In this document: in pieces, positions 1 through 64,000 of the stretch
How positions within the stretch are numbered: the first letter of the stretch is position 1
Layout of the letters: each line of letters opens with the position of its first letter
DNA from: Candidatus Omnitrophota bacterium
Lineage (GTDB): Bacteria > Omnitrophota > Gorgyraeia > Gygaellales > Profunditerraquicolaceae
Reading direction: 5' to 3'
Assembly: GCA_025453395.1 (NCBI GenBank)
Contig: JALOQK010000007.1
Span: 6,524-70,523 of the forward strand
Length of the DNA: 64,000 nt
Notes under the pieces: model-generated
What the model was told of the DNA's origin: nothing
Database searches by the model: none
What the model saw: the letters and a program-made list of their open reading frames with translations, nothing else
Program-made: the position numbers and the translations under genes

Positions 1-3000
1 CTGATTAATAATTTTTCTAATACTTCTTCCGAATATCCTCTCTCTCTAAGATACGCCCTGTGCAACGCCTGTGCCTGCTCATGGGTTGATCCGCTAAGGT
101 GAGCAACTTCGTGAATCAATAAAGCGGCGAGATAATCATTCAGTGTTTTTGCATCTAAGTTACCTTGGAAATATTTTACTAAGGCCAGGGCAATATAAAC
201 TGTGGGGGTCTTTTTGTCTTTGCCTTGTCCGGCATGGACATACTGCCAGAGCTTGGCGCTAAAATACATCAGGCCTAAGAATCCCGGAGGAGATCTTTCC
301 TTGGGAACAACTAAATCTATGGCCAGCTTATTCTTGGTGTTCTCATCCACCACTGTTCCCTGCGCATCCAGGAAGGCCAAAGCAGCGCTCTTGGCTGCGG
401 CAACAGCATCTTCAAATCCGGTGTTATTGCCTACTATGTTATGCTGGGTATGCGGATCAACTAACAGATCATTGATGCCGGGCATTCCCTGGGTGCCTTT
501 GTGCGGAATGGCGGAGTTAAGGAAGTCGTGGTTAGGCTGACCTTCGCCTTTTCCAAGGTGCTCTTCCAAATACTGTTTTGCAGCGAGAATGTCATAACCA
601 GTGAGAACAGTTTCAGTATTATAGTCTACAAAATACCCATCTCCTGAGCAAGAAGCTCCGCCTGCAAATCCCTGATTTATTATTTCATTTCCTGGAACGT
701 TTTTATACGTAGCTACGATAGCTAAAGCAGTCTTAAGACCAGAAACTATTTCCTGCGGCTTATCTGTTTTTGATAATGCTACAGTGATTAAATCCTTAAT
801 ATCTGATAAAAATAGGCTGAATCCTGTTGCCGCGTTAATAATTCTCATTGTATCTTGAATATCGGGTATTCGCGGTAAGACAATATTGATTAAATCTTTA
901 ATGTCGGATAAAGAGATCCCACTATGTGCTAATGATTCAAAAATTTCTATCGTGACTTTAATATCAGCTGCTCGTTCTAAGACAATATTGATCAAATCTT
1001 TAGCATCAGATAACACCATATTACCATACCCTGCTGCTTTAAGAATTCTTATGGTAAGTTGCATATCGCTTGTTTTTGTTAATGCAAAATTAATTAAATC
1101 TTTAGTATTAGGCAAAGAGAACTGCTCCATAGCAATTGCTTGAACGATATCTATAGCATCACGGATATTGCCTGTTTTTAATAAAATAAAGTCAAATAAA
1201 TCATTAATATCTAAAAGTGAATAACAATACAACAACCTCCTGAGAAGCTCCAGATTATTTTCGATATCTATATTTCTAGCTACAAAGAAATTGATTGAGT
1301 CTTTAATTTTGTCTAGTAGGCAATTCTCTCTACTTGCCGTTTGTATTACTAGCCCTATCCTTGCGATTGGCCAACCTTTTGATAACATAAAATCAATCAA
1401 ATCTAAGCGTTTAGAAATGGAGAATTTATTTCTCCAAATATCAGAACTTGCTAAATTTAACCTATCTATTTCTTGAACACTTAAATTTTTTCTTAAATAA
1501 TGATTTAATTTATTTAAAAAACTTATAAGAATGGTGTTTCCAAACAAGACCGTAGGAATTAACGTGATGATCCATACAAAACAGCCAAGACCAAATGCTG
1601 CTGGCCAAGAAGAACCGTTCTTTATAGCTACAACAAGGTAAATTGCTGATGCTAATATGGATAATCCACTTACAAAATTCTTATTATATTTTTGCTCTTT
1701 AGAAGTTATTTTTTGAGCAATATTAAGTTTAAAACTCAATACTCGCTCAATCCGTTCTATTTTATTTTGATTTAATAAAAACAGGCAACAGATAAATATG
1801 GGAACCGATATAATTGTAGCGGCAGCAACTACAATAAAACCAAGGCTACTAATAAATGGGTGGTAAAAAATGAGGTCTTTTATGCCGCTTATAGTAACTT
1901 CTGGAATTCTATCTCCAGGAGCAATTTCTCCATTACAACCAATACCCAAAAACGCTAAAGCTGAAACTAATCCTAATAACAGTAAATTATTACGATTGGT
2001 GAAAAATCTCCAAGCTCTGCTTAAAATTACTTTACCGCTGCCCGTTGATAAGATGACCGCATTCTCCTCCGATTCACCACCAGCCCTAAAATCGCAAATC
2101 TGGCCAAACTGTTCTTTTTGAAAAGCTTCAATTTTTACTTGAAGAGCTGAAGGCAGCACGGTTAAATCGCGCTTAATCTTGGCTTCAGCTAAATTTTTAT
2201 CAAAATTAGTATTTTCTTGGTGGGTTAAACCGGGGATTAAAGCCGCGCGTAATTCATGCTCAATACTGTCAGCTTTTGCATCTGCGGGCAAGATTATCGT
2301 AATATTGGCGGCTGTAGGCGTAGACTCGTCCAGAATACATGGCCCGTATTTCCAGCCATCCGGCGCGCGGCTAAAATGAATACCGCGCTGCTTGATAAGC
2401 TCTCTAAAATCTATCGCAACCTTACACAACTCAAATCTCCTGGTGAGATTATCTATTGCTTCTTTTATAAGATCTTCCTTAACGTCAGAATTAAAGTTGG
2501 CTCTTCCGAACTCCTTGATAACCCAAATCCGCACATTATGCCCCTGAACCCGCTGATTGTGCCGCGCTACAGCGCGATTACGCTCATCTATTCTTTTTTT
2601 AAACCAATCAAGTATCAATCCAATAATTCCTATTTTGATAATATTGCCATTTTCATCTCTGACTATATTGCCCTTATTATCTTTCTTATCAAACGAACCT
2701 GCGCCATGAATAACTCTGCTCACCCATGATGCCAGTGTTTCAACTTTTACATCATTCATTATCCAGGGTATTTTTAATTCGTTTACCTTCCGGATTAAAT
2801 CATTATCCTTACCTATTTTTCTACCTGCAAATTTAAGCTGAATCTGTTTTGCCCATAGCATTACCCTTATTTTAGCCGGGTAATAAAGTACGCTCAAAAT
2901 ATAGGCGACAAATGGCCCGATATGTAAGGTAGCGCCCTGATGATTTCTTCTTGAATAAGCATAGTTAATTGCGAGCTCGATAACACCAACTGCAACTGCA

Positions 3001-6000
3001 ATCGCTGCGCTGATTCCGCCAAGGGCAATGCCCAAAGGAATTGCAGAACCAATCGTTAATAGACCCAGAGTTTTTAACCATTTCGTATCATGACCTTTTA
3101 TTCTCGGATAAAACTGATTTAATAAGACTAAACCCATACCAACTGCAACTGCAATCGCTGCGCTGATTCCGCCAAGGGCAATGCCTAAAGGAATTGCCGC
3201 AGCAATAGTAAGCAAGGCCAAAGTTTTTAAGCGGATAGAATGCAACAGGTATAAGCCTATCACTGCCAGAGTAGCAATAACCAAACTAGCCATGATATAA
3301 ATAACCGCGGCTTGGGAAAAACCAAGCAAGCTAAGGCCAATCAAAACCACAGCTGGAGAAATAGCCAAAAGTCCCTGAACAAGCCCAATTAAGAACTTTT
3401 GTATCATGAGCGGTAAATTCTCCATCAACTCTTGTGTCTTTAAAGGTAATCTTATTATAAAATTTTTTCTTGTAACTTTTGCCAATCCTCTGCTTAAAGT
3501 TTCTGCTATTGGCTTACCTTTTGCCAATTTTCCGCTTATAGCTTCTGCTATTTTAAATGTACCATTTTTGCGCGGGTTGCACATAAACGGACCAAAGGCC
3601 CAAGCCAGAGGCATTGCCAGTAAAAAGACATTGATTGCCCAGCCTAAGGGATCAAACGGCGCGCGCAAAGCCACAACCAAAAGCAACAGATTAGCTAAGA
3701 ATATGCCAAAGGAAAACTCCTTGGCCATATTCCAGAAAGTAGTCCTGACTAAAACCGGAGACCGGTCAGTTAAGCTGTATTTATCCCTGGAGTGTAAACC
3801 CTCGGTGATTAATTTATAGGCGTGCGGCGGAATAAAAGCCACAAAGAATAAGAATAAAATCGGGAAGTAAAGCATAAATAATCCCATGCCCTTAACCGCG
3901 CCATACCTCTCGGTAAAATATTCAATAGTCTGCAGGTTAATGGACTGGGCAAAAACCAACCCGGCATAGGTGAATAACCACGGCCAGAATAACCCGGCAT
4001 ACACGGCAAAAGGAAGCAGAGTGGCGCAGACAATCATCGCAATATTAGTGGCTAAGACCAGCGGCTTTCTTAAATAGAACCCAGAGGTATACAGCGCCTC
4101 TACCTTGGCTGTATAATGCACATAATCACTGCTAATAAACTCCCAGAAGATAGGGCTTAAGCTAGTCTTAGACACCGGGCCGGCAAATCTCTGAATAAAG
4201 CCGACTGAATCATAAATTGATTTTTCCTGCGACCCCTTGAAACAGATATATTCAACGTGCTTAGTGCCGTATCCGGCAGTAAGCAATAAATAGCTGGTTA
4301 TAGTGTCTTCAATAATCTGCGATGCTTCAACTCCGCCTACGCTCTCCAAAGCCGCTATATCAATAACCATCTTTCCGAACCCGCCTTCTCGGCCAACCCT
4401 GGCTTTAACTGACCTGATAGGAATATTCCAGGTATTTTCGCCTGTGGCATTACATACAATTTCCGGGCTGTATTCTTCGCCGTATACTCTATAGCTGGCT
4501 GAAAGCAGGCCTAATGTCCGGTCTTCCTGGAACTCACGGAAGACATTGGGCAGATAAATAAAATCTTCTACTTCCTGCCTGTGGCCAACATCCATACATA
4601 CAATGCGCGGGGTCCTGATATAAGAGCGCATCTGACACCAGCCGCCGTATTTCGGGTTAAAAGAGGGATTCCTGCCAGGGAACATGCAAATTACATGCGG
4701 CATATTAGCCCAAGGCCTGCTCGGATCCGGACTATGCCATTTCCCATCAGGATTAAGCCTGGGGTCATTACCTACTTCTGCATCAACAACAAACCCGTAT
4801 TCTCCAGGAATTTGGCGTTTGAATTGGGCTTCAACACTACTCCTCTTGGTGGAAGAGTATTTAAATATAATCTTTACATGCTCCTTGGCCCAGCTCTCTA
4901 ACGCGGCATTATATCTTGTCTCTTCCACCGGATCAGACAAATCTGCGTGGGCAATAATCCCCAAGCGATGGGCTAGCATCTTATATGACCACACAGCAGC
5001 TAAACGCTCGCTTTCAGTAGTCTTCCAAGCGCCTTCTGTTCTCCAACACAGCCAATCTTCCATCATATTAGTTAACTGAACATCAGTTAAGCTATTTCCT
5101 TTTAAGACAGTAAATACATCTCCTGCTCTCTTCGGAGAAAGTAAAATATCCCTATTGTCATCTGTAATTACCACTCCGCAAGCAGGGGCCAAGACATCAC
5201 TAATAAACAATCTCCACTCATAGCTGTGCTTAGAGAAAATCATTTCAAACTGGGTCATGTCAATGTCAATCACTCGTTCATCATCGGGATTTTCCCATTT
5301 TCCTTTAGCATCCACTCCCGGCATCCAATCCCTGCCTTCTTTGGTATCCCTTAAGTACACCCTATAAGGCTCGGCAGCCATGGAACCCTGGATAGTCAAT
5401 GTTTCTACTTGTGCCTGATTATCAATGCTGATTTTCTCCATATAGTAGCGATTTACCAGATCCACGATTCTTTCCCGGACAAAAGCAAGCTCGGGGACAT
5501 TGGCTTCATGGCCATCTAAAATCCCTAACAGACTGGCTTTTTCTTCTTTAGAGATCAACGGGCCGCGCCCAGCTTTGATATCAGTGAAACTGCCGTCTAT
5601 GCCGCCCCTTAAATCCTCCACAAACTTCATCCAGATATAGCGGTAGCTCGGATCTGCCTCAATTATCTCGCGGATCTTCTCAAGCGCTGTTTTACAATCA
5701 GTGACACTAACCAGGTTTTCCTTGCGCACGATATTTCTGCGTAATGCCGCGTAATTTGCCTGAGTAATGGAAAAGAAGGAAAGAATTATATTCAATAATA
5801 AAGGTAGGTAGAAAGCAATCTTCCCCCACCAAGGAACCCCGACAGGAGACCATAAACCAAATAAAACAAAAACCAACAAGCCATTATAAATAAACCACTC
5901 GGCAAAAGTTATAACCCAAAACCTTGAAGAAACACCCGAGGCAGGTTTGGCTTCCGGCGCAGAGCGCTCGCCAAACATGCCCAGCAAAATAGCGCACAGG

Positions 6001-9000
6001 ATGCCGCTTAAAAAGACCATAATAATCCCAGTGATAACTGGTAAGCTTGTAAATGCGCCTAACATAATTGCCAAGACAAAAGGCACAGCTAAAATTATTG
6101 TTATTTTAGGAACGGACAATCCGAATATTCTACCGATGATTTGAGGAAGCCTAAGAGCAAAATATTGCAATCCGCTTTGCGGTAAATTAAAGCTCGGGAT
6201 GCCGTCCCTTGCTCTTCGCTGCCGCAGAAAATCCCTAATTCCGTTTTCTCCATGGATTAAATCCATTATTATGGCATCGGTTAATTCACTCAGATGCTCC
6301 GCATAGTAAGCTAAATTATGCCCGCTGGATTCAAATTGTGTAAATAAATCTATATTTTCTTCTGCGCAATATCTATAAAGTGTATCCATATCATGTTCAG
6401 TAAAAACATACCCATCTGGAGCAGAAATTCTCTGGCCCAAGCTCCTTTGCTGCATTGCTGATATAGTCGTTGCTTCCTGATGGAAAAGTACCCTGAACCA
6501 TAAATTACGATGGTCAGAGATTAACTTCAATATTTTCCTTTCCTGTTCAGAATACTGCGCTTGGGCCTCTTCCCTCTTAGCCTTAGCTGCTGCTTTTTTA
6601 GTCTTAGCCTCCGCCTTTTTTGCAGCAGCTTCTGAATCCCTACCCAATTTTCTTAGTTTTTCAGCATCTTCTTCTAACTTCTTAGCTTCTCCTTCTAATT
6701 TATTAGCCGGTTCTTCTATTTTTTTGGCTTGTGTATCATGCTTTAATAAATCCTCAATATTCACATCCGGATATTCCAGTTGTATGCGCAGCAATAAATC
6801 ATTAATTAACCCCGGCCGATAATTCATTACCCCGATATGATTAATCACAAACATATACCAAGGATCATTGCGCAGGGCTGGCCTTACAGTCACGCTCGGA
6901 CGCTGCTTGGTATCTCTGCCGGATATTAATCCCCGCATAACAAGGCCGAGAGCGCGCAATACCCCGTATAGTGCGCCTATACCAACAACCAAACCCAGGA
7001 AACCCCAGACTAATACTTTCGCTATAGGCCAAATTGCGCCATCGCGCTTAAGCGCCGTAAATACATTGTTATGTCCCAGGTTATATTTCAGCCTTTCCCA
7101 GAAAGTCCCTGTTTTTAACTCATCGGTAAAAACATTATGCCTCTGCATGATCAATCTGCCTCTGTCATCGTGCAGGCGGCCGTCCACAGGCCCGTAAATA
7201 TAATCTTTGGCGCGGGATAAATCCAGCCATTCATGATGCTTGCGGCTTAAGAACCTCTCGTTAAACCAAAGATATCCTGGCTTAATATCAATGCCTTTTA
7301 CATCTGCGGGTATAGGCGCGGGAGTGAAAACCGAGTAAGAATCTTCTTTGTCTAATTTAATGCCGTCGGCATCCTCCACCACCTTTGTTTCTGAAGGAAA
7401 TCCGTTGCTGCCGTAATAAAGCTTTATCTTGGCCGGGCCGACTTTCGGCGTCCTTGCCTTATACATATTCCAATAAGAATCTCCATTCATCCTATAGGCT
7501 GCCTGAATCAAACTCTCGTCTCTTAATCCATCATCAGTGCCAACCCCCCTCTGCCAATTAATATCATATACATTCACCGGCCTGCCGTCTCCATTGAGCT
7601 CCTGGTGAGAATAGGTAGAGGTGAATAAAAAGTTTCCGCGATTAAGATCCATCACAAAACTGCTAGGTAAAATACCGAACGGCGCCTTGGTTAAATTAGT
7701 ACCCTGCTTCCACCATTCAGAAAGAATAAAATCCGTATCAGTCATCTGGCACAGATCGCTACCCAAGGGATCATTGGGCAAAAGATAAATGCTGTTTGTG
7801 GAATCATCCTGCTCGGTATAAACTACTTTGTAAGCACCGCTTGCGTCCTGCTTGAGCGCGGGCACCTTCAGGGTCTCAGTTACCTTTACTATCAATGTGT
7901 CCTTAGTTATATTCAACAAGGCCAGGTCGCTCCAAAGGTCCCTTCCTGTCTGCATAAAGTAAACAGCGGCTCTTTGCTCGGTAAATAAATCCCCGGCCTT
8001 AACCCTGACTATCTTGCCGTCAGCTCCGCGGCTATCATAGGTTCTAGTAATAGAATTATCTGAGTTTAAGCGTAAACTTCTAACTTGTTCTTTCCCCTGC
8101 CAAACAATACCCACAATCTTAAATGAACCCTGATCATGAACAATAACTTTTAGCGGATCGTCGGCAAGGCGATAGTCCGTCCAAACAGCTCCCCAAACAG
8201 TATTAACCCGGCTCTGATCAAGCCTGGTATTACCGTTTATGCCCGATACTGCTAAGCCGCTTCTTATCTGCGCGTCTATGCTGTTAAAAGGTATGCCGAA
8301 TATTTCGCTAAGCGTTCCTGGCTGCTGATATCTAGTTTCAAAAACCCAATTCTTGACATCGTAAGTATAAGTATTCCCGCTGCGTGCTGCGCGGTAAGTA
8401 ATCCTGTCCGGAGTATCATCGCCAGCTTTGGGACTGGAAGAAATTATCTCCACTAAATACCCGCTTCCTATTAGCTTTGAGATATTCGCTCTCTCTTCAC
8501 CATCATTATCCATTGCCCTGGCAATTACAAAGATCCCTTCAGGAGTAATCTCATTGGCAATTAACCACTTTTCACCTTTAATCTTATCATCCGTCCTAAC
8601 CACCCAACCGGCTACATTGCTTTTATTAAGGGCAGTATCCTTATCAATAGCATTACCCTGACGATCAAACAGGTTGAAATTACTATCGTAGTAAATAACC
8701 GGCCTCGTGACCAATGTATCGGACCCGATAATCACTTTACCAAGAACATTAACTGCGTTCGGAAGAGTTACGGGGCCCCTAAAGAAAAGCATTACTTCGT
8801 TACCATCGTTGTTAACACCAAAAACCCTGACTGTTTTATTAGTTTGAGTATCTATCTGGCGCATTAGCGCGGCTTTTACAGCGCCATTTTCTCTCTCTGC
8901 TGGATTACCTGCGATAACCACCTGCTCTGTCTTGAATAATAATCTACCAGTCGCCCCGCCTAAGACCGGATAATGATAGGTTTCGGTTCCGGTTTCGTTC

Positions 9001-12000
9001 CCAGCGTTATCGCGGATAATTAAGGAAGCTAACCCTCTATTACCTTTGTAGGCCTTATCTAAAGCAATGCGAACTGATTCTTTACCCGAATCGACGTCAA
9101 CCGAGAAATAAGAAACGCTGAAAGTTCCATCAGCCTTCTTCAACAACTGGGCGATTATCGGATAATCTTGATTATCAAAAGTGATTTTCTTGCCTGTCTC
9201 CACCGCCCAGCCGGTTTGGTTGACGGCAGGTAAATTGAATTCGGTATCGAATCCGCTATAGATACGTTTTACCGGTTCATCGCCGGTAAGTTCAGGAACA
9301 TCGCCGACAACAAAACTCTTTTCTCCTAAATTCACGCTTATATTCTTAATCGCGCCTTCTTTCATATACGGCTCAACAAACACCTTGCCCCAAGCGTCAT
9401 AGCCGACATAATTAAAAGGCGGCAGGTCTTTGCCATTGGCATCTTTCTTATAGTGAGCAGAGATTATAAAGCGCCCGAGAATCTTATCACCGTCTTTTAC
9501 AGTCTTTACCGCCTTAATTTCTTTGGAATAATACTGCACAACGCCATCGGACTTACCATCTTCAGTCATACCATAAACACAAGCGTCCTCTTGCCCTTTA
9601 TAAAGCCCCATAACCACAGAATCCTTAAGCTCTGCTGTCGGGTACACATACTCTACGGCATTTCCTCCGGAAACAAGGCGCATCAATGTACCGCCATTAT
9701 AAATTTCTTTTGCTAAGTTGGCGCGTATATTCGGGTCGGATAAATCGCCATTCTTAACCCATACCACACTATAATCAGCCTCAACTAACTTAACTAACAG
9801 GAGATTCTCTTGATACATCTGACCTAAAGAATCACCTAATAAACCATTTTCCTGTATTCTTACGCCGTTCATGTTAAGAATATTCACCGGCTTCCAGCCA
9901 TCAAACAATAGCTTTTCTACTTCTGAAGTTTTTTCACCCACAGAATGCTCAAAAGATTCCTGCTCTCCGATTTCAGGCCGGCCATTATTATTGTTATCTT
10001 TATACCAAATATACTTTCCGTTTTTATCCGTGCCTTGGGTGGATTGAATATTCTTCCAGGAATTATTAACAGGCACATTAACCTTTGCCCCCAGCAACAT
10101 GCCCTTGGTAACAGGCGCATTCAATAACCCCTGTTCTCCTTTTTCGTTGTAAATCAAAGTATCGGTTGAATCCTTAAAGATAATTACTCTATCTTCATCG
10201 CTATAAGATTCTTTGTTTTCTCCGATGGTCAATTTGCCTTCCACGACAAAGAGGCGCCATTCTAAGAATGCCAACTGGCGGTCCGTAAGGTAACCCGGAA
10301 GCGATAACGCAAGGCCGCTGGATTTGTTATAGAAAACGTCCCAGGCATTCTCTTTCTTTATCTCAAACGCATCTGAATCCTTAACCTTGGCAAACTGGGC
10401 TTCAGTTAAATATTCTAAATGTATCCTATCGCCTGACTTAATCGGATTGACAATATATTTTTGCGCTAATGCGTCTAAAGCTTGATATCCTTTTTCGCTA
10501 AAGCGCAATAAATTATTGCCGACAAAATACTTGTATACATTTTTCCCGGAAGCGTCTAACTTAATTTTCCCTTCTGCGTCATAGGCAAAATCAGCATAAA
10601 TATTACCTGCTAAAGCATGCTCTTCTAATTTCTTCTCATCCAAAACAACAAGCCCATTCTCCAGATCTGACACAAGCGCAACTGCGTTAGGATCATTCTC
10701 AAAATTCTGGATTTTCTCTAATACAGAAGCTCCGGCTTTGACAATAATCGGTGACTTTGCTTCTGGAAATTCCTTCAGGCGGTAATTCTTAGGCAAGATA
10801 AGCGCGCGGCCTGTATCATCGCCGACACAAACTTCTCTGTCTATTTCCTGATTGCAGTTAAAATAACCTTCGCCTTTTCTATAGTCAATTTCTTCATTAA
10901 GTAATTCGCCCTTGGACAAGGAATTAAGCGCGCGCGCGTTCACATAATCTCTTTCATTTATATCCACGATTTCCGAAGTACCGGAGATAATGCCGATATT
11001 TGATTCTTTTAATTTAGTAGTATCCTGGTAAGCGCCCGGTCCGAATTCAACCGGATTTCCTTCTTGGGTGGTATTTAATACAGGGGAAAGTTCTGCGGGA
11101 GAATTTTGCACAACAGGAGGAGCCTGCGACCTATTAGGCTGGAATCCAAAATAACAATCTAAGGGGAATTCTGCCGGAATACCTAATAAATCTACGCGCT
11201 TTTCTTTGGCAACTCTTGCCAACGGCCCAAAGGTAACTCCAAAGCCATCGTACTTTCCGCCATTAAACCAATTAATGCCATAATTAATATTGGCTGAGGC
11301 GTCCTCTGTGAATGGCACCGGGACATCCAAGCCAAAGCTAAGAGACTTCATATCATATTTATCGTTCACGCCAGCCTCTACGGTAAAGGCCATGTCTTTG
11401 GGCATTTCAATAGTAACAAAGGCTGTTCCTTTAAATGATTTGCTGCCAGCGTACATTGCGCGTCCGCCTACGGAAGTCTTAAAGTTATCATTGGACAAAG
11501 CCTCAACAGGAAGTTTTCCTTCCGCGCCAACATAAGGATAAAAAGACTTACTTGCCCACTTGGAAGTATCCCACTCGGGCCTTACGAAAACTTTCCACAT
11601 CGTGCCGGTTTCTTTATTTTCCCAGCCAAAACCAACGCTTGTATAAAGCAATCTTTCGCGAAGCATCATTGAACGCGGCAAGATAATCTCTTTTCCTTCT
11701 TTGTCATGGATAATAAAATCTGCTTTGCCCTTAGCATCAGTAAACACGCCACCTGCGCTTAATTCCGCAAAATAATTATTCGCCAGATCATCGCGTAAAT
11801 GCACATCCTGCACTATAATGTTTCCTTTATTATCCAAAGACAAATCCGCATAGCCTACATAGGCTGCTGAAATATTATCCTTAGCATAGGCCGCATTCTC
11901 CACTAAGATCATGCGGCGTTCTTTGACTTTCTCAAATTCTCCGGGTTTCTTCTCTTGATAACTTGTTCTATCAGCAATGCCCACAGCGATAAGGTTGGTC

Positions 12001-15000
12001 GCATTGTCTCCCACAGCAGTACGCACGCCAACACCGCGCTGAAGCGTATCGGGCGTGCCCTGATACTGCACAGAAACACTGTATAAATCAATCTTATTCC
12101 CAAAGGCATCGTAGAGATTAGTCACTTGAGCGTTATTATTAAGATTCCCATCGCCCCAAAAAGCATTATTCATATAAGAGCCTAAATACCCTTGTGGATT
12201 TTCTGATTCAACCAACTCCTTTACTTCTTGTTCAGTAAACACCGGCAGGTTAGGATATTTTGCTGCTAAATCTTTAGACATAGCATTAATTTCTTTTGCT
12301 TGCGCATTAAGGGCGCTCTTGTATTTCTGAACTTGCATAGATTGTTTGGCAATCTGGTCGCTTAAGTCCAGAACATTGTCTCTTGCATCCTGGAAGCGCG
12401 CCAATAATTCCCCAGCCTTTTTAATCGTCTCTGTGCGATTCCTAAGATACTCCATTGTTTTATCCATATCTTCGCCCATATCTTTCTTTAATTCTTCTAT
12501 ATAGGCGGTTATCTCCGGCAATGAAGCAATTTCATCTGTCTTATCATTTGAATTCTGGATTTTATTCAGGTATTCTTCAGCCTTCTGAACGTCATTGGCG
12601 GTCTTGGTAACATATTTATTAGCATCAACGATCAATGTGTCCTTTAATTTGTTGTAGCGCGCGGTAGCATCATTCAAACGCACCGACCAATAATCAATGT
12701 TCTTTTGTTTCTCTTCTGCGGGTATCCCAGAAGCGTTATTGGCTGCTGCAAGCTGTTGCTTAAGCCAATTAATGCTCCACTTATCATTTGATCCCAGAAT
12801 TGCAATTTCACTGGACAAAGCTGCCTGGCTTTGCAACGCCTTAGCATATTCCTGTTGGGCATAAGGGACTCCCTGTTTGGCAAGGTTAACTTTTGCCTGA
12901 ACATAACCCAATGACTTCTGAGCGTCATCCCATTGTTCAGTGGCGGCAGCCAACTGCGCATTAGCCCAACGTTCTGCGGAGCCCTGAGGATCTTTATACC
13001 ACTGTGATTCTGTGGGGACAGATCCTCGTCTGTCTTCCCAATTCTTCAAAGCATTAGTAGCATTTACTAAATCCAGAACCTCATCAAGACTTTGATCTTG
13101 ACCCGCTAACCTGCCCTTATATATCTGCGCCTGCGTAAGCTGCTGATTTAAACTATTAATATTAGCCTGTGCCTTGGGAATTAATTCATTGTAGTAAGCC
13201 ACTAACCCGCTATTCCCATTACTGATATATTTCTGGCGCAGGGAGTTTAATTGCGCCAACTCCTGCTGGGCTTGCGCGATTTCACCTGTTAAGGCGGTAA
13301 TACCGGAATCTGCTTTATTTAAAGCTTGATTATAATTTTCTTGGGCCTTTGTTTTATTTTCTTGCGCCGTTTCAATATTCTTATCAATCCACGCGGTTCT
13401 CTCGCCTGCCCACAAACCTGACTGGGTGATAAGATACTGCATGAACATTTTATTCTCTAAATCAATCCTTGTGTTCTCCTGCGCCTGTGGCAGGACACGG
13501 TAAACATTATTCAGCCATTCATACAAAGCTTTCTGATATTGATAAGAATGTACGTTTACGCTTAAGTTGTTTAGTTTAGTGAAATAATTAGATAAATCCT
13601 GATATACCTGCGGAACAGCTTCAGTAGATACTGCGGGAGTTGTCTCTAAGGCAGAAACATTGACTTTTTCTAATTGCTTTTGGATAACAAGCCCTGCCTG
13701 CTCTCTTGAAACACCGAGCTTCGTGCCGTCGGGCTGGGTAATATACGCAAATACATTGTTCTGATCAACCCCTTCTGCATATTTAACGGAATCGGCGTAT
13801 TCAATGACCCCGGGAATAACTGTTTTCTTGCCGTTGGCATCCACGCCTTCAGCTAAATACGGGGCAGCCCAGACTTTATTCACATCTGTTCCTAAAGTTA
13901 CCTTGTCTAAGCCATCACCAAAGTCAACCACGACCTTGTCTTTGGAAATCTTGCCTTGGCTGTGTAAAGCTAAGACATCGGCAACGCTAAGCCTATAAGA
14001 ATAAGGAGCGTGATTCTTGAAAGTATGCACAACCGCGTAAGGAACATCTACGACTACAGGCGTAACAAAAGCAAAATGCTGCTTGCCAAGCTTATACCCT
14101 AAATCTGAAGACCCAAATATATTTACTATTTTCTCATCCTGCTGAGTAACTTGCGTAATAGTATTTGTGTGGATCTTCCCATCTTGCCCGGTAACTTCAT
14201 ATGTATATTTATATTCTGTTCCCTTGGGAAGGATACCTGTCACAAAAGCTTCGTCTTTTTTAATATCAAATCTCACGCCGTCGCGCACAATGTATGCGGT
14301 CTGCACGCCCATTTTACCTTCGCGCATATACATTTTAATAAGCATATTCTCTAAACCGCCGATGGCAAATTGACGATTATAAGGATTTAAAGGCGCTTTA
14401 TCCATAAAGATGTTCTGCGCGTCTTCTCCCACAAAGGCGCCATTCTTAATAAGCGGGGCATCTGCAGATACAGTTACCGGAGAATCTTCAAAGCTTTGCG
14501 CGGGAGTGAAATTACCAGTAGATATATCGCTTAATCCGCCATTCTTAAGCATATTATGGAACATCACGTCTATATTGGCTAAGTCGCGCTGCCCTGTTAT
14601 GCGCATTAAAATATAAGGCTGTTCTTTCTCGGCCTGGTTGGTCAGCCAAGGCCAGAGATTCTGAAAACGCAAGAATTGCTCGGTAGATAAAGATAATTTT
14701 TCTTTGCGGAAGTCTATGGTCAGCTTGTCTTCGTCGCGATAATACATATTTGTCTTAGAAACAATCTCATTGGTATTTTTGGTTATATTCCTGCGATAAA
14801 TAATCTGTTCATGGGTATTTATGTCCGCGGACATCCAATACTGCACTTGATCATCAGTATCCGGCTCTTCCCCTGTTACCGCGCGGTAAGTAACTTCATG
14901 CTGCGCTAAAGACGGGAACACCACAACCGGGAAATTACGATACTGCGGCTGTTTAGTAAATAAAGCGCCGATAAGTTTATTTAAGGCCTCGCCAAAATTT

Positions 15001-18000
15001 TCCATATTGTAATAATCTGTCTTGTCATTGCCGAATTCGGCATTAAACTGATTCACCCCATCCTTGTTGACAATAGTCGGGAAATATAAATAAGCTCCGT
15101 ATTCAGTTTTGATAAGATAAATATTATCGTTCAACAGCGAACCATTCAAAATAATATTGGGAAGAATATTACCGAGGCGATGCTCAAAATCCACTCCTGC
15201 CTCTACGCGGGCAATCCAGGCATTAAGGCCAATCTTGGTCTGCTTGCCAACAGTAACACAACCAACTTTTCCTAAACGCAACCCCAGCAGAGTTCCATCA
15301 TCTTTCCCAAACAACCCTTCCTTGCCCAAGCCAAGGTTTAACCCAAAAACAGTCACCCCAAAACGGTCTACTACATCACCCTCATATTTAAGCGCTAAAC
15401 CGCCTATACCGTGGGCTATTTTGTGATACTTAGGAAGCTGCAGGATAGTAACGATATCATCATATAAAGCAATTGATGCCAAAGCGATATTGGTGCCTCC
15501 GGTGATTTCTTTCTGGCCGAACCCGTAGATAATATTTACTGCGTCTACTAAAGCGGCAACATCCCCGCCTAATTGAAGCCCAAGATAAGTATTCTTGAAT
15601 TTGCCTAAATTGATCATGGTATTGGCAAAATTCTGCTCTACAGCTATATAAAGCGAAACCAGATCATACAAATTCTTATCTTTGCTGGCCTTCAAAACCT
15701 CAAAATACGTCTGGCGAAGCTGTATGAATGCTTCATAGGCGCTTCCTAAGGTAGCCTCAAAATAAGCGACATCCCTGAATGACATATCTTCGGCAGAAAG
15801 CGCCATATTCTTCTTGCTAAGATTATCATCGCTATAATCTTCAAGCAGTGCGATCACTTTTTCGCTATTAACCTTTCCGGCCTGATCCAAAAGATTTTCA
15901 ACTTCTGCTTTAAGCTGGTTAGGTATAGTAATCTTCTGGCTGTTCTTCTTATCAAGCGCGTCTTGAGCAAAAGTTATTTCTTTATTTAATTTTAAGAGCT
16001 CTTCGCGCAATTCATCGCGGTTGCTGGAAATTTGGTCTCTTATTTCTTTTAGCTTTGCAGAATTCGTGGCTAAAATCTTATCCCGCTCTAATTTAATAAG
16101 CTCTATCTTTTCTTCTCTGGAAAGGTCATGCCCAGCCGCAACCGGCACATTAGGATCATTATTTACTTGAACTGGCGCTGTTTTAACATTCTGCCCTAAG
16201 AGGCTATTGCTTATCTCTTGCCCTAACTGCTTGATCTTTGTTTCTCTCTGGGCAATGCGCCCTTTGATTTCATTAATCTTCGCGTCAAGCGCGGCGATCT
16301 TGTCTTTAAGTTCGGTTATCTTAGCGAAATCATCCACCGCTACTTGGCTGGCGTAATTAATATATGTAAGCTTGGGTGAAAATTGATCAACTGGAGTATA
16401 AGCTATTGCCTGTGCTTGAGGGGCAACAACAGAATTCAAAGTTAAGGCGGAACGGAGAATTGTGCTTTGGGCAAAGCGCTTTAATAAACCGGGATGTTTT
16501 GGAGGACCTTTATTACGAGGAGCCTCTAACTGGATTTTATTTGGCAATACAATACTTTGAGGTTTAAGTGTTTCACCTTGGGATTTATCATCCTCAAGCC
16601 ACTTTTGCTGCATCGCGTCATAAACTGGCTTCTTAGAACCATCTGCTCTTAACCAACCCCAATAATCTTCTTTGTGATCCTGCTTATCCTGCTCTCCACC
16701 TTTTCTCTTGTTGTCCTCAAGGCTCATAAAGAAGATGCTTATGCCTTCTTCTTTTGCCTGACGCCAGATCTCTAATGCTGCCTGTTTCTGGAAATCTTCT
16801 CCCTCTTGGCCAGATACGCCAGCCTCAGCAACATATACAGGTTTAGCAATTCCTGCTCGCTTCTTGGCTAATTCATAAACGCTTACAATATCGCCTATAT
16901 TTCTATACCAATTAAGCCCGATCATATCTACATCGGTTTTCATTATTTGGGCAAGATGCGCAACAATATTTTCATCTCCTAATACCACAGAAATCTTTAC
17001 ATTTTCCCCAAGCTTCTTATGAATATCTTTGGCTAAACTATCCACTAATGCGAAATATTCTTCTATCGGCTTTCCGGTCCAGGCAGTATACCTGCCGGAC
17101 ATGTTGTATTCGTTACCCAACTCAAAAACGACTTCCATCTTGCCCTGTGCAAGTTTCAATACTTCCTGCATATAAGAGATTAAATTGCCTGAAGTCATGC
17201 TTATTCTTTCATCCATAGAAGGAACAACTTGGCCCCAGAAATTAGTAAGGTGATTATAGGCATAGCCGTCCAAAGGAATACCGATAGAAAGCACCTTAGT
17301 TTTTCCCTGCTCAATAATCACCTTTAAGATATCTGTACTTAGCGGATAATAGGTGCGTTCTGCGTTACCGATAAGGCGGACGACATCAGACTTATCGAAA
17401 GTCTGGGCATCAATAGTCAAGCCGTAGAACGGCTTGCCGTTCAATAAAGTCTGGGAACCTTCTAACTTTAAATCCGTCTGCTCTATTGCTGCCTCTTTAA
17501 CTTCTGCCATATCCGGCTCAATTGCTGCTAATTGCTCAACCAGCTTTACCTTCTCCTGCTGTAATTGATTTAATAACTGTTTATCATTTTGCAAATCTTT
17601 TTCTTCCTGCTGCAACAGTTCATTAAGGCTCTTTATTTCTGCGGAGACGGAAACATTTGGATCATTAACGCCTAACTGCGCGTTCTTTTTAAGGATGTCT
17701 GATAAATCCGCCAACAGCTTCTGGTTGGCGTTATGATCATACTGTTGATCAAAACCAAACTGCGGCATAAAAGAAGGCGTATGGTTAGGATCATTGTTTG
17801 CGAATGCTAGATTGCTACCGTTATATGAATTAAAATCAACACTTAAACCCGCCCATGCCCCTGCGACCAAAATAGAGAAGAAGCCAAATATTATGACAAG
17901 CCCTGCCCAAGGAGAATTTTTTCTTGTAGATACAGTTGCAGGACAAGCCTCCTGGCCAAAAACAGTGTTCAAGTTGCGCGCGCTTTCTCTTAAGGAAGCT

Positions 18001-21000
18001 ATGCTTTCCTGCAGAGCCTGAACAGCTTCTTTAAGCTTTTTATAAGCTGCCATTCTTAAAGTTCTCTTGGCAAGTTCCTCGCTTCTTAAAGCATCACCCT
18101 GCAATTTCAAAGCTTCAGACTTATTATAACGATAGCTAAAATCACTCTTAAGGCCGTTTATTATTGCCGCGTGTTCTTCTTCTAAAGAGTTTCCCGCCTT
18201 AGATATTGCCAGGGAAACTATATTCTTATAAGCGGCAAGGCTTAATATTGCTTCCGGAATAGCCAGCGCCATTTTTAAGGCTTGCGCATCAAAATTATCG
18301 CCTATTGTATCTATCATTTCCTGCTCAAGATATGCCCAGATAAGCTCTGCCAATTTTCTGCTCATCTTTTTCTGATCAGGTAAAACATTACCAAATTTGG
18401 ATAAATACGACTTAACCCAAGTATGATACTGGCTTAATGCCGCGTAAGTAAGATGTTCGGTGTTTGAAGGCGCCTGCGGCAAGGCTTCAATCTGACTACG
18501 AAGCCTTGCTATGCTGGCTTCGATTTTCTTCTCTTTACGCTGTAATTGCTTTATCTCTTCCAGAGCTTCCGGGTAAGCACCATTTATTTTTACATCTTTT
18601 TGCAGCTTACTTAACTGACTTGCTGCCTTTTCTTTCAACGCTTCTAACTGAAGAATCCTATCCGCAAGAGGGCTTACCTGCTCAGTGTATTTCTGCACTT
18701 TAGCGGAAACATCAGAGAATTTATTTTTTAACCCAGCCAGGAATTTGTAAGATTGGCCATTAAGAAATTCCGGCTTTGCCAGGCTTAATAATTTATTAAT
18801 TAGCAATAATACGCCTGCCGCGCTAAAGGCGATTATTGACACCGCCCAAGAAATCTTAGTAATAGCACCTAATGCCGCAGCGGGAATAAAAATTGCGATA
18901 AGCACGCTTACTGCTATAACTGCCACCGCCACCAGCACCGCGTTTATTCCAAACCCGCCCTCGCGATGGTGGTTTGACTTTTGTATATTTGTTTCCTCCT
19001 GCCGCTCTAATGCATACTGTGTTTCAATAATCTTCGCGTAAGCCATATCTTGTAAATCTTTATCCAAAGTAGAATAAAATGCCGCGTCAAATTCATTCCT
19101 TGCTTCTCTGTATTTGCCTTCTTTGAATAACATTTCTCCTGAATCAAAATGGCTTGCGAAATCATCCGAATTTTGAGCTATTGCCTGTTCCTGCGGCACA
19201 AGAGGAGCATTTACTAAATAATCCGCGCCATTGGCCTTGGCCAGCGCCCTGTCCATAGCCGCCCAATCATCCACCTCCCGGAAATATTGCGCAGATACGG
19301 TAAAAAATTCCTTGCTTGCCGCGATATTAGCGACATCGCCGGAATTAAGCAACGAATGGCCAAAATAGAAAGCAATCTTTGCCAAAGCGTAAAGCGTGTT
19401 ATCCGTAAGTTTCCTGCTTGCGTTGCTTTTTAATATATCTCGGGCGCGGCCCATTATTGTTTTTATATACCCATCTTCACCTGTTAAGTAAAACGCCTCG
19501 GCAAGGCCTGCTAAAGCTGTCAACTCTTTCATGGTGCTTAAGCCGGGAACACGAAGCGCTTTTCCGAAGAATCTAATTGCCTGCGTATAATTTTCCTTGC
19601 CCAAATAAGCCTGCGCCAGAGATATTAGAACCGCGTCTTTTTTTACCTCAAGTAAATGGTCTTTTCCTATGGCAAACAAGGCCCTCGTAAAATAACCAAT
19701 GGCGTTATTAAACTTTCCAAGCTCAAGCAACCTCATCCCTTCCAAATACTCTTGATCTATTAACTCAAGCGCGGCGACGCGGTCATCTTCCGTAGCAGCC
19801 CTGTCCTCTGCGTTAAGAATACCTTCTTCTTTGCGCATTTTACTTAATTCTTCCGAAGCGTATTTCAATAGATCATTGGCTTTCGTATCACCGGTATCAG
19901 CCAGCTTTAAATAGATGACGGCCTTTTCTAATAATACTATTTTCCGTAAGTTATCGCGTTGTGTAGACGCCATAGTAAGATAACATATTGCGATTTCAAA
20001 GCTAAGTCCCATATACGCCTTTTCTCTGCCTTTAATGCCGGCTACCATCCTGCGGGCTTTGTGAAAATGCCTGATGGCAATTATAGGTTTTCCGGCGTAA
20101 GAGAAAATCGAGCCAAAGTCATATTGCATCTTGTAATTATTCCTATAACGCTTTAATTGATGAATAATTTCAGCTGCTTCCACAATCGCTTTTATTTCTT
20201 CTGGCCTGGGGCCGTCTTTACTCTCAATAATCTTTGCAAAATCCTCAATCGCCGCTTCGGCAGGAAAAACAATTTCATTTACAATCGTTTTCTTTAAGTT
20301 AAAGCTGTTAAGCTCTGCCTTAACGCGCCTTGAATACCTTTTCATATCATATCTTCCCCATCTCCAGAAGAATGGCACCCCTGCCATTGCCATGCCTGCG
20401 GCAGCAGAGTGGTTTAACATTATCTGCGCCAAAATAATTAATCCGGCAACAAAAACGGACTTTAACACATTCAGGACAACTGCGCCAAGGGCGTTATCTT
20501 TATTTCTTAACCAATCAAGGGCTGCTTGCTTGGCCGCTAAATTTACTTCTAACTTATTTACCCGGAAGTCATCTTTTTTATTTTCGGCTACCGGTATAGC
20601 TAATTCTATCCTTGCGATCTGGCGTAATAAAATATTCTCCAGAGACTTTTTCTCATTACCGTTTAACCTCTGCCTTCTCCTGCCGTCTTTAAAGGTAACA
20701 TACACTTTTCCGGAAATCACTAACGCGTCAAATACGTCGCTGGAAAATGCGTATGTTACAATCTGTTCGTCGGATAGAGTATCGGCTGATGCGAGAGATT
20801 CTTTCTGCCGCGCAGTTCCACCGAATAACATATCTCTGGTTTTCGGGAAAAGCCAAAGTAACATTGCCAATGATGCTAATAGCCCAAACACGTAACCTAA
20901 TGACCCCACCTCAGTGCTAATATTACAATTTATAGCTTCCTTCGCTCCGGAAACCTGCCCTGCCTGAGCAGTATTAACCAGCAATGAAGCAAATAACATC

Positions 21001-24000
21001 ATTACTGCTACAGCTGCTGTCTTAATTGGCTGATCAGTAAAGAAGACTCCTACGCGCGTTATCAGAAGGGCGGTCTTTTTATATTGAACTGCAGAAGGAT
21101 ATCTATAATAAAGTTGCCCGCCGAAGGTGCCGCAAAATACTAAATTGTCCGGATTTTTATTATCGCCTTTTACCCAGGAAGGCTGGCTGTTCTTGGGAAC
21201 CATGGCCTTGGGGCTGTAATAAAGCACGGCGCCGCTGGTCGGATCGGCAATTTCTCCATCAAAAACGCGCTTTGCAAATATTTTGGCAATAGAAAGGTGC
21301 TTTGGGCTGGCTTTATAATAATTGGAGTTCTTATCCAGCACGCAGGAATAAGCGTATTTACGTAAGAAAACTGATTGTAAGGTTAAGGTGTATTTCTCGC
21401 CATTCTTGATTCCAAATTCTTTGGCCTTGCCTGACTTAACGCGGTTAACCGCATTCCAGACAATTGCAGAGGCCGCTTCTATATCTTCTTTGTCGCCTTT
21501 TTCTAATCCCGGCAGGAATTCCACGCCTTCACCGCAGAGTATTTTTGAAGCTATTTCAAGGTCTTGGTCATTGTAGGCGATAACCGGAGGCCCGGTAGTC
21601 GTAGGTTTAGCATTAAGAGCCACTTTCTTTATTGGCTGTTCATTTTTATTAATCTTAACAATGTTTTGCGATAACGTCTTTGTATTTGCCGCGGTCCTGT
21701 TAACCGCGCCTGCCGCGCCTGACCCCACGCCGCCGAAACCAAAGAGATAGAAAATAACCACCAAGAATTTATTCTTAAGCTTATCTTTAAAGGCAAGCCA
21801 TCCCAAGAATGGCACTGCTAACCAGGCTATGCTCAAGCTCTGGAGTATCGGGCCTAATCCATTAACCCCCATTGCCATTGCCGGCAGGCAAAGCAAAGCA
21901 GAGATTAAAATTGCGGCTATAGCAAATAATCTAAGCCCATTATTGTATTTTAATGCCGTGGGAGTGCGCTTAATAACCTCTTCTCTTTTTACTTGCGCGT
22001 TCTTTCTTTCAAAATAAGTCCTGATTATTTTAACCGCATCAAGAAATAATTTCTTAGTCAATTTAACAAAATCAACAAACATATACCCGATAGAAGTAAT
22101 GTCATAGACTTTTACGGAAGTCTTTGTATTCACCTTCGCGCCTGCCCCGGGCAATTCAGATGATCGTCGAAAGTCAACCGGCGGCACGCCCTTTTTCAAG
22201 ATCGTCGGGTTCTCTAAATTTGATAAAATCTGCGCCATTCTTGCTGCCCATTCAACACCCAAAGCTATCACGGCAAAAATACCAATACCAATGATAATTA
22301 AAGATATTTTATAAAATATCAATGCGGCTATCCCGATAGTCATAGTGATATTGGCAATCATAGCTATCTTATATATCCGTAACGCTATATATTTTTGGTA
22401 ACCATTTAACACCGGCAAGCTGTTATTGGCATATAAAGATAATGAAGATACTCCGGCTAAGAACCCTACAGCAGAAAGCGCCGCAATACTATTGAATATT
22501 TCTTTAACAGCCATTTCCGGGAAGAAAGCTTTTATGCCAAAAGCAATACCAAGGCCCGACGCCACAGTAATCATCGCGGCCTTCCAAACTTTTCGCGGAT
22601 TAATCTCTTGCTTTATTACCGCCATTTTATACATCTTATACAGTTTAAAATACACGCTGGCCGCTAAAGCTATACCTAAGAAAATAACTAAAGCCTTCAG
22701 AAATACAAGGTTGCTTAAGGCCCCCTGAACAACCTGCTCATTAAGCACAGTCTCTTGCCCTGCCTGCGCCTGCTGTGACATCAATAACACTGCCGAACCA
22801 ATCAGGGCCATCAAAATTCCAGACTGATGCGCATTAGAACCGCCCTTATCATTTTCATCTAAAGAAGATTTGGCATTCTTGTGGATCTGTTTCCTTTCAT
22901 GCCAAAAATATAAGTGTGCGCAGGATTGGACAAACGCAACTGCTCCCAATCCATAAATTGCTAAATCCTGTATTTCTGAGCCGTTTAACATCATGCCTGT
23001 CGTAAAAGGAAGCGCGGTTGCCGCCAAAATCATCCCCACCACAGAGCCATAACTTGTCTTAGGCAATTTTCCTGCAGACAACCTATTCATTATGGCGCTA
23101 TTTAATCTATCAGCCAACCCTGGATCTTCCTGAGAAATTCTATCTACAAAAGCATTAATAATATCAAATAAGAACTCTTTGTTTATTTCATTTTTACGGA
23201 TCATTCGCCTCAATGCACTAACCGATACCTTAAACTCAAATGCTATATCAGGAGTCTCTTTAACTGGACAAGCCAAATCACAGATCCTGGCTTTAAATAT
23301 TCCGTTTTCTTCTGTAATAATGATATTCTCTGGATTTGTAACTATATCGGTGGGGAATTGACCCTTAGTAAGAATATAGAACTGCGCGGCCATTATCCCG
23401 GCAGACTGGAAAATTGCGTGCATTTTGATTTTATCATCTTGGCTCATCTTGCCTTGTGTCATGAAAATCTTAATATAGCGCCTCAAATCAAGACCAGGCA
23501 AATACTCTTTAAAAATTACACGCATAGAGTGATTCTTTTTATTATAACTATAGCCATAATCAGCATACCCATATGGCCTCTGCAATATATTTTGTGCCAC
23601 GGCATATAAACGATGCAGATTGTCAAATTCGGCCTTGCTATGCTCTTCTAAATCCTGAATCTTAATACCCCTGAATTCCCTATCAATAGCCAAAGCAAAT
23701 TCTTTGGTCGTGTCATTTGTTTTAATAGTAACTTTATATACAAACCGATGAGCGCCCTCCCCGATTTTCTCTAAAGAAACTCCCCCTAAGACTATGTCCT
23801 TAATATCCTTTATATTCACTCCCAATTTGTGCGCAATATCATAGAGGTACTTGCCATGGAGATGCTCAATACCGTCATTGGCAACCGGCAGGAATAACGC
23901 GGCAACAGCTTTAAAATGAAAGTTATATTTCTTTGCCCGGGCAAAATTGTCACGGAGTTCATCACTAAAACGTATCTTCTGTATAATAGAAATATCTTGT

Positions 24001-27000
24001 TCGTCTAAAGCAACCCCTATAGCTTGCGTGAAATTGATAATTTTCTCTGACTGATTCCTTACGGCTTTATCAAAAATACTCCTGCTAGTGGCTAACAACG
24101 GCACTATTGCCAAAGCCATCCCACTATGCCCAAGATATTGCGCGGCATAATAAAATAAGCCAATAGTAAAAACAGCTAATATTGTGTTCACCACTGCGCC
24201 GGGCTTGGATGAATTAGAACCGTCCCCATTTTTCTTATCGAACTTAATACCTAAAGCTAATTCTAATTCCCGGATAAGTTTCTTTGATATCTTGATAAAA
24301 GTATTTGTATTTATAGCAGACAAGTAGAAATCTCCGTATTCTCTTACCATTTCAGCCCTAAGCACAAAATACTTCAGATCATCTGAACTCTTAACCCCCT
24401 TAACTTCTACTATCCGGCCTTCTTTCATCTTTACTAAATTCATGCCCGCTGCTGTAGATAATAAGGAATTTACAGTGTTGAAATAATAAATGGCCCTGAA
24501 TAAATTTATAGTAAAATACAGTGCTGCCAGGGTCATAAGCCCGCCAATGCCTAATATAATCGCCAAGCCGTGTTCTCCCACAAAGGCCATGGCGCGCTCT
24601 AATAAAGTAGCATGCACCTGCGGATCCATCTTAATTCCGGCGAAGGCATGGGAAGAAAGGAACAGCACTATACCGATCATGCCCACGATAGCGCCATAAC
24701 CTCTTACTACCTTACCGCCGTTTCTGCCCTGTCCGCCGTTACGCGCAAATGCGCATACATCAATATTGCCTCCTACGCCTTCGGGATTAGCCGGCTTCTT
24801 TTCTTCCTTAACAGGCTTTTTCTTAGACTGTTTTTCATTTTTGCATTTTTGGGGCAATCCAGAAGGAATTCCTTCTACAGGAGGAACTGGGCGCACACCA
24901 TTATCAGCAATAACTGGTTTAAGCGGCGACCAGCTGTTCCCGATCACAGCTATCATTAAGGTGGAAAACAGGAATATTGGGACGGGACTCTTTAATGCGC
25001 TTAAGCACAATTGCGGATTCATCTTCGGTAAGGAATTCCCAGCTGTCAATGCGGCCATTGCGGCTATAGACGTTACCAGTATTTTCATATACAAGGAATA
25101 TCCTGACGTGTTCGTGGTAGCGCGCCACAGCGAAGATAGTGTGGTCTTTTTCGAATATGACGAGATGGTCGAAACGGAGTTCTGGATCGGTGTAATTGAT
25201 CTTAACCATTGTACACCTCCTTGTTTAGAAGAAACAACACCCGCGCAATTCCAATTAGCGCGGGGTGTCTTGAGTTGTTTCAGGAGCTCCACAGCGCGGG
25301 TCAGTGTCCTGGAGGTCAGGAACGCTGCAGAGCTCCCAAAAACAACAATGCCGTTACTAATATTCCTGCCACGGAAGATATAGTTAACGGCTTGCCCTGA
25401 GTAAAATCGAAGGGCTTTGGTTAATAATTTAATTGATTGTGTGATTGTGGTAACAAATGCGCCTAATTTGGAAGATTTTTTGCTGATAGCTGACAAAGGC
25501 GGACTGCGGGCACTACGGTTTTCGCTGGGATTTGAATGGAATAAACCGGCTATAAACGACCAGATCCGCCTAAAAATAGGCGGTTTAATTACTTTTATTT
25601 GGGCTATCTGAACAGCACTTCCCGAACCACCGTTTCCAGAGCTGTTTGCACTATTGCCGGCTCCAGAACCTGCGCTGTTCTGATCTTTACTGTTTGCACC
25701 TGTAGAACTCCCCTCAGCCTGCGCCGAAACTTTTCCAGGCAAACTGCGGGCACCAACTATACTTATTACTAATGCTGCTGTTGCAAGTAATACACCTATT
25801 ACTACAAACCAATTTGTTTGCGCGAGTATTTGTTCAACGACTGCCTGTGCTTGCGCCAGCACAGCAGCCATATTAATACCGCCTGGCCCGCTTACGGCAG
25901 GGCCTCCGGTCTGTGTCCAATGAAGATGACTAATCGTGACTGGCAGGGTTACGCCTTGCGCGGCATTAACTAAACCTAAAATACCCAAAGCTGGGACAAA
26001 AGTCCTTGTGCCTAAACCTCCTACCACACTGCCAAAAGTATTTGGCGGCGTAGCCCTTGCCGGCGCCTGCGCAGGCAAAGCCTGATTCTGCCCCTTGGAG
26101 ACAGGTTTTTCTCCTGGCGCGGGACTACTCTGAGCGCCAATAGGCATTGCTGTAAACCCTGCAGCATGATCAAGATTAAGCGCTAAAAGTATTGCTTGGT
26201 CCGCAAGCGGCAAAGAGGCGATATTGGCTAATACTATTTCTTTTCCGCTCTCCATGCGCGCACTGCGCAGCCAATCCACAAGATTTGAAATATACACTGT
26301 ACTAACTTTAAGCTGGTTAGCCAAAAGCCAGTCTCTTACCTTAATAATATCCTGTTTGCTGGACCAATCCGCAGTAACGCCAATAATCCTGCCCTCTTTG
26401 GCCATTACCCTAATATTTCTGTAATTGGCTTCGTTGGAAAGCCAGGTTTCGTTACCGATTTTATCCAACCCGGACATTTTCTCCAACATGTTCAGGACAA
26501 GATAAAATTCTCCTTTTTTCATGAAATACTTAGCCCAGAACTTTTTAAGCGGCTCTTGCAGCTGCGCAGGGAACATAAGTGAGACTATGTTCCAAGCCTG
26601 TTTTCTTGCCGCGATAAAGTCTTTTTCGCTGGTATTGTCCAGCTTCCGGCTTATCGCGTCTTTAAGCTGGGATAAACTGGCATTTTCTAATTTCTGTAAT
26701 TCTCTTTCACTAAATTCCACTCCCGCAAGTAGTGCCAAATACTGCGCGCGGCTGCCTGACAGAGAAATTAACAAATTCCTAACCGGGATAAATATTTCCG
26801 CGCCAAAAGGATTGATATCCGCAATCACCAAGTAATCAAACCCACCTCTGGAAACCAAGGAAAGGTTTTGGCCGCCAAATCCAACACCCAGATAAACACC
26901 GCCTTTTACGCCCTGTAGTGCTTCATATCCGGCAGAAACGGTCTTGGTTTCGTTTGTCGCAAACCAATATCCGATATCATTAAGGTGCTGCTCTGTAAAC

Positions 27001-30000
27001 GCGCTTTCCGCAGCCGCTTCAGGATGATGTATCGGTAAGGCTTCTCCCTCTGTTGCCATATTATGAATAAGATTTGCTCGGCTTTGCGCTCTATCATAAG
27101 AAACTCCGCCTGAACGGGACAAAGATTCAATCAAACCATGCTCTAAGTCTTCTAAGGTCGCGGTTTGCGCAAGATAAATCGTGTTCGGATCCTCATCAAA
27201 AACAAATTCCCGGTCATGGTTTGAATTAAGCTCATAAAGGTTAGACATCAAAACACGCACTCCGGGGAACTGGCTGGCGCGTTCACCAATTTTTCCGCCT
27301 AGCGTAATCAATGAAGAATTATTAATGTTGCGGCTGGTTTCTCTGGCTAAACCTTCTTCTGCCACGCCGTGCCTTCCGGAGCCGGAAACCTGCTGATTTG
27401 ACGCGGGTTCTACAGCCGTGCCTTGTTCAAATAGCGATTCGCTGACCTCTGAACCGGGATGGACAACATCAATGGTTGTGCCGTCCTTAGAATTCCATTC
27501 CAGCAATAACGCTTCGGGAACAGGCGCATTAGAATAAGACGCTGCGATTTCACCGTCTTTGCCTATGCCAGTTTCTGCGGCGTAGCGATACGCGTCGGAC
27601 CACTGGGCAACACGCCATTCTTTGGATGCCTGATCAAACAAATACACCCGCGCTATGCCATTTTCAAAACCAAGAAGCACCTTAACGCCTCTATACGCCA
27701 AAAGATTAAGCGCGTTATTAAAGTTTGCGGCATTCTCACCACTTGTAAAGATGGCATGCTGATGCCAATCATGAAGCCCTGCATCTTCACCGCCTGTATT
27801 GCCGTGGAATGATTTTACCCTGCGTATTTGACCGTCAGCAGTCTGCATATAAACAGATCCCTGCTCTGTGGTAAATACGCGCACTACCGGTGAGCCGTTT
27901 GGCGCGGCTAATTTACCTTGCTTGGCCAAGTCCACAATAACCTGTCTTATCCTTTGCATAAGCTGTCCTACAACATCGGCTCCGGCGTTATTCGCGGCAA
28001 GCTGTTTCAATTCATCAGAAAGCTTATCAATCTGCTGCCATGCTTCGCCTGCCTCTGCCGATGCATCAACCTTATATTTCTGCGGGTCGCCCTTCTTTTG
28101 CTCAAACTTCACATCTTTAAGCTTTATCTTCTGGCCGTTGATCTCTATCTCCGGGTCCTCTCCGATACAAACTTTGATCTTGGCGTTATTAAGGTCGGTT
28201 TCCTTGAGTTTGTTTATAACTGTTGTTTTCTCGCTGATATTTATATCTAACTCGGCTGTGCCGATGACCTCGCCCTCATTGATGATTTCAACTTTGGTAT
28301 CATGGATGCGCACGCGGCCGGTCAACTCTGCCGGGGCCCCTCCTTTAACCACCACTTCGGCGTTCTGGACATCGATTTCCAGCTGTTGCTGGGCAGCATA
28401 TTTTGTCTTCACCAATTCTTGGGCAAGTTCTGCGGCGGCTTTGTCTTCAGAATTAACTTGAGCTGGAGATTCTTGGGCTGGCTGGGTTTCTTGGATAGGC
28501 GTTGCTGCTAAATAACCTTGTGCTCTCCTAGTCATCTGAGCGATAAAAGAATCCCCTATCCTAAGTGCTGTTTTATCACCAAGAATGACTTCTCTTCTAT
28601 GGTCTAACTCTAAAATACCTCCTGACATGCGGCCATTGATTTCAATAACATACAGCTTTCCTGTTTTATCGGCCATAAGGTCTATACTGGCATAATCCTG
28701 TTGGAGATTCCCTTTCTCTCCCTTACTTAACATATCAGCTTCCGCCTTATTCTGCATAGCCTCAAAGGCGGCGATAGAAACTTCTTCAATTCTCTTCATC
28801 TCTTCATCCGAACTAATACCTCTTGCCTTTAAGGCTTCTTCAAAAGTAAGAATTCCTCCGCCTTGAGAGATATTTACAACTCCACCTACCCGGCCGGTTC
28901 TTACAGAAATTGCCATTACCCTTGGTTTATTATCTGCTCCACGGGTGATAAAAATACGGTAATTCCAATCATACTGATTATCGCCAATCTTAATAACTGG
29001 CGGAATAATCCTACTCTGAAGCATAACGCCTGCCTTATACTCTCTATCCTTACGAGCAAGCAGTATTTGATCTACAACTTCATCAACCGTAAGCCCTTCT
29101 TTAAGTACGCGAACACCATAACCGCCATACCAATCCAAAGGCTTAATAACCACCCCACCGGGTAAATTTATTTCGCCCTGGCTAAGGCCATATAACTTCC
29201 TTACTGCAGCGGCCACTTCTTCTCTATCAGCATTTCTTGAGAATGTAACTGTACCGGGAATGCTTACGCCGGCGGGTTGGAGAATTTCCATGGTAGTTTT
29301 CTTGCTATCTTCATACTCTTCAAAAAGCTTATTACTGGAAACTGGCACTCCCATATTTTCAATCTCCAAGAAACGCTCGTTGCTAATAGGCCGGAAACTA
29401 TGTACATACCCCACGCGCACAGGTACAGAATAGCGAACAATTTCGTATTTACCTTCGCGGAATCTTATGCCCTTATTAACATACACACTGTTACCCTTGA
29501 TGATCAAATCTTCTGCCCTATCAACCCAAACTACTTCTACGGGGTGGCCAGATGCCGTGGCTCTTAAAAGAGCAAAATTAGCAAGATTGCCATCGTTATA
29601 CGCATACCTACCTATCATAACAACTGCACCCGAATGAACCGCGGCGTCTTCAACGACCCCCGGGACTAAATCGAAATCTGAACCAGCTAAATATCTAGGT
29701 AATTGCTGACGGAAATTATCTAATTGTGCCCTGAATCTCAACAAATCAGAATCCTCAAGAAGTCTCTGCTTATATTCAATGGCACGTCTATACGCCAGCT
29801 CTATATAATGATTGAGTAATTCATTGGCTTCTTGCGTCTGGCCAGAAGCTATCATTACTTGTTCTGCATGCCAAATGCCACCTGATGGATTACCGTTAAC
29901 CTCTATAACAACTGGCTCAAGCGAACCATCTGCACTCTTACGAACCATTACATCAATACCAGAAAAATCATGCTGATTACCGATAAACTCAACTGTATCA

Positions 30001-33000
30001 TTGCGCCTATATGCATCAACAATAGAAAATGCGGCTACGGCTTTAACTTTTATCTTTTCTATAAGCTGCTTTGTCTCTTCTTGGCTTAAGCCTAATTTCT
30101 GACAAACCTGCTCTATGGTCATAGCGTGGGCAGTCAAACTAATATTAACGACTTTACCTTCACTATCAACGCGTACGCCCATGCCGGTATAAACCGGATT
30201 ATTATTAGCATCACGAGATACAAATACTCTCAAATTCCAATCTTGAGGAATCCCGTTTTCTTCAAAGAGAGGTGGTACTATTCTCTCCTGCATAATAACG
30301 CTATGATCTCTTTTTAATAAATCTACTATGGCTTTTGCTATCTCTTCATCAGATGCGTTTGACTTAAATACCTTAACTCCAAATCCCGCCCACCCGTCAG
30401 ATGGCTTAACTACGACTTCTTGCCCATGCGCTAACCTGAATTTACGGACTAAACTAATAACATCTTGAACATTACCTTCCCCTCTTATTACTGATGGTGC
30501 TAACTTTATGTTTCCTTCATTGTCAATATCAACAAAAAGTAATTCGTCGCTGTGTGATTTATTTACTGCCTCCGATAAACCCACCCTATCTCTCTCGGGG
30601 GCGTTTGACAGCACAAACGACATAGACGACGGAGCAGCTACGCCGTTCTCTTCCAATAAAGCATTAACCAAGGGCTTATTCCCAGCAGTATACTCAAAAC
30701 TATGCGATTCAGAAGTAGGAACCAGCAAAGGCTCTTCTGTATTGTTCTGCGCACTATTATTAGAAGTATGTGGATACTGCGCCCAAACATCGCCGTTTCT
30801 GTATAATAAGTAATGCGCCTCAACCGGCCTTGCGGAATCGGAGAAGTTCGCGAGAACAAATCTATACTGATGCCCTTTAGTTTTAATTAAAATTAATGCT
30901 CTCTTAATAAATACCCTTCCGTCCTTGAAAATTACCCATGAAGGATCCAAAACAAACAAAGCATTTGAATCTGGCTGAACTACCATATTACGAGCAAGCA
31001 CAGTAACTTCGTTATGCCCAATAATATTTACGCCTTTAGACGAACGGCCTTCCAAATGTATGATGTTGGGGGCGTTTTCCTTAATAAATTTATAGCCGTC
31101 ATCAGTTACTTCAATATCTAACACAACCCCGCCCTCTTTGATCTTACTGCCGACTCTTAATAACTCCAGAGCCCTTAAAGCTTCTTCTTTGTTTGGTGTA
31201 ACGATAGCATTAGATGACGATGCATTAGTTACGGGCTCGTCAGAAGTACGGATTAAATTTTCCGCGGCATCTACATTAGTAAATGTGGTTTCTTGATTAA
31301 CACTAACTGACTTAGATTCTTTTGTTTCATGATCTAGTTGATAAGCATAGTAATCATTTCTACCTACTGGCTTGATAATCACATGGCCCTGTTTATCCAT
31401 AGAAACATCAAAATCACCCAATTTTGTATAAATACGCCTGGGAGCTAATAAAGCGTCTAATTCAAATTCAACAGAAATAAATTCTTGGGGATTGGTTTTG
31501 CTACGGATATCAATCTTGACAATCGCGGGCTCTTCTGCTTTATTAGAAGATACTTTCTGTACAATAATATTTACTTCTTGTGCTAGTTCATAGGCGGGGG
31601 CTTCCCTAGAAGCTGAAGGAGTAGAAACTCCTTCGGAATTAAACTTAACTTCCGATTCTTCTTGTTTAACCTCGGCGGCATCCGGCGGGGCGTTTTCCTG
31701 CTTGGGGTCTGATTTCTTGCCCTTATAATCATACGCAGTAATGCTAATCTGGAATTTCTTGCTGAACAAACCCTTACCTTTAATATCAATATCATAGCCG
31801 CGGCCAATACCTGTTGCTTTATCAAAATTAAGCTGGTCAATAAACTGGCCGTTTTGAAGTTTATCTTTGGAAATTACCACTTCTTCATTTTTATCTCCCA
31901 CCTTAACATCAAAGACTAACACATTGAAGTTTCCTTTAGTTAAACGGAACTTGCTTACTGCGGTTTTTAATATCTTATCTATAAATCTTCTTGCCGGAGC
32001 CTGCACATCCGCGTAAAAATCAAATTTATTCGCTGGTACTAACTGGCCGTTGCGGTCAACCCGCAAAACATTCTCTTGGTTTGCCTTTTTGTCTTGGTAT
32101 TGCCCTTTGACTGCCCCAAAGAAACCTTTGGATAATGTAATAGTCCCGGTGCCGATATCTACTGTAGAGCTTGCGTTCAAATCCACAATTTGGGTTTTCT
32201 TTACCCGAGGCGCATTTGCATCCGCTCCCGGAACATACCATTCCAAAAGCAAAGTTCCATCTGCCTGCTGGGTAATGGTAATTCCTCCAAGAACCCAGCG
32301 CCTTCTGCCATCTTTACTATTAACTTCTGTCTTATCATAAGCCTTAGTAACATCAATTTTGGCATTCTCGCGGGCAACAGGAGAATTATCCTGCGGCACG
32401 CCCCACCTTTGCGTTAAGAACATTGGAATACCATAATCATCGGCGTTAGTCAGTTCTACTCCTGCCTTCATCGCAGATAAATACGCCTTAATGTAATTTT
32501 CCCGGTCAAAGCCCTCATAATAATTCCAATCTGTGCGCCATCCCAGATTAGATGCCCTTAATAATGGATTCATGAATTGCGCCAAACCAAGCAACATCCT
32601 AGTTGTAAAATATGTCCCTCTTTTAGTATCATATTTCAGGATAAAATCCTGCGAGCCCGGACGGAATTCTACCCATTTATTCGCGCTTAAAACCTGATAA
32701 GGAGTAAAACTATACGGTGTTCTTAAACCGGGGTCTACCGGTGATATTTTTATCTTGCCATCGGCATCAAAATCTGCCACAAACCCGTCTTGATAATAAG
32801 GCGCTAATTTTTTAATGTCTTTCTTCTTTAAGTTTCTGCCATTTGAGGCATCCTTCTGGGCCCAGAAAGCGTATTTAAGGCTCTTATTGATCAGGCTCTT
32901 TTGGGCATCTACTATATTTCTTAAATTTAACCCTCCCAAATCGCCAAGAATATTGTATGAAATAATATTCCTAAATATATTAAGCCTAGCCGCATCTCTT

Positions 33001-36000
33001 ATGGCTTGGGTCTTTAATTTCTCTTCTGAAGCTACTACTGAATTTCTATAGACAAAGTTTTTTAAACTATTTATAAAATTTTGGACTGGATTCATAGCCT
33101 TTAAATCATCTTTGGCCTGCTGGGTTATACCATTTATATAATGAATGCTTCTGCCGGATAAAGAACGGGCTAACCCCTCCTGCACAAACTCAAGTTTAAG
33201 CTGAACATTGCCCGCTAAAATTGTTTTCCCGGACAACAAACTCACAATATCCGCGTCATTAAGCCTGTCTGCCAAAACCTGCTGCGCGGCAAAACGCACT
33301 TCTTCAGAGGCATCAAACTGCGCTAAATGCAGCAAATCAGTGTTGCTGCTGCTAGAAGATAAAGAAATTCTGTTGGCCATAATCTTTAATTCACGCACAT
33401 CCTGGCTGTTTAAATCAAGGGCTTCTTCGTCATGGAAAGTTATTTTTACGTCTCTTTGTTCTAACGCCAAAATATCCTGCACTGTCTTTTCCTTATCCTG
33501 ATCAGACAACGACCAGAAATTATTAATCCTATTTCTTAAATCATCTGCGTCGGGAGGATTCTTTAAATCTTTTCGGTTGTAATCTAATGCCTCTACTTCA
33601 GCGTCAAAAAGCCCTAAATGCGTGGAAGGAGCAGCTGGTGCGGCATTGTGGATTTCCTGGATTTTATTTATTACCTCTGGAGTAGCCTGATTTAAATAAT
33701 TAGCAGAATAATCAGAGAAGCTGATATTTAAGTTTTGCGCATTCTGCCTATGACCGTTTAATTCAGCTAAAGCATGCTCTACTGCCTGTTCTAATTCTGC
33801 CCCTTCCAAAGAAGCATCCACATAAATAACCCCTCTTCTTAATCCTACATGCTCTAACGCACCAGAGGCATCTTTTAATCCGCGTACTCTCTTAATCTGC
33901 GCCTGCTGAGGCATAAATTCTATCTTGTGCGAACCTGCCGGCAAACTGGACACCACCTGCTGGCCGTTAGCAGATATACTAACTACCGGAGCACTGGGAT
34001 TATAATTTTGTGTTGCATTAGCAGCAATAACCGCGCCTGATGAATTGCCTGACGCAATATTTAAATCATTCCCGTTTTGAGTAACTGTTACTGCCTGATC
34101 GCCATAATTGGTAATGGTTGTCTGGCCATTAGGACTAACCTCAATTACAATATTGGGCAGTGCCTGATTTTGCGGCAAGGTAACGCCGTTTAAAACACCG
34201 TTTACATTTACTCCGCCTAAGACCGTCGTGTCCACGCCAGGGACATTGATGTTGGTACCGCCGTTTTCCGCAGCAATAACCGCATCTACATGCCCGGCTG
34301 GAGTAACCCCGATTCCGGTATTGGAAACAGCCGGGTTAGAAGGGTTTGTCTGATTCTGAAAACGATTATTGGGAATATTAAAATTAAGGTGCGCAGAAAG
34401 AGTATTTGTGTTCGGATGCCGGTCATAGGCTTCCTGGAACCACTCCATCACCTGCTGATAGACTGCCTGTGCATAAGCATAATCTTCTGCTGAAGTATAA
34501 TCAATCCTTCTTGGAGCTGCGGCAATGCCGCCTGTTCTGTCAAATATCACCCTCATTACTGCGTTGGTAATTTGTTCTCTAAAAGCTTCTTCTCCGAAAA
34601 AGTCTATAAAACCTCCAACTCTATTCCGCAAAGCTTCATTCTTAATTGCTCCGGCCAATATTCTGCCATCGCCTAGAACGTCAGCGATAAATGTCTGTAT
34701 CTGTGACAATATAGGTATATTCATCAAGCCTTCATACAGAATTGGCCTGACAAAATGCATGGTCGGGCCAAAAGTAAAGGCAACCTTTACGCCTTCCCAC
34801 GAAGAAATGGACATCTGATTAGCCGCATATTTTAAAGAACCAAAAATAGATCCGTCTTTTAAGTCTTGGATCCGGTTTAAAATATTTTCTCTCTCTGCGC
34901 CATGGACAGTTCCAACACGCTGCTCTAATTCTGTTATCTCTACAGCCCTTTGCAGTTCCCAAAGGCTTTTACCGTGATTAGGATCAATGCCTAATTCTAA
35001 TGCCCTGCGGGCCATTCCCGGGCCGACAATCCCCTCTTCGTCCAGAATAGTAGCAGTAACCACTTCTCTTATCCGCATTGATTTATCTTTATCGCTATAG
35101 GAAGATTTTCTGATTAAGGCAATAAGGTTCTTGGCTTTCTCGGCTTTCTCGGGAGCGACATTTTTAGCAAGAAAATCTTCTGCGCTCTGGCGGTTTTCGT
35201 CATGCATCCAAGCTAAAATCTTATTCGCCGTATCAACACCAATCTGGTCAAGATTAAACATCTGACGCACCTGCTCTGCTACCCAGCTTTCCTTGCTAAA
35301 CTTACCATACAATAATAAATTCTCTACTATCGGAAAGGTCGGCATCATCAGGGCCAATTGCGGAACCATATGCCGCGCTTCTTGCGCCAGATTACCCACA
35401 ACCTGCCAAGGAGTAGCGGTTATACCCTTAAAAGTAAACCACTCTACATATAATTTATTCGGATTCAAAAGCCCGGGAGCTAATATTTTAGTGCCTAATA
35501 ACGCCCAGTTAACTGCTTCATAGATTTGTTCGTGCTTAGAAATAAAATCACTGTGAGGAGCTCCAAATATCCAGCCAACAGTTAAAGCCCATTCTGCCAG
35601 ATTCCCGCCTCTAAATATACCAAGTAACCCCTTAGAATCATTGCCCCACAACCTGCCCTTAACTTCTTCTCGCCACCACTTAAGAGAATTTTCTTTAAAA
35701 TTAAGCTTTTCATTACTGCCACCTTCGGCTCCTAGGCGCCGCGCCAAAGAAACCATAAGCCATGTATTATTAAAATTACGTATAGTATCTGCAAAAACCG
35801 GGCCAATCACCCCGCCATTTTTAAACTCTTTGCCAAAAATCTTTCCCTGTTGTAATACATCTGTGCCAATATCCACCACTGCCCAGACATAAAGAGAAGG
35901 GGATTTCACAAAACCCAATAGGTTCTTTTCGATTAAAGTGCTGCGCGCATCAAACTCAATCTTATCGAAATCAAGATTGCCCTTTTTGGTTATTAACTCT

Positions 36001-39000
36001 CTATTCCATTTGAGGAAGCCATAGAAAATAGAGCCTGCGGCATAACCAGCAATAAAATCCTGAACCGGAGTTGCCCATCTGTAGTTTTCTTTACTCTTGT
36101 TGCCGCCAGAGACAAACGGATAAAGAAAATGATTTGCCAAGCCTGATCCGGATACAGCTACAGCGCTACTTGTAGCAAAGGAATAGGGGTTGACCACATC
36201 TTTTGCTCTTGCCGCAGGCATAATCTTCATTCCGGCAAGCATTAATAACGCGCCAGTTACGGTTTGGAATAAAAACTCGCCCTTATTCTCGCCAAAAGGA
36301 GTAGACCCGCGGATAATCGCCCTTGAGCCGCCTAAAACCGCTCCAGTAACAAGCGCGCTTGTTGTAGGATATTGGCTAAAAACTTTATACAAAGGCACCC
36401 ATCCGAATAGAGGAGATAAGGCTTCCGCGCCTAATGCCCATAAGGCTGCGGTTCTGCCCTGCTGGGTATAGATTCTGGTGGCGACAAGTGGATCTAGGAA
36501 CTCACCATTAACAACTAAACTCTTGCCTTCATTATATAAAGTAAAACCGCCTCCTATGACGTTGTACCAAAATAAAGCTTGCTTGCCAGCTTTTATGGCT
36601 TTAGCTGCCATAGTAGCTTTTCTGGATAATTCATAAAAACCGAATATGCTCCTAAAGGTACTGACTGTTTTTACAGTTGCGGCGCCTGTGGCCGATACTC
36701 CTTCTACTTTTGTTGGAGACAATATTGACCATATAACTGCACCTACCAGTAAAGCCGCATCCGCGCCTAATTCTATGGAATTCTGGGTCAATTCACGTAT
36801 ATAATCATTGGCCGCCATTGCCGGAGAAAGAACGCCCAATATATTCTTCAAGTTATCTTTGTTTGCCGGAACGGATAAATCGTTCTTTAGGGCCAGCTTC
36901 CAGACCTGCATCAAATACGGCTCGAGATTATTTATATAATAGGATTTACCATTGCTTAATATGGCAAAGTTGTTCTCGTTTTTCCCGCTGTCTATACTAT
37001 TGATGAACTCTAATTTCTCAACCCCTTTACCCAGATGTTCAATAGCCCACTCCAGATTGGAATTAAACCTCCCGCTATCTATATAATAAGATTTACCCGT
37101 TGCTTTGCCATCTGCACCAAGCTGAAATATTTCCACATCATCAGAACCCCACCACCACCACGCCTTACTTTCCTTTTTATGCTCTATGTTAACTAAAACC
37201 CTGACAACTGTTGCTTTTGTGCCATCAGTTTTATCTATTTCTTTAACGTTATTAGGATTAGAAAGATAATCTTTTATAAGCGCCTTATCCACATCACTGT
37301 GTTTGGCCTGTTGCTCAAAATTCTCTTTTTGAATCCAGGCCTCCATATATCGATCTGTTCCGCCAACCACGCCTTCATTGAGTTCTTTTGCGCTTTCTGC
37401 TAATTTAACAGGATCCTTGCCCCAATCCGCAGGCAAAGCTTCACTTGAAATAGTAACGGTTTCTCCGGCAGCATTCTTGGCATATTTAGACCACCACCAT
37501 CCGCGCTTTTCTGTGCTGTTAACAATAGCACTCCTGCCGTATCCATCTGTAACTACTTCCCAGGAAACTTTTTTGCCTGGGCGCTTCTTGTCCCATTCAC
37601 TTGCCGGGATCCAATTGATTTTTTCTTTTCCTCCTAAAATAGTATCTACTGTCATCCCCTCATCATCCGGAAGAAGCGCGATATATTTAGATTTGCCATC
37701 TTTGTCTATTTCTTCCTGAAATACCGAGAAAAACGTGTTTCTGTTCTGCCGCAGGCCCCGGAAGCTCGACTCAATAAAATTCTTAAAGCTTGCCGAATCC
37801 CATAATAATATATTGCCTTTTATTCCTAATCCGGATGAAAGGGAAAAACCATCAACCCCGATCCCGTTTAGCGCAAAAAACTGCTTTCCGCTTGCAGTCA
37901 AATCAATCAATCCTTTTTCTGCATCAATATTATATTTTGTTATCTGGGAACTAGCGGTAATCCCTAACTGACCGTCCCCGATATTATCTCTTGCGGCATT
38001 CTCCTTTTTAGAACTATCTTCCCTGCCGGTTTTAATCAATATAGAATTAATACCTACTGAACTATCTTCAACAACCATATTTCTAAAGAAGGACGGCAAT
38101 GGAACGCCTTTATAGGTAAAAATTCCGTCTGCGACAAAGCCTTCCCTGACTGGGCCTTTGGCGCCATAAACAGCATCCCAGGCAATTATTTTCTGCATAG
38201 CGCCCAGATCATCAAAAAGCGATCCGGAAACTCCATAAATAGTAGCTCCCGTGCCTAAGAACTTCCCAAATTCATTAGTAAATTTATGGCCGCGATAAAC
38301 AAGCGGATCTTGAATTGTAGCGGGGTCAATTCTTTGCACTTTATTGTCCTGGATATCGGTATAATCTTTTAGCTTGTAGCTGCCTATGCGGCTTTGAGTA
38401 AGAGACTGGTCTGAACCTTCGCCTCTTTCTATTTCACCCGCGCCGCTAAAGCTTATATTCTTTCCTGTATCAAAATAACGCGCGATGGCTCTTTCTTTCC
38501 CTTTTTCGCCTTCTTTGGTAAATTCAATGCGCGGATTAGCGCCATTTTTAAATACAAGCCCTGATTCATTGGCTAAAATTTTATTCGTATGTATGTAGTT
38601 ATTGGCAATGAATAGCTCATCCGGGCGCGCCCAGGTTATTTTTGAGCCATCTCCTGTATAATGAAGCGTAGGCATTAATAGCTCATTATTCAAAGCAAAG
38701 ACTAACCTGCCGGTTTTGCCGCTGTCAAAAACAACTCCGCCAAAGAAATCATCTGTCTTAAAGATGCCGCGCGAAGTAATGGTTGCAATAGTCGCCACGT
38801 CTTGGGCTTTCGTAGCTTTTGGCTCTTGAGGATTAGCCAAGGATTCATATTTGGAACTATACGGGGAGCTAACTGACCAGTAATTCCCAGCGCCTGTTAA
38901 TGCCGCGCCAGAAAACGCCTTATTCTCCGGCAATACCAAATTCCCTATTAAAGTAGAAAATTCTTTTGCCCCTGAAGCAAAAGACGCGGTTACCTGCTGG

Positions 39001-42000
39001 TCAATCTGGCCTAACGCAGAAGGGCTGGTGCCTGCTGGACCGCTATAGACCCAATCATTGCCATCGCGCTTAAACCATCCTGCTCCTGAAGTCACCGTAT
39101 AATCTATATTCCCTATCTGCTTAAAAGATACTCCATCTTTAGAAGGATTGGCCTTTAAAAAATTCTCCGCCTCATCAAGCAACTTGCCATACAATTCTAA
39201 ATCTGATAAAGAAACATCTTGATCATTATTCAAAGACGCCAAAGCATGAGCCTTATTAAAAAGCTCCTGCCCCTGAGAATCAGCAAAATATCCCTCTGCC
39301 ATATCTTTCTGATCTTGAAGGTTTTTCAGCCTAAACTTAGATAACTCTAACTTCGCTATATTATTGCTCTTATCAACCCTCAATGATTTCAGAAAACCCG
39401 CATAAGGCAAAGCTTCTTTTTCTTTAGCTAGAGATTCTATTTCTCCTTCGACTTGCCTTATAAGTTTATTCAATCTATCGGAGTAAGATTTTCTAAAAGA
39501 TTCTTTATCTTTTACATCAACCGATTTATCTTCTAATACGGCTTTTACTATATAGACTAAATCCGTGTTCTCTCTTCCTTTCGCTAGCAAAGCTTTCATC
39601 CTATCGTTATCTTCTTTTAATTTGGCAATTTCAGGTAGATTCACTGTATGATTTTCATCAATGCCGAATTTCCTGTGAATCAACTGCGGAGAAAAATTAT
39701 CTGCGGGGACAAAATTCCCATCTTTGCTATAGCTTACAAATCTACCTAATAAATCCTGCTCCATGGACTTGGGAGAATTAGGCTTATCGGGAAGCTGTAA
39801 AACCATATGCTCTAAATTACCGGTCCCGGCGTCAAACAACAGGCCCTTTTCAAAATCAAAATTTAACGCCCCCTCAAATAATGTTTGGGTTGTATTTTTA
39901 TCATCCCTGAAAGTTAGCCCCTTGCTTCGAATATCAGCAAAAACCCCGGACTGCTCTAATAGATACTTTTTATAAACTTCCGGATTAGTTTCTTTTAAAA
40001 TAGCTAAATCTTTCTCACCTTTAGTAAAATTCTCTACGTTTAATCTTACCGCCGGATCATAGACTAATTTCTTAGAAGCAGAGATGCGCGTTCCGGCAAG
40101 CCCAAAAGTCGGCTGCATCAAAGGATTATCTACCTGAAGAACATAAGTTAGCCTTCTTGCCTGTCCGGTCTTCTCATCTATCCCGGCAGCATTCACGTCT
40201 ATAAATTTACCCTTACCGGAAATTTCTTGGCCGGGCTTTGCTTCTACTATATTAAGGTAAGCATCAAAGACAATTTTGCTTACTTCGCTTTCAGCTTTTT
40301 CATCGGGGACCTTGCCATTAAGCCAATCATTGATCTGGACTGAATTAATCTTCAGCTGATTCAATATCTTTTGAGCGTCTTCTTTGGTCAAGCCTAATTT
40401 TCCCAGATCAATCCCTGAATCGCTAAGGTTATCCACAGTTACTGATTTTATGTCTGTTTTCTTGCTGCCACGCAATGCCAAAAGAATATCCTGGCCGGGG
40501 TTATACCTTATATTAGGCATATATACTGGCACATAATAATCGCCACCGGTTTTTGTCGCCCCACCCCATGATAATAAAAGCCCATATTTAGGATCTGAAT
40601 GCGCGCCCCGATAGGCCAACGGCTCACCTCTATAAACCAGTGGGCCAGCAGAAATCTGGTTATTGTCAATTGAACTTTGTGTGGCCTGCCAACTGCCAAA
40701 ATTTTCCAATAAGATATCTTCATTATTTATATCTTTCAAAACACTATCCAGGATAACTTCGGCGGCCTTGCCTTTTCCCTCTAAATCTGCTGCCATCGCG
40801 TCCTTTAAAGTCTGGCCTTCCTGCACTTCTACAGTCTTATACTCGCCATTTACCCTTACCCAGAGAGCCGTTTTCTTGTTAAAGATGGTTTCCGCGCTAA
40901 CATTAACCCCGCGTGTAAACCAGGCATCCTGCCCATAAACCACCACCGCGCTTTTTTCTAATAACTCCAGATTATTAACAATTAAATCCGCTTCTTTCAC
41001 CCCGTTTTCTTGAGCTATCTGGCTTAAAGTCTTAGAGCCATCTATTGTTTTCTTTTCTTTGTTTATAACAAGTTCGGTTATTCCAATGGCTGATAGCTGG
41101 ATATCTGGATTAATTTCAAAAGGCCGCACCTTGCTCATCTCGGCAAACACCGGGCTCCAGGAAGCATCCTTGTTAAAATCTACAACACGAGAAACTTGGC
41201 CGTCTTTGCCTTCTTTATCAGAGAAGGAAATTAATGATCCTGTTTTCCATTCGCGCAAACCTATACCCCAGCTAAATGGAACCGCTGTGCCAGATTTTCC
41301 AGCTACACCATCTATTACTCCATAACGGGAATAGTTAAACAGATTTACACTCTGCAAAGAGCCCCCGGTTAAAGCAAACCCGGATTTATCCTGGGTAAAA
41401 TCAAGTATCTTCTGTTTGTCTTCGGATAATTTAAACTGGCCTAAAGTAAAACGGCTGAAGACATCAAATCTTTTATCTCCGGCAAAAATTGCGCTCACCG
41501 CCACATCACCATCAATAAGCTCCGACTGGCCCTTGCCACCACCCACAGGAAAAGCAAAAGAAGGAATATTCTGGGCATAAAAATTATAGTGATTATCAAT
41601 ATTTAGGGCAAACTCTCCGGGCGAAGATATAGAGACAGGGTTGCCATTAACATCAACAGTAATTATCGCAGTTTCAGTCTTGGATAAATTCGGACTTTTC
41701 TGCCAACTGCTATAATTCTGCTCTACTGTAACCTGCTTGATCGCCTCAAGATGCGCCTTAGTCCCGTCCTGGGTAGTTGCCTCCAATGCCACAGGAGGCA
41801 TACTGGCAAGAACATCTGACACATCATCCTTAAGTGCTTCCTGTGCTGCTGTAGCAGGCGGCCTTAGGGATAAAGAAGGATCGGCCTCAAAAACCATATA
41901 AGCCCGCAGGTTCAGGGATTCAGCTCCCCGCATGCTCCATTCATAATTTTCTTCAACTCCGCGCAGGTCCCATTCATTATAATAATGGTAAGGATCGATT

Positions 42001-45000
42001 TCTACTATCCGATCTCCACCCGCGTTTCCTTTGATAAGTTTATCAAGCAGCGATGTTTCGGGATCCAAGTTTAAAGCCGAGTCTTTTGTACCAGCACTTA
42101 AGAAACCTATATCCTGCGGAATAATCCTATACAGCCCTGTGAAAAGGGCGCAACCATCGCTTTTAATAGTGGCGGTTTCCGGGATCTTACGCATGGCATC
42201 CAGAAGAAGCCCGACTGCCTGGTCATGAGAAACCGCTGAAGGCACCTTGACATCCTGCGGGTTATCTACGTTAATATTGTAGCGGCCCAGGAACGCAGAA
42301 AGTCCGTCCTTATCATTATTTTTCAGAATGTTTTCCAGCTCAAGCGCGGCATTTTTGTCTTTTATGGTAAGGCCTAATTTTGCGGCCTCTTCCGGCTTAA
42401 GCGAAGCCTTAAGCATTTCACCAAACTCTTTATCAAGGCCTACACCTTTTAAAAAGCTCGAGATAATGTCCATACGACTAACGGTCCTGTCCGGCTCAGC
42501 AAAGCTCATAGACCTGTTCACGATATACGCGGCAACAAAACCCTTATCAGCTATACCCTCTCTTGCCCCTGTAAGATAAAGAATGCCTGTTTTTGGGGCA
42601 TAATCAAAAAGCACGCTTGTCTTAGCTTCAGAATTAAAGATATCTCCTCTTGCGTCATCGGTCTTGCCGCCGATAAAGATCTCTCCATTGATATTGGCGT
42701 AGAGATTGGGCTTACCTGCCTCGATCTTAGCCATGCCTTTTAATGCGCCATCCTGGATTGTCTTAATATATCCTTCGGGCGCGGCAGGCATCTGCGCTTC
42801 AAGGCTGTGGCCATTTATTAAGCCGGTAGTGTATTGAAGATGGGCGCGCCCGTTATTATCCAGATAATATGCCCCTTCGTTACCGAAGCGGGCGATCACA
42901 TCAACCGCATAATCATCAGACAAAGTAAAATTGTATTCTGCGGTCCCGGATAACTGGGCTCTGTATCCCTGCTTATTTACATTATAATAAATACCTTTAC
43001 CTAAATCAGTTTCTCCGGTTAGGGGATCCCAATGCACAAGCGCTGAGTTAGCAAGCTGCGCAGCATAGGCTCTACCGGCGAAATCAATCTTTGCTACCAC
43101 CTGTCCATTATCCTTTATGCCTGAACCTGCGTTCTCTTGCTGTGGAAGAAGCGCCTGCCCAACCGGGACGGTGGCAACCTTATCTAAACCTTCTACAAGC
43201 GCCCTGTCTTGAGGATTCTGAGAATGTAATACAGAATAGCTACCGGCATCTTTCTTTAAATCCTCCCACAACTGACTTGCCTTCTGCATGGCTTTTTGCT
43301 TATCTATAAGGCTTCTGGTATCTGGACTGGAATCAATATCTTTAATCACGCCTGCTAATTCTTTACCCTTATCCCCCATCTTCTCTAATTCCGGGATGGC
43401 TTCCGGAGCAGGGATTTGTGCGGACTGAGAAACCGGGCCAATGCCATTTGCCATTACCTCGCCAGTGGCTCCGACGCGATTTCCAGTGGAATTAAAATAA
43501 AGTTGGCCATCATGCGCCTCTAATAATCCAGTAGCTATGCCCTCAAATTCTTTGCCGTTGCTTTTTACCGAGGTTAACGCCTCAACTGTCATTTCTTTTG
43601 GCGAACGCTTAATGTCCCATTTGGCATTACTATCACCGTCAAAATCCGCCTGAATATCTAAATTCTTAATCGTGTAAGATTGCGCGTTCTCTAATCCCTG
43701 GATCAAAGAATTCCCGGAATAAGAAAATTCTTTTCCCGGTTCATAAGTAAAACGGCTGGACATGTTCGCCCAGCTTAACTGTTTATTGGCGTTTGCCCCG
43801 AACATGGCATCTTTACCGTCTTTGCCAAAAAGATGCGTATAGGTGGAAATTTTCTCTTCGCCTTCTTTATTGATCATCTTTAACGATGTCCCGGCCTTAA
43901 AATCCACATGATGCCCTAAATTAGCCACATCATAATGCAAGCCCTCACCAATATTCATCCTACCGTCTAAGGTTGAGAAAGCGATATGCATACCCTCTTT
44001 GCCGGCAACGGCAGTTCCGGTTTCGCCTTTACCTATAATTAATGCCGCGGAAATTCCGCTTGGGTTGGCAGGCTTCTCGCCTTTTCCGCCGCTTGTTTTT
44101 GCAAGATCCGGCAGGATCGGCTGGGCCTCTTGGGCCTCAAAATTATATTCCGCTTTGGCAAGGGTTCTTAAGAAAGGAGTGGAAAATACCGTGCCGTTTT
44201 TACTAACGCTTGCAAAATCTATTGTGGAAGCCAAGCGCACAGGATCATCTATTTCTTGGCCAAAAGTTGCATAGGTGCTTCCAGCGGCAAGGCTGCCTTT
44301 CGCGCCTTCGGAAGTATATTCTAAAGAAGAACCTTTCTTTAATAAAAGCCCGTTCTCCTGACTGTCTTGAGTGACTATTCCCTTGACCCATCCTGAATCA
44401 ACTCCTGTCCCTGCGCCGGGCGAAAGGACTAATTCTGTGCTATTCTTATCCGCGTAATAATTAAACAAACCTAATTTCGCGGAATCAGGAATATCATTGC
44501 CAAAACCGGAAATTCTCCCCTGATGCCCTAATTTGGGATCACCAAAAAGATTACCGTCGCTTGCTACTACAAATCTACCGATAACGTCCTCGGGAGCGTA
44601 TTTAAGTTTACGCGTTGCCCCGCTTTGGCCAAAACCAGTGATATACTGTTTGCCGGCAAAAAATAAAGTATCTCCGACCCTGACATCTGCTCCGGTAGCA
44701 TAACTAATATGCGCGAAAGGCCTATCCGGAGTAACAAATATCACCGCAACATCAGAATTCGGAATATTGGTATATCCATATTCAAACGGCCGCATTGCCT
44801 CTGCTCTATTGAGCGCTAAATCAGGCGTGCTTTTTGTCTCGGGTTTACCATCAATCATATTACCGATATTCTCATTGATAAAAGCGATGTTCTGATAAGT
44901 CATGTTATTGATGTGCCCGCTAAAGCCTTCAGGGGTGATCTGAAAATTATCGCCTTTTACTGTAGAAACCTGCGCTGGATTTGTGCCAGAGCCAATCTTA

Positions 45001-46292: not shown

Positions 46293-46293
46293 A

Positions 46294-49200
46294 TTATTTA
46301 GTTAAACCGCTTTTACGCAGATAATCGCTTTCGCTCATCTGCGGCCTTACTCCGTACATGGGATTAGGAAAAACCCAGAACTTGGTTTCTATGGCACCCA
46401 TGCCGCCGTGGAACACCTGGGCCTGGATAGAATACCTGTTCCGGGATAAATCTGCAGGCATATACCAATGTTGCAGGCCCTGCTCTGTCTTAAGGGTTAA
46501 TTCTGAAGCCGAATCAACAAGATAAGCATCCAGCCACGAAGCGGGTTTCTCTGGATAAGAAATTTCTGTGGACAGCGTCTCAAATCCGCCTTTTCTGGCC
46601 AAGGGATTATCAGCGTAATTGCTCGCGGTCTGTTTGTTGAAAGTATTAGTAAAACCATAATCCGCGTTCCAGATTAAATTTTCTGACTGGCCTGCAGCCT
46701 TAGCCGCGTACTTAAAGGCTAACTGCTGGCGGGTGATCGGCTCGCTTACATCCTTTAAGGTGTGCAACCTGACTAATCTCTGCGGCTGCATATTAAACAT
46801 CCGGGTAACCCCGGGCACCTGCACTAACGCGCCGGCTATAGCATTACCCGCAGCATCCTGATTAGACTGTGAATATAAATAAGACAAGGTCTCAGCCAGC
46901 CCTTTACTGTTATAAATATTGACTAGGGTGGGAAGCGAATATGCGGAATATGAATTCGCGTAATTATGCCAGGCAAAAGAAGAGATCTGCGATGAATCTA
47001 CGCCAAACCCTGCTTTGCCGCGTTCAGAGGTCAACGGTAAACCAAAGGTAAACATCTTATTCGCCCACTCAACATTTGACTGCTGCATACTAGCCCCCAC
47101 AGAACGCATAAGCCCGGGATTTCTATCGTCGGCAACAAGGCTGGCTACCCAGCGGGGATCTTCGGCCCCCTGGTTATAATCCCACTTCATCCTCTCCCGA
47201 TGCAAAATAAGCCCGTTGCCCGGGGTCATGTTATAAGTAGCTACGAATTTATTAAAAGCAAGCAAGTCTCTATCATAGGAGGTCTGGCTTAATACATCCT
47301 GTATGGCATTGTAACTGGGATTTTCTACTGCCTGGCCATATTGGTCTAATATCATACTTCCGGTCTTGACATCTGTAAGATAGAAGCTCTCTTTATACGG
47401 CTGGGGCATGACAAAATCCAATTCATTCTGCCATTCAGATTTATCTGCGGTAGAATTGTTCCAACCCAAAGACCATGCCGCCCCGCGTATCACTGAAGCA
47501 GCCATATTCACTCCGGAAGAGAAAAGCATCTTTGTCGTCATATTTCTTTCATCGCCGAAGTTCTTATCCAAAGCAGACTGCAGGCCTCCGGTAACCAGGC
47601 TTTCAAATACACCGGAAGTTACTCCACTATAAACCTGACTGGCAAATATCTGGCCCCTTGTAACGCCAATCTGTTTTAAGGCCTCATCAGTAGTAAGCGC
47701 GTCAGCCAAACCTTTCAATTGGCCCATAGATACCTTACCGGCAAACATAGGCATCTTTTCAGCGAGTTGCTTCCTCAAGGAAGCTATGGCCAAGTTACGA
47801 TTCATCTGGGCCTCATCAATACTTCCTCTTTGTAAATTTAATGACCCGGCCAAAGCCTTGCTATTAATCCTTTCCTGTTCTACTATCCCGGAGTTGTTTG
47901 CGCCTAAAGCATTATTTATCTTATTTTGTAACTGTTCTTGGGATAATTTCTGCGCATCCCCTTGAACCAAAAGAAGCTCAAACGGAATACTGGCGATTTT
48001 ATTTAGCTCCTTGTTATACTGCTCGAAGGTTATCTTTCCATCACGATAGTCTTTGTATGTTTTCTGTATTAAAGCAATGTCTTTAGCGCTTGCCAGATCC
48101 ACGCCAGCTGCGCGCAAGGTATAATCATAACGAAGCCTGGCCTCTATTTTGTCCTGTTTGCTGCCAAAATACCTTGAGGCATCTAACCCGTAGGTATTGG
48201 CCATGCCGCTAAATATAGGATAACTTACAGACTGAACCAGGCCTCCTACCAAAGGAGCCAGATATTTCTTTTTTTCCGGCAAGCTGTTGGTGGCAATTAT
48301 AGACATGGAGCTGGCGGCTAATCCCGGCCAACTCTGGGCATTAAAAGTATCCACAAAAGCGGCCTTGGCGAATCTGCCAAAAATTTGGCCGCCGCCTATT
48401 TGAGCTTTAGTATCAGTCCATTTTAAAATATCGGGATTGCTGGTGGGTTCAGCCAGATAGCGGCCAGGCTCAAGAGGCCCTTTAGGCACAACAGAAACAT
48501 CTGAAAATTGCCACATTTTATTTTTATCCAATGAAACCTCGTTGCCGCTTTTTGCATCAATATATTTTGAGTCATAATGATATACCTTGGGGTCCCAAAT
48601 AGACCTGCCTAAATTCGTAGCGCTTACCCCCGCAAACATCCCCAATATCTGCGCTGTTGCCCCGGGATTTTTTGCTGAATTGATTTTATCGCGATCTAAC
48701 GCGGCTATTACCGCGCTATTAGCAAACCCGCTCAAGGCTCCGACAGAAGCGCCTTTAAGCATATTAGAAAAGTTGGTGTTAAATCCAAAGTTACTAAAAC
48801 TGTTAGTGGTTTGAGTAATTCCAAAGGAATGCGTTGGTAGGCTAGGATTATTAATCTGGCTGTTAAGTGCTTCGGTCGGCTTAGCATCGCCAAGGGCGTC
48901 TGACGGATTAAGAAATCCCGCGGTTGCTCCGATTGCAACCCCAGAAACAATCATGGTGGTAGCCGGCTTCCACCCATAATAATTTCCTGCCACGCCCACA
49001 AGTCTTCCCACTTGGGAAGCGGCAACAAAAGTAGTATAACCTTTGGCCATGTTTGTAAGAGCAAAGCTGTTCTTTAAGGCGTCTCCCATAGCCGAGAAAG
49101 GCTTAATCGCGTTTACAGCAGTACTTCCTGGAGTGTTTGTAATAAGATTGCCCATGCCGGTGAAAGTATTGCTAAATCTGGTGCCCATGGTCGCGGTTTC

Positions 49201-49452
49201 AGAAGTAACTGGAGTTGCGGCTTCAAAACCGGAATTTAAGCTTGCGCCAATTGCCGCGGTACCAATAGAGATACCCGCGCTGGTAGCTATTTTGCCCCAA
49301 TCCACTTTAGAAATTTCTCCGCCGCCTGCGGAACTCCGAGCAGCAAAAGCTAATGGTTGTAATATTAAACAAAAAATTATTATTAGGGAAATAAGGTTTC
49401 CCCCTTTCCCCAATCTTTGACTGGTTTTCATCTGCAACTTTTTTTCAGTCAT
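46294..49452 (-). CDS. Exported 1052-aa protein with N-terminal signal/anchor and a G/S/T/A/N-rich N-terminal half; function unknown. Probably co-transcribed with the giant gene (1-nt spacer).
   Basis: ORF track. The N-terminus is MTEKKLQMKTSQRLGKGGNLISLIIIFCLILQPLAFAARSSAGGG. The stop at 46294-46296 is followed by the giant-gene ATG at 46290-46292. Confidence 0.8.
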   Translation of the reverse strand: MTEKKLQMKTSQRLGKGGNLISLIIIFCLILQPLAFAARSSAGGGEISKVDWGKIATSAGISIGTAAIGASLNSGFEAATPVTSETATMGTRFSNTFTGMGNLITNTPGSTAVNAIKPFSAMGDALKNSFALTNMAKGYTTFVAASQVGRLVGVAGNYYGWKPATTMIVSGVAIGATAGFLNPSDALGDAKPTEALNSQINNPSLPTHSFGITQTTNSFSNFGFNTNFSNMLKGASVGALSGFANSAVIAALDRDKINSAKNPGATAQILGMFAGVSATNLGRSIWDPKVYHYDSKYIDAKSGNEVSLDKNKMWQFSDVSVVPKGPLEPGRYLAEPTSNPDILKWTDTKAQIGGGQIFGRFAKAAFVDTFNAQSWPGLAASSMSIIATNSLPEKKKYLAPLVGGLVQSVSYPIFSGMANTYGLDASRYFGSKQDKIEARLRYDYTLRAAGVDLASAKDIALIQKTYKDYRDGKITFEQYNKELNKIASIPFELLLVQGDAQKLSQEQLQNKINNALGANNSGIVEQERINSKALAGSLNLQRGSIDEAQMNRNLAIASLRKQLAEKMPMFAGKVSMGQLKGLADALTTDEALKQIGVTRGQIFASQVYSGVTSGVFESLVTGGLQSALDKNFGDERNMTTKMLFSSGVNMAASVIRGAAWSLGWNNSTADKSEWQNELDFVMPQPYKESFYLTDVKTGSMILDQYGQAVENPSYNAIQDVLSQTSYDRDLLAFNKFVATYNMTPGNGLILHRERMKWDYNQGAEDPRWVASLVADDRNPGLMRSVGASMQQSNVEWANKMFTFGLPLTSERGKAGFGVDSSQISSFAWHNYANSYSAYSLPTLVNIYNSKGLAETLSYLYSQSNQDAAGNAIAGALVQVPGVTRMFNMQPQRLVRLHTLKDVSEPITRQQLAFKYAAKAAGQSENLIWNADYGFTNTFNKQTASNYADNPLARKGGFETLSTEISYPEKPASWLDAYLVDSASELTLKTEQGLQHWYMPADLSRNRYSIQAQVFHGGMGAIETKFWVFPNPMYGVRPQMSESDYLRKSGLTK

Positions 49453-49599
49453 TTTTGAGTTTTTAAGCTCTTTGTGAAACTATTTGTTATCAACTTAAAA
49501 AGAAAACCGGACTGTCAAATACCTGATTTCTCGTCGGTATCGGCAGCCCGGCTATCTTAAGCTTTTACTTTTTCGCTTTACTTTTTTCGCTTTTAAGAT

Positions 49600-49620
49600 C
49601 CGTGGCTTTGCGCCCTCCGA
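49600..49620 (-). promoter_or_regulatory. Conserved leader motif CCGTGGCTTTGCG-N-CCTCCGA (+ strand), copy A. A partial second copy CCGTGGCTTTC lies at 49645-49655.
   Basis: The same 13-mer plus CCTCCGA recurs at 58524-58553, at the same relative position (about +20 to +60) downstream of a second TTGACA/TATAGT promoter. Confidence 0.5.
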
Positions 49621-49669
49621 TTTCTCGGAGTTTGCCTGTTCGTTCCGTGGCTTTCTTAACGACACTTGA

Positions 49670-49697
49670 AGTATAACATATACATATATAGTGTCAA
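49670..49697 (-). promoter_or_regulatory. Near-consensus sigma70 promoter for the operon of the 1052-aa gene plus the giant gene: -35 TTGACA (49692-49697), 16-nt spacer, -10 TATACT (49670-49675)
   Basis: The minus strand reads gcgcTTGACActatatatgtatatgtTATACTtcaag. It lies about 215 nt upstream of the ATG at 49452. Confidence 0.55.
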
Positions 49698-49969
49698 GCG
49701 CTTTTACAAAGAATTTTGAGAGCGTTTTCAATCCGGGGATTTTGGCATATTCTGTTGCGAATAATGAGGTTTGGCGCCTGCTAAAAAAGAGCTTAAAGAG
49801 CTGATATTGCACTATTTTTAGAACTCTAAAACGGCCTTTTCTTAGGGTAAGTTTGAGGGTGAATAACGGGGGTGGGTAGTCAGGAATGAGTGGTGGGTTT
49901 AGCTAGACTAATAACCCACTACCCCTGCCTACCGGCAGGCGGCACAACTCATCCTCAGATTGGACATTG

Positions 49970-50018
49970 AACGGGCAGATTGGACATTAATATTGCAGAT
50001 TGGACATTTCATAGTTTG
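49970..50018 (+). promoter_or_regulatory. Operator-like array of 3 perfect copies of CAGATTGGACATT with 20-bp centre-to-centre phasing (TTGGACATT at 49970, 49990 and 50010)
   Basis: Direct sequence. The same TTGGACATT core recurs 3 times at 60431, 60471 and 60491 over the promoter of the HTH gene. Confidence 0.6.
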
Positions 50019-50554
50019 AAACAATCTGGATATTTGGCATTATATTCAGCTATCTTGGCTTCTTTAGCAGTTATCTTCTCGCTGATTAGTTCAATTTGCT
50101 TCTCTATCGTGTTAATTGCCTTGTTTAGCTTCTCAATAGCAGAGGCATAATCGCCACCAGTAGCCTGCAATGCCAATATCTGGCTTTTTAAATCATCAAC
50201 CGTTGCCTCTAAAGAGGCTCTTTGCGCCAAAAGCCCGGTAGTTACTTCACCATCCGGCTTGGCCTCACCATCAAGCTCTTTGCGCATAACAGCTATCCTG
50301 GCCAATATAATCGGGCAATCATCTTTTTCTTCTGGCGGCTCAGGAACAATAGCGCCGCTTTTAGAGGTATTTTGAGATTGGGTTATTCCCAAAGCATACT
50401 GATTTCCCTCTCCAAAAACATCTCCTGCCTGGCGATATTTATCCTGCACTGACCTGCCCATATAAATCTTCATCGCCACTAATGCCGCGGCGATTATAAT
50501 AACCAGAACCGCATACTCAATAAAACCTTGTGCCTTATTTTTTATTTTCCGCAT
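50009..50554 (-). CDS. Flp-type pilin-like N-terminus (KAQGFIEYAVLVIIIAAALVAM) fused to a C-terminal coiled-coil domain of about 100 aa (181 aa)
   Basis: ORF track. It has the (A/G)Q(G/S/T)xxEY class-III prepilin motif followed by a hydrophobic helix. The C-terminal half has a heptad-rich sequence (LEATVDDLKSQILALQ...KQIELISEKITAKEAKIAEYNAKY). Confidence 0.65.
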   Translation of the reverse strand: MRKIKNKAQGFIEYAVLVIIIAAALVAMKIYMGRSVQDKYRQAGDVFGEGNQYALGITQSQNTSKSGAIVPEPPEEKDDCPIILARIAVMRKELDGEAKPDGEVTTGLLAQRASLEATVDDLKSQILALQATGGDYASAIEKLNKAINTIEKQIELISEKITAKEAKIAEYNAKYPDCFKL

Positions 50555-51461
50555 AGTCCACCAATATTGTGGTTATTGACATATTCTCAGAGGCATTGCT
50601 GGCATTAGAAAGCATAATATTACATTTGTCCCCGGACGGATTAGAAAAATTCAATTCGGTCAAGGCTAACTCTATCTTCATATCTGCCGCTGGCGTCAGC
50701 TTCTTGCATGAAGGACAATCCCCGGACACGCCTCCGGCAACCTTTCTTTCAATAGGCTTCATATCCACCAGGTTCCATCCTTTAGCGGACATATTATCCT
50801 TATAAAAATTGGCCACAGGCTCTATATCGCTTGAGACAGAATAAGTCGCTCTCATTGTTTTATCCTGCTCTGACAAAGTCAACAAGGATGCCCCCGGATA
50901 AACCGGAGTAACGTCTTTCTTTGGATGCGCCAGCAACTTGGGGAAAACATTTTCCGCCTCTTTAGAAGAACTTGCATTATCATTTGTCTTGCTGTATGAA
51001 ACCGTAAATCTTGTCTTATTGTCCCGGGAAAATTCAGAAGGCATAAAACTTATGATCACCTGCTCCGGGTCTTTAGAAAAATACATGGTGCGCCCCATGG
51101 AATCTTCCATTTCCGGGGTCACCCTTACTGCCGGCAGTTTCTTTAGATTCTGCATTAATTCCTGCTCTGTCCAGCCTGATGCCGATAATTTTTTGCGGTA
51201 GAAATCCTTTATTGCCGCGGCGCCCTGGCTGGAAGCATAATAAATAAAATCTAATTTTCTCCCGGCGATCATCCGCTCTTCCCTCTTGACTTCTTCCGTT
51301 CCATAAGGAACGGACAATTCCTGTTTGGCAGATCCAAGTTCCCACCAGGAAGCGGAAGCAGAATTGGCCCCCGCGGTCAAAATAAAAATCATCAGCGCCA
51401 CCGGAAACATTTTTTTACGGCAATAAAACATTTTTCTCTTCCTCCTGTTTTCTAAAAACAA
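50535..51461 (-). CDS. Exported hypothetical protein with two related domains (xFYxxxxSAxGW motif twice). The true start is probably one of the internal Met codons (MFPVALMIFILTAGANSASA).
   Basis: ORF track. The N-terminus is signal-like. Its 5' end overlaps the end of the upstream TadG-like gene. Confidence 0.6.
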   Translation of the reverse strand: MFLENRRKRKMFYCRKKMFPVALMIFILTAGANSASASWWELGSAKQELSVPYGTEEVKREERMIAGRKLDFIYYASSQGAAAIKDFYRKKLSASGWTEQELMQNLKKLPAVRVTPEMEDSMGRTMYFSKDPEQVIISFMPSEFSRDNKTRFTVSYSKTNDNASSSKEAENVFPKLLAHPKKDVTPVYPGASLLTLSEQDKTMRATYSVSSDIEPVANFYKDNMSAKGWNLVDMKPIERKVAGGVSGDCPSCKKLTPAADMKIELALTELNFSNPSGDKCNIMLSNASNASENMSITTILVDYAENKK

Positions 51462-53281
51462 TCGGCATTGGCGGTACGCAGTTCTTTTATTTGCGTCTCT
51501 ATGTCCGCGGCATTTTGCCTGAAACCATCGGCATTATCCCTTAACAGATCCGCGGAAGCAAAAAGTGCGTTGGCCTGCTCTATCAACCCGGCAACCAACA
51601 ATGCGTTTGCCTCAACCTCCGTCTCACTTGCCTGACTTTCCATAGTTGCGGCGTTTTGATATAAATCCACTACTTGCCCTTCCAAAGCCGAAACATCTTC
51701 AACAACACTTTTGCAACGGTTATAGGTTACCCCCGGGTCGTCGGTCTCCACAATCGAGGCATCATGGCGCAATACCGGTTCATGGATCTGGCCAAGCCCG
51801 GTGAAATTAACCACACTGTAACTTGTAATATCCGGATATTCTGTTTGCCACAAACCAAGATCCCCGCCTTGATGATGTTGAGTAGTCCTTAAAGTAACTA
51901 AGCGGTCATGCACAATATCATCTATCCAGCAGATGATAAAAGGAAATGACGACTCAAGGTTTCCGCTTCGCACTGGGTACGCCGGCAACAATCCTGCCAA
52001 GGCTATGGCAAGAGGTGCGTACATTGAGGCCATCGTAGCTATGGCTGCTGCATTAGATTCCAAACCAAGTGCATTCATTTTTAAACCGGCGAAATTGGTT
52101 TCTATGCCTGCAAAAAGAGCAGCTTCCGCAGCCGCACATTGCGTAGCCCAGGTATGGCAACAAGGACAACCGGCATGGCAATGGCTGTGGCAACATGATA
52201 AACAAGGCCCCACGCAGGCGCAGGCAAGGACCAGAGCATCTTCTGCGATAGTATAACTTACTCCCGCTGCCACCCAACTAGCCTCAGCGGAAGCATATGA
52301 TGCCCCTGCCGCAGTTAAGGAAGCTGTAGCTGCCTTTGCAGAAGAAATAATATTCCACAAAAGCGGCAATTCCACAACACTGGGAAGTGCCGCGACTTTT
52401 AAATCAAAGGTATCCACCTTATCAAGCTTAACGCTTGTTTTGACAAAATGCAATCTTTCCTGGCCGTCTACCCAGCGATATTCATATTCATCGCCATGCT
52501 TTATATTATCAAGAAAATCGCTAAAGCTATCCCGGTAATTATTTCTTGCATCATCGCCAACAACAGAACTTGCGGGCTTGCCGGCTTTAAGCTTTGAACC
52601 GATTTCGCTGTTCATAAAAGCGAATTTATGCGCCAGTTCAATCGCGCTTTCCCTGCCTTCTTTTGCCATCTTTCTTATTGAAGCGTAAAAATAGATCTGC
52701 GCTGCGGCAAAGGCAGCAACAGAAATAAAGATCGCTATAAGCGTAGTAGTAAAAACCTCCATTGCCTCAAGCGCCAAGCCAATAGCAATTATCGCCTTGC
52801 CTATGCTAAATCCCGCCGCAGCCAGTTTCCCGATTGCCGCTGAAGTAAAGCCCAATGCCGCGCAAGGTGACGGACATGCAGTTGATTCCGCGGAACCGGC
52901 AGCAATTACCGCGGCAGTGGCTGCGGCCTCCGCGGCGGTTGCCGCAGCCTGACCGGCAATCGCCTGCGTATGCGCCTGGATCAAGTTATAAGTAGCAATG
53001 GCAAAAGAAACAGCCACCAGCGCATAAAACTCCCAATACCCTGTTTCCATGGCTGAATTGGCCTGGGCTACGCCGTTAAAGACATTTGCCATCACCGACC
53101 CGCCGGCTAAACTTCCGGCATCAGCGGCATTGCTGGTATCGGTCTTAAAAAAAGCCACCTTGCTTAAATTCATAGTCACCAGCGACATGGTGATAAGCAC
53201 AACCAGAACCACAAGAAATATGGGGATAAGCTGGCCCTTTTTGCCGAGACGGAATTTATAGAAATGAAATCTACGGAACAT
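51452..53281 (-). CDS. tadG: TadG-like pilus assembly protein (609 aa) with an N-terminal Tad_N-type TM segment and an unusual Cys/His-rich cluster
   Basis: The N-terminus is GQLIPIFLVVLVVLITMSLVTMNLSKV ... NAADAGSLAGG (a TadE/G-like motif). The internal cluster is CACVGPCLSCCHSHCHAGCPCCHTWATQC (about 52140-52230). Confidence 0.6.
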   Translation of the reverse strand: MFRRFHFYKFRLGKKGQLIPIFLVVLVVLITMSLVTMNLSKVAFFKTDTSNAADAGSLAGGSVMANVFNGVAQANSAMETGYWEFYALVAVSFAIATYNLIQAHTQAIAGQAAATAAEAAATAAVIAAGSAESTACPSPCAALGFTSAAIGKLAAAGFSIGKAIIAIGLALEAMEVFTTTLIAIFISVAAFAAAQIYFYASIRKMAKEGRESAIELAHKFAFMNSEIGSKLKAGKPASSVVGDDARNNYRDSFSDFLDNIKHGDEYEYRWVDGQERLHFVKTSVKLDKVDTFDLKVAALPSVVELPLLWNIISSAKAATASLTAAGASYASAEASWVAAGVSYTIAEDALVLACACVGPCLSCCHSHCHAGCPCCHTWATQCAAAEAALFAGIETNFAGLKMNALGLESNAAAIATMASMYAPLAIALAGLLPAYPVRSGNLESSFPFIICWIDDIVHDRLVTLRTTQHHQGGDLGLWQTEYPDITSYSVVNFTGLGQIHEPVLRHDASIVETDDPGVTYNRCKSVVEDVSALEGQVVDLYQNAATMESQASETEVEANALLVAGLIEQANALFASADLLRDNADGFRQNAADIETQIKELRTANADCF

Positions 53282-53288
53282 ATTATTC

Positions 53289-53573
53289 CTATTTTTGCCC
53301 TGTGCCGCCGGTTAAGACTTCTTCTTCTGTCAGATTATCCGGGGCATAGACCGGCCAGCGTAGCGTGTATTTGTCAGACGAAGTCCCGGCGGGAACCCGC
53401 GAGGCATTATAATTGGCCTGCCGCTTGACGATCTGGGCGTTGCCCCAGAACCAGATCCTGATGATCCCGCCGATAAAAAGAAAAATAATAATGAAAACCA
53501 CCGCGGTCTCAAGCGTTGACTGCCCGGATCGGCCTTTCTTAATCGGATTTATTCTGCGAACGGAGTTACCCAT
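53289..53573 (-). CDS. tadE: TadE-like minor pseudopilin (94 aa)
   Basis: The N-terminus is GQSTLETAVVFIIIFLFIGGIIRIWFW. It lies within the tad gene string. Confidence 0.55.
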   Translation of the reverse strand: MGNSVRRINPIKKGRSGQSTLETAVVFIIIFLFIGGIIRIWFWGNAQIVKRQANYNASRVPAGTSSDKYTLRWPVYAPDNLTEEEVLTGGTGQK

Positions 53574-54298
53574 TGCTGCGTCCTCTCCACTGTGCCATCC
53601 TTAGAGGCCTTACTGCTGTATTTATACTGACCATCAACCGGATCACGGTAAATATACTGCTCTACATCCACCAGATTTCCTCCTGAAATAATCTTATCAT
53701 TATCATCATTGCTATCGTCGTCGTTTTCCCTGATAGTGTAGGGAATAGTTGTCCTGATGCGCTCCTTAAGGCTAGAGCCCTTAATATTAGAAATACCGCC
53801 ATAATCTTCCTGCTTATTAACATTCTCTTCAAACTCAAGATTAGATTCTGTTGTCATATCTTCAACCCTTAAAGACCTGTTTTCTTCATCATCTTCTGAA
53901 ATATAATCACGGAATTTCCTTGTGTACTCGTCTTCATTGATCCGATAGGTCATGGTATTTTCCGGCTGTTCTCCCACCTTAGGCACTGCCCAAAACACAT
54001 TCGCAGAGCCGCTTACAGTCTGGGGGCTTCCTTTTTTGAAGCTTGAAAAATCCGCGTTGCGCCGATTCTGTAATAAGGTATACTGGACAGACGCGCCTGC
54101 TCCTTCGGATTCTGACCCGATATAAGTGCACCCCTTTTGCAACGCTCTCCGGAAAGCCTCCATTTTGGTGTATTGCTGGTCGTTTAATCTTTGCATGTAA
54201 GAAATAAGCATCCCGAATAAAAAAAGGATCAGCCCGCCGAAAATGGCAAGCTCTATGACTGCCTGGCCTTTTTCTCTGAAAACTGTCCCCGCGCGCAT
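53549..54298 (-). CDS. tadF: TadE/TadF-like pseudopilin (249 aa)
   Basis: The N-terminus is GQAVIELAIFGGLILFLFGMLISYMQ. It lies within the tad gene string. Confidence 0.55.
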   Translation of the reverse strand: MRAGTVFREKGQAVIELAIFGGLILFLFGMLISYMQRLNDQQYTKMEAFRRALQKGCTYIGSESEGAGASVQYTLLQNRRNADFSSFKKGSPQTVSGSANVFWAVPKVGEQPENTMTYRINEDEYTRKFRDYISEDDEENRSLRVEDMTTESNLEFEENVNKQEDYGGISNIKGSSLKERIRTTIPYTIRENDDDSNDDNDKIISGGNLVDVEQYIYRDPVDGQYKYSSKASKDGTVERTQQWVTPFAE

Positions 54299-54315
54299 TT
54301 TACCTCTTTCTTATG

Positions 54316-54750
54316 TTACTCCTTTGAATCTACTAAACTGGCCTCTAAATCTTCATTCTTAAATTCACTGTCAGACGCTCTTACAATATCATCAGGCAGA
54401 CCCTTCTTGGAAGAAATAAAATCGTATTTATCTTCGCCGCCCGCATATTCCTCTGAACGGCTGGAACCGGTAATAATGGTTGTGCCCTGAAGGTTGGAAC
54501 TTGTGCCGCCTCCCCGCAAAAGCCTAGTTGTGCTGACCATATCAGAAGTTGTGCTGGATTTACTTTGCGCGTACACCCCGGGGCTGGGCTCCCCTTCCTG
54601 AACAGGACTGATAAAAGCGTCTGTCATATCCTTAACTTTGCCCTGGAGGCCGCGTTTAATGTATGTATTCATACCGATAAAAGCCGCGGCCACCACGCTT
54701 AAGATAATCGCGTACTCCACAAAAGACAATCCTTTATTCTGTCTTATCAT
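54316..54750 (-). CDS. Flp-family pilin paralogue with extended C-terminal domain (144 aa)
   Basis: KGLSFVEYAIILSVVAAAFIGMNTYIKRGLQGKV. Confidence 0.65.
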   Translation of the reverse strand: MIRQNKGLSFVEYAIILSVVAAAFIGMNTYIKRGLQGKVKDMTDAFISPVQEGEPSPGVYAQSKSSTTSDMVSTTRLLRGGGTSSNLQGTTIITGSSRSEEYAGGEDKYDFISSKKGLPDDIVRASDSEFKNEDLEASLVDSKE

Positions 54751-54753
54751 CTT

Positions 54754-55104
54754 TTACCTCTGGGGTTCTTGGCTAAAATCCCCGACACTCTCATCCTTGC
54801 TTATATTCTGCTCTATCCGGGTACTGCTTTCCGAGATGCTCTTATTTGCTTCAAGCACAGAGCCTGAAGAACTGTCCGCGGGATTAGTGTAGCTTGTGGA
54901 AGTTTCCGCGATCTTACGCGTTATTCTGCTGTTGGCGACTGTCGCCCCGGGAGAATACATACCGCCATCGCTTATTTGCCCGGCAGTATTACGTAAAGAC
55001 CCCTGCACGCCTCTTTTAAAATAGACAGTCATGGAAAAAATAGCAATAGCCACAACCCCGATCATCACAACATACTCCATTATGCTCTGGGCCTTGTTCT
55101 TCAT
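54754..55104 (-). CDS. Flp-family pilin paralogue (116 aa)
   Basis: KAQSIMEYVVMIGVVAIAIFSMTVYFKRGVQG. Confidence 0.65.
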   Translation of the reverse strand: MKNKAQSIMEYVVMIGVVAIAIFSMTVYFKRGVQGSLRNTAGQISDGGMYSPGATVANSRITRKIAETSTSYTNPADSSSGSVLEANKSISESSTRIEQNISKDESVGDFSQEPQR

Positions 55105-55107
55105 AAC

Positions 55108-55263
55108 TTACCTCTTGGATTCATCCAGCTCTTCCTGCGCCTGCTTTAGCCGCGCGTTCATTGAGCGCTGGATATATTGATACATCGCTATCAATGCCGC
55201 CGATATAACAATAATAAGCATCGCGTATTCCAGAAAGTTCTGCCCGCGTTTTGAATTAAGCAT
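55108..55263 (-). CDS. flp: Short Flp pilin (51 aa), absent from the ORF track because it is under 60 aa
   Basis: Manual translation gives MLNSKRGQNFLEYAMLIIVISAALIAMYQYIQRSMNARLKQAQEELDESKR*. The ATG is at 55261-55263 and the TAA at 55108-55110. Confidence 0.65.
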   Translation of the reverse strand: MLNSKRGQNFLEYAMLIIVISAALIAMYQYIQRSMNARLKQAQEELDESKR

Positions 55264-55266
55264 AAA

Positions 55267-55545
55267 CTATTCTCCGCTATCTTTTCCTGCGATGTTGCTT
55301 GTTACCGAAGCTGCCACCGTGCCCATAACCCCTTCTTTAGTCAACCCGCCCTCAGGGGCAGCTTCGCCTTGGCTTACATTTCCGGTGTCATCCGGGACAT
55401 TGTTGACTATTGCCCCGGAGGCAGTGTTAAAATAATTTTTAAATGAGCCCTTCATTTTCATAATAAAACCCGCTGATACTATCGCGGCTATTACCACCGC
55501 CATAATTACAAAATACTCCGCTGTTGTCTGGGCTTTTTTATTCAT
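55267..55545 (-). CDS. Flp-family pilin paralogue (92 aa)
   Basis: KAQTTAEYFVIMAVVIAAIVSAGFIM. Confidence 0.7.
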   Translation of the reverse strand: MNKKAQTTAEYFVIMAVVIAAIVSAGFIMKMKGSFKNYFNTASGAIVNNVPDDTGNVSQGEAAPEGGLTKEGVMGTVAASVTSNIAGKDSGE

Positions 55546-56400
55546 TTAGAGCACCTTTTTAGTCACAAAATCCAAGAGTATCGGCCCGCCGATGACAATG
55601 CCGATAACCGGAAGTATGCAGAATATTAAAGGTATCAATATCTTTAACGGCGCCTGCATGGCGATTCTCTCTCCGCGGTTAAACCTCTGCATGCGCGAAT
55701 CTTCAGAAAGTATGGTAAAAGCCTCGGCAACCGGGGTGCCCATTCTCTCGGCCAAAACAAGGGTCTGGACAAAGGAACTAACTTCAGAAATATTAAGCCT
55801 TCTGGACATGTCTTTTAATGCCTGCGAACGCGATTTGCCCCACTTGATTTCCTCCAGCACAAAACCCAATTCTTCAAGCATGGGGTTCATGGTGGTTTTT
55901 TCAAGTATCCATTTTATGGAAGTGGTAAAATCCAGGCCTGCCTCAATACAAAGCCCTAACAGATCTACTGTTTCCGGCAAAATGCGCGCGATAGCATTTT
56001 TGCGCCGCGCGATTATCTGCTTTAAGAAAATATCCGGGATAATATACCCTAATGCCAGACAAACAATAAATGTCGGGGGGTCGAATTTATTAAAACCGAA
56101 ATAAGCCGCTATGCACAAGACAACTATCAACAATATTTTCAGATTAAAAAAGGCCTGAACGCTGAATTTTACCCGCGAGGCGTCAAGCTTAAGCTTGATC
56201 TTGTCATAAATCTTGATCTTCTCCAGCATTTTATGCGTAAAAGGAAAGATATCATTAAGAAAAGAATTAAAATTAAATTTCCCTCCAGTTGCCTCTTCGG
56301 ATAATTTCATGCGCGAGGCGGAAACTTTCTCATCATACCGCGAGGCAAGAAGGATGAAACTGGCGCATCCCACGATAAAAAGAATTATTAATATTTCCAT
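55546..56400 (-). CDS. tadC: TadC-like inner-membrane platform protein (T2SS F-type domain), 284 aa
   Basis: Polytopic membrane protein with T2SSF-like helices. It is adjacent to the TadB-like gene and the pilin genes. Confidence 0.75.
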   Translation of the reverse strand: MEILIILFIVGCASFILLASRYDEKVSASRMKLSEEATGGKFNFNSFLNDIFPFTHKMLEKIKIYDKIKLKLDASRVKFSVQAFFNLKILLIVVLCIAAYFGFNKFDPPTFIVCLALGYIIPDIFLKQIIARRKNAIARILPETVDLLGLCIEAGLDFTTSIKWILEKTTMNPMLEELGFVLEEIKWGKSRSQALKDMSRRLNISEVSSFVQTLVLAERMGTPVAEAFTILSEDSRMQRFNRGERIAMQAPLKILIPLIFCILPVIGIVIGGPILLDFVTKKVL

Positions 56401-56418
56401 ATCTCTCCTATTATCCGC

Positions 56419-57288
56419 CTATACTTTTATTTGGCTGAATTTATGGATCAAAATCATCCCCACTATTTGTAAACCGCCCGCGATAATCAACATAAACCTG
56501 CCCTGCTCGTTTTGCATCATCGCGTCAAAATGATGCGGATTAAATTTCAATACCCACATCACAAAAAGTATCGGAAGAACCGACATGATTATGCCCTGCA
56601 GCCTTCCCTGAAGGGTCAAGGTCTTAATATTCTCTTTTAGTTTACGGTTATCTCTAATGGTAGTCACCAGGCGGCTGAAGACCTTGGTTAAATCTCCTCC
56701 TGTTTCACGCGCCACCAAAATAGAATTAACTACCATGCTTAAATCTTCCATCATCATTCTTTTATCCAGCCTGCGCAAACTCTCCTCAAGGGTGATACCC
56801 ATCTTATTTTCCCTTACCACTAAGCCGATTTCCTGGCTCATCGGAGCAGGCATTTCTTCAATCAAAACCTCAAGCGACTGCAAAAGGCTCAAGCCGCCTT
56901 TTAAGGAACTTGAAAGTATCATAATCGCGTCTAATATCTGGACATTGAATTTTTTGCGCCGCCTGCCATTACGGATTTTTAATATAAGATTTGGTATGAC
57001 AAGGCCCAAAAACAACCCTGCGATAGCAATAAGCGGCGAGCCTGAAAGTAAAAAGAATATTCCGGCAAATATCGGAGGCAGGATAAAGTAAAAACGCACG
57101 ATGGATTTGGGGCTTTTATCATAATAAAAAAGCTTATCCAGCTCCTGCGCTACGACTTCTTCTTTTTTTTCTTTCCAGATTTTTAGTTTATCTTCAAGGG
57201 AAGGGGCAAACGCCATAGTAAGGATCACAATGGCCGCCGCTGTCAAAAACAAAACACTTATCAAAGCCATGCCGCTAAACATTGTCAA
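56419..57288 (-). CDS. tadB: TadB-like inner-membrane platform protein, 289 aa
   Basis: Membrane protein paralogous to the adjacent TadC-like gene, in the order typical of tad loci. Confidence 0.75.
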   Translation of the reverse strand: MTMFSGMALISVLFLTAAAIVILTMAFAPSLEDKLKIWKEKKEEVVAQELDKLFYYDKSPKSIVRFYFILPPIFAGIFFLLSGSPLIAIAGLFLGLVIPNLILKIRNGRRRKKFNVQILDAIMILSSSLKGGLSLLQSLEVLIEEMPAPMSQEIGLVVRENKMGITLEESLRRLDKRMMMEDLSMVVNSILVARETGGDLTKVFSRLVTTIRDNRKLKENIKTLTLQGRLQGIIMSVLPILFVMWVLKFNPHHFDAMMQNEQGRFMLIIAGGLQIVGMILIHKFSQIKV

Positions 57289-57312
57289 CTCCTGTTATGG
57301 TGTGCTTGCCTT

Positions 57313-57669
57313 TTATTGTGGCCAGTACTCATCACTCTGCTTGGCAACTGTTTCTGTGCCTGTGCGGGTCTGCTTCTGCTTACTGACAGTAGTAGTCTTG
57401 GTCTTCGCGCCAACATCATCCCCGGCCGCAGCGTCTTCGGTTGTGCCAGACACATCCTCGGAAGATTCTGTGTTGCTGATAATTGTATATTCATTGGTAG
57501 TCTGCCCGGGAGAAAATTGTTCTCCGATCTGGTCAGAAGCTTCCCTTATTTTTCCTTGCACGCCGCGCTTAAAATATGTCTGCATGGCGATAAGAGCGGC
57601 TACTACTACGGCAATAATTACCGCGTATTCCAGAGTGCTCTGAGCTTTTTCACTATCACGCATAAACAT
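57313..57669 (-). CDS. Flp-family pilin paralogue with C-terminal extension (118 aa)
   Basis: KAQSTLEYAVIIAVVVAALIAMQTYFKRGVQGKI. Confidence 0.65.
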   Translation of the reverse strand: MFMRDSEKAQSTLEYAVIIAVVVAALIAMQTYFKRGVQGKIREASDQIGEQFSPGQTTNEYTIISNTESSEDVSGTTEDAAAGDDVGAKTKTTTVSKQKQTRTGTETVAKQSDEYWPQ

Positions 57670-57712
57670 TTTATCACCTCCTCAAGCTTTTGACCACCTT
57701 CTATTAACAAAT

Positions 57713-58096
57713 TTAATGACCGCCCAAATACCCCGGGGCAGAAGTATCTTCTTCCTGCCACCCGATAACCTGCTGACGAGAAGCATCGGTTACTTCGCTA
57801 CCCACAACTCTCTCTACCTCTCCCTCTTTCTTCAGTCTCTCTGTTTTAGTAGCATCGGTCTTACTCTGGGCGCTTGAGGAAGCATAATACGGCTCATATT
57901 GTCCGCTTGTAAATTCTAAAGTCTGCCCTCCCACATCCCCAGCTGCACCGGTATGATCCACAACGTCTTTTGTCCTTCCCTGCAAGCCCCTTCTCACATA
58001 AACCTGCATGGCTAATGCCGCGCCTACAACCAAGCCTATTAAGATGGCGTATTCTGCGGTAGACTGTCCGTTCTTTTTTCTTAAACGCATAAACAT
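57713..58096 (-). CDS. Flp-family pilin paralogue with C-terminal extension (127 aa)
   Basis: KNGQSTAEYAILIGLVVGAALAMQVYVRRGLQG. Confidence 0.65.
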   Translation of the reverse strand: MFMRLRKKNGQSTAEYAILIGLVVGAALAMQVYVRRGLQGRTKDVVDHTGAAGDVGGQTLEFTSGQYEPYYASSSAQSKTDATKTERLKKEGEVERVVGSEVTDASRQQVIGWQEEDTSAPGYLGGH

Positions 58097-58144
58097 TTTT
58101 CACCCCCCTTTTTTTATACCCTTAGCTTGCCAATTGCCTGCCTG

Positions 58145-58312
58145 CTAAAACTTTATCTTGTCTACCCCGCTTTTCATCTGGTCGCCTACATGCGTCAACG
58201 AATCTTGAACCCTATTTCCGATTACCTTGTTGGCAACCACAACTATTGCCGCGACAATGGCTGTCAGGATAACCACATACTCCAAGGTTGACTGCCCTTT
58301 TTTCTTGATCAT
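58145..58312 (-). CDS. flp: Canonical short Flp pilin (55 aa), first gene after the promoter and leader; absent from the ORF track
   Basis: Manual translation gives MIKKKGQSTLEYVVILTAIVAAIVVVANKVIGNRVQDSLTHVGDQMKSGVDKIKF*. The SD GGAGGAG lies 6 nt upstream of the ATG (58310-58312). The stop TAG is at 58145-58147. Confidence 0.75.
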   Translation of the reverse strand: MIKKKGQSTLEYVVILTAIVAAIVVVANKVIGNRVQDSLTHVGDQMKSGVDKIKF

Positions 58313-58342
58313 ATCTCTCCTCCAGTTAATAAACTGTTGTTT

Positions 58343-58480
58343 ATCCCGACGTTACGCTTCGCGTAAGTCGGGATTATTTCGGCCAAACGATTTACGTTCA
58401 CTTCGTTCCGTAAATCGTGGCCTCAATAAAAAAGCCGAGTTACCAATATAAACCTTTTTTAGGCTTTCGGTAACCCGGCT
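58343..58480 (-). promoter_or_regulatory. Structured 5' leader: three consecutive stem-loops between the promoter and the first flp gene
   Basis: H1 (58343-58374) pairs atcccgacgttacgc with gcgtaagtcgggat. H2 (58381-58422) pairs a perfect 10-bp acgatttacg with cgtaaatcgt and has GGCC clamps. H3 (58433-58480) pairs agccgagttacc with ggtaacccggct. None is followed by a U-tract on the coding strand. Confidence 0.5.
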
Positions 58481-58523
58481 AACGTTGTCGCTTTTGACCC
58501 TCCAGAAATTGCGAGCAATCGTC

Positions 58524-58553
58524 CCGTGGCTTTGCGTGGCCGCCGACCTCCGA
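58524..58553 (-). promoter_or_regulatory. Conserved leader motif CCGTGGCTTTGCG...CCTCCGA, copy B
   Basis: Identical 13-mer plus 7-mer to the copy at 49600-49620. Confidence 0.5.
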
Positions 58554-58582
58554 CAGCCGTGCTATTTCGTTGCCGCAATCAA

Positions 58583-58611
58583 ACTATAACATTTCTAATA
58601 AACACTGTCAA
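58583..58611 (-). promoter_or_regulatory. Near-consensus sigma70 promoter for the flp/tad operon: -35 TTGACA (58606-58611), 17-nt spacer, -10 TATAGT (58583-58588)
   Basis: The minus strand reads cTTGACAgtgtttattagaaatgtTATAGTttg. It starts about 33 nt after the stop of the HTH gene. Confidence 0.6.
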
Positions 58612-58643
58612 GCCGATTACCCCTAAGACAAGAAACCGTTTTC

Positions 58644-60419
58644 TTAAAGCTTAAACCAGATTCTTTTTTCCTGAAAACTGCATCCGGTTTCGTTAAGCCT
58701 TAAAAAAGCGTATTCCAGATCTTTGCGCCAGGCGCAATTTTCCGGAAAAATAAATTCCGCGGTATAATGTTTATCAAAGGCGGATAGTTTTGTTTTTAGA
58801 TTGTAGAAACGGCTTTTCATCGTCGAGAAATCCACGTCCTGATAGGACGCGGGCAAAAAATGCCACCTGAAATAGGCGTCCAGAAAATATAAATATCTCT
58901 CCAGGTACTCTTTTATTTCGGCGGGTTTTTCCTGCGCGTCCACCCAGGAAAAGAAACGCTGGGCATCAGCGGTATAAGTGAACAATTCCATTTTACGGCT
59001 ATAATCCTGAAAGGTTAATTCCGGAGCCGGCCATCTTTGAAAATAGGCATGGCATAAATCTTCTGTTGACAAGTTTGCAAGCAAAGAATTCTTCAGAATA
59101 AGCAAAGAAATCTTATCCCCTAAAGATGCTTTGACTGCGGCGCCTTTTAACGTAAACCATTGATTCTTATCCGGTTGCAGTATATTTATTTCTATGCTCG
59201 CCACAAAGATCTTCTTTCCTAAAGGCTTAATCTCAAAGGGGCAGAAATCGCTTATGGATTGAACTTTACGGTAATTGACAAATTGCCAAGGCCAAACCGC
59301 GAAGATCAAACCGGTTTTTTTATACTGGTCAAATTTGAAAATATTTATGTCCTCAAAACGCTCCCCCTGAAAAATAAGTGACGACACATAGGCATCATCT
59401 TTTCCTTCGCAGGCGTTGAATAAATCCACAAATTCTTCTGTGGGCCGTTCATATCCGGGCGCGGAAAAAAGAATCCAAATATTCTTTTCATTTAGGGCTT
59501 GGTTAGCGTAAATCCTTGTTTTGCTTAATGTTAGGGAAAAATCATAGGTTATGTAAGGAGTAGACCAAACTGTATAAAAACGCGGGTCAAAATAAAGATA
59601 CTTGCCGCTGGATAACATTATTTTCAGGCTGCGCACTTCTTCCGGGATTGTGCCCATTAAACGGCCTATTTCCGGAAAGACCATTTCCTTAACCCTTTCT
59701 AGCTCATTAAGATACGCGAGAAAATCTTCTTTGCTGAAATTGGCTCCTAATAAAGGCCAAATTTCCGGTTCCAGAGAGGGATTTAACAAGAAATTGTCAA
59801 ATAGGGAAGAATAAAATAAAGCTTCTAAGCGCTTCAACGATTGCTCGTTGTAATAAGAAGTTTTATTGAAAATTTGATTGTTCAAACGAGGCAAACCTTT
59901 AAACAAGGAATCTACTGCTTTTAAAAGAATCACCCCGGTTGTAATTGCTTCTAAGAACTTATCTTCCTGTGGTGCAATGGCTTGCGGTATAGAAACCGGA
60001 ATAAACCTTGGCTCTGGCACTGGCTCCGGAACAGGTTCGGGCTTTGGCTCTGGTTTAGGTTCAAAGATAGGTTCTACTTTGGACGGCTCTTCTGCTTTTG
60101 TTTCTTGTGGCTTTTGGCTTGTGGCTTGTGACTCACTAGTCGGATTTAATTCCGTGACAGGCTGCGCCAACGCAAGCGCCTTACGGATTCTCTCTTTTAA
60201 CTCTGGAGCAATGCTCTTTTTGGGCCTGCTTCTGCGGCCAACAGGCATACTTAAACCTGACTCTTTAAAAACCGCGTTTATGCTTGATTTTGAAATATCA
60301 ACCTGAAATTGTTCTTGGATCAATAGATTTAAAGCCCGGCAGCTTATTTTGGGGTTTTCTTTCTTTTTTAGCAGTATAAGCTGTTTTATTTCATCTGTAA
60401 CTTTGTAAGCAATCCCCAT
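58644..60419 (-). CDS. HTH-domain protein (591 aa): N-terminal helix-turn-helix, a GRRSRPKK basic patch, an (EPKP)n/(PEPV)n Pro-rich linker, and a C-terminal domain of about 400 aa of unknown function. Candidate locus regulator.
   Basis: The N-terminus KISCRALNLLIQEQFQVDISKSSINAVFKESGL is HTH-like. Its own promoter is covered by the TTGGACATT array. Confidence 0.55.
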   Translation of the reverse strand: MGIAYKVTDEIKQLILLKKKENPKISCRALNLLIQEQFQVDISKSSINAVFKESGLSMPVGRRSRPKKSIAPELKERIRKALALAQPVTELNPTSESQATSQKPQETKAEEPSKVEPIFEPKPEPKPEPVPEPVPEPRFIPVSIPQAIAPQEDKFLEAITTGVILLKAVDSLFKGLPRLNNQIFNKTSYYNEQSLKRLEALFYSSLFDNFLLNPSLEPEIWPLLGANFSKEDFLAYLNELERVKEMVFPEIGRLMGTIPEEVRSLKIMLSSGKYLYFDPRFYTVWSTPYITYDFSLTLSKTRIYANQALNEKNIWILFSAPGYERPTEEFVDLFNACEGKDDAYVSSLIFQGERFEDINIFKFDQYKKTGLIFAVWPWQFVNYRKVQSISDFCPFEIKPLGKKIFVASIEINILQPDKNQWFTLKGAAVKASLGDKISLLILKNSLLANLSTEDLCHAYFQRWPAPELTFQDYSRKMELFTYTADAQRFFSWVDAQEKPAEIKEYLERYLYFLDAYFRWHFLPASYQDVDFSTMKSRFYNLKTKLSAFDKHYTAEFIFPENCAWRKDLEYAFLRLNETGCSFQEKRIWFKL

Positions 60420-60430
60420 ATAATCCCTCT

Positions 60431-60499
60431 TTGGACATTTATTAGGTTAGATAGCAATATAACATTCAGTTTGGACATTGTCAAGGCATTTTGGACATT
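60431..60499 (+). promoter_or_regulatory. Three TTGGACATT sites (60431-60439, 60471-60479, 60491-60499; spacings 40 and 20 bp) flanking or overlapping the HTH-gene promoter, at roughly +10, the spacer/-35 edge, and -45
   Basis: Direct sequence. The orientation and core are identical to the 49970-50018 array. Confidence 0.6.
60456..60484 (-). promoter_or_regulatory. Near-consensus sigma70 promoter of the HTH gene: -35 TTGACA (60479-60484), 17-nt spacer, -10 TATATT (60456-60461). It overlaps the TTGGACATT sites.
   Basis: The minus strand reads gccTTGACAatgtccaaactgaatgtTATATTgct. The -10 lies about 37 nt upstream of the ATG at 60419. Confidence 0.6.
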
Positions 60500-60522
60500 T
60501 TATGATAGGTTTATTACGAGGA

Positions 60523-60864
60523 TTAGCTAATAAGAATGGTATCGCCTTCTTTGGATTCAGAAGAAACAAGACTGCCTGCGGGAAATTCAATAACATAGGC
60601 TGCTTGCAAATACACCCCGCTTAAACGCCAGGGCTTTAGGTTGGCAATGATCTTTATTATCCGGTTCTCTTTATTCACGAATATCAAATCCAAAGAAAAT
60701 TTCATAAAGAAGGTGTGCACAGAATTACAAGGCTGTAAAATAAGCGCTTGGCCGTAAGACAGAGATTCTTTCCCTAAAAGGCCTTTCATACGGCTAAATA
60801 AAGAATCTGCCACTGCCGCATTCTGGGCAAGGCAGACACCAGAAGTTAAATTGGTTATTCGCAT
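60523..60864 (-). CDS. DUF192 (COG1430-like) small protein, 113 aa
   Basis: LILQPCNSVHTFFMKFSLDLIFVNKENRIIKI matches the DUF192 signature block. Confidence 0.7.
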   Translation of the reverse strand: MRITNLTSGVCLAQNAAVADSLFSRMKGLLGKESLSYGQALILQPCNSVHTFFMKFSLDLIFVNKENRIIKIIANLKPWRLSGVYLQAAYVIEFPAGSLVSSESKEGDTILIS

Positions 60865-60869
60865 TGGGA

Positions 60870-63023
60870 TTATTTAGAAAAAGTGTTCTCTGGAAGAGGA
60901 ATACCTTTAATCTTAATTTCTTCCATAAAAGTAGGCAGCTCTCCGGTAGGCTTAAAATCTCCTAAAACCTTGCCTTGAGCATCTATGCCGGTTTGCTTGA
61001 AGGTAAATATGTCTTTCATGGCAATATGCATATCGTCTTTCATGCCGGTTATTTCAGTTACCTGCAGGACCTTGCGGCTGCCGTCGGAAAGCCGGGCAGT
61101 ATGCACAATGATGTTTACTGCCGAGGCGATCATCTCGCGAATGGCCCTTATAGGCAGTTCAATCCCGGACATTAAGATCATGGAATCAAAACGCGACAAA
61201 ACATCCCGGGTAGAATTGGCATGCACTGTGGTCATGGAGCCGTCGTGCCCGGTGTTCATTGCCTGAAGCATGTCCAAAGTTTCTACCCCGCGGCATTCCC
61301 CGACGATAATGCGGTCCGGGCGCATTCTTAAAGTATTGCGGAATAAATCGCGTATAGTTACAGCGCCCCTTCCCTCAATGTTTGCCGCACGAGATTCAAG
61401 ACGAACCCAGTGCTCCTGGCTTAATTTAAGCTCTGCGGCATCCTCAATAGTAACAATGCGCTCTTGATCGGGGATGAAAGCTGATAAAATATTAAGCACC
61501 GTGGTCTTGCCGCTTCCGGTACCTCCGGAAACAATGATATTCTTGCGGCATAAAACGCTTGCCTTAATAAAATCTGCCATCCCCTGGCTGAGCGAACCCA
61601 TGCCGATTAGCTCTTCAATCTTAAACCTTTCTTTGCGGAATTTTCTTATGGTAAGCGTAGGCCCGGTCAAGGAAAGAGGAGGAATAATCGCGTTGACACG
61701 CGAGCCATCCGGAAGCCGCGCGTCCACCATAGGGACTGACTCATCAATTCTTCTTCCGATGGGAGCGATGATTCTCTCAATAATTGTTTTAAGCTGGTCA
61801 TTGGAAATAAATTTCTTGCTGGTCATCTCTATTTTTCCGAAACGCTCAACATAGATTTCATCTTTATTGTTTACCATAATATCCGTAATGCTGGGGTCGG
61901 CCAAAAGGTCTTCCAAGGGGCCTAATCCCAACGCCTCGTCAAGCATCTCCTTGACTAATTTCTTGCGTATTTCCGACGATGAAATAAGGCTGCCCGCCTC
62001 TTCGGCAAGAAAATTTGTCACCATCATTTCGGCCTTTATTTTTAACTCTTGCGTTTTCTTACTGTCGGCAAAGGTGCGGGAATCCATGCGCTTTAAGTTA
62101 AGCTCTTCAATAAGCCGGGCGTGGATCCTGCGCTTTAAGATAAGGATCTCATCATCGCTGCTATAAACTTCCGGCTCCTGCAGTGGCTCGGTCAAGCCTT
62201 GCTGCAGCCAGAAATCCCCTCCCTTAGAAACAAGGATCTCTTTAATCTTTAATTCATCTATTCTGCGCGCTGGCAAATATAATTTCTCATTTACAGCTAA
62301 ATCCTGGGCTAAGGCTTTAATGGCCATGGCAATCTTGGTCTTGGGACTGTCTATCACAAGCGGCACCCCGCGGTTTATCGCCTGCCCGCAGATTTTACCT
62401 TCAGACGGGATTTTAGCGATGATCTCTGCCGGCAGGTTTACCCGCACCTCCTGCCAGCTGATGCTTGCCAGAGATTCCGCGCGGTTTAAAACTATTCTTG
62501 TCATGGCTAGAGGAAAATGTAAAAATTGCAATGTGTCAAGAGCCCATTTGGTTTGGTATATGGAAAGGATATCCGGGGTCACTACAAGCAAAATAAGGTT
62601 GGATTGATTAAGGGTAGCTATAAAAACATCGCTGAATTGCTTTCCGGCGTCAACAACAATATAATCGTAAGACTTATCCAGGCTTGCCAATATATTCTTG
62701 ATCTGCAGGGGATCAACATGCGGAGCTGACTGCGGACGGGTGACCGCGGGGATAAAATCAAGATTCAACAAAGAATTATGAAAAATATAATCTTCTTTAT
62801 TTGCCGCGCCAGGGGTCCTTTTTAATTGGCCTATCCAGTCAGCCATGGTCTTGGTAGGATGCATATCCAGCATCCGCGCCATGTCGCCAACTGCTTGCAT
62901 ATCCAGATCAATAAGACAGACCTTCTTGGCCTGGTCATTAGCCAAAGAAACAGCCAGATTAGAAGCAAGAATAGTCTTTCCTACTCCGCCTTTTATGCTA
63001 AAATTAACAATGATTTTTGCCAT
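60870..63023 (-). CDS. cpaF: Fusion of a TadZ/CpaE-like ParA/MinD-type ATPase domain (N-terminal) with a CpaF/TadA secretion ATPase (C-terminal), 717 aa
   Basis: The N-terminus has IKGGVGKT (deviant Walker A). The C-terminal part has VSGGTGSGKTT (Walker A), VGECRG and TGHDGSMTTVHANS blocks, typical of CpaF/T2SSE ATPases. Confidence 0.8.
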   Translation of the reverse strand: MAKIIVNFSIKGGVGKTILASNLAVSLANDQAKKVCLIDLDMQAVGDMARMLDMHPTKTMADWIGQLKRTPGAANKEDYIFHNSLLNLDFIPAVTRPQSAPHVDPLQIKNILASLDKSYDYIVVDAGKQFSDVFIATLNQSNLILLVVTPDILSIYQTKWALDTLQFLHFPLAMTRIVLNRAESLASISWQEVRVNLPAEIIAKIPSEGKICGQAINRGVPLVIDSPKTKIAMAIKALAQDLAVNEKLYLPARRIDELKIKEILVSKGGDFWLQQGLTEPLQEPEVYSSDDEILILKRRIHARLIEELNLKRMDSRTFADSKKTQELKIKAEMMVTNFLAEEAGSLISSSEIRKKLVKEMLDEALGLGPLEDLLADPSITDIMVNNKDEIYVERFGKIEMTSKKFISNDQLKTIIERIIAPIGRRIDESVPMVDARLPDGSRVNAIIPPLSLTGPTLTIRKFRKERFKIEELIGMGSLSQGMADFIKASVLCRKNIIVSGGTGSGKTTVLNILSAFIPDQERIVTIEDAAELKLSQEHWVRLESRAANIEGRGAVTIRDLFRNTLRMRPDRIIVGECRGVETLDMLQAMNTGHDGSMTTVHANSTRDVLSRFDSMILMSGIELPIRAIREMIASAVNIIVHTARLSDGSRKVLQVTEITGMKDDMHIAMKDIFTFKQTGIDAQGKVLGDFKPTGELPTFMEEIKIKGIPLPENTFSK

Positions 63024-63027
63024 GATT

Positions 63028-64000
63028 TTATCTTAAACGAAACTCGATAGGAATATCTACCCACGCCTCTTGCTTATCCATTGCAACAGGAAAGCTCGGA
63101 TAATTAGAAATTCCCCTTGCGGCGATAAGCGCCTGTTCGTCAAGAATATCGTACCCGGAAGAAACTTTAATAATGCTGTCCACGAGGGAACCGTTGGCGG
63201 CCAGATGAAGGCTGATTCTGACTATTCCTTCAATCCCGGCCTCTTTTGCTGCGGAAGGATAAGACAAAATATCTACTATTTTCTTCTGTAAAAGTATGCT
63301 GTATTGCCTTAATGCTTCTTGGGAAGATTCTGCTGAGTCTATCTTGGGGGCTGCCGGAGCGGCCAGCGCTTCTTTTGCTGCCTGCGCGTCTGGTTCGCGA
63401 GATACAATTGTAGGCGTAAGAGTAATATACAATTCAACATTGCCTCTTTCGCCGCTTCCGCCCCCGGTAAGATGAGATTTTTTACGAAATAGCATTCCTA
63501 TAATCGGAATATCACCTAACCCGGGAGTCTTGGTAATGTCTTCAGATTCTTTCTGTTTTATCAATCCTCCGATAGACATTATCTGCCCGCTGTTTATAAA
63601 AAGCTCAGTAGAGGCATTGCGCTTAGAAAATGGGTAGGCTTGCGCGGTGCGATTGGTAGTTAAACCGATATACTCCACTGAACCGGGCTCACTTACTTCT
63701 ACGTTAACCCCCAGCTTAATCTTTTCACCACCCATAACTACAGGCTTCATCTTTAGCTTAATGCCGTATTCCTTATATTCTACATCTGTGCCTTCGGCGC
63801 CGCTACTACCGCTTACAGTAGTAGTAAAAATAGGTTTCTCTCCGCCCACTAACAATTCTGCTTCTTTGCCGCTCTGACATGCCAGGCGCGGACGGGAAAG
63901 AATCTTGGCTTTTCCTTCTTGGACTAAGGCGTTTAAAGTCCAGGCAAAAGCCGTGCGATTCAGATTGGAAACACTAAAAAGATTTGACCACTTAGCTCCG
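63028..64000 (-). CDS. rcpA: RcpA/CpaC-type secretin, 3' part (the N-terminus lies beyond the window end), with an appended C-terminal TonB_C-like domain
   Basis: The secretin block is GLGDIPIIGMLFRKKS...NVELYITLTPTIVS. The frame stays open to position 64000. The C-terminal 90 aa YPSAAKEAGIEGIVRISLHLAANGSLVDSIIKVSSGYDILDEQALIAARGISNYPSFP match the TonB C-terminal signature. Confidence 0.75.
   Translation of the reverse strand, partial: GAKWSNLFSVSNLNRTAFAWTLNALVQEGKAKILSRPRLACQSGKEAELLVGGEKPIFTTTVSGSSGAEGTDVEYKEYGIKLKMKPVVMGGEKIKLGVNVEVSEPGSVEYIGLTTNRTAQAYPFSKRNASTELFINSGQIMSIGGLIKQKESEDITKTPGLGDIPIIGMLFRKKSHLTGGGSGERGNVELYITLTPTIVSREPDAQAAKEALAAPAAPKIDSAESSQEALRQYSILLQKKIVDILSYPSAAKEAGIEGIVRISLHLAANGSLVDSIIKVSSGYDILDEQALIAARGISNYPSFPVAMDKQEAWVDIPIEFRLR

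Follow-up and report, generated by a model that had tools for sequence, protein, structure and literature searches.

The Tad locus, the giant open reading frame and its head module

The window, by which we mean the whole stretch of 64,000 nt that was analyzed, carries a Tad pilus locus followed by a giant open reading frame (ORF). All the features described here lie on the minus strand and the genes are presented from right to left. The locus is entered within the gene of an RcpA/CpaC-type secretin with a TonB_C domain, which extends from 63028 to beyond the right edge of the window (Secretin E 1e-29, TonB_C; reading frame open to 63999). This gene is followed by that of a TadZ/CpaE-TadA/CpaF fusion ATPase (60870-63023; T2SSE E 5e-65, AAA_31/ParA) and by orf591 (58644..60419), which displays weak matches to an N-terminal helix-turn-helix (HTH), is preceded by two TGTCCA motifs at 60467-60499 and has homologues within the Tad loci of 14 related loci. 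Three Flp-type pilin genes come next (57313..58312), with the motifs KKGQSTLEY, KNGQSTAEY and EKAQSTLEY; they encode the major pilin of 55 residues (58145-58312) and two further Flp-type pilins (57713-58096 and 57313-57669). The distal half of the locus (50009..57288; Pfam Tad and T2SSF, G/A-xxxxEY motifs) comprises TadB (56419-57288) and TadC (55546-56400), both matching T2SSF, a group of TadE/F-like and Flp-like small proteins (53289-55545), a TadG-like protein (51452-53281), orf308 (50535-51461) and a pilin-like coiled-coil protein (50009-50554). The Flp processing motif G-xxxxEY is present in the translations, for instance in MIKKKGQSTLEYVV, and about ten small proteins of the Tad locus display the motif in its G/A-xxxxEY form. 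No A24 prepilin peptidase (TadV/CpaA) was found among the ORFs of the window, and its gene may lie past the right edge; RcpC was not seen within the window either. The Pfam matches and motifs of the secretin, the TadZ-TadA fusion, TadB, TadC, the Flp-type pilins and the TadG-like protein establish as genuine the adjoining Tad locus that had been proposed in the first-pass annotation.

The last gene before the giant ORF is orf1052 (46294..49452). It encodes a protein of 1,052 residues whose N-terminus resembles a signal peptide and that matches no family; its homologues occupy the equivalent position in 13 related loci. Its stop codon is located 1 nt from the ATG of the giant ORF and the two genes are therefore probably co-transcribed. 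The giant ORF (1..46292) encodes 15,430 residues from the ATG at 46290-46292 and reaches the left edge of the window still open, so that the full gene must be longer than 15,430 codons. In a six-frame scan of the window, the minus strand was devoid of stop codons from 46301 down to 3, i.e. over 15,433 codons, the runner-up stop-free stretch of the whole window measuring 1,061 codons; over the same span, 1,478 and 1,108 stops occur in the two remaining frames of this strand. An in-frame TAA is found at 46302-46304, and the ATG at 46290-46292 is the first start codon after it. The uninterrupted ORF of more than 46 kb described in the first-pass annotation is therefore confirmed, together with its start codon, its frame (each codon has its low coordinate at a multiple of 3), the absence of in-frame stops in 1-46289 and its incompleteness at the window edge. 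It had also been remarked that the ORF list contained no minus-strand ORF in 1-46292; this is borne out and arises because ORFs running off the window go unlisted.

The first 281 residues of the giant protein (45450..46292) constitute a conserved head module, in which a single membrane-spanning helix (residues ~28-48, 46149-46211; hydropathy) is followed by a C39-fold cysteine-peptidase domain (residues ~110-262, 45507-45965), matched by Pfam PF03412 with an E of 3e-8 and 33.9 bits versus a cutoff of 22. AlphaFold modeled residues 130-280 with a pLDDT of 84-96, residues 283-600 being of low confidence. The best Foldseek matches of the head were LahT150 (6mpz), PCAT1 and the C39-like domain of HlyB (3zua), with TM values of 0.70-0.75 and a probability of 1.0. 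The modeled head shows a papain-like C39 fold in which the predicted catalytic Cys and His are kept: Cys133 and His220 are invariant in 43 sequences and, among the residues after His220, H238 and E240 are nearly so. A prepilin-like or double-glycine motif was looked for in the head and none was found; the invariant FLPEQVAQA stands after the hydrophobic helix, not before it.

The head matches 46 proteins at 50-60% identity, always at their N-terminus, and the named ones belong nearly all to Candidatus Omnitrophota/Omnitrophica. It also matches 96 places in GTDB species genomes, nearly all of them Omnitrophota metagenome-assembled genomes (MAGs), the closest head among the GTDB R232 species representatives being about 61% identical. 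The family comprises 190 clusters at 50% identity (E<=1e-30), and nearly all of the listed matches carry the head at, or close to, their N-terminus. In 77 of 80 related loci, the ORF started by the head is still open where the locus ends, 10 kb farther on, which makes the 281-residue head a reliable sequence marker for these giant genes, even on short contigs. Of the 47 loci offering at least 8 kb of upstream sequence, to which this count was limited, 42 carry homologues of the Tad-locus genes of the window before the head and on its strand. The relatives found for the head, and likewise those found for the Tad genes, come almost all from Candidatus Omnitrophota MAGs; the interpretation given in the first-pass annotation of an Omnitrophota-like giant ORF with a Tad neighbor is supported. 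Judging from these sequence relationships, the gene is a giant gene from an uncultured Omnitrophota bacterium and belongs to a C39-headed class located at the downstream end of Tad loci. Giant ORFs of Omnitrophota paired with Tad/T2SS-like loci have been published (PMC10066038; 10.1101/2023.11.21.568195; 10.64898/2026.06.07.730766) and thousands of them are already catalogued. The present ORF is a further member of this giant-gene class (Seymour 2023; West-Roberts 2023; Nielsen and Lui 2026).

The leader RNA

The leader of orf1052 and the giant gene associates several conserved elements, namely TGTCCA repeats, a sigma-70-like promoter, a c-di-GMP-I-class aptamer and an overlapping terminator. 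The repeats consist of three exact copies of AATGTCCAATCTG with a 20-nt spacing (49956..50008); they are conserved upstream of 69 of 71 giant-gene leaders and probably form a regulator-binding array. The promoter, TTGACA-16-TATACT with a TG extension (49670..49697), displays 11 of 12 consensus matches, and 65 of 71 leaders have an equivalent promoter 17-28 nt before their aptamer. The aptamer (49538..49645) is matched over its full length by Rfam RF03167 (E 8e-12) and scores 94 bits with our own model. The intrinsic terminator, a hairpin followed by UUUUCUUUUU (49497..49553), was recognized from predicted folds with a z of about -5. The 3' strand of the aptamer serves as the 5' arm of this hairpin, an arrangement kept in 40 of 41 leaders, and the terminator is therefore predicted to act as the expression platform. 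A second c-di-GMP-I aptamer is found before the Flp pilin gene (58466..58573) and is followed by its own terminator and U-tract; it reaches 37.8 bits with RF01051 (gathering 35) and 65.9 bits with our model. The regulatory RNA before the giant gene was absent from the first-pass annotation, and no report of such a leader riboswitch was found in the literature searched, which included the Omnitrophota giant-gene papers.

Rfam scores above gathering were obtained for the window and for all 8 related loci tested. Our own model yielded 82 aptamer matches, every one on the gene strand. The giant gene is preceded by an aptamer in 73 of 80 loci, the distance to the giant start being 500 nt or less in 65 of them (median 167 nt) and greater in 8; giant-gene relatives have such an aptamer before them in about 70 other genomes, and none was detected by the model in 5 loci with upstream sequence. 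In the alignment of the 82 homologues, which was fitted to the model beforehand, 98.8% of the cells are paired and compensatory changes are observed in 11 of 19 pairs. None of 500 shuffles matched the real pairing, and sliding the partners by 1-3 columns lowers the paired share to 30-50% of the cells.

The best Rfam family for the giant-gene aptamer is the variant RF03167 (c-di-GMP-I-GGC), reportedly defined by Weinberg et al. 2017 in PNAS. This match, with 60.5 bits for a gathering score of 59, and the ability of variants of the c-di-GMP-I fold to sense c-AMP-GMP (PMC7266159) speak for a leader RNA sensing another ligand, such as c-GAMP or an unknown dinucleotide. Such a sensor, or an OFF switch, appears unlikely in view of the following. 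At the Rfam-diagnostic nucleotide distinguishing canonical c-di-GMP-I (GACGCAAAGCC) from the GGC variant (GACGCGAAGCC), the canonical A is present in 11 of 11 aligned sequences, and the flanking aptamer core, GCAAAGCC and GCCGGG.U.CCGA, is invariant. The ligand-contacting nucleotides of this core would correspond to positions G20, A47 and C92 of the Vc2 crystal structures. Furthermore, canonical RF01051 is the best model for three homologous leaders, with 57-62 bits. As to an OFF switch, the strand shared by aptamer and terminator corresponds to the usual geometry of ON switches. On these comparative grounds, a c-di-GMP-I-class RNA switch probably turns the giant gene on.

Body of the giant protein and nature of the gene product

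After the head comes a stretch of about 6,800 residues, mostly unannotatable and nearly devoid of hydrophobic helices. Near the distal end of this stretch lie two paralogous ATP-grasp ligase domains of the RimK/YheCD/glutathione-synthetase type (residues ~5276-5507 and ~5662-5927; 28512..30467), which share 32% identity, and a DUF7790 domain (residues 6444-6703, 26184..26963; Pfam PF25046, E 1.5e-15, above cutoff). The ATP-grasp region is matched in Pfam by ATPgrasp_YheCD (E 1.8e-16), ATPgrasp_ST and ATP-grasp_3; NCBIfam produced weak MptN and RimK matches to it and, beyond these, coiled-coil noise only. A first hydrophobic-helix cluster of about 20 helices (residues 6829-9483, 17844..25808; Kyte-Doolittle scan) contains a sub-threshold match to a SleB-like cell-wall hydrolase (residues 8270-8376, 21165-21485; Pfam Hydrolase_2, E 1.6e-5, 25.9 bits versus a cutoff of 27) as well as TPR repeats (residues 8848-9071, 19080-19751; Pfam TPR_2, 27.8 bits). 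A second cluster of about 18 helices, delimited by the same scan (residues 13093-14917, 1542..7016), contains a weak family-2 glycosyltransferase match (residues 13975-14099, 3996-4370; Pfam Glyco_trans_2_3, E 4.7e-4, below cutoff). Besides the N-terminal helix, the hydropathy scan thus counts about 38 hydrophobic segments, grouped in two clusters, and reveals a weak segment at residues 3173-3193. ATP-grasp domains require cytoplasmic ATP, yet here the only confident helix before them is the N-terminal one, and this weak segment alone could place them inside the cell; the topology of the protein is uncertain. The sole HExxH motif of the giant protein, HEVAH, is encoded at 99..113 (residues 15394-15398), precisely where it had been noticed in the first reading of the sequence. 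Its expected number by chance is 0.15; it has no family match and may be part of a zinc-peptidase domain cut off by the window edge.

About 90% of the available part of the giant protein is without detectable homologue or domain. Residues 1-15,430 display no Pfam match to SecA_DEAD, even at E<=1, the rest of the gene lying beyond the window, and PDB sequence searches gave no match for residues 1-9,997, the hydrolase-like region or the GT2-like region. The last 1,200 residues available had no match in an index of 5.8 billion proteins and the last 500 no relative in genome or metagenome contigs. AlphaFold modeling of the SleB-like region from its single sequence was unusable (pLDDT 40.6), so that the cell-wall-hydrolase reading remains a sub-threshold hint. 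The central region, queried with residues 5200-6830, has one partial homologue, aligned over residues 4810-5949 only, and the resulting alignment is too shallow for structure prediction. The Rfam scan found the two leader aptamers only, hence no catalytic or other RNA inside the giant ORF, and no tRNAs were found.

The limited extent of this central homologue suggests independent modules within a mosaic body, and the head has kept the catalytic Cys and His of C39 peptidases. The gene could thus be real and its product a polyprotein, cut by the C39 head or by other proteases into many enzymes and membrane proteins, a possibility raised by West-Roberts et al. (10.1101/2023.11.21.568195). Self-comparison of the protein revealed neither a recurring cleavage motif nor a repeated linker, and a single cut after a double-glycine leader is the norm for C39 peptidases. 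Processing of this kind is compatible with our main explanation, presented in the next section, and is in our opinion rather improbable.

That the 46-kb ORF itself results from an assembly artefact, i.e. an in-frame chimera, a collapsed repeat or genes fused by sequencing errors, is very improbable. The source is a metagenome assembly, and giant genes are often fragmented or misassembled (10.1101/2023.11.21.568195). Against this stands, in the first place, the chance of about 1e-448, computed for the base composition at hand, of meeting 15,433 stop-free codons. Codon-usage log-odds, trained on ten neighboring genes and scored in sixteen 1,000-codon bins, are positive for the ORF frame and negative for the other two frames in 16 of 16 bins, throughout which codon usage, GC by codon position and frame signal are even. 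No DNA tandem repeats of note were found inside the ORF and self-comparison of the protein yielded one pair of paralogous segments only, which renders repeat-driven misassembly unlikely. Logan contig SRR12684589_96101 (62,196 bp; run SRR12684589), the sole public contig recovered, is 100% identical to positions 36294-59452 of the window, the 23 kb that were retrieved; its gene call for the giant ORF amounts to 14,379 residues, cut by the contig end, and the contig stops 3.2 kb short of the left end of the window. No mention of this run was found in the literature searched. The related heads, as indicated above, likewise start ORFs that are open 10 kb downstream. An alternative genetic code was considered separately and rejected: the neighboring genes use TAA, TAG and TGA as stops, and stop-codon reassignment is therefore no explanation for the giant ORF.

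A conventional RTX/LapA-like repeat adhesin or toxin, or a non-ribosomal peptide/polyketide megasynthase, is the usual account of bacterial genes above 10 kb, and C39-like domains do occur in type I secretion systems exporting RTX proteins (HlyB C39-like domain), but this reading is barely credible for an ORF that has no tandem or dispersed repeats and not a single RTX, Ig-like, cadherin, condensation, adenylation or ketosynthase match (Pfam, NCBIfam), that encodes some 38 hydrophobic helices in two clusters, and whose C39 domain sits within the giant protein itself and not within an ABC transporter.

Relation to known systems and proposed regulation

The size thresholds in use differ between studies: ORFs above 20 kb were retained by Seymour et al. 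2023 (PMC10066038), and West-Roberts et al. 2023, who described the classes 'Archaeovorin' and 'Dockerin-type' (10.1101/2023.11.21.568195), listed 46 'giant' genes exceeding 90 kb. The 46,290 nt present in the window are above the 20-kb criterion and represent a lower bound only, the gene being cut by the window edge. In Velamenicoccus archaeovorus LiM, the giant protein reaches 39,678 residues. The present gene resembles the published Omnitrophota giants in its phylum, in an N-terminal peptidase, C39 here and C39 or S8 in the published giants, beside a signal or anchor helix, in its many membrane helices, few recognizable domains and poor sequence conservation, and in an upstream secretion/pilus locus of more than 10 genes including gspD/E/F-like genes and many small class-III-signal-peptide genes. 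It differs from them in that its 15,430 available residues contain no SecA_DEAD, HEAT, GT5/GT1, NUDIX, GGDEF, dockerin or TSP3 and display two ATP-grasp domains and DUF7790 instead; a divergent SecA_DEAD / SecA preprotein-binding domain is found in most, not all, full-length Omnitrophota giants. Among the Archaeovorin traits (GT5/GT1, methyltransferases, glycosyl hydrolases, NUDIX, HEAT), the available part offers the sub-threshold GT2 match and the TPRs only, and the Dockerin-type traits (dockerin, TSP3 repeats) have no matches and no internal repeats in the available residues. Compared by description, the protein is similar to the 'PF03412 (Peptidase C39)' cluster reported by Nielsen and Lui 2026 in a set of 916 Omnitrophota proteins with 10,000 residues or more (10.64898/2026.06.07.730766), with C39 as the most prominent domain, an inner-membrane anchor and a Tad/T2SS flank. 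The giant ORF is one more, rather domain-poor, example of a catalogued class.

The C39 domain shares its fold and its conserved Cys and His with LahT and PCAT1, which belong to the PCAT/AMS bacteriocin exporters, and with the C39-like domain of HlyB. In the PCAT/AMS exporters the domain stands at the N-terminal end of an ABC transporter, whereas here it heads a giant membrane protein after one helix; conservation beyond the His is also different (H238 and E240 here) and no double-glycine-leader substrate was identified. The pilus locus possesses the secretin, TadZ, TadA, TadB, TadC, Flp pilins and TadE/F/G-like minor pilins of Tad/Flp systems and departs from their usual form by the fusion of TadZ with TadA, the TonB_C domain of the secretin and an operon that runs on into orf1052 and the giant gene. 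Regarding the leader, c-di-GMP-I (GEMM-I) riboswitches are known to control pili and large adhesins, an example being the Bc2 RNA and the collagen adhesion protein of Bacillus thuringiensis (PMC4933901), with which our leader has in common the aptamer family, a transcription-terminator platform (predicted here) and a position before surface-attachment genes. The differences reside in the target, here an ORF exceeding 46 kb that belongs to an episymbiont or predator from a candidate phylum, and in the promoter and TGTCCA repeat array of the leader, conserved phylum-wide.

We consider it highly probable that these observations are jointly explained by the real 5' part, of at least 15,430 codons, of a giant gene with a role in the envelope and with the Tad pilus, under the control of a c-di-GMP ON switch. 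The giant protein would be a multi-enzyme, surface-exposed protein embedded in the cell envelope. Produced alongside the Tad pilus, it would serve in attaching to a host or prey cell and in attacking it or in exchange with it, a role proposed before for Velamenicoccus archaeovorus; this functional model draws on PMC10066038, 10.1101/2023.11.21.568195 and 10.64898/2026.06.07.730766. According to comparative sequence analysis, transcription would start from the sigma-70-like promoter and proceed through the aptamer overlapping the terminator. Binding of c-di-GMP would hold the aptamer folded and block the terminator, so that the polymerase would continue through to orf1052 and the giant gene; this ON logic is based on predicted alternative folds. 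The second aptamer would exert an equivalent ON control on the Flp pilin gene, which would make pilus and giant protein members of a single regulon induced by c-di-GMP. We also lean slightly toward a generalization to C39-headed giants across Omnitrophota and their adjacent Flp pilin genes, which would constitute a conserved c-di-GMP ON-switch regulon with TGTCCA arrays upstream, each gene being read from a near-consensus sigma-70 promoter through a c-di-GMP-I aptamer that shares a strand with its terminator. A regulator encoded within the locus, perhaps the HTH protein orf591, may recognize these arrays.

If this generalization holds, the largest known bacterial proteins would be gated by a second messenger within the first 150 nt of the transcript, presumably upon contact with a host or prey cell. 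Such a result would tie c-di-GMP signalling to the expression of the pilus and of the giant protein, and would bear on the question of at what moment, and for what reason, an ultra-small cell undertakes the synthesis of a protein exceeding 15,000 residues. The conserved leader, from which a 110-nt RNA can be taken, offers a small and tractable experimental entry to genes that can hardly be studied in any other way. PilZ genes and GGDEF domains have been noted already near other Omnitrophota giants. The giant genes themselves are recognizable from raw sequence by a first-stage reader.

Coding character and extent of the giant gene

The six-frame scan of the window revealed 15,433 codons without a stop on the minus strand, from position 46301 down to 3. 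The runner-up stop-free run amounts to 1,061 codons, and in the remaining two minus-strand frames this span is interrupted by 1,478 and 1,108 stops. The open stretch follows an in-frame TAA (46302-46304), and its earliest start codon is the ATG at 46290-46292, from which 15,430 residues are available before the ORF runs past the left window edge. The first-pass annotation had traced one minus-strand frame from this ATG to position 1, with the low coordinate of every codon divisible by 3 and with HEVAH encoded at 99-113. The same frame was recovered, free of in-frame stops, and HEVAH lies in that place as residues 15394-15398. The lack of any listed minus-strand ORF in 1-46292, also remarked upon at that stage, is real and is explained by the omission from the listing of ORFs leaving the source sequence.

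Stop-codon reassignment as the cause of the open frame is ruled out, since TAA, TAG and TGA all terminate neighbouring genes. Chance fares no better: at the local base composition, 15,433 codons would escape a stop with a probability of about 1e-448. Codon-usage log-odds, trained on ten neighbouring genes and scored in sixteen bins of 1,000 codons, are positive in the ORF frame (0.19-0.34 bits per codon, 16/16 bins) and negative in both alternative frames (16/16 bins), and GC by codon position resembles that of the neighbours. With regard to misassembly, Tandem Repeats Finder located just three tiny arrays (21-nt) and a self-BLAST of the protein returned a single pair of paralogous segments, namely its two ATP-grasp domains (32% identity). 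The 46 kb of the giant gene are thus almost wholly non-repetitive, and the common source of misassembly is absent. Furthermore, the exact 1,052-residue product of orf1052, the gene directly upstream, is recorded on three contigs. One of these, Logan SRR12684589_96101 (62,196 bp), is 100% identical to window positions 36294-59452; on it the giant ORF is called at 14,379 residues, truncated where the contig stops. The giant ORF is therefore neither chance nor artefact. Its 3' end was not reached, the last 1,200 or 500 residues having no match in the protein index, the GTDB species genomes or the JGI metagenome contigs; PilZ and solute-binding genes are expected beyond its stop codon.

Organization and relatives of the giant protein

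The protein begins with a head (residues 1-281) composed of a single hydrophobic helix at about residues 28-48 and, C-terminal to it, a C39 peptidase domain (Pfam PF03412, 33.9 bits for a cutoff of 22). An AlphaFold model of the head, built with 42 homologues, is confident over residues 130-280 (pLDDT 84-96). In the PDB it most closely resembles two double-glycine peptidases, LahT150 and PCAT1, together with the C39-like domain of HlyB (probability 1.0, target TM 0.70-0.75). The domain may be catalytically active, as Cys133 and His220 are invariant across 43 sequences. From residue 282 to about 6800 the protein is net acidic and nearly devoid of hydrophobic helices. Family and PDB searches of this part were blank except for two ATP-grasp domains of the RimK/YheCD/glutathione-synthetase type (about 5276-5507 and 5662-5927; E 1.8e-16) and DUF7790 (6444-6703; E 1.5e-15). 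A first cluster of some 20 hydrophobic helices with net positive loops occupies residues 6829-9483 and encloses TPR repeats as well as a sub-threshold match to a SleB-like cell-wall hydrolase (8270-8376; 25.9 bits for a threshold of 27). Residues 9500-13000 are soluble once more and in part coiled-coil-like, and a second cluster of about 18 helices (13093-14917) surrounds a weak GT2 match at 13975-14099. No SecA_DEAD, HEAT, dockerin, TSP3, GGDEF or NUDIX domain was detectable in residues 1-15,430.

The topology is uncertain. As ATP-grasp enzymes require cytoplasmic ATP, two options are envisaged: either the weak hydrophobic segment at 3173-3193 would truly cross the membrane, or the N-terminal helix would export nothing downstream of it. 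Net charge differs between the two kinds of region, being positive in the helix clusters and negative in the soluble parts. Cysteine is nearly missing from the long soluble N-terminal part, where residues 1-6500 (window about 26800-46292) contain four, and is concentrated in the membrane-helix clusters. HEVAH is the sole HExxH among the 15,430 residues (0.15 expected by chance) and lies 33 residues from the window edge; its region has no family match and may belong to a zinc-peptidase domain cut by this edge.

The first 1,200 residues match 46 proteins, the named ones being nearly all annotated as 'cysteine peptidase family C39 domain-containing protein, partial' from Candidatus Omnitrophota/Omnitrophica. 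Most display 50-60% identity over the first 270-280 residues, always at the N-terminus of the match, and four extend to 580 residues at about 42% identity. Among 1.84 billion representatives, a head profile retrieved 190 clusters (at 50% identity) with E<=1e-30, a number that rises to 396 at E<=1e-10. The same profile identified 96 places in GTDB species genomes, 80 of which were kept as loci. These originate almost entirely from Omnitrophota MAGs, a few being filed under other bin labels, in keeping with the Omnitrophota-like character initially attributed to the gene. The closest GTDB head is about 61% identical, and the species of the window is therefore not represented in the GTDB species genomes. 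In 77/80 loci the reading frame that begins with the head runs to the locus end without a stop, reaching up to 3,700 codons within the bounds set by the 10-kb flank or the contig end, and a stop is met in just three (409, 2,158 and 2,810 residues). On this basis the head qualifies, by sequence comparison, as a marker of giant genes. Past residue 300 conservation is scant, collinear similarity being confined to two loci, L054 (30% identity, residues 1002-3127) and L018. The central region has a sole homologue, P0047, a partial protein of 2,356 residues spanning an entire 7-kb Omnitrophica contig. Residues 4810-5949 of the giant protein align with its residues 1175-2284 in one block (48.5% identity), and its residues 1-1,174 are without counterpart in the window protein. 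Such a match, limited to one block, suggests that modules are shuffled among giant genes.

Genes of this kind have been described. ORFs above 20 kb occur in 77/116 Velamenicoccia species and in further classes; they are domain-poor and weakly conserved, and Tad complexes are also present (Seymour et al. 2023, PMC10066038). Kizina et al., as cited in that paper, reported three-fold more peptides of the giant protein when cells were attached. Giants of up to 85,804 residues were reported with N-terminal C39 peptidases near signal peptides, many membrane helices, SecA_DEAD domains, GGDEF domains in some cases, PilZ genes downstream and, upstream, a secretion system of more than 10 genes (gspD/E/F, rcpC) together with many small class-III-signal-peptide genes (West-Roberts et al. 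2023, 10.1101/2023.11.21.568195). A more recent survey, which includes 176 complete genomes, lists 916 proteins that reach 10,000 residues or more, with a maximum of 147,155, a C39 architecture cluster of 24 members, and T2SS/Tad genes flanking 13 of the 14 largest giants (Nielsen and Lui 2026, 10.64898/2026.06.07.730766). The window gene fits the description of the published Omnitrophota giants point by point and thus belongs to an already described class; the available part of the gene allows no assignment to the Archaeovorin or Dockerin subtype. Both the initial finding and its interpretation hold, and we regard it as close to certain that the giant gene is genuine and belongs among the C39-headed Omnitrophota giants.

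The Tad locus and its riboswitch leader

All genes in 46294-64000 are on the minus strand, as is the giant ORF, and make up a Tad/Flp pilus locus, the neighbour already proposed in the first-pass annotation. In the direction of transcription they encode a secretin with a C-terminal TonB_C domain (63028-63999 in the window, continuing past the right edge), a TadZ/CpaE-TadA/CpaF fusion of 717 residues (60870-63023; T2SSE E 5e-65), orf591 (591 residues, N-terminal HTH; 58644-60419), three Flp-type pilins with a G/A-xxxxEY motif (58145-58312, 57713-58096 and 57313-57669), TadB (56419-57288), TadC (55546-56400), six further small pilin-like or TadE/F-like proteins (53289-55545), a TadG-like protein (51452-53281), orf308 and a pilin-like coiled-coil protein (50009-50554). 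A gap of 556 nt separates the latter from orf1052 (46294-49452), whose stop codon lies 1 nt away from the giant ATG. Neither a prepilin peptidase (TadV) nor RcpC was seen within the window. Where 8 kb or more of sequence is available upstream (47 loci), homologues of the window's Tad-locus genes precede the giant gene on the same strand in 42, and TadB/TadC in 37. Two gene orders occur: TadB-TadC ... TadG-orf308-orf181-orf1052-giant, as in the window (orf181 being a gene of 181 residues), and one where the giant gene immediately follows TadB-TadC.

The product of orf591 displays an N-terminal HTH with weak IS630/Tc3-like matches, a proline-rich linker and a large unknown domain. Its homologues are found at the equivalent position of 14 related Tad loci; it was therefore retained as a conserved component of the locus and rejected as a transposase.

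The whole window was scanned with Rfam, and two matches above the gathering score were obtained, both on the coding strand. The first aptamer (49538-49645, minus strand) matches RF03167 (c-di-GMP-I-GGC) over its full length with 60.5 bits (E 8e-12) and sits in the gap separating the pilin-like gene from orf1052. A near-consensus promoter, TTGACA-16-TATACT with a TG extension (49697-49670, minus strand), is located 25 nt upstream. The 3' strand of the aptamer, AGCCGGGCUGCC, pairs with GACAGUCCGG, followed by UUUUCUUUUU, to form a terminator hairpin (49553-49497, minus strand) which is the minimum-energy fold of the free leader (z about -5). As terminator and aptamer have this strand in common, ligand binding is predicted to prevent termination at the U-tract (49497-49506), and we infer an ON switch. 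The second aptamer (58466-58573, minus strand; RF01051, 37.8 bits for a threshold of 35) is equipped with a separate terminator; the major Flp pilin gene (55 residues, KKGQSTLEY motif) begins 153 nt downstream.

Conservation of the leader was apparent from Rfam scans of related loci, 8/8 of which have an aptamer ahead of the giant gene. A covariance model derived from 11 sequences was then applied to both strands of the window and the 80 loci (1.2 Mb) and gave 82 matches, every one on the gene strand. The aptamer is within 500 nt upstream of the giant start in 65/80 loci (median 167 nt) and farther upstream in 8 more, usually with an intervening orf1052-like ORF as in the window; the model did not find it in 7/80, two of which have no upstream sequence. 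Over the 82 sequences, 98.8% of cells are paired and 11 of the 19 pairs display compensatory changes (220 cells). No shuffle reached those pairing values, and partners slid by 1-3 columns pair in 30-50% of cells. The overlapping terminator and its U-tract are present in 40 of the 41 leaders examined, the stem again showing compensatory changes, and the promoter in 65/71. Aptamers also precede Flp pilin genes in L007 (878-972), L013 (30-162), L030 (1530-1662) and L046 (285-433), the pilins behind these second-type aptamers, that of the window included, having 55-71 residues.

The two Rfam consensuses are separated by one core position, GACGCAAAGCC in the canonical family versus GACGCGAAGCC in the GGC variant. 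The most likely ligand is c-di-GMP, because the canonical A occupies this position in 11/11 aligned sequences and RF01051 is the best-scoring family for three homologous leaders. Taken as a whole, these data make a conserved riboswitch highly probable, and c-di-GMP as its ligand combined with the ON logic reasonably likely. The Tad pilin and the giant gene hence appear, from their leaders, to be under common second-messenger control. No riboswitch is mentioned in Seymour 2023, West-Roberts 2023 or Nielsen and Lui 2026, and literature queries combining riboswitch with Omnitroph*, or c-di-GMP riboswitch with Tad or giant, returned nothing relevant, the paper defining the GGC variant being outside their scope.

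The ORFs located between aptamer and giant gene (orf1052 and those of L031, L065, L069 and L076) have a similar basic N-terminus, G-(G)-K-G-G/E followed by a hydrophobic stretch (RLGKGGNLISLIIIF in orf1052), which may constitute a common targeting signal.

The TGTCCA array and a proposed mechanism

Three exact copies of the 13-mer AATGTCCAATCTG (core TGTCCA) are present at 49956-50008 on the minus strand with 20-nt spacing, and two near-copies at 60467-60499, same strand, upstream of orf591. The window contains 4 matches at up to 1 mismatch for 0.09 expected. The exact 13-mer recurs in 21 other loci, and copies with up to 2 mismatches are found in 77/81 sources, 226 on the gene strand and 39 on the opposite one, for about 13 expected per strand. 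They are grouped as arrays of 2-3, about 20-30 nt apart, and lie within 600 nt upstream of the aptamer in 69/71 leaders (median distance 310 nt). Judging from this distribution, the array is probably a regulator-binding site, for which the HTH protein orf591 is a candidate regulator. Three features are new as far as searched: the conserved riboswitch leader, the TGTCCA array and the control that the giant gene appears to have in common with the pilin gene. All three are testable and add value to the locus.

The following mechanism is proposed. The c-di-GMP level would rise, presumably upon surface or host contact, and relieve termination both ahead of the Flp pilin gene and ahead of orf1052 and the giant gene. 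The giant protein would be inserted into the envelope by its approximately 38 helices, exposing large soluble regions (hydrolase-like, glycosyltransferase-like and TPR) for adhesion, envelope remodelling or attack, with the ligases borne by cytoplasmic loops. The C39 head may process the giant protein itself or a partner. Confidence is low for the biochemistry thus ascribed to the giant protein.

A near-copy of the 13-mer, AATGTCCAATCAG, was also observed inside the head coding sequence, about 300-360 nt in, in loci ranging from L003 to L073 (e.g. L004 10309, L022 10309). It encodes MSNQ within '...KMSNQRIEE...' and could be either a coincidence arising from a conserved peptide or an internal putative binding site.

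What the first reader, a model, noticed from the sequence alone, without database searches (positions are those of the whole stretch)
16700..45950. The giant protein is a mosaic of enzymatic domains (C39-like peptidase, kinase-like, two ATP-grasp ligases, GH-A glycosidase, HExxH) rather than a pure adhesin repeat array
Recognisable catalytic motifs are spread along one polypeptide. The C39-type Cys and His blocks (45,5xx-45,9xx) follow directly after the N-terminal membrane anchor. A kinase-like catalytic loop plus DFG-like segment sits at about 23,300. Two complete RimK-like ATP-grasp modules run in tandem at about 28,500-30,900. The GH5-like NE(Y) and (V)AE(A)G catalytic pair lies at about 16,800-17,130, and an HEVAH motif at 99-113. 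This suggests a multifunctional envelope or effector megaprotein that could modify peptides (ligase plus peptidase) and glycans.
Basis: inference. Interest (0 to 1): 0.85.

Follow-up and report, generated by a model that had tools for sequence, protein, structure and literature searches.

The report
Giant multi-enzyme Omnitrophota-type membrane protein

Summary
One open frame runs on the minus strand from ATG 46292 off the window start. It has at least 15,430 codons, no stop and almost no internal repeats. Tools confirm four of the six domain calls. There is an N-terminal C39-type peptidase (Pfam E 2e-9). There are two tandem ATP-grasp ligases, YheC/D-like rather than RimK, with the nucleotide/Mg-site residues conserved. 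There is a clan GH-A TIM-barrel glycosidase whose N-E and E catalytic residues are invariant in 22 homologues. Its AF2 model has pLDDT 89, and its nearest solved families are the beta-1,3-glucanases GH158/GH157, then GH2 and GH17, not GH5. The kinase-like call is unproven: no HMM hit, no homologues, motif at chance level, only sub-significant Foldseek hints. The HExxH is part of a full HExxHxxGxxH metzincin motif, but the domain runs off the window. I also found a BcsA-like processive GT2 module with flanking membrane helices; relatives pair the same GH module with this GT or with an FKS-like glucan synthase. The nearest relatives are partial Omnitrophota MAG proteins, and a Tad/T2SS-like pilus operon lies just upstream. 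Multi-enzyme giant Omnitrophota proteins with N-terminal C39 domains and secretion-system neighbours are already published. This is a new member of a known kind.

The parts
3..46292 (-). Giant ORF. It starts at ATG 46292 (an alternative GTG at 46232 has GGTGGAG upstream) and runs off the window start, giving at least 15,430 codons. The C-terminus is missing.
   Evidence: Six-frame stop scan and translation. An identical Logan contig calls a 14,379-aa product cut by the contig end.
46143..46214 (-). N-terminal hydrophobic segment that looks like a signal peptide or signal anchor (KAWIR-VVAFLVAVVFL-PEQVAQA|V).
   Evidence: Hydropathy scan and direct reading of the sequence. No dedicated predictor was available.
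45513..45917 (-). C39-type papain-like peptidase domain. The candidate Cys (GKSCGS) is codon 45894-45896. The His (GDHYVLV) is codon 45633-45635. The Asp of the 'DP' motif is replaced by Ser.
   Evidence: Pfam PF03412 E 2e-9, above GA, covering profile positions 46-127. The His block aligns with LahT 6mpz and with ComA. The Cys block rests on motif and spacing only.
29799..30986 (-). ATP-grasp ligase module 1: an N-terminal pre-domain plus the ATP-grasp core.
   Evidence: ATP-grasp_3, GSH-S_ATP and TTL hits. NCBIfam MptN E 1e-6. Paralogous to module 2 at E 9e-19. VVVKP, QERI, DWNLRVF, NIS, GIDVM and IEVNG are conserved.
28524..29621 (-). ATP-grasp ligase module 2 (YheC/D-like).
   Evidence: PF14398 E 1.5e-15, above GA, and ATPgrasp_ST 2.9e-6. 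61% identical to the corresponding module of Omnitrophica MAG protein P0001. Catalytic-site residues are conserved.
26184..26963 (-). DUF7790 domain, function unknown.
   Evidence: Pfam PF25046 E 2e-17, above GA. Partial NCBIfam LIC_10091 lipoprotein family hit at 1.3e-7.
17841..25808 (-). First cluster of about 20 hydrophobic, TM-like segments.
   Evidence: Kyte-Doolittle scan, 19-residue windows with score >= 1.7. This is a heuristic.
23049..23831 (-). Putative kinase-like region (LEKIGEGAHRFVYK ... PENIIITEENGIFKARICDLA). Unverified.
   Evidence: No Pfam, NCBIfam, PDB or homologue hits. The single-sequence AF2 model has pLDDT 42. Most of the top 50 Foldseek hits are protein kinases, but at E 0.009-0.2 and TM about 0.13. 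Pairwise BLASTP against CDK2 gives E 0.002 over the Gly-loop only.
16584..17441 (-). Clan GH-A (beta/alpha)8 glycosidase module. The acid/base Glu of GNEYN is codon 17109-17111. The nucleophile Glu of YVAEAG is codon 16824-16826.
   Evidence: 39 homologues. N140/E141/Y209/E236 are invariant in 22 sequences. Profile against PDB: GH158 6e-16, GH157 3e-13, GH2. AF2 pLDDT 89, pTM 0.86. Foldseek top hits are GH2, GH17 and GH157.
9141..15962 (-). Conserved block of unknown function. It is shared colinearly with Omnitrophota MAG protein P0021, and in part with P0005, P0010 and P0020.
   Evidence: blastp/phmmer against retrieved relatives, up to 54% identity over 300 aa. No Pfam or PDB hit.
2979..6107 (-). 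BcsA-like processive GT2 module: four TM helices, a GT-A catalytic core (3402-4721; MDVGH 4581-4595, IIEDT 4302-4316, IQRFA 4182-4196), then further TM helices.
   Evidence: Pfam Glyco_trans_2_3 E 6e-5, below GA. Profile A3 against PDB hits cellulose synthase BcsA at 4e-5, with the DxD-, TED- and QxxRW-equivalent blocks aligned. TM segments. An iterated search links it to FKS-like domains of relatives.
81..113 (-). Metzincin-type zinc-binding motif HEVAHLSGSTH (HExxHxxGxxH). The rest of the domain lies beyond the window.
   Evidence: Regex plus 5000 shuffles; expectation 1.5e-4. No HMM hit on the truncated region.
46294..49452 (-). 1052-aa ORF with no recognisable domain. Its stop codon lies 1 nt before the giant gene's ATG.
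   Evidence: ORF list. No Pfam hit. The identical protein is found on 3 contigs.
50009..63855 (-). Tad/T2SS-like pilus operon upstream on the same strand: a secretin with a TonB_C domain, a fused ParA/TadZ-like + T2SSE ATPase, two T2SSF platform proteins, and a TadE/G-like pilin.
   Evidence: Pfam scans and precomputed Pfam on the Logan contig.

Best explanation
Shown: this is the 5' 46 kb of a giant gene of an Omnitrophota-type bacterium. It encodes one membrane-threaded polypeptide that carries independent catalytic modules. These are an N-terminal signal-like segment plus a C39-type Cys peptidase, two tandem YheC/D-type ATP-grasp amide ligases, a DUF7790 domain, a clan GH-A glycosidase nearest the beta-1,3-glucanase families GH158/GH157, a BcsA-like processive GT2 with flanking TM helices, and a metzincin-type zinc motif at the window edge. 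About 84% of the sequence matches no known family. The gene sits directly downstream of a Tad/T2SS-like pilus operon.

Inferred (my preferred mechanism): the protein is anchored in the producer's own membrane and works as a scaffolded factory for a surface glycopolymer. The GT2 module polymerises and translocates a (beta-)glucan-like chain from the cytoplasmic face. The GH-A module sits on the opposite face, by the parity of the five intervening hydrophobic segments, and trims or remodels that chain. This is what the hydrolases of synthase-dependent exopolysaccharide systems do (BcsA/BcsZ, Psl/PslG). The ATP-grasp ligases add amino-acid or peptide decorations to a glycan or peptide acceptor. 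The C39 and metzincin-like modules process the polypeptide or a partner. The product would serve attachment to a host or prey cell together with the adjacent pilus.
For: Identity:
- The open frame has no stop.
- The nearest relatives are partial Candidatus Omnitrophota/Omnitrophica MAG proteins.
- A Tad/T2SS operon lies upstream.
- The literature describes the same architecture class.

Modules:
- C39.
- ATP-grasp x2, with the Lys/Gln/Arg/Asp/Glu/Asn site residues invariant across five modules.
- GH-A.
- GT2.

Mechanism:
- GT2 and ATP-grasp enzymes need NDP-sugars and ATP, which are cytoplasmic substrates. This is established knowledge of those families.
- About 40 TM-like segments argue for an integral membrane protein rather than a released toxin.
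- The GH-A module is repeatedly fused to this GT or to an FKS-like glucan synthase: 7 of 39 relatives plus JGI locus L002.
- The GH's nearest characterised families are beta-1,3-glucanases, and relatives carry a beta-1,3-glucan-synthase-like domain. That points to one shared polymer.
- Four TM helices precede the GT core and several follow it, as in BcsA.
Against: - No activity, substrate or topology was measured.
- TM calls come from a hydropathy heuristic, so the parity argument is fragile.
- The N-terminus looks like a Sec signal peptide with an AxA site, and the positive-inside rule favours N-in. That would export the next ~6,800 residues, including both ATP-grasp modules. This conflicts with a cytoplasmic ATP supply unless the borderline hydrophobic segment at residue ~3175 is a real TM.
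- The GT2 hit is below Pfam's gathering score. In this window its DxD second Asp is Gly and QxxRW is QRF.
- Published work favours a prey-wall-degrading role for such proteins.
- Only 7 of 39 GH-bearing relatives show the GT, although most of the 39 are fragments.
- No double-glycine sites for C39 processing are enriched.
Confidence: 0.45

Rival explanations
1. Prey-directed weapon, the published 'Archaeovorin' reading. The giant protein is displayed on or released from a predatory or epibiotic Omnitrophota cell with help from the neighbouring Tad/T2SS machinery. Its hydrolases (GH-A, C39, metzincin) digest the prey envelope.
For: - West-Roberts et al. and the 2026 preprint reach this reading from the same kind of domain content and secretion-system neighbours.
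- The N-terminus is signal-peptide-like.
- A Tad/T2SS operon lies directly upstream.
- There is a GH-A hydrolase with an intact catalytic pair.
- The ~3,200-aa TM-free stretch around the GH could be extracellular.
Against: - The nearest GH families act on beta-1,3-glucans and glucuronides, not on peptidoglycan or pseudomurein.
- The same GH is fused to glucan-synthase-like GTs in relatives, which suggests a self-made substrate.
- ATP- and NDP-sugar-dependent modules make no sense outside a cell.
- Dozens of TM-like segments argue against release.
- No LysM, dockerin or adhesin repeats occur in the visible part.
Confidence: 0.3
2. Polyprotein precursor. The giant ORF is translated once and then cut by its own C39-type and/or metzincin-type peptidases into separate enzymes that act independently. 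This is compatible with either reading above.
For: - Two peptidase signatures sit at the two ends of the visible ORF.
- Modules are shuffled between relatives as if autonomous.
- Auto-processing by C39/S8 domains was proposed by West-Roberts et al..
Against: - No double-glycine leader-like motifs are enriched: 1 strict match against 0.38 expected, and that match lies at the HExxH site itself.
- The C39 third triad residue is missing.
- No proteomic evidence is available here.
Confidence: 0.15
3. Artefact: a mis-assembled or mis-called ORF, for example a chimera of many genes or a pseudogene kept open by chance.
For: Only that 84% of the sequence has no known family, and that the window and the Logan contig may derive from the same reads.
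Against: - 46.3 kb without a stop in one frame, while no other frame reaches even 1,100 codons.
- GC skew is uniform.
- Several modules are conserved at 40-60% identity in independent Omnitrophota MAGs, with catalytic residues intact.
- The upstream 1052-aa protein is seen on 3 contigs.
Confidence: 0.02

Closest known systems
Archaeovorin-type giant proteins of Omnitrophota (West-Roberts et al. 2023, bioRxiv 10.1101/2023.11.21.568195; type protein: the 39,678-aa protein of Velamenicoccus archaeovorus), and the 'PF03412 C39 group' and 'multi-enzyme cluster' classes of the 2026 preprint 10.64898/2026.06.07.730766
   Same: - Nearest relatives are Omnitrophota proteins.
- The N-terminal C39 domain sits next to a signal-like segment.
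- There are many TM segments.
- Glycosyl hydrolase, glycosyl transferase and peptidase modules occur among long unannotatable stretches.
- The domains are highly divergent.
- A T2SS/Tad pilus locus lies next door.
   Different: - Only 15,430 aa are visible, and the published set was >= 30,000 aa.
- The visible part has no SecA_DEAD, methyltransferase, NUDIX, PPDK or HEAT hits.
- It carries a tandem ATP-grasp pair and DUF7790. The term 'ATP-grasp' does not occur in the main text of either preprint.
Endo-beta-1,3-glucanase families GH158 (PDB 9oro; 6pal recalled as BuGH158) and GH157 (LaGH157, PDB 9fz9/9g4n), plus GH2 and GH17 catalytic barrels (clan GH-A)
   Same: - (beta/alpha)8 barrel.
- The N-E acid/base after strand 4 and the Glu nucleophile on strand 7 align with those families.
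- Profile E-values are 6e-16 and 3e-13.
   Different: - Sequence identity is only about 15-20%, and TM-scores are 0.55-0.6.
- No Pfam GH model matches the window sequence itself.
- The module is embedded in a giant membrane protein rather than a secreted or lipoprotein enzyme.
- The substrate is unknown.
YheC/D-type and 'sugar-transfer-associated' ATP-grasp amidoligases (Pfam PF14398/PF14397; Iyer et al. 2009, recalled from memory and cited's reference list)
   Same: - The ATP-grasp core has the conserved Lys, Gln/Glu, Arg and Asp/Glu/Asn Mg-site residues.
- The PF14398 score is above the gathering threshold.
   Different: - Two modules lie in tandem inside a giant protein.
- No close solved structure exists; the best PDB profile hit is E 0.005.
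- It is not a RimK family member.
- The acceptor is unknown.
Synthase-dependent exopolysaccharide machines that pair a processive GT2 with a glycoside hydrolase (cellulose BcsA + BcsZ; Psl + PslG). This pairing is established knowledge, not tested here.
   Same: - The GT-A core has D..H, ED and QRF blocks aligned to BcsA's DxD, TED and QxxRW.
- TM helices lie before and after the core.
- A GH partner is present.
   Different: - GT and GH are on one polypeptide, 4,000 residues apart.
- The motifs are degenerate and the Pfam score is below threshold.
- No PilZ or other known accessory domains are present.
C39 double-glycine peptidase domains of bacteriocin/AMS ABC exporters (ComA, LahT, PCAT1) and BtrH-N-like papain-fold domains
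   Same: - The His block aligns, with the Cys block at the expected spacing.
- The Pfam C39 score is above threshold.
   Different: - It is not fused to ABC transporter domains.
- The triad Asp is replaced by Ser.
- No double-glycine substrates are evident.

Membership tests
Peptidase C39 (MEROPS C39 / Pfam PF03412) | Match to the family HMM above the curated threshold | tested here: met
   33.1-37.7 bits against GA 22, E 6e-8 to 2e-9. Only profile positions 46-127 of 133 are covered.
Peptidase C39 (MEROPS C39 / Pfam PF03412) | Catalytic Cys in the N-terminal (Q...)CG block | tested here: inconclusive
   GKSCGSKALFDYLKFKG has the Cys 87 residues before the His, and a Gly at Cys+13 as in ComA. 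No significant alignment covers it; there is only a sub-threshold BtrH-N alignment.
Peptidase C39 (MEROPS C39 / Pfam PF03412) | Catalytic His in the (n)HfvV block | tested here: met
   GDHYVLV aligns with nHFVVL of LahT (6mpz) and with HYYVV of ComA.
Peptidase C39 (MEROPS C39 / Pfam PF03412) | Third triad residue (Asp of the 'DP' motif) | tested here: not met
   yINDPAKGD of LahT aligns with yFSSNHKED. The Asp position is Ser.
Peptidase C39 (MEROPS C39 / Pfam PF03412) | Fusion to ABC exporter TMD/NBD and double-glycine substrates | tested here: not met
   No ABC_tran or ABC_membrane hits occur in 15,433 aa. Double-glycine leader motifs are not enriched.
ATP-grasp superfamily, YheC/D-like family (PF14398) | HMM match above threshold | tested here: met
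   Module 2 scores 57.6 bits against GA 26.8. Module 1 scores ATP-grasp_3 23.4 against GA 23.2 and is paralogous to module 2 at E 9e-19.
ATP-grasp superfamily, YheC/D-like family (PF14398) | Conserved ATP/Mg2+ site residues (Lys of vvKP, Gln/Glu hinge, Arg of DWNxRxF, Asp and Glu-x-Asn) | tested here: met
   K80, Q122, R124, D138-W-N140, R142, N170, D234, E247 and N249 are invariant in five modules (alignment).
RimK family alpha-L-glutamate ligases (TIGR00768) | Score above the family cut-off | tested here: not met
   16.9 bits against a cut-off of 143.4.
Glycoside hydrolase clan GH-A | (beta/alpha)8 barrel fold | tested here: met
   AF2 with a 22-sequence MSA gives pLDDT 89.1 and pTM 0.86. 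333 Foldseek PDB hits have E <= 1e-3. The top hits are GH2, GH17, GH157, GH10 and GH5.
Glycoside hydrolase clan GH-A | Acid/base Glu in an Asn-Glu motif after strand 4, and a nucleophile Glu on strand 7 | tested here: met
   N140, E141 and E236 are invariant in 22 homologues. They align to lgNEse/vtEfG of GH158 and vINEP/tTEfG of GH157.
GH5 (Pfam Cellulase PF00150) | Family-level HMM or sequence match | tested here: not met
   No Pfam hit even at E <= 10. In the profile search GH5 appears only at E 0.011, far behind GH158, GH157 and GH2.
Protein-kinase-like superfamily | HMM or sequence match | tested here: not met
   No Pfam, NCBIfam or PDB hit at E <= 10. No homologues in two large protein searches or in the retrieved relatives.
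Protein-kinase-like superfamily | Bilobal kinase fold | tested here: inconclusive
   The single-sequence AF2 model has pLDDT 41.8. Most of the top 50 Foldseek hits are kinases, but at E 0.009-0.2 and TM about 0.13.
Protein-kinase-like superfamily | Catalytic residues (beta3 Lys, catalytic-loop Asp/Asn, DFG Asp) | tested here: inconclusive
   The Gly-loop aligns with CDK2 at pairwise E 0.002. The beta3 Lys position reads Ala. TDIVTNPEN has its Asp out of register with HRDLKPxN. CDLA stands in for DFG. The loop motif occurs at chance frequency.
Metzincin / zincin metallopeptidases | HExxH, extended to HExxHxxGxxH | tested here: met
   HEVAHLSGSTH at 81-113. Expectation 1.5e-4; 0 of 5000 shuffles.
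Metzincin / zincin metallopeptidases | Met-turn and catalytic-domain fold | not testable with these tools
   Only 33 residues follow the motif before the window ends. No HMM hit on the truncated region.
Processive family-2 glycosyltransferases (BcsA-like) | HMM or profile match | tested here: inconclusive
   Glyco_trans_2_3 scores 23.4 bits against GA 27, E 6e-5. A four-sequence profile hits BcsA 4hg6/5ej1 at 4-5e-5.
Processive family-2 glycosyltransferases (BcsA-like) | DxD, TED and QxxRW motifs, with TM helices on both sides | tested here: inconclusive
   D and H of 'DxDH' and the ED are invariant. In the window the second Asp is Gly and QxxRW reads IQRFA. Four TM helices lie before the core and several after it.
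Archaeovorin-type giant Omnitrophota proteins | Omnitrophota origin | tested here: inconclusive
   The organism was not identified directly, because the genome-contig scans found nothing. The closest relatives of three modules are named Candidatus Omnitrophota/Omnitrophica, and one is named Elusimicrobiota.
Archaeovorin-type giant Omnitrophota proteins | Length >= 30,000 aa | not testable with these tools
   The ORF runs off the window at 15,430 codons, and the Logan contig ends earlier.
Archaeovorin-type giant Omnitrophota proteins | N-terminal C39 near a signal peptide, numerous TM helices, GH + GT + peptidase modules, T2SS-like neighbours | tested here: met
Archaeovorin-type giant Omnitrophota proteins | SecA_DEAD-like, methyltransferase and NUDIX modules | tested here: not met
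   No such Pfam hits occur in the visible 15,433 aa. They may lie in the missing C-terminal part.

The most novel reading that the evidence does not exclude
The N-terminal segment is a genuine Sec signal, and the following ~6,800 residues are exported and delivered into a prey or host cell. That stretch includes the tandem ATP-grasp ligases and, further on, the kinase-like region. Inside the target cell, ATP is available, so the modules would amidoligate (for example glutamylate) or otherwise modify target proteins or wall precursors. The protein would then be a contact-dependent megatoxin carrying ATP-dependent effector enzymes, processed by its own C39/metzincin peptidases.
Probability: 0.07. 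Interest if true: 0.85.

Novelty: new member of a known kind. Interest (0 to 1): 0.4.

Why it matters
Giant Omnitrophota proteins are among the largest predicted proteins known, and their function is unresolved. This example adds concrete, testable modules with intact catalytic residues. One is a GH-A glycosidase nearest to the beta-1,3-glucanase families, which recurs fused to BcsA-like or FKS-like glucan synthases in relatives. Another is a tandem pair of YheC/D-type ATP-grasp ligases, not discussed in the papers I could search. If the GH-GT pairing reflects one shared polymer, part of these giants would build and remodel the cell's own surface glycan rather than digest prey walls. That would shift the current 'cell-wall degradation' reading. 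The conflict between a signal-peptide-like N-terminus and downstream ATP-dependent domains also sharpens the open topology question for this protein class.

Tried and rejected
- Word-indexed homology searches of the GH and kinase regions found nothing.
- Both genome-contig scans found no relative, so the organism could not be named directly. They used a single protein and the A1 alignment.
With A4 it gave one locus.
- phmmer of about 13,500 aa of unannotated sequence against all PDB chains gave no hit at E <= 0.01.
- NCBIfam added only weak ATP-grasp and LIC_10091 hits.
- Single-sequence AF2 of the kinase region failed, with pLDDT 42.
- None of the 42 retrieved relatives contains a homologue of the kinase-like region.
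- The ATP-grasp profile against PDB gave only marginal hits.
- The double-glycine auto-processing idea was tested by motif enrichment, with a negative result.
- Rejected labels: GH5, RimK and 'adhesin repeat array'.
- I considered whether the relatives with an FKS-like domain might be eukaryotic. The dense ORF packing in L002 argues for a prokaryote.


Full report
**1. What is there**

A six-frame stop scan shows one frame on the minus strand open from 46301 to position 3. That is 15,433 codons with no stop, while no other frame exceeds about 1,060 codons. The first ATG is at 46292, one nucleotide after the stop of an upstream 1052-aa ORF. A GTG at 46232 has a better Shine-Dalgarno-like GGTGGAG upstream. 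The ORF runs off the window, so the C-terminus is missing. A Logan assembly contig (SRR12684589_96101, 62 kb) is 100% identical over window 36294-59452. It calls the same gene as a 14,379-aa product cut by the contig end. Below, positions are codon indices counted from 46301, so the window coordinate is 46301 minus 3 times the index.

**2. Is it a repeat array?**

No. Self-comparison in 300-aa pieces finds only two internal similarities. One is between the two ATP-grasp modules (E 9e-19). The other is a duplication of about 130 aa at indices 14959-15192.

**3. Domain by domain**

*C39 peptidase.* Pfam Peptidase_C39 matches at 33-38 bits against a gathering score of 22 (E 6e-8 to 2e-9), but only over profile positions 46-127. 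The His block GDHYVLV aligns with the catalytic His block of LahT (6mpz) and of ComA. The Asp of the following 'DP' motif is Ser. The Cys block GKSCGSKALFDYLKFKG sits 87 residues before the His and has the C39-like spacing, but no significant alignment covers it. The call is right, the Cys is probable, and the triad is incomplete. The domain is not attached to ABC-transporter domains.

*Two ATP-grasp ligases.*
- Module 2 (index ~5560-5925) hits ATPgrasp_YheCD at E 1.5e-15, above threshold, and ATPgrasp_ST at 2.9e-6.
- Module 1 (index ~5105-5500) hits ATP-grasp_3, GSH-S_ATP and TTL weakly, and NCBIfam MptN at 1e-6.
- An alignment of five modules keeps every canonical site residue invariant: VVxKP Lys, QxRI, DWNxRxF, NIS, ID, IExNG. 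The five are the two from this window, two from the Omnitrophica MAG protein P0001, and one from the free-standing protein P0002.
- They are not RimK family members (16.9 bits against a 143-bit cut-off).
- No close solved structure exists.

*GH-A glycosidase.* The window sequence itself hits no Pfam or PDB entry and no word-sharing homologue. An exhaustive HMMER search of 1.84 billion representatives found 39 homologues, 12 of them below 1e-30. Nearly all lie inside proteins of 1,000-7,000 aa. Those with names are partial Candidatus Omnitrophota MAG proteins, and one is binned as Elusimicrobiota.
- Several homologues hit Glyco_hydro_2_C above threshold.
- In a 22-sequence alignment the invariant columns are exactly N-E (GNEYN), a Tyr, the Glu of AEAG, a Gly, a Gln and the Gly of WG.
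- The profile hits GH158 (9oro, 6e-16), LaGH157 (9fz9, 3e-13), 6pal, then many GH2 beta-glucuronidases, GH17 and GH26. GH5 appears only at 0.011. The N-E and E residues align to the catalytic residues.
- AF2 with this alignment gives pLDDT 89.1 and pTM 0.86, with an eight-fold beta/alpha pattern.
- Foldseek against the PDB returns 333 hits below 1e-3, led by GH2, GH17 and GH157 barrels.
- The motif pair is expected 0.02 times by chance.
- The clan call is right. The family label GH5 is not.

*Kinase-like region.*
- No Pfam, NCBIfam or PDB hit even at E <= 10.
- No homologues in a large protein search or among 42 retrieved relatives.
- The catalytic-loop/DFG pattern occurs 6 times in the protein against 4.65 expected.
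- The single-sequence AF2 model is unusable, with pLDDT 42.
- Even so, most of the top 50 Foldseek hits for that poor model are protein kinases, at E 0.009-0.2 and TM about 0.13.
- LEKIGEGAHRFVYK aligns with CDK2's VEKIGEGTYGVVYK at a pairwise E of 0.002.
- In that alignment the beta3 Lys is Ala. The Asp of TDIVTNPEN is out of register with HRDLKPxN.
- Verdict: unproven. If real, it is a divergent and possibly inactive kinase fold.

*HExxH.* A bare HExxH is expected 0.13 times, so one occurrence is weak evidence. The site reads HEVAHLSGSTH, however, which is the full metzincin consensus HExxHxxGxxH. Its expectation is 1.5e-4, and it appeared in 0 of 5000 shuffles. This test is post hoc. Only 33 residues follow the motif before the window ends, so nothing more can be tested.

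**4.

- DUF7790 at 26184-26963 (E 2e-17).
- About 40 hydrophobic, TM-like segments. One is at the N-terminus. There is a cluster at indices 6831-9486 and another at 13095-14920.
- A BcsA-like processive GT2 at indices ~13860-14100.
  - Glyco_trans_2_3 scores E 6e-5, below threshold.
  - A four-sequence profile hits cellulose synthase BcsA at 4-5e-5, with the DxD-, TED- and QxxRW-equivalent blocks aligned.
  - Four TM helices precede the core and several follow it, as in BcsA.
  - In the window the second Asp of DxD is Gly and QxxRW reads QRF, so activity is uncertain.
- A ~2,300-aa block (indices 10113-12386) is conserved with Omnitrophota protein P0021, at up to 54% identity, but matches nothing known.
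- Recognised modules cover roughly 16% of the visible protein.

**5. Relatives and mosaicism**

P0001 is a 2,356-aa partial Omnitrophica MAG protein. It matches indices 4813-5952 at 48% identity, but its first 1,174 residues match nothing in this protein. P0004 (6,953 aa) shares only one ATP-grasp and the GH. P0021 is colinear over indices 9611-12370 and also carries a PEP-utilizers_C domain, a trait reported for Archaeovorins. Modules are therefore shuffled between giant proteins.

One pairing recurs. Seven of the 39 GH-bearing relatives also carry a GT module. Three of them (P0011, P0015, P0035) carry a GT homologous to the window's. The other four (P0013, P0014, P0016, P0017) carry at the equivalent place a Pfam Glucan_synthase (FKS1-like) domain, at E 1.9e-44. 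The single metagenome locus found, L002 on JGI contig Ga0105164_10000024, has a 3,813-aa ORF with the same arrangement, at E 1.9e-51.

**6. Context**

Upstream on the same strand lies a Tad/T2SS-like pilus operon:
- a secretin with a TonB_C domain;
- a fused ParA/TadZ-like + T2SSE ATPase;
- two T2SSF proteins;
- a TadE/G-like pilin.

**7. Comparison with the literature**

West-Roberts et al. (bioRxiv 2023) describe giant Omnitrophota proteins with these features:
- N-terminal C39 domains near signal peptides;
- many TM helices;
- divergent GH, GT, peptidase, methylase, NUDIX and SecA-like modules;
- T2SS neighbours.

They propose prey attachment and wall digestion. A 2026 preprint on complete Omnitrophota genomes reports a 'Peptidase C39' architecture cluster and 'multi-enzyme' giants. 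It finds secretion or pilus machinery flanking 13 of 14 giants, and it also discusses an inner-membrane-anchored cytoplasmic reading. Another preprint notes gigantic Omnitrophota proteins that combine polysaccharide-biosynthesis enzymes with papain-like and metallopeptidase domains. ATP-grasp modules are not mentioned in the main text of the two giant-protein preprints. A three-term search found no paper that discusses them in this setting. The finding is therefore a new member of a known kind, with some new module-level detail.

**8. Mechanism**

The modules and their conservation are shown. What follows is inferred.

GT2 and ATP-grasp enzymes use cytoplasmic substrates, and dozens of TM-like segments argue for an integral membrane protein. 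The GH is repeatedly fused to glucan-synthase-like GTs, and its nearest characterised families cleave beta-1,3-glucans. I therefore favour, at about 0.45, a membrane-anchored factory that makes and trims a surface glycan. The ATP-grasp modules would add amino-acid or peptide decorations, and the peptidase modules would process the protein or a partner.

If the GT core is cytoplasmic, as in BcsA, the five hydrophobic segments between it and the GH region put the GH on the outer face. This depends on a heuristic TM count.

The main rival, at about 0.3, is the published prey-wall-degrading reading. A polyprotein-processing model, at about 0.15, is compatible with either. It gains no support from double-glycine motif counts.

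One conflict remains unresolved. The N-terminus looks like a Sec signal peptide with an AxA site, which would export the ATP-grasp modules unless the borderline hydrophobic segment near index 3175 is a true TM. The most novel reading this leaves open is delivery of ATP-dependent effector modules into a target cell. I give that about 0.07.

**9. Verdict**

- Observation: partly confirmed. Four calls are solid, one is strengthened but truncated, and one is unproven.
- Interpretation: partly supported.
- Novelty: new member of a known kind.
- Interest: 0.4.

Noticed in passing
It has four TM helices before the core and several after it. The profile hit to cellulose synthase BcsA is 4-5e-5. The DxD and QxxRW motifs are degenerate in this copy.
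   Followed up: yes
P0013/P0014/P0016/P0017 and L002:6116-17557: Relatives that carry the same GH-A module also carry a Pfam Glucan_synthase (FKS1/GT48-like) domain at E 1.9e-44 to 1.9e-51. They sit in prokaryote-like, densely packed gene context. From memory, GT48 is regarded as essentially eukaryotic, so a bacterial GH-A + FKS-like fusion family may deserve its own look.
   Followed up: partly
window 81-113, minus strand: The HExxH is part of a complete metzincin consensus, HEVAHLSGSTH (HExxHxxGxxH). The chance expectation is 1.5e-4. The domain continues beyond the window.
   Followed up: partly
window 46143-46292, minus strand: The N-terminus resembles a cleavable Sec signal peptide (K/R, VVAFLVAVVFL, PEQVAQA|V). 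It is preceded by 28 residues if the ATG at 46292 is used. A GTG at 46232 with GGTGGAG upstream would give a textbook signal peptide. Export of the next 6,800 residues would put two ATP-grasp modules outside the cell.
   Followed up: partly
window 26184-26963, minus strand: A DUF7790 domain (Pfam E 2e-17), with a partial match to the Leptospira LIC_10091 lipoprotein family. Function unknown.
   Followed up: no
window 9141-15962, minus strand: A block of about 2,300 aa conserved colinearly with Omnitrophota MAG protein P0021 (MFA5345829.1). Identity reaches 54% around window 11210-12098. No Pfam or PDB match, so it is probably one or more undescribed domains.
   Followed up: partly
window 726-1424, minus strand: A tandem duplication of about 130 aa (index 14959-15090 against 15060-15192; 33% identity, E 6e-13). 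It is the only internal repeat besides the ATP-grasp pair.
   Followed up: no
window 60870-63023 and 63028-63855 (continues in L001:720-2324): In the Tad/T2SS-like operon, the ParA/TadZ-like domain and the T2SSE ATPase are fused in one 717-aa protein. The secretin carries a C-terminal TonB_C domain.
   Followed up: no
window 46294-49452, minus strand: A 1052-aa ORF with no Pfam hit. Its stop lies 1 nt before the giant gene's ATG, which suggests translational coupling. The identical protein is present on three contigs of the public collection.
   Followed up: partly
window 19080-19628, minus strand: Weak TPR-like hits (E 0.004-0.05, below threshold) between TM segments, upstream of the GH module.
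   Followed up: no

Follow-up and report, generated by a model that had tools for sequence, protein, structure and literature searches.

The window analysed here, a 64,000-nucleotide stretch of a Candidatus Omnitrophota contig, contains a stop-free frame on the minus strand that spans positions 3 to 46301 (~46 kb) and corresponds to one gene (Table 1). The region 21800-24700, for which the preliminary description proposed internal clusters of membrane helices, lies inside this giant ORF and in the same frame. A Tad/T2SS-type gene set (secretin, ATPase and T2SSF) is located directly upstream of the ORF, and the T2SSE neighbour shows 74-75% identity with Omnitrophota MAGs. The N-terminus of the encoded protein shares 34-63% identity with C39 proteins of Omnitrophota. 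It contains a hydrophobic segment (VVAFLVAVVFL, aa 32-42, window positions 46167-46199) within a signal motif that is nearly invariant across 12 Omnitrophota homologues, followed by a Peptidase_C39 domain for which 57 homologues were found; those with a named source are almost all from Omnitrophota/Omnitrophica. The hydrophobic segment had been described as a signal-anchor. The segment itself is present, but the anchor part of that claim is not supported, as an 11-residue core is followed by PEQVAQA; judged by its sequence, the segment resembles a cleavable signal peptide no less than an anchor. The Tad/T2SS neighbours and the conserved signal-plus-C39 N-terminus together indicate that the giant protein is of the Omnitrophota type.

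Omnitrophota giants of >10,000 aa with numerous transmembrane helices, a C39 domain near the signal peptide and adjacent T2SS/pilus genes have been reported (West-Roberts et al. 2023, bioRxiv 10.1101/2023.11.21.568195), and a "Peptidase C39" architecture cluster of giant proteins has also been described (bioRxiv 10.64898/2026.06.07.730766). That giant Omnitrophota proteins contain numerous transmembrane helices is therefore already published for the class. The protein studied here resembles them in being encoded by a single ORF of >15,000 codons directly downstream of Tad/T2SS-type secretin-ATPase-T2SSF genes, in having a C39 peptidase after an N-terminal signal segment, in its long N-terminal stretches lacking recognisable domains, in its numerous internal transmembrane helices and in its divergent enzyme modules (ATP-grasp, TPR and cell-wall hydrolase). 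Most published giants carry a SecA_DEAD-like domain; none was detected among the 15,430 residues visible here, the C-terminus being located beyond the window. A further difference from the published giants is that the databases searched contain no detectable relatives for the greater part of the sequence or for any of the helix clusters tested.

Table 1. Features of the giant ORF (window positions; aa, residues of the encoded protein; dG in kcal/mol; w, weak helix).
Feature	Residues (aa)	Window position	Strand	Details
Giant ORF		3..46292	minus	ATG at 46292; at least 15,430 codons; C-terminus beyond window edge
N-terminal signal peptide or anchor	24-50	46143..46223	minus	SSFKAWIRVVAFLVAVVFLPEQVAQAV; KD 1.9-2.0
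Peptidase_C39 domain	180-258	45519..45755	minus	Pfam PF03412, E = 1.2e-8, 35.3 bits vs cut-off 22
Two ATP-grasp domains	5278-5471 + 5662-5897	28602..30461	minus	Pfam ATPgrasp_YheCD, E = 2.8e-8 and 3.7e-9
First strong helix	6828-6846	25755..25811	minus	dG -2.6, KD 2.7; predicted outside to inside
Helix pair	7202-7220 + 7244-7262	24507..24689	minus	dG 1.3 and -0.75
Uncharged helical hairpin (40 residues)	7366-7403	24084..24197	minus	K+R 3 before, 4 after
Protein-kinase-like (Bud32/RIO-type) domain	7409-7740	23073..24068	minus	Profile, AlphaFold2 and Foldseek; predicted cytoplasmic
Eight candidate helices	7751-8009	22266..23042	minus	Starts 7751, 7777w, 7821w, 7862, 7906, 7936, 7968w, 7991
Basic loop (112 residues)	8010-8121	21930..22265	minus	21 K+R, 10 D+E; predicted cytoplasmic
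Three-helix cluster	8122-8194	21711..21929	minus	dG -1.4, 3.4, 1.5
Hydrolase_2 (SleB/CwlJ-type cell-wall hydrolase)	8270-8376	21165..21485	minus	Pfam PF07486, E = 1.7e-6; predicted periplasmic
Signal-peptide-like segment + two helices	8426-8444 + 8464-8482, 8604-8622	20427..21017	minus	
Helix pair + helix	9118-9165 + 9465-9483	17844..18941	minus	dG -4.3, -1.0, -1.3
Single helix + four-helix cluster	13094-13112 + 13397-13510	5763..7013	minus	
GT2-like segment	13975-14099	3996..4370	minus	Pfam Glyco_trans_2_3, 22.5 bits, below cut-off 27; predicted cytoplasmic
Helix clusters (2,900-4,100 group of the preliminary description)	14084-14234 + 14307-14438	2979..4043	minus	
Duplicated helix-coding segment		2985..3230 (2985-3077 + 3138-3230)	minus	93 nt, 87% identity
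Four-helix cluster	14770-14917	1542..1985	minus	

The protein was screened for strong hydrophobic segments, defined as non-overlapping 19-residue windows with a summed Hessa dG <= 3 kcal/mol. In total, 32 strong windows were detected, compared with 6.1 +/- 2.5 (maximum 11) in 50 composition-preserving shuffles. They are confined to aa 6,828-9,483 and 13,094-14,917: 15 fall in aa 6801-9500 and 17 in aa 13081-15430, and none in aa 1-6800 or 9501-13080, so that no strong segment occurs in the ~10,400 residues that are evidently soluble. The uncharged hydrophobic runs are 19-54 residues long. When applied to other proteins encoded in the window, the same dG rule detected three helices per protein for the two T2SSF proteins; the T2SSE ATPase, the secretin fragment and a 591-aa protein gave none. 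This excess and clustering, together with the alternation of loop charges described below, agree with the earlier proposal that the chain crosses the membrane many times, and the visible part very probably has about 40-45 membrane helices. Several of the clusters were absent from the preliminary description (aa 6828, 8464-8622, 9118-9165, 9465, 13094, 13397-13510 and 14770-14917).

Within the region 21800-24700, the helix pairs previously placed near 24,200-24,700 were found as the pair at aa 7202-7262 and the hairpin at aa 7366-7403. Where 8-10 helices had been proposed around 21,800-22,900, there are 11 candidates at aa 7751-8194 (21711-23042), eight of them within that range, arranged as a group of eight and a group of three. 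Four of the 11 exceed the 3 kcal/mol limit (dG 3.4-5.7). The K+R counts of the flanks and loops of the eight-helix cluster are, in order, 3/15, 0/7, 5/25, 0/22, 7/25, 1/11, 1/13, 0/4 and 1/15, and those of the three-helix cluster 4/15, 0/8, 4/8 and 2/15. For aa 7740-8230, a single-sequence AlphaFold2 model of low confidence consists of helices throughout and lacks strands.

Topology was predicted from a simple hydrophobicity scale and the positive-inside rule, by a TopPred-style enumeration over all subsets of weak helices that used only the K+R content of loops and flanks and no domain information; three of the four helices above the limit were optional in it. All ten best topologies place the kinase-like domain inside and Hydrolase_2 outside. 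For aa 7751-8194, the short loops contain 25/116 K+R inside versus 3/67 outside (Fisher p = 0.002), and 36/176 versus 5/90 when aa 7202-7403 are added (p = 0.001). Lys and Arg thus alternate as the rule predicts, and the proposals that the modules alternate sides and that the kinase faces the cytoplasm are supported for this region. Two separate enumerations, one of the upstream and one of the C-terminal clusters, both put aa 9484-13093 outside, and the latter places the GT2-like segment inside. The number of spans between kinase and hydrolase is odd only if aa 7968-7986 form a span of their own; in the low-confidence AlphaFold2 model, aa 7964-8026 are one long helix. The best model also leaves the textbook signal-like segment at aa 8426-8444 uninserted. 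No homologues of the helix clusters were found in the databases and contig scans searched.

The two ATP-grasp domains, an internal duplication with 34% identity, had been proposed to lie inside as well, which the present analysis does not support. No convincing helix separates them from the N-terminal signal segment: the 6,780 residues between that segment and the helix at aa 6828 contain no segment with dG <= 3. The 52 residues preceding this helix contain no K+R, whereas the 220 following it contain 27 K+R versus 4 D+E. These charges suggest that the N-terminal side of the helix is outside; the simplest predicted topology therefore has the ATP-grasp domains outside, on the side of C39. An inside location could be rescued only by the weak segments at aa 3173, 3340, 3413 and 6757. 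Two ATP-grasp domains outside the cell are biochemically awkward.

The kinase assignment made earlier for this protein is confirmed at the level of the fold. The profile of aa 7409-7740 matches Bud32-type kinases in the PDB (9x4g_B, E = 4.6e-5), the AlphaFold2 model has a pLDDT of 86, and Foldseek retrieved Bud32 (4ww9_A, E = 1.3e-6) among 418 matches at E <= 0.001, the best 50 of which are all protein kinases. The domain has the bilobal protein-kinase fold of Bud32/PRPK and RIO kinases (PDB 4ww9, 9x4g and 1zp9) and retains the Gly-rich loop (GEGAHRFVYKV), the hinge (KEYLPG), the catalytic-loop Asp...Asn and the Asp at the DFG position (ICDLA). Identity with the matched Bud32 chains is only 11-13%, and no Pfam kinase model reached threshold. 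Unlike Bud32/RIO, it contains an extra N-terminal helical part of ~100 residues, its strand-3 Lys is not evident, it sits between the membrane helices of a giant protein, and its family is tiny: 16 homologues were found in 1.84e9 representative proteins, all matching this part only. No strong hydrophobic segment is present in 13 of the 15 other proteins with the domain, and most of the six relatives read by eye start without a signal-like N-terminus (P0002 has one). The scarcity of hydrophobic segments in these relatives fits a cytoplasmic enzyme. The Hydrolase_2 match is borderline, scoring 29.0 bits in a 400-aa piece and 26.8 bits in a 1000-aa piece against a cut-off of 27. PknB-type Ser/Thr kinases have a cytoplasmic kinase fold, one helix and extracellular PASTA sensor repeats, and likewise join a cytoplasmic kinase-fold domain across the membrane to a peptidoglycan-related module. 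The present protein differs from them in having 9-11 helices and a lytic Hydrolase_2 domain; only the shared kinase fold is shown, with 1mru_A among the Foldseek matches.

Towards the C-terminus, the 2,900-4,100 group contains about 9-11 helices (aa 14084-14438). The duplicated transmembrane segment reported there is real at the DNA level; the copies are 153 nt (51 codons) apart, in frame, and encode the peptides LKTLxLLTIxxAIPLGIALGGISAAIAVAVG. As in processive GT2 synthases (cellulose, chitin and PNAG type), a predicted cytoplasmic GT2-like segment with an "ED" motif (IIEDTITSY) directly precedes a block of membrane helices. Unlike in these enzymes, the Pfam score is below the cut-off and the QxxRW motif is degenerate (QRFAG). 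No relatives were found in the PDB or the databases searched.

We consider it probable that the protein is a giant, inner-membrane, multi-domain protein of the Candidatus Omnitrophota type whose N-terminus carries a signal segment and C39 peptidase, and that its hydrophobic segments are genuine alpha-helical spans. An unlikely alternative, which partly overlaps with this explanation, is that the ORF arose from fused genes for secreted and membrane proteins and that some internal segments are working signal peptides, in which case the membrane-inserted chain would be cleaved into several products by signal peptidase I, perhaps aided by the C39 peptidase at the N-terminus. The n-region, h-region and A-x-A layout of signal peptides is seen in five internal segments: aa 7198-7218 (..SSHAFA/G), 7824-7844 (..QQAQA/G), 8122-8140 (..LPAMA/M), 8425-8444 (..NTAQA/G) and 9462-9481 (..AGAWA/G). 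In the best topology, four of them are oriented inside to outside, the geometry required by signal peptidase I, but the segment at aa 8426-8444 is wrongly oriented, and since A-x-A is common in Ala/Gly-rich helices, the motif count has little statistical weight. The only large relative found (P0001, 4,834 aa) contains SSPI ten times (0.09 expected); six of its 14 listed SSP[I/V/A] sites directly precede a basic n-region and hydrophobic core, and in three of these cases there is a lipobox-like Cys. West-Roberts et al. (2023) also raise the possibility that giant proteins are cleaved by C39 or S8 domains. However, the protein in the window has no recurrent junction motif, and most of the 8+3 helices, with 4-25 residues in the loops between them, cannot be signal peptides. 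Such closely spaced helices resemble the layout of polytopic transporters, and the 11 helices, placed between two enzymatic modules and containing charged residues (K7866, R7972, K7975 and K7995), could form a transporter, channel, flippase or membrane-embedded enzyme coupling the kinase-like domain to the hydrolase. This is quite unlikely, because a conserved core normally leaves detectable relatives, and none were found in 5.8e9 clustered proteins, 1.84e9 representatives or scans of GTDB and JGI contigs. Moreover, the helix clusters match no protein family (for the 8+3 cluster, no Pfam match at E <= 5 and a best NCBIfam E = 0.047, far below family cut-offs), the 8+3 cluster has no PDB sequence match, its low-confidence model has no significant fold match, and no internal duplication of the transporter type was detected at E <= 1e-4.

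It is very improbable that the segments are packed in the interior of soluble helical domains and do not span the membrane, even though several show no more than moderate hydrophobicity (dG of 3-6 kcal/mol by the simple scale), the AlphaFold2 model is of low confidence, and TMHMM and DeepTMHMM disagree on such proteins (West-Roberts et al. 2023). The 32 segments match the hydrophobicity of the real T2SSF helices in the window, their uncharged runs and loop charges fit membrane helices obeying the positive-inside rule, and the long soluble part of the same protein has no such segments. Omnitrophota have been described as predatory or epibiotic, the giant genes adjoin secretion and pilus genes, and very long stretches are outside the cell in the best topology, all of which would suit helices that serve as a pore-forming or translocation module, inserting into a prey or host membrane once secreted. 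We give this hardly any credence: the positive-inside pattern is expected for co-translational insertion into the producer's own membrane, the modules dependent on ATP or nucleotide sugars (kinase-like and GT2-like) are on the K/R-rich side, and no similarity to toxin translocation domains was found.

The preferred explanation is thus a protein whose hydrophobic segments very probably do span the membrane as helices, with the kinase-like module inside the cell and the cell-wall hydrolase outside; both the insertion and the side of each module are what we infer from hydrophobicity and charge. The segments would hold the polypeptide at the cytoplasmic membrane. Around the region 21800-24700, a cytoplasmic stretch of basic, low-complexity sequence would be followed along the chain by two helical hairpins, the cytoplasmic Bud32/RIO-like kinase-fold domain, eight helices, the basic cytoplasmic loop, three helices (an odd total) and the periplasmic SleB-type hydrolase. 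Further downstream, the positive-inside rule would assign aa 9484-13093 to the outside and would return the chain to the inside for the GT2-like segment and the C-terminus as far as it is visible. The side of each soluble module may thereby be set by the parity of the preceding cluster, and the clusters would serve mainly to anchor the chain and switch its side, not to work as a transporter or enzyme. For published giants, the topology has been reported as ambiguous; in the protein described here, the loop-charge pattern is predicted to resolve it for the kinase/hydrolase pair.

The minus-strand frame of the giant ORF runs without a stop codon from window position 46301 to position 3 (15,433 codons), which exceeds the 10,000-codon size of the giant class. 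Its first ATG is located at 46292 and the N-terminus reads MDKNIQPKTGEE...; the C-terminus is missing because the frame passes the left window edge. Residues (aa) were counted from this ATG and converted according to window = 46292 - 3(aa - 1), which places the stretch 21,800-24,700 at about aa 7198-8165. An assembly artefact or non-coding sequence was rejected in view of this stop-free length and the conserved N-terminus. The plus-strand ORFs in the 21.5-25 kb region are short (83-205 aa) and contained within the giant frame, and were therefore treated as spurious.

Searches with the first 700 aa of the giant protein resulted in 57 protein matches with 34-63% identity, and the named ones are almost all Omnitrophota/Omnitrophica proteins annotated as "C39 domain-containing, partial". 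A hydrophobic segment (aa 32-42) is followed by PEQVAQA and, downstream, by the C39 peptidase domain, as in the C39 architecture cluster named in a 2026 preprint (bioRxiv 10.64898/2026.06.07.730766). The motif FKSSFKAWIRVVAFIVVAVFLPEQVAQAVEYDWRVLW, which includes this segment, is almost invariant in 12 Omnitrophota homologues whose overall identity is only 34-63%. Ordinary signal peptides are far less conserved than this. A dedicated role of the N-terminal segment in recognition or sorting is suggested.

The genes upstream of the giant gene on the same strand (50-64 kb) form a Tad/T2SS set: secretin, T2SSE, two T2SSF and TadE/G-like genes. The T2SSE ATPase shares 61-75% identity with 80 loci, whose titles nearly all name Candidatus Omnitrophota/Omnitrophica, and its best matches (74-75%) are in Omnitrophota MAGs. 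Directly before the giant gene lies an ORF of 1052 aa that carries a hydrophobic segment at its N-terminus and matches no Pfam family; its stop is located 1 nt before the giant ATG, and the two are probably translationally coupled. The 1052-aa ORF is preceded, at a distance of 86 nt, by a Rfam match to the c-di-GMP-I-GGC riboswitch variant. Because this riboswitch precedes an ORF that all but abuts the giant ATG, the giant gene is probably part of an operon under riboswitch control. A second Rfam match, also to a riboswitch of the c-di-GMP-I class, lies upstream of the T2SSF/Tad genes. Neither of the two giant-gene papers, West-Roberts et al. (bioRxiv 10.1101/2023.11.21.568195) and the 2026 preprint, mentions riboswitches.

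Judged by its sequence features, the giant protein matches the published class of Omnitrophota giant membrane-threaded proteins (West-Roberts et al.; 2026 preprint), with which it shares ORF size, host phylum, many helices, a signal segment plus C39 domain, and T2SS/Tad genes nearby. In the 2026 preprint, 94% of 916 long Omnitrophota proteins contain helices or signal peptides. Most published Omnitrophota giants also contain a SecA_DEAD-like domain, which is therefore not strictly defining. Unlike these, the giant protein of the window gave no Pfam match to this domain (PF07517) in any piece of its visible 15,430 aa, the C-terminal part being missing. The features of the giant protein and its upstream region are collected in the table.

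Features of the giant protein and of the region upstream of its gene; all window positions are on the minus strand
Feature	Residues (aa)	Window	Remarks
N-terminal motif	24-50	46143-46223	almost invariant in homologues
Peptidase_C39	180-258		PF03412, 35.3 bits vs cut-off 22
Gly/Ala-rich, weakly hydrophobic stretch	3173-3427	36012-36776	three marginal segments: aa 3173-3191 (dG 4.6), aa 3340-3358 (dG 3.8), shorter run aa 3413-3427
ATP-grasp, two copies	5278-5471, 5662-5897		Pfam
DUF7790	6444-6703		Pfam
Basic region	6847-7066	25095-25754	after first strong helix
Signal-like segment	7198-7218	about 24639-24701	..SSHAFA|G
Kinase-like domain	7409-7740	23073-24068	putative activity
Candidate helices (11)	7751-8194	21711-23042	8 at aa 7751-8009, 3 at aa 8122-8194
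Signal-like segment	7824-7844	about 22761-22823	..QQAQA|G
Signal-like segment	8122-8140	about 21873-21929	..LPAMA|M
Hydrolase_2 (SleB/CwlJ cell-wall hydrolase)	8270-8376		PF07486, 29.0 bits vs 27 (400-aa piece); 26.8 (1000-aa piece)
Signal-like segment	8425-8444	about 20961-21020	..NTAQA|G
TPR	about 8856-9071		Pfam
Signal-like segment	9462-9481	about 17850-17909	..AGAWA|G
Glyco_trans_2_3 (GT2-like)	13975-14099	3996-4370	sub-threshold, 22.5 bits vs 27; precedes helix block
Tandem repeats	14956-15189	726-1427	about 100 residues each
1052-aa ORF		46294-49452	upstream of giant gene
c-di-GMP-I-GGC riboswitch variant		49538-49645	RF03167, 60.5 bits vs gathering 59, E = 8e-12
c-di-GMP-I-class riboswitch		58466-58573	RF01051, 37.8 bits vs 35

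We screened the visible part of the giant protein for candidate helices using two hydrophobicity scales, Kyte-Doolittle (19 residues, threshold 1.6) and the Hessa biological scale, summed as dG. Both scans detected hydrophobic segments where the preliminary description had placed them, and far beyond chance: 32 non-overlapping segments have a dG <= 3 kcal/mol (strong segments), vs 6.1 +/- 2.5 (maximum 11) in 50 shuffles. For calibration, the neighbouring genes gave three helices for each of two T2SSF proteins, and none for the T2SSE ATPase, a secretin fragment and a 591-aa protein. The strong segments are confined to two zones, aa 6801-9500 (15) and aa 13081-15430 (17), with none in aa 1-6800 or aa 9501-13080; strong and weak candidates together amount to about 45. 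The 8-10 consecutive helices proposed around 21,800-22,900 correspond to the cluster of 11 (table), of which eight are inside that range and four of the 11 are weak (dG 3.4-5.7). The proposed pairs near 24,200-24,700 were recovered as the pair aa 7202/7244 and a hairpin at aa 7366-7403, and the group at 2,900-4,100 as aa 14084-14438, where the duplication proved to be a direct repeat of 93 nt whose two copies are 87% identical and set 51 codons apart. Hydrophobic runs without charged residues are up to 40-54 residues long, sufficient for helical hairpins.

To assign sides we applied the positive-inside rule, counting K+R in loops and flanks only, without domain knowledge in the scoring. Within aa 7751-8194 the loops on one side contain 5/25, 7/25, 1/13 and 4/8 K+R per length, and those on the opposite side 0/7, 0/22, 1/11, 0/4 and 0/8; with the flanks included, this becomes 25/116 vs 3/67 (p = 0.002). 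Topologies of aa 6828-9483 were then enumerated for 25 helices, eight of them weak candidates that were included in every possible combination. In each of the ten best models the kinase-like domain is inside and the putative hydrolase is outside; the top model has 24 helices. This enumeration puts aa 9484-13093 outside, as does the separate one for the C-terminal clusters, which also assigns the GT2-like segment, like the visible C-terminus, to the inside. The predicted sides would be appropriate for a kinase that uses ATP, a hydrolase acting on peptidoglycan and an enzyme of nucleotide sugars. The odd parity between kinase and hydrolase needs aa 7968-7986 and aa 7991-8009 as separate spans. 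An AlphaFold2 model of aa 7740-8230 built without an alignment (pLDDT 46.7) is all helix, with no strands, and joins these two segments as one long helix, but its confidence is too low for it to serve as a fold. The topology of aa 8426-8777 is ambiguous.

In broad terms, and specifically for the kinase/hydrolase pair, the idea that enzymatic modules alternate sides is supported; for the ATP-grasp domains, which had been expected inside, it is unsupported. The 6,780-residue region holding both of them lacks any segment at dG <= 3, and the first strong helix (aa 6828) has 0 K+R in the preceding 52 residues, followed by 27 K+R vs 4 D+E in the next 220. These flank charges, together with the lack of a strong segment, indicate that the region before this helix, including both ATP-grasp domains, may be on the outer side. 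The basic 220 residues are Ser/Gly/Asn-rich by eye. ATP-grasp domains outside the cell appear as a paradox left by this topology; placing them inside would require spans formed by the weak segments aa 3173, 3340, 3413 and 6757. With an odd number of membrane spans among the segments of aa 3173-3427, both ATP-grasp domains would come to lie in the cytoplasm. Similarly implausible localisations, with disagreement between TMHMM and DeepTMHMM, were reported for giant Omnitrophota proteins by West-Roberts et al.

The kinase-like domain has no Pfam match. An exhaustive phmmer search with aa 7190-8230 against 1.84e9 representatives gave 16 matches, all confined to the kinase-like part. In a 13-sequence alignment the Gly-loop, hinge, Asp...Asn and Asp positions are invariant or nearly so; D7649, N7656 and D7672, each either invariant or conserved to at least 90%, correspond to the HGDLTTSN motif of 9x4g_B. 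The alignment profile matched Bud32-type kinases in the PDB (E = 4.6e-5), and an AlphaFold2 model based on it reached pLDDT 86 and pTM 0.86. Foldseek searches of the PDB with this model resulted in 418 matches at E <= 0.001; all 50 of the matches listed are protein kinases, and the matches include Bud32 (4ww9_A, E = 1.3e-6), Rio1 and YopO. Because of the conserved motifs, the profile match, the model and the Foldseek matches, we assign to this domain a bilobal kinase fold and place it in a small, hitherto undescribed family whose nearest structural counterparts are Bud32/RIO. The kinase named in the preliminary description is thus real as a fold, while phosphotransfer is only putative.

The domain also has an extra conserved N-terminal helical part with the motif ALFxPVxxDGxxH..KYIYDI. 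Most of its relatives are stand-alone proteins of 340-500 aa. A strong hydrophobic segment is absent in 13 of the 15 other carriers, and one has a signal-like start by eye. The only large relative, P0001 (L081 2299-16803, 4,834 aa, on an ENA metagenome contig), shares the kinase-like domain alone. It contains the motif SSPI 10 times vs 0.09 expected, and directly after 6 of the 14 SSP[I/V/A] sites listed there is a basic n-region with a hydrophobic core, accompanied at three of these sites by a lipobox-like Cys; by sequence, P0001 has the appearance of several pre-(lipo)protein modules in series. The genes next to it code for PGM_PMM, HATPase_c and transketolase domains.

Could the 11 helices following the kinase-like domain form a conserved transporter or enzyme core? 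Pfam gave nothing for aa 7751-8194 at E <= 5, and NCBIfam, run on six helix-rich pieces, only chance-level matches (best E = 0.047). The cluster has no phmmer match in the PDB, no homologue in a word-indexed search of 5.8e9 clusters and no relative in the exhaustive search of representatives; aa 7190-8420 had no relatives among GTDB genomes and JGI metagenome contigs. Foldseek with the low-confidence model of aa 7740-8230 was not significant (best E = 0.33). Nor are the helix clusters copies of one another in a self-BLAST of the giant protein (E <= 1e-4), where the internal repeats are the ATP-grasp duplication and a C-terminal repeat only. A conserved core is disfavoured by these results, and because the evidence goes against it, we favour the view that the helix clusters act as anchors and side-switching elements.

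The five signal-like segments each combine a basic n-region, a hydrophobic core and A-x-A, resembling cleavable signal peptides, and four of them are oriented inside-to-outside in the best topology. A more far-reaching alternative to anchoring and side-switching, which we regard as improbable, is that the giant ORF encodes a membrane-inserted polyprotein cut at A-x-A by signal peptidase I, possibly with C39. A single transcript controlled by the c-di-GMP riboswitch would then give rise to a fixed set of products at the cytoplasmic face, in the membrane and in the periplasm, among them a Bud32-like kinase and a cell-wall hydrolase first joined via the 11 helices.

For the Pfam scans the giant protein was divided into 1000-residue pieces, which proved more sensitive than 4900-residue pieces. 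PDB sequence searches with three 4,900-aa chunks and with the 1,730-aa region around the flagged stretch gave no matches, nor did the Hydrolase_2 piece alone. The GT2-like segment directly before a helix block has the layout of processive membrane glycosyltransferases, at a sub-threshold Pfam score; by eye, ED is present and QxxRW is degenerate (QRFAG). Together with its helices (aa 13800-14480) it has no homologue in the word-indexed search and only a chance match in the PDB (E = 1.8). The tandem repeats near the visible C-terminus are 33% identical and carry the motif ..SDxKDLINxxL...

The membrane threading of giant Omnitrophota proteins is already known, and this example leaves the published general picture unchanged. 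New are a giant sequence largely without relatives, the charge-based topology of one stretch and a small undescribed kinase-like family; the internal signal-peptide-like segments and the upstream c-di-GMP-class riboswitches are new leads. Giant Omnitrophota proteins are among the largest predicted in any organism, and where they reside in the cell is acknowledged to be an open point, since published predictions by TMHMM and DeepTMHMM conflict and some localisations are implausible. Here, loop charge alone leads to a self-consistent topology of one stretch, with the kinase fold inside, the putative cell-wall hydrolase outside and the GT2-like segment inside. It narrows the ATP-grasp paradox to a small number of segments of weak hydrophobicity, around aa 3173-3427 and 6757, and supplies concrete junctions that are testable by reporter fusion.

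Follow-up and report, generated by a model that had tools for sequence, protein, structure and literature searches.

The closest described counterparts of the locus analyzed here are short genes embedded out of frame within longer ones. In Bacillus subtilis, the 46-aa comS, confined to a narrow Bacillus group, lies out of frame inside srfAB, a surfactin synthetase gene, and is translated from the srfAB mRNA. Phages provide further examples, such as Rz1 within Rz (lambda) and E within D (phiX174), which occur in compact genomes under size pressure and in which both products are functional. We analyzed a 64,000-nt stretch of a Candidatus Omnitrophota genome (contig JALOQK010000007.1, assembly GCA_025453395.1; hereafter, the window) in which, as in the comS/srfAB pair, a short gene with its own start shares the strand, though not the frame, of the very large multi-module gene that contains it. 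As in the phage pairs, the embedded gene is complete and both frames are kept open. Unlike comS, however, it encodes about 90 amino acids, its nesting is conserved across a phylum-level group, it follows a covarying leader RNA that is itself inside the host ORF, and the host-frame peptide appears to be an unconstrained passenger. It departs from the phage cases in that it sits in a cellular gene longer than 46 kb, the frame of which is seemingly selected for openness alone.

The leader RNA has relatives of its own in form. Like riboswitches and protein-binding leaders that sequester the Shine-Dalgarno sequence, it has several covarying helices, invariant loops, and a complementary CCUCC, and directly precedes a Shine-Dalgarno sequence; and, as with alternative expression platforms, different lineages insert different hairpins, one of them terminator-like, between the conserved core and the start codon. 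It is riboswitch-like in that its structure is supported by covariation, with switching itself putative. Unlike these leaders, it lies inside an ORF that is apparently read through it, a very unusual arrangement, and matches no Rfam 15 family: the best match in this region of the window was Leu_leader-like at 18.3 bits, where the gathering score is 50, and no family was found for the RNA in nine related loci. Elsewhere in the window, two c-di-GMP-I riboswitches were the sole Rfam 15 matches in a whole-window scan.

Giant proteins of the Archaeovorin type have been described in Omnitrophota by West-Roberts et al. (bioRxiv 10.1101/2023.11.21.568195). The host gene resembles them in its N-terminal C39 peptidase, its many transmembrane-like segments, its length above 15,000 aa, and its Omnitrophota relatives. 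By its predicted features it qualifies as Archaeovorin-type, a class marked by ORFs above 7,000 aa that combine a C39 peptidase at the N terminus with numerous transmembrane segments and enzyme domains of mixed kinds. It spans more than 15,433 codons in the window and encodes a Peptidase_C39 domain near the N terminus (aa 183-261), ATP-grasp domains, and DUF7790. In term searches, neither the West-Roberts et al. preprint nor a 2026 Omnitrophota preprint was found to mention a nested gene or an RNA element internal to the ORF, and section 7 of the former describes neither.

Table 1. Positions of the giant ORF and of the features nested within it, in window coordinates
Feature	Position	Strand	Basis or remark
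Giant ORF	3..46292	minus	ATG 46292; frame open from 46301; exits window end
G/S/N-rich low-complexity linker of giant protein	25610..25720	minus	about aa 6861-6897; weak Pfam GRP match
Conserved structured RNA, helices P1 to P4	25261..25407	minus	covariance model R1, covariation, single-sequence fold
P1 (GCCGUUA / UAACGGC) enclosing P2 hairpin UUCC-GUGGCA-GGAA	25350..25391	minus	covariation and folds
Long helix P3, arms 25346-25323 and 25297-25274	25274..25346	minus	covariation and folds
GC-rich hairpin 25267-25238 and U-rich tract 25237-25227	25227..25267	minus	sequence, RNA fold
Shine-Dalgarno AAGGAGGUG	25214..25222	minus	GGAGG core 6 nt before ATG
Nested small gene, 96 codons and TAA	24919..25209	minus	ATG 25209; frame -1/+2 relative to giant ORF

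An earlier note on this DNA had singled out the segment between about 25,700 and 24,900 as anomalous, observing that the giant frame stays open there with an S/T/N/G-rich translation, and on both counts the sequence reads as quoted. Within the giant protein, a transmembrane-like helix (aa 6831-6851) precedes the G/S/N-rich linker. The worst codon usage of the entire giant ORF falls at about 25,570-24,820, where the codon log-likelihood bottoms at -4.23 (mean -3.897, sd 0.071, 1,534 windows), and nowhere else in the ORF does an alternative same-strand frame outscore the giant frame in codon-usage windows. GC skew is -0.004 at 25001-26000, compared with about -0.15 elsewhere. At two other codon-usage dips (about 4900-4400 and 3760-3460), no GGAGG Shine-Dalgarno sequence accompanies an ORF of 40 codons or more, and these dips are probably an effect of hydrophobic composition. 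GGAGG is scarce across the giant ORF (29 observed vs 52.4 +/- 7.1 expected), and the only instance accompanied by a start codon and an ORF of at least 40 aa is that of the nested gene.

This gene is a complete coding sequence inside a longer one on the same strand and out of frame with it. The coordinates given earlier for the 96-aa ORF (25209-24919) stand, and its frame label changes: an offset of +2 corresponds to -1 and not to +1. The strong ribosome binding site is likewise present (AAGGAGGTG, 25222-25214), at 4 nt from the ATG, or 6 nt when counted from the GGAGG core, where 5 nt had been reported. An exact protein look-up showed that the window's copy of the small protein is not on record as a gene. 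On the opposite strand, a 205-aa ORF (plus strand, 24766-25383) scores best among antisense frames in codon usage. We rejected it as a mere shadow of the small gene, since Pfam gave no match and just 13 of 40 related loci keep its frame open.

The 96-aa product belongs to a family, as the homology search suggested in the earlier note established. Eleven homologues of 88-106 aa share 51-63% identity with it, and a full profile search recovered 184 clusters (50% identity) of about 90 aa, nearly all between 80 and 110 aa. In an alignment of 12 sequences the start and 22 residues are invariant. Pairwise nucleotide differences at the three codon positions of the small frame are 0.344, 0.258, and 0.585, and over identical bases the small frame retains 57.5% amino-acid identity compared with 32.5% for the giant frame, a pattern of purifying selection. 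As far as such sequence comparisons show, selection at the amino-acid level sits in the small frame. AlphaFold2 predicts a confident fold (pLDDT 86.5, pTM 0.77). The homologues, the selection pattern, and this predicted fold contradict one explanation offered earlier, that of a linker harboring an ORF by chance. Searches of the small protein against Pfam, NCBIfam, and PDB sequence profiles, and with Foldseek against PDB and BFVD, yielded nothing significant; the best-ranked PDB fold matches, propeller-blade designs, were not significant (E >= 0.13, TM about 0.27). One FG-GAP-like repeat protein matches the small-protein profile at E = 3.6e-5, over residues 31-65.

To examine the nesting we used 42 related genomic loci, almost all from Omnitrophota MAGs, of which 40 carry a complete small gene. 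In all 40 the gene keeps its -1 register within a giant frame that runs across it without a stop, which strongly supports the overlapping gene that the earlier note had listed among its explanations. No copy, second paralogues included, shares the giant frame; all of them sit at g+2. Across the small gene, 40/40 loci have the giant (+1) frame open and 0/40 the other frame. In five loci the giant ORF switches frame 0.1-1.9 kb upstream, with the switch in L002 falling inside the RNA element; such switches could reflect indel errors but may instead mark true boundaries between genes.

This openness bears on whether the giant frame is used here at all. The segment might be effectively intergenic, with the giant ORF untranslated and its openness due to descent or chance; the codon-usage minimum and the low identity of the giant-frame peptide would fit, as would the three genes into which gene callers divide the region on short contigs. 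Synonymous resampling of the small gene, however, gives a mean probability of an open giant frame of 0.27 per locus (joint about 1e-23.6, a figure that overstates their independence since the loci share descent), and the frame is open in every locus at about 57% small-protein identity. Stop triplets within the RNA element fall in the giant frame in 1 of 228 cases despite register shifts between loci. In the giant-equivalent frame, free-standing distant homologues carry 3, 6, and 7 stops and nested distant ones carry none. Because of these three observations, we attribute the open giant frame to selection and not to chance. The antisense shadow frame is mostly closed, and the giant ORF has no strong internal Shine-Dalgarno sequence and start able to restart the downstream modules, further points against an intergenic segment, which we regard as very unlikely. 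In the related genomes examined, the giant frame is, on this comparative evidence, kept stop-free across both the small gene and its leader.

The small gene's own start is equally regular. In almost every locus AGGAGGUG precedes the ATG by 5-8 nt, and 36 of the 121 GGAGGT motifs in 595 kb fall at most 16 nt upstream of a small-gene ATG. A programmed -1 frameshift, in which ribosomes would pass from the giant into the small frame, append the small domain, and terminate, could explain why the small frame is the -1 frame and why strong RNA structures and a sequence resembling an internal Shine-Dalgarno site lie close by, and in a few loci a correctly phased AAAUUUA lies at the 5' border of the RNA element. 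Yet the small frame opens only 1-45 codons ahead of the ATG across loci (5 in the window, 1 in L034), there is no conserved slippery heptamer, AAAUUUA being absent in the window, and the conserved ATG and Shine-Dalgarno spacing is what initiation would give. Free-standing distant homologues also exist as normal small genes, one of them located between mraZ and rsmH in L047, and we consider such a frameshift extremely improbable.

By tblastn, the immediate flanks of the small gene are not alignable between loci, and shared modules appear only several kb away, in partial synteny. Unalignable flanks, together with the tandem copies and second paralogue found in some loci, could point to a mobile or selfish cassette of RNA and small gene that was repeatedly inserted into giant genes. 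Against this, the small-gene family is found at a single locus in most contigs scanned, always on the sense strand and in the same relative frame, with the giant frame never interrupted; giant-gene modules retain partial synteny a few kb to either side, and no integrase, transposase, or terminal repeats were seen. We give repeated insertion hardly any credence.

Just upstream of the small gene, and entirely inside the giant ORF, lies the structured RNA of roughly 145 nt. The earlier note did not include this larger element (25407-25261). Covariance model R1 matches it once in the window (98.7 bits, E = 1.5e-23), and folding of the 211-nt region that forms the leader gives -83.1 kcal/mol (z = -5.34). 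The GUGGCA hexaloop of P2 (25372-25367) is invariant, and the tip of P3 carries both an invariant bulge, CUGACC (25304-25299), and a small hairpin, P4, that presents an anti-Shine-Dalgarno-like CCUCC (25315-25311). Pairing holds in 91.6% of the cells of the alignment, and compensatory changes occur at 16 of 20 pairs; none of 500 shuffles reached these values, and slid controls gave 38-59% paired. Folding each sequence by itself recovered the P2 hairpin with its GUGGCA loop in 40 of 49 copies, with varying stems, and likewise recovered P4. Both partners of the putative pairing between CCUCC and GGAGG are invariant.

At these motifs the phase of the giant frame differs from locus to locus, at CGUGGC (phase 2 in 20 loci, phase 0 in 5) as well as at CCUCC (phase 2 in 18, phase 1 in 9), and UGACC is never in the giant frame. 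The aligned copies show the leader to be conserved as a predicted RNA structure and not as a giant-frame peptide.

The element adjoins the small gene in essentially every locus, with its core motif at a modal -57 nt from the ATG. Further RNA copies are not followed by a small gene (L022 16426, L029 16726, L019 14179, L030 12384, L004/L006 about 9000), and the RNA may therefore have a role beyond that of a leader for the small gene. Several loci place the element directly after a recurrent 'HE..A...TH.EN' module and before transmembrane or signal-like segments. The RNA could then be the primary unit, acting on the giant transcript or its translation (processive antitermination, pausing, or processing at a module boundary), with the small gene a mere neighbor. 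The copies in tandem or several kb off that lack a small gene, the placement between modules, and the terminator-like hairpin right behind the element in the window all favor such a role. Countering it, the copies with the highest scores nearly always directly precede the small gene, at a fixed distance (modal -57 nt), distant copies score 25-51 bits compared with about 100 for those beside it, and the invariant CCUCC loop faces the invariant GGAGG of the small gene. We judge a primary RNA unit unlikely, and it is in part compatible with a nested cistron.

The inverted repeat and T-tract in the earlier note are present at 25267-25227: CACCCCGCGC and GCGCGGGTG (25267-25238) enclose an 11-nt loop, and TTGTTTCTTCT (25237-25227) follows, with UUGUUUCUUCU directly 3' of the stem. 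The hairpin folds at -17.7 kcal/mol (z = -3.55). It is common to the window and L008 alone (2 of about 42 loci), between which one compensatory change, C-G to U-A, occurs, and a terminator scan did not list it because of its 11-nt loop. By its distribution and sequence, it is a lineage-specific add-on, distinct from the larger conserved RNA, and the terminator reading attached to it earlier is doubtful.

Another proposal, that of an internal transcription unit, fared poorly, as no conserved sigma-70-like promoter lies upstream. The mean best score for an internal sigma-70 promoter upstream of the RNA was 6.67, compared with 6.08 in controls, and none reached 9/12; a promoter scan of the window gave nothing relevant upstream of the RNA.

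Taken as a whole, the segment is, in our assessment, probably an autonomous small cistron, consisting of a leader RNA, a Shine-Dalgarno sequence, an ATG, and a protein of roughly 90 aa, nested in the -1 frame of an Omnitrophota-type giant gene. That either frame is translated across the segment we infer from selection patterns only. Ribosomes engaged on the giant protein would run through the segment and produce an S/T/L-rich, unconstrained passenger peptide, which would join the upstream modules to the next module with its signal-peptide-like start. Free 30S subunits would start separately at the internal Shine-Dalgarno sequence and ATG and make the small protein as a polypeptide of its own. 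The leader RNA probably controls access to the Shine-Dalgarno sequence, its invariant CCUCC hairpin loop lying about 45-57 nt upstream; in the window and L008, the added terminator-like hairpin may take over this control instead.

As to origin, adjacent genes of an operon were most likely welded into one frame through stop loss, and the weld would have followed the only other frame of the small gene in which stops can cheaply be avoided. A remnant junction between fused ancestral genes, the last of the earlier proposals, is consistent with the free-standing homologues and with the signal-peptide-like segments that start just 3' of the small gene. A more ambitious proposal, which we offer tentatively and think somewhat unlikely as it stands, is that Omnitrophota giant genes are welded operons and that, at the weld seen here, an autonomous cistron persists alongside a new regulatory RNA class. 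The RNA would sense a ligand or the small protein and choose between production of the small protein and continued transcription and translation into the downstream half of the giant, and the small protein would act as a dedicated partner of the giant one (e.g., in assembly, processing, or regulation).

The nested cistron bears on how genes of 50-250 kb are expressed in bacteria and on why they evolve. It points to one or more junctions in the giant ORF where fusion took place across a gene that is still independent, and its conserved nesting suggests that genes of record size are operons welded into a single reading frame. It also exposes a blind spot in gene calling, as standard callers suppress the small-protein family, and a structured RNA inside an annotated ORF is outside the reach of surveys for intergenic structured RNAs. 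The nested cistron predicts internal translation initiation on the giant mRNA, and a phylum-wide cistron of this kind, with its leader RNA, would serve as both a molecular fossil and an experimental handle.

Scored with a codon-usage model trained on the giant ORF, the segment at about 25,570-24,820 has the lowest giant-frame values of 1,534 scoring windows (-4.23, versus a mean of -3.897 and standard deviation of 0.071), and it is the only one that scores better in another same-strand frame, that of a 96-codon ORF nested within the giant ORF (the small gene). GC skew is -0.004 at 25001-26000 versus roughly -0.15 elsewhere. GGAGG is rarer than expected in the giant ORF (29 observed versus 52.4 +/- 7.1 under codon shuffling), and the occurrence at 25220 is the sole one, in any frame, with a start codon 4-10 nt on and an ORF of at least 40 codons. 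The anomaly of the segment is statistically real. Re-translation bore out the earlier note's description of a giant frame that remains open here with S/T/N/G-rich translation. The coordinates it gave for the 96-codon ORF (ATG 25209, end 24919, now seen to be a TAA) also stand, while its "+1" label needs correcting to an offset of +2 (equivalent to -1); likewise, the Shine-Dalgarno sequence AAGGAGGTG is present, spaced 4 nt rather than 5 nt from the ATG (6 nt from the GGAGG core). In neither of two weaker dips in giant-frame score (about 4900-4400 and 3760-3460, minus strand) is there a sense-strand ORF that reaches 40 codons and has a GGAGG Shine-Dalgarno; because the sequence there encodes very hydrophobic, membrane-like protein, these are probably a composition effect.

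The small ORF is a genuine gene. For its product, previously judged globular in appearance, 11 homologues were found (88-106 aa, 51-63% identity), and the 12-sequence alignment has an invariant start and 22 invariant residues. A full profile search with the family reached 184 clusters at 50% identity, almost all of 80-110 aa, so the prospect of a product without homologues did not hold. The AlphaFold2 model is confident (pLDDT 86.5, pTM 0.77) and places a helix between the fourth and fifth of its beta strands. Comparisons with Pfam, NCBIfam, and solved structures and a fold search yielded no family or match, the sole hints from fold and profile searches being a weak likeness to single beta-propeller blades. 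Pairwise nucleotide differences at codon positions 1, 2, and 3 of the small frame are 0.344, 0.258, and 0.585, and the giant frame's second codon position is therefore the most variable; over the same bases, amino acid identity is 57.5% in the small frame versus 32.5% in the giant frame. From this periodicity and difference in identity, we conclude that the giant-frame peptide over the small gene behaves as a passenger, its sole visible constraint being an absence of stops. Comparison of the homologues shows the small frame to be under selection. The window's small protein is absent from the record as a called gene and its recorded homologues come mostly from short contigs, which fits suppression of the small gene by gene callers where the giant ORF is intact. 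Two database "proteins" in the 220-316 aa class (P0083 and P0122) are chimeras running from the giant into the small frame, probably through indels in low-coverage assemblies, and exemplify how the locus confuses gene callers. The 205-aa plus-strand ORF opposite the nested gene is a shadow ORF rather than a gene, since it matches no family and only 13 of 40 loci keep its frame open.

Scanning species-representative genomes for relatives of the small protein identified 42 loci, nearly all in Omnitrophota MAGs. In 37, no stop interrupts the +1 frame (shifted one base downstream relative to the small frame) anywhere in the sequence fetched, which extends to as much as 20 kb. The overlapping gene that the earlier note had proposed as one explanation is strongly supported across this set: in 40 of 40 loci with a complete small gene, the giant (+1) frame is stop-free inside it, with the third frame open in none (0/40). 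Synonymous resampling with the codon usage of the same small genes, a conservative null, gives a mean probability of openness of 0.27 per gene for the giant-side frame, versus 0.0001 for the other frame, and about 1e-23.6 jointly if loci are independent. All family copies in these loci share one relative frame and none lies in the giant frame; a divergent second paralogue, present in four loci, also occupies the -1 frame, accompanied in L009 and L029 by an RNA element and a Shine-Dalgarno of its own. In five apparent exceptions, the open frame switches 0.1-1.9 kb upstream of the small gene from one long stretch to another that overlaps it, in the pattern of an indel; only in locus L002 does the switch fall inside the leader RNA. 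Among distant family members, those that are free-standing (L046, L047, and L050/L051) have 7, 6, and 3 stops in the +1 frame, and those that are nested (L045 and L049) have none. The free-standing member at L047 (P0084, 124 aa, 1814-2188) lies between mraZ and rsmH, with further putative division/cell-wall cluster genes after it, and may point to the family's ancestral context and function. No mobile-element features were seen at the loci, and modules several kb to both sides are partly syntenic between them.

Upstream of every small gene lies a conserved structured RNA element (the leader). RNAalifold, applied to 28 copies, gives helix P1 and a long P3, with 91.6% of cells paired and compensatory changes in 16 of 20 pairs; none of 500 column shuffles reached these values, and slid controls paired at 38-59%. 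Per-sequence folds add two hairpins. P2, recovered in 40 of 49 copies, closes an invariant GUGGCA hexaloop with stems whose sequence varies; P4, at the tip of P3, displays CCUCC, and a CUGACC bulge comes next, both invariant. The window's 211-nt leader region alone folds to the same architecture (-83.1 kcal/mol, z = -5.34). In a covariance-model search, the window has a single copy (98.7 bits) and essentially every locus contains the element. The copies lie without exception on the sense strand and mostly end just 5' of the Shine-Dalgarno, the core motif having a modal position of -57 nt relative to the ATG; a search of Rfam 15 returned no matching family. At the invariant CGUGGC, 20 loci have the giant frame in phase 2 and 5 (the window among them) in phase 0; at CCUCC, 18 have it in phase 2 and 9 in phase 1. 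UGACC is never positioned with UGA in the giant frame, and across 36 loci just 1 of 228 stop triplets in the element, in L002, falls in that frame. Alignment of the copies shows the leader to be conserved at the RNA level, by nucleotide and not as giant-frame peptide, and comparison of the loci shows the giant frame to be selected to stay open across leader and small gene alike. Some genomes carry tandem arrays of two to five copies. Other copies stand alone several kb from the small gene, and such copies without a small gene after them mean that the RNA may also act on the giant transcript itself.

Between the RNA element and the Shine-Dalgarno sits a GC-rich hairpin with a U-tract, which had been likened to a terminator. 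The inverted repeat and the following TTGTTTCTTCT are confirmed, with the arms corrected to CACCCCGCGC and GCGCGGGTG, and the fold is stable (-17.7 kcal/mol, z = -3.55). The terminator reading is doubtful: a terminator scan did not list the hairpin, because of its 11-nt loop, and it is common only to the window and locus L008, whose copies differ by a single compensatory change. Elsewhere this position holds another insert or nothing, and the hairpin could be a lineage-specific expression platform. No conserved sigma-70-like promoter was found upstream of the RNA element. Frameshifting from the giant into the small frame is argued against by the lack of a conserved slippery heptamer and by a -1 frame that opens only 1-45 codons ahead of the ATG.

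The host frame is open for 15,433 codons on the minus strand, from 46301 (first ATG, 46292) to the window edge. The protein has a Peptidase_C39 domain near its N terminus, ATP-grasp domains, and a DUF7790 just upstream of the nested segment (about residues 6868-7134); by ORF length and domains, it conforms to the "Archaeovorin-type" of giant protein that a preprint describes from Omnitrophota (bioRxiv 10.1101/2023.11.21.568195). It contains many internal signal-peptide-like segments with AxA ends (HAFAG, AQAG, AMAMG), suggestive of a chain of formerly separate secreted proteins; one begins shortly 3' of the nested gene, as in many related loci, giving the next module a signal-peptide-like start. 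A possibly metallopeptidase-like module, R[AGS]PP ... HExxA/H ... THxEN, recurs in giant ORFs and in some loci ends exactly at the start of the RNA element (NLTQPQ); the window's 25540-25410 (SARSPP...) may be a degenerate copy. Two c-di-GMP-I-type aptamers in the window exceed Rfam gathering scores. The one at 49538-49645 lies about 86 nt 5' of a 1052-aa ORF (49452-46294) without a Pfam match, whose TAA falls 1 nt before the giant gene's ATG, itself lacking a strong Shine-Dalgarno. This arrangement raises the possibility that the giant gene stands second in an operon that is controlled by c-di-GMP and translationally coupled.

Features of the nested locus, its host gene, and related loci
Feature	Position	Strand	Details
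Small gene	25209-24919	-	96 codons, ATG to TAA, offset +2 (-1) from giant frame
Shine-Dalgarno	25222-25214	-
RNA element	25407-25261	-
GC-rich inverted repeat	25267-25238	-
Antisense ORF	24766-25383	+	205 aa, opposite nested gene
c-di-GMP-I-type riboswitch	49538-49645	-	60.5 bits
c-di-GMP-I-type riboswitch	58466-58573	-	37.8 bits
Signal-peptide-like segments (examples)	aa 7201-7222 (about 24700-24635), about 7825-7847, 8125-8145, 8425-8447	-	giant ORF
HExxA/H ... THxEN module	aa about 14640-14700 and 15337-15410		giant ORF of window
HExxA/H ... THxEN module	L024, L029, L011		upstream of RNA element
Second paralogue	L009 6856-7104; L029 9737-9988; L022 about 10328-10525; L025 3659-3895		82-83 aa, e.g. 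MCRNYNDLEFTHFVV...
Tandem RNA copies	L017 9415-9923; L029 9415-9727; L007 2226-2677; L004/L006 about 9000 and 9770
Solitary RNA copies	L022 16426; L029 16726; L019 14179; L030 12384		weaker, several kb from small gene, no small ORF after

The best-supported reading is that the segment is an autonomous cistron, comprising leader RNA, Shine-Dalgarno, ATG, and a protein of roughly 90 aa, in the -1 frame of the giant gene. Ribosomes on the giant frame would read through, joining the upstream modules to the next, and the small protein would be made by internal initiation. The CCUCC loop facing an invariant GGAGG, with lineage-specific hairpins between, suggests control of Shine-Dalgarno access. The nesting probably originated by fusion of operon genes, with the fused frame passing through the only other frame of the small gene that costs little to keep free of stops. 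Term searches of preprints on Omnitrophota giant genes, and literature searches, gave no mention of a nested gene or internal RNA.

The closest known analogue is comS within srfAB, followed by embedded phage genes such as Rz1 in Rz. The present case differs from these in its greater phylogenetic breadth, in having a dedicated covarying leader RNA also inside the host ORF, in a host-frame peptide that behaves as a passenger, and in a host that is one of the largest bacterial genes known. It is of high interest for understanding the origin of giant genes and the way in which they are expressed.

Follow-up and report, generated by a model that had tools for sequence, protein, structure and literature searches.

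What could make the leaders of a pilus operon and of a giant-gene transcription unit carry the same short motif, and does that motif place both units under one control? This question is raised by a 64-kb stretch of DNA (the window hereafter) from a Candidatus Omnitrophota MAG, in which both units and their leaders lie on the minus strand. The organism is uncultured; a second assembly (Logan SRR12684589, L001) matches the window at 100% over 23,159 nt, both leaders included. A sequence-only reading had noticed that each unit starts with a near-consensus promoter and that a 13-mer and the heptamer CCTCCGA recur in both leaders, and had proposed a common post-initiation regulator that would make the giant protein part of the pilus regulon.

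Two transcription units with similar promoters and a shared 13-mer

The pilus unit is headed by a gene for a 55-aa Flp-type pilin (MIKKKG/QSTLEY..., with a weak Class_IIIsignal match) at 58145-58312 (-), followed by the remainder of a Tad-type operon at 50009-58096 (-), which has T2SSF (twice) and Tad domain matches and the same gene calls in the second assembly. This operon encodes TadB (57288-56419, -), TadC (56400-55546, -), further Flp-like pilins, TadE/TadG-like pseudopilins, a 308-aa protein and a 181-aa pilin-like protein. The giant-gene unit starts with a gene for a secreted-looking protein of 1052 aa (46294-49452, -), which is 100% identical to NCBI MUF05_06570 (Candidatus Omnitrophica) and in which no Pfam domain was found. 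One base past its stop lies the ATG (46292) of the giant ORF (3-46292, -), which exceeds 15,430 codons, is open to the window edge and carries Peptidase_C39-like, ATP-grasp, DUF7790 and TPR domains.

Upstream of the pilus unit we found TTGACA-N17-TATAGT at 58583-58611 (-) and upstream of the giant-gene unit TTGACA-N16-TATACT at 49670-49697 (-). Both are sigma-70-type promoters with a TG-extended -10 and a match at 11 of 12 positions, in agreement with the earlier view that each unit has a strong near-consensus promoter of its own, and both would lead to putative transcription start sites in the leaders. The likeness of the two promoters, which had been taken to link the units, is that of generic near-consensus sigma-70 promoters with an extended -10: a third promoter-like site at 60484-60456, which together with the two leader promoters makes up the best three in the 46-64 kb interval, has no riboswitch behind it. 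The shared 13-mer, CCGTGGCTTTGCG, was borne out. It lies behind the named promoters at 49600-49612 and 58524-58536, no third copy is present in the 64-kb window even with one mismatch, and shuffles contained a mean of 0.06 matches, with two copies in none of 100.

The 13-mer is part of two GEMM-I aptamers

Hairpin 1 of the GEMM family consists of a 2-bp and a 6-bp stem around a 3-nt internal loop and 'almost always' ends in a GNRA tetraloop, and the linker to the second hairpin is 'virtually always AAA' (PMC1950547). This hairpin, with covariation, is present here, and both aptamers exceed the curated gathering score of an Rfam covariance model. In both, the 13-mer runs from the 3' end of hairpin 1 across the invariant AAA linker (as CGC-AAA-GCC) through the 5' strand of hairpin 2. 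Aptamer A, in the giant-gene leader (49538-49645, -; RF03167, 60.5 bits, gathering score 59), has the hairpin 1 GC / AAA / CUCCGA-GAAA-UCGGAG, whose GAAA loop is a GNRA tetraloop, and, after the linker, the hairpin 2 AGCC-A-CGGAUC ... GAU-AG-CCGGGCU; all 21 proposed pairs are canonical. Aptamer B, in the flp/tad leader, lies at 58466-58573 (-; RF01051, 37.8 bits, gathering score 35) and is placed at 58579-58459 by our custom covariance model R1. Its hairpin 1 (GC / ACG bulge / GCUGUCG-GGAGGU loop-CGGCGGC) differs from the family form in a 7-bp inner stem, in an ACG rather than AAA bulge and in a GGAGGU loop instead of GNRA, a tetraloop that is frequent in the family but not absolute, and its hairpin 2 is long, with a GGGUCAA bulge and the 3' end UUACCGAA. 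The margin of aptamer B over the Rfam threshold is slim.

Related sequences establish the fold and the aptamer identity computationally. Our comparison set of 50 related contigs yielded 14 orthologous A-type aptamers and 31 more distinct, covarying B-type sequences. RF03167 is the top clan model for A-types, with 12 relatives reported by Rfam at 59.6-70.1 bits (gathering score 59); B-types score low, at 35-46 bits where reported and below the gathering score in 8 of 25 checked. All sequences of alignment A1 and every printed A- or B-type row of A2 and A3 have the AAA linker. Pairing reached 98.6% and 99.7% of cells, against 19-49% in slid controls, a percentage that is inflated by the fitting of A2 and A3 to the model; in A3, moreover, our search pattern dictated the 3' strand of hairpin 2. 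Double changes occurred in 9 of the 18 pairs, including all 6 of the hairpin 1 inner stem, compensatory changes occurred in 1 of the 2 outer pairs of hairpin 1, and the observed covariation score was matched by 0 of 500 shuffles.

The heptamer CCTCCGA is likewise found in both leaders (at 49614 and 58547), but its presumed meaning as a shared element did not stand. In leader A the corresponding RNA, UCGGAGG, forms the 3' strand of hairpin 1, whereas in leader B it covers the last part of the 5' strand together with the loop of that hairpin, and the heptamer is therefore not structurally homologous; the coincidence is accompanied by four other copies in the window, three on the plus and one on the minus strand. 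A further partial copy noted near leader A does exist, as CCGTGGCTT at 49645-49653 (-; RNA AAGCCACGG), just 5' of the aptamer. Its CGG may pair with the CCG of ...GCCGAUACCGAC and so lengthen the closing stem. The prefix AGCCACGG recurs 5' of the A-type aptamers of L002, L017, L019, L020 and L032, reads GGGCACGG in L046 and is missing from the A-type leaders of L005, L007, L009, L010, L013 and L018. The closing stem is weak in many aptamer members.

We conclude that the earlier idea of a conserved control element common to both leaders holds, and that this element, with its Rfam matches and covariation, is a GEMM-I aptamer rather than the protein, small-RNA or roadblock site that had been envisaged. 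A trans-acting factor on the nascent leader, be it CsrA or another RNA-binding protein, an sRNA or a roadblock on the DNA, could draw on the several GGA/GGAGG motifs in both leaders, on the nearly universal GGAGG-containing hairpin 1 loop of B-types and on the possible short RNAs that would arise if both leaders stop at terminators (see below). However, A-type loops are GNRA and not GGA, the 13-mer sits within covarying helices and coincides with stem and linker nucleotides of a known aptamer, structure-scoring Rfam models place both leaders above curated thresholds, and nothing requires a protein partner, which leaves this reading scarcely credible.

Each aptamer type precedes the same genes in relatives

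The association of the two aptamer types with their genes extends across Omnitrophota, as established computationally. Promoter, aptamer, overlapping terminator and gene follow in this order on one strand, both in the window and in relatives. Of 31 B-type aptamers on other contigs, 29 are preceded by TTGACA-N17-tgTTATAyT, and the promoter is kept before 13 of 16 aptamers counted as A-type or, leaving aside the truncated L006 aptamer that is the sixteenth, 12 of 15 A-types proper. Every A-type aptamer with readable downstream sequence is followed either by the giant ORF itself or by the 1052-aa gene that precedes this ORF, as in L032, where a homolog of the 1052-aa protein is found, and no A-type aptamer is present in L016, L021 and L022, where no giant gene follows. 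The N-terminal ~290 aa of the giant ORF are 48-59% identical to large ORFs directly behind A-type aptamers in 8 other MAGs. B-type aptamers are followed by a G/A-x4-EY pilin as the first ORF in 5 of 5 and 28 of 28 cases where an ORF was found, and a pilin lies downstream of 33 of the 36 checked. In 8 loci both types occur together, on one strand and 8.7-13.2 kb apart. The hairpin 1 loops of B-type relatives measure 5-12 nt and nearly all contain GGAGG.

The ligand pockets of the two aptamers

The ligand is contacted by G20, A47 and C92 in the numbering of the Vibrio cholerae aptamer Vc2 (PMC6140456). Aptamer A shares all three with Vc2, A47 and C92 being placed by alignment to the Rfam consensus, and G20 is found in all 14 of its orthologs; judged from these residues, its pocket is predicted to be of the canonical c-di-GMP type. 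The top score of RF03167 for aptamer A and its 12 Rfam-reported relatives could instead be taken to mean that A is a c-di-GMP-I-GGC variant with an altered ligand, 'GGC' in the model name presumably standing for positions 20/47/92. We consider this very unlikely. The A47-equivalent, the first linker nucleotide, is the sole difference between the consensus cores of RF03167 (CGC-G-AAG) and RF01051 (CGC-A-AAG), and it is A in aptamer A and 14 of 14 orthologs, as in canonical c-di-GMP-I riboswitches; all A-type sequences read C(G/A)C-A-AAGCC here.

Aptamer B has A47 and C92, placed in the same way, together with an A at position 20 (AAAU-A-GC) that is confirmed by the second assembly. The two aptamers belong to different sub-lineages and differ (G versus A) at one ligand-contacting position, and the ligand of B may therefore differ from that of A. 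cGAMP riboswitches are defined by a G20-to-A change, and if aptamer B sensed 3'3'-cGAMP in the manner of GEMM-Ib, or had dual specificity, different dinucleotides would govern pilus and giant gene. This seems to us fairly unlikely, even with A20 in both assemblies. The G20A mutant of Vc2 does bind cGAMP, with a Kd of 120 nM, but binds c-di-GMP with one of 53 nM, so that A20 by itself gives bispecific and not selective binding (PMC6140456), and A20 is not kept in B-types before Flp pilins, where 24 of 32 distinct sequences have G, 4 have A and 4 have C. Since both leaders are GEMM-I riboswitches, one second messenger, which we infer to be c-di-GMP, probably activates the giant gene as well as the pilus operon. 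Of the proposal that the giant protein belongs to the pilus regulon, one common signal is therefore plausible, while its sameness is uncertain: with different sub-lineages and one changed ligand-contacting nucleotide, a single regulon is likely rather than certain.

Overlapping terminators predict antitermination

Both MFE and centroid folds contain an intrinsic terminator that overlaps each aptamer. The terminator of leader A (49497-49553, -; z = -4.3) has the 5' arm AGCCGGGCUGCC (49553-49542), the 3' arm GACAGUCCGG (49516-49507) and a U-tract at 49506-49497, and that of leader B (58425-58480, -) has the 5' arm AGCCGGGUUACC (58480-58469), the 3' arm GGUAACUCGGCU (58444-58433) and a U-tract at 58432-58425. 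Terminator complementarity is established computationally: 11 pairs precede the T-run in leader A, with at least 8 in 13 of 13 A-types, and 13 pairs lie immediately before it in leader B, while a simple test detects such complementarity in 26 of 31 B-type leaders and 5 of 31 are without a clear terminator. Forcing hairpin 2 costs 7.5 kcal/mol in leader A and 8.4 kcal/mol in leader B. In both terminators the 5' arm is the 3' strand of hairpin 2 with the ligand-pairing C92, and this use of the aptamer's own strand predicts ligand-dependent antitermination, that is, an ON switch.

We believe that the shared motif very probably marks two GEMM-I aptamers through which ligand-dependent antitermination gates the pilus operon and the giant-gene unit. 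Transcription of each leader would start at a separate strong sigma-70 promoter with extended -10, and a terminator could form about 20-60 nt past the 3' end of the aptamer. Without ligand the terminator would fold and the transcript would end at about 150-170 nt, whereas a bound cyclic dinucleotide would keep the shared strand in hairpin 2 and the pocket and allow polymerase to read through. Read-through at B would reach the genes of the Flp pilin and the Tad operon, and at A the 1052-aa gene followed by the giant gene (>46 kb). With antitermination at both leaders, high c-di-GMP would therefore turn on pilus and giant protein together. Because the leaders can end at terminators, short RNAs are also possible products. 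That the leaders are mainly independent small RNAs acting in trans, placed before the operons by chance, would fit the own promoter and terminator of each and the predicted length of the ligand-free transcripts, but is highly improbable, as their co-oriented place directly upstream of the same gene families is conserved (33 of 36 B-types and all readable A-types) and a strand common to terminator and aptamer is the hallmark of a cis-acting switch; any trans role of the terminated RNA would come on top of that switch.

Behind the proposed switch A, an alignment of 13 A-type leaders shows a conserved post-terminator leader (49400-49494, -) with an AU-rich box at about 49494-49459 (-) and a G-box, GGGGAAAGGGGG, at 49411-49400 (-). 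The G-box lies downstream of the start codon at 49452, and its reading frame differs between genomes.

Discussion

The Omnitrophota leaders share with known GEMM-I riboswitches (RF01051, clan CL00126; Vc2) the two hairpins, the AAA linker, the place in the 5'-UTR and an association with pilus and secretion genes. We take the Planctomycetes to be a phylum related to Omnitrophota. GEMM is common in them, and GEMM targets include cpaA, pilM/O/Q and pulF (PMC1950547). Compared with known GEMM-I members, the phylum (Omnitrophota) and a giant ORF as the regulated gene are new, and B-types differ in the 5-12-nt GGAGG-containing loop that replaces GNRA and in the conserved GGGUCAA bulge of hairpin 2. 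The GEMM-Ib riboswitches of Geobacter (Gs1761, Gm0970), whose targets include pilus-related genes, have the same fold and an A20 as in aptamer B, although A20 is not maintained among aptamer B orthologs.

Bordeleau et al. are said to have described, in 2015, a c-di-GMP riboswitch in front of pilA1, a type IV pilin gene of Clostridioides difficile, where high c-di-GMP reportedly raises pilus gene expression via terminator read-through. That switch likewise occupies a pilin leader; it is of class II and serves a type IVa-like pilus in a Gram-positive host, whereas the aptamers described here are of class I and B precedes a Tad/Flp (type IVc) system. Activation of downstream genes with ligand has been found for the Geobacter GEMM-Ib riboswitches by reporter assays and RNA-seq (PMC8835794). 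The Bacillus thuringiensis Bc2 c-di-GMP-I riboswitch precedes cap, a gene for a collagen adhesion protein (PMC4933901), and is, like the giant-gene leader, a class I switch in the untranslated leader of a gene for a large surface or adhesion protein; the giant gene is orders of magnitude larger, and the pilus operon next to it has a riboswitch of its own.

GGDEF domains have been reported within giant genes of Omnitrophota, and PilZ genes behind them (West-Roberts et al., 2023; 10.1101/2023.11.21.568195). 'Archaeovorin'-type loci have the layout seen here, a T2SS/T4P-like system that precedes the giant gene, with many small class-III-signal-peptide genes in the secretion/pilus system, and a c-di-GMP link has been suggested through PilZ and GGDEF, with no mention of riboswitches in either paper (10.1101/2023.11.21.568195; 10.64898/2026.06.07.730766). 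We present new members of a known riboswitch class, whose link to Omnitrophota giant genes appears to be unreported in the literature that we searched. From the viewpoint of riboswitch biology the case is ordinary, save for the B-type sub-lineage with its non-GNRA loop and variable position 20.

A more far-reaching scenario, which we hold to be quite unlikely, is a two-riboswitch circuit of an Omnitrophota clade that licenses an entire attachment or predation apparatus, with one GEMM-I switch for the major Flp pilin and the Tad operon and another for the transcription of a gene of at least 46 kb. If so, the pilin switch, drifted to A20 in genomes like the present one, would read 3'3'-cGAMP or both dinucleotides, pilus and giant protein would be separately signalled, and the conserved uORF and G-box behind switch A would form a further, undescribed layer of control.

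To our knowledge, the products of Omnitrophota giant genes are the longest known bacterial proteins, and we know of nothing on how transcripts of at least 46 kb are controlled. The aptamers are short RNAs that are accessible in vitro without culturing the organism, and our covariance model can serve to chart the c-di-GMP regulon throughout the phylum. Moreover, c-di-GMP-I riboswitches before both the giant gene and the major pilin provide a concrete and testable model of joint antitermination by one messenger, and such joint control by c-di-GMP would fit the PilZ and GGDEF elements already reported around giant genes.

The shared leader element belongs to a known riboswitch class

The sequence-only reading had linked the Flp pilin/Tad operon and the giant-gene operon through similar promoters and a conserved leader motif, and every sequence element that it listed was found on the minus strand at its reported position. 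Leader A, which lies ahead of a 1052-aa gene and the giant ORF, has the near-consensus promoter TTGACA-N16-TATACT (49697-49670), and leader B, which precedes the Flp pilin/Tad operon, has TTGACA-N17-TATAGT (58611-58583). Each scores 11/12 with a TG-extended -10, and these two and a site at 60484-60456 are the best three promoter-like sites in the 46-64 kb region. The 13-mer CCGTGGCTTTGCG is present in both leaders (49600 and 58524) and at no further site in the window with one mismatch tolerated, while shuffles gave a mean of 0.06 matches and reached two copies in 0/100 cases. Over 23,159 nt that include both leaders, the window sequence is reproduced without a difference in a Logan assembly of run SRR12684589. 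The leader finding is real.

An Rfam scan of the whole window gave exactly two matches above the curated thresholds, and these are the two leaders. Aptamer A (49645-49538, minus strand) matches RF03167 (c-di-GMP-I-GGC; 60.5 bits, gathering score 59) and aptamer B (58573-58466, minus strand) matches RF01051 (c-di-GMP-I; 37.8 bits, gathering score 35), both of which are included in clan CL00126, the GEMM-I cyclic-dinucleotide riboswitches. Read as RNA, the 13-mer is CGC-AAA-GCCACGG and comprises the outer pair of hairpin 1, an AAA linker and the 5' strand of hairpin 2; the linker between GEMM hairpins is "virtually always AAA" (PMC1950547). The element is functional-looking; it is a member of a known riboswitch class and not a new kind of regulator. 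A CsrA/Rsm-type sRNA with GGA motifs was considered and dropped, since Rfam and covariation put the motif inside the GEMM-I aptamer. CCTCCGA does occur in both leaders but does not hold up as a shared element: the window has six copies, and the corresponding RNA, UCGGAGG, makes up the hairpin 1 3' strand in leader A, but in leader B it spans the last part of the 5' strand and the loop. Because its structural position differs between the leaders, the match is coincidental.

Two aptamer sub-lineages and covariation support for the fold

A TadB-anchored search yielded 19 related loci, of which 17 are titled Candidatus Omnitrophota/Omnitrophica MAGs and two were deposited as "uncultured Planctomycetales bacterium", and a metagenome scan with the 3' signature of aptamer B added 31 more contigs. 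GEMM-I aptamers in these loci were detected by Rfam and by R1, a covariance model built in this analysis. They comprise relatives of aptamer A (A-type, 15 distinct sequences) and of aptamer B (B-type, 32 distinct sequences), separated by a GGGUCAA bulge in hairpin 2 that A-types lack. A-types have a GNRA loop on hairpin 1, G at position 20 and a G(C/U)UGCCGAA 3' end; B-types have GGAGG within the hairpin 1 loop, a variable position 20 and the 3' end UUACCGAA. In B-types (L002, L006, L017, L019, L023-L053) this loop is 5-12 nt long, almost always with GGAGG, instead of a GNRA tetraloop, and the conserved bulge lies on the 3' side of hairpin 2 (58545-58551 and 58494-58500, minus strand, for loop and bulge features in the window); loop and bulge may together form a tertiary contact in place of the one between tetraloop and receptor. 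The RF01051 threshold was failed by 4/5 of the first B-types found and passed by 16/20 metagenome B-types, and the reading of B-types as a new class invisible to Rfam was rejected. A further GEMM-I aptamer is truncated at a contig edge (L006 1-93, minus strand, equal to L025 6327-6419, plus strand); it has a GAAA loop, A at position 20 and its own TTGACA/TATATT promoter, and is oriented away from the tad locus, with its target gene beyond the contig.

The common fold is supported by two alignments, both fitted to the model. In the first (A2; 17 sequences of both types), 98.6% of cells were paired, with double changes at 9/18 pairs; 0/500 shuffles reached the observed score, and slid controls gave 29-49% paired. 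The second (A3) holds 33 distinct sequences, none used in model building, and gave 99.7% paired cells (score reached by 0/500 shuffles; slid controls 19-46% paired), although here the 3' strand of hairpin 2 was predetermined by the search pattern. Double changes again fell on 9/18 pairs, all six inner pairs of hairpin 1 among them.

Leader anatomy and predicted switching

Both leaders carry a terminator that overlaps the aptamer. Aptamer A (GC / AAA / CUCCGA-GAAA-UCGGAG; AAA; AGCC-A-CGGAUC...GAU-AG-CCGGGCU) is followed by GCCGAUACCGAC and then a hairpin. This terminator hairpin uses the 3' strand of hairpin 2 together with C92 as its 5' arm, AGCCGGGCUGCC (49553-49542); its 3' arm is GACAGUCCGG (49516-49507), and the tract UUUUCUUUUU (49506-49497) follows, all on the minus strand. 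Leader B has terminator arms AGCCGGGUUACC (58480-58469) and GGUAACUCGGCU (58444-58433), followed by UUUUUAUU, also on the minus strand. When folded without constraints, both leaders adopt the terminators instead of hairpin 2 in their MFE and centroid structures, and holding hairpin 2 in place carries a penalty of 7.5 kcal/mol for A and 8.4 kcal/mol for B. Because the folds favour the terminator and hairpin 2 is costly, ligand binding is predicted to prevent termination; in standard ON-switch logic, a ligand that stabilises the aptamer would block the terminator, and from these folding models we infer ON polarity for both leaders.

The same arrangement recurs among the relatives. Scoring terminators by the MFE of one fixed segment recovered few of them (7/13 and 20/32), as the U-tracts were taken up in pairing with A-rich parts of the aptamer. 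A direct test showed that the aptamer 3' strand is complementary to the bases immediately ahead of a T-run in 13/13 A-type leaders and 26/31 B-type leaders. Promoters of the same form lie upstream of 29/31 B-type aptamers and of 13/16 aptamers scored as A-type, the sixteenth being the truncated L006 aptamer.

Several smaller features surround these elements. The reported partial copy, AAGCCACGG (49645-49653, minus strand), lies just 5' of aptamer A and duplicates the 5' strand of hairpin 2; five further A-type leaders carry the AGCCACGG prefix at this position, and others lack it. The CGG of the partial copy can pair with the CCG of ...AUACCGAC to give a longer closing stem, which was excluded from the model because it fits only members with the AGCCACGG prefix; the remainder of the copy might serve as a decoy for the 3' strand of hairpin 2. 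The hairpin 2 loop of aptamer A contains a tandem duplication, GCGAAAAAAGUAAA / GCGAAAAAGUAAA (49564-49590, minus strand), in a region whose length varies in all relatives. Between terminator B and the pilin start codon are two extra stem-loops (58422-58381 and 58374-58343, minus strand), of which the second has a GCGAAGC loop. Relatives have comparable small hairpins with a CGAAG loop inserted elsewhere, within hairpin 2 in L019 and past the aptamer in L017 and L046; these may be a small repeated hairpin element.

Predicted ligands

With pocket positions in Vc2 numbering (PMC6140456), aptamer A and all A-types carry G20, A47 and C92, which by its sequence is the c-di-GMP pocket. The consensus cores of RF03167 and RF01051 differ solely at the A47 position (G versus A). 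We take "GGC" to denote the G at this position of RF03167. As a statement of ligand specificity for aptamer A the label c-di-GMP-I-GGC was rejected, its variant-defining position carrying the canonical A, and it seems inapplicable to the A-types in general because they carry A there.

Aptamer B has A at position 20, the defining substitution of cGAMP riboswitches, and A20 in Vc2 binds both dinucleotides (PMC6140456), so that aptamer B of the window could be a cGAMP or dual sensor. We regard this as unlikely. The 32 distinct B-types have G (24), A (four) or C (four) at position 20, and this variability weakens the case for dedicated cGAMP sensing. Since position 20 is mostly G and variable, the B-type sub-lineage as a whole would most simply be a c-di-GMP sensor with a relaxed position 20.

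Genes behind the two aptamer types

The genes behind leader B encode a Tad-type system with Flp-like pilins, TadB and TadC (T2SSF domains) and TadE/TadG-like proteins, and a fused ParA-type/T2SSE ATPase and a secretin fragment lie upstream. The ATPase (60870-63023, minus strand) is a single 717-aa fusion of a ParA/MinD-type (CpaE/TadZ-like) domain at residues 3-242 and a T2SSE (CpaF/TadA-like) domain at residues 365-646. A third near-consensus TG-extended promoter, TTGACA-N17-TATATT (60456-60484, minus strand), precedes the gene of a 591-aa protein (58644-60419, minus strand) with only weak N-terminal HTH matches; in L015 and L022, too, a homolog immediately precedes the first pilin gene, and the protein is a conserved locus member and possibly a regulator. 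B-types lie upstream of the first Flp-type pilin (G/A-x4-EY motif) in 5/5 first-found cases, and ahead of such a pilin in 28/28 metagenome cases with an ORF found; L038, with ample downstream sequence, has no ATG-started ORF. The B-type is not universal, being absent from L015 and L022 despite the same gene order.

The unit behind leader A begins with the 1052-aa protein, which matches a hypothetical protein from a Candidatus Omnitrophica MAG at 100% identity and in which no Pfam domains were found. Next comes the giant ORF (3-46292, minus strand), whose ATG lies one base past the stop of the 1052-aa gene and which stays open as far as the edge of the window, across 15,433 codons. Its domain matches are few (Peptidase_C39-like at residues 183-261, ATP-grasp, DUF7790, TPR and a weak glycosyltransferase), with no GGDEF, EAL or PilZ within these 15,433 codons. 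A-types are positioned after the tad genes. In eight loci (L005, L007, L009, L013, L017, L018, L019, L020) they lie directly upstream of a very large ORF, the first ~290 residues of which share 48-59% identity with the giant ORF of the window, and in L035 and L046 they likewise precede a giant-type ORF, as judged by its N-terminal sequence. In the window and L032 the 1052-aa gene or its homolog stands between the A-type and the giant ORF; in L002 the A-type follows a 1314-aa homolog at the contig end, with downstream sequence not visible. Tad loci without a giant gene after them (L016, L021, L022) lack the A-type. Both types are found on one strand, 8.7-13.2 kb apart, in eight loci (window, L002, L017, L019, L028, L032, L035, L046).

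A conserved region lies past the A-type terminators (window 49400-49494, minus strand; L005, L007, L009, L010, L013, L017-L020, L032, L035, L046). In 13/13 leaders there is an AU-rich box (CTTAnTAAnAAGTTTTAnAAA...), then a short start with ATGAAA, and a G-box, which is GGGG(T/A)(A/T)AGGGG in 12/13 and GGGGTAGGGG in L035 and has a U/C-rich run behind it. Six MAGs have the G-box inside a 25-32-codon uORF (..GVRGxF.FFLF.I*) with a stop codon that adjoins or overlaps the ATG of the giant ORF; in three it is fused in frame with the giant ORF; and a different frame is used in the window and in L032, where it encodes GKGG within the signal peptide of the 1052-aa protein. The G-box is read in different frames, and its conservation is therefore at the nucleotide level.

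Relation to earlier work

Exactly the same locus layout has been described for Omnitrophota giant genes, many of which have PilZ genes downstream and GGDEF domains inside (West-Roberts et al., 10.1101/2023.11.21.568195). A riboswitch is mentioned neither there nor in a 2026 complete-genome preprint (10.64898/2026.06.07.730766), and the only searchable work naming Omnitrophota or Omnitrophica together with riboswitch, a preprint and its published version, draws no link between them. GEMM upstream of pilus and secretion genes, frequent in Planctomycetes, has been known since 2007 (PMC1950547), and there are precedents for c-di-GMP riboswitches before a pilin gene (Bordeleau et al., 2015) and before an adhesin gene (PMC4933901). 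The predicted regulatory connection between a riboswitch and the giant gene, of which we found no report in the searchable literature, is new, as are the low-scoring B-type sub-lineage and the pairing with a pilin switch across an Omnitrophota clade.
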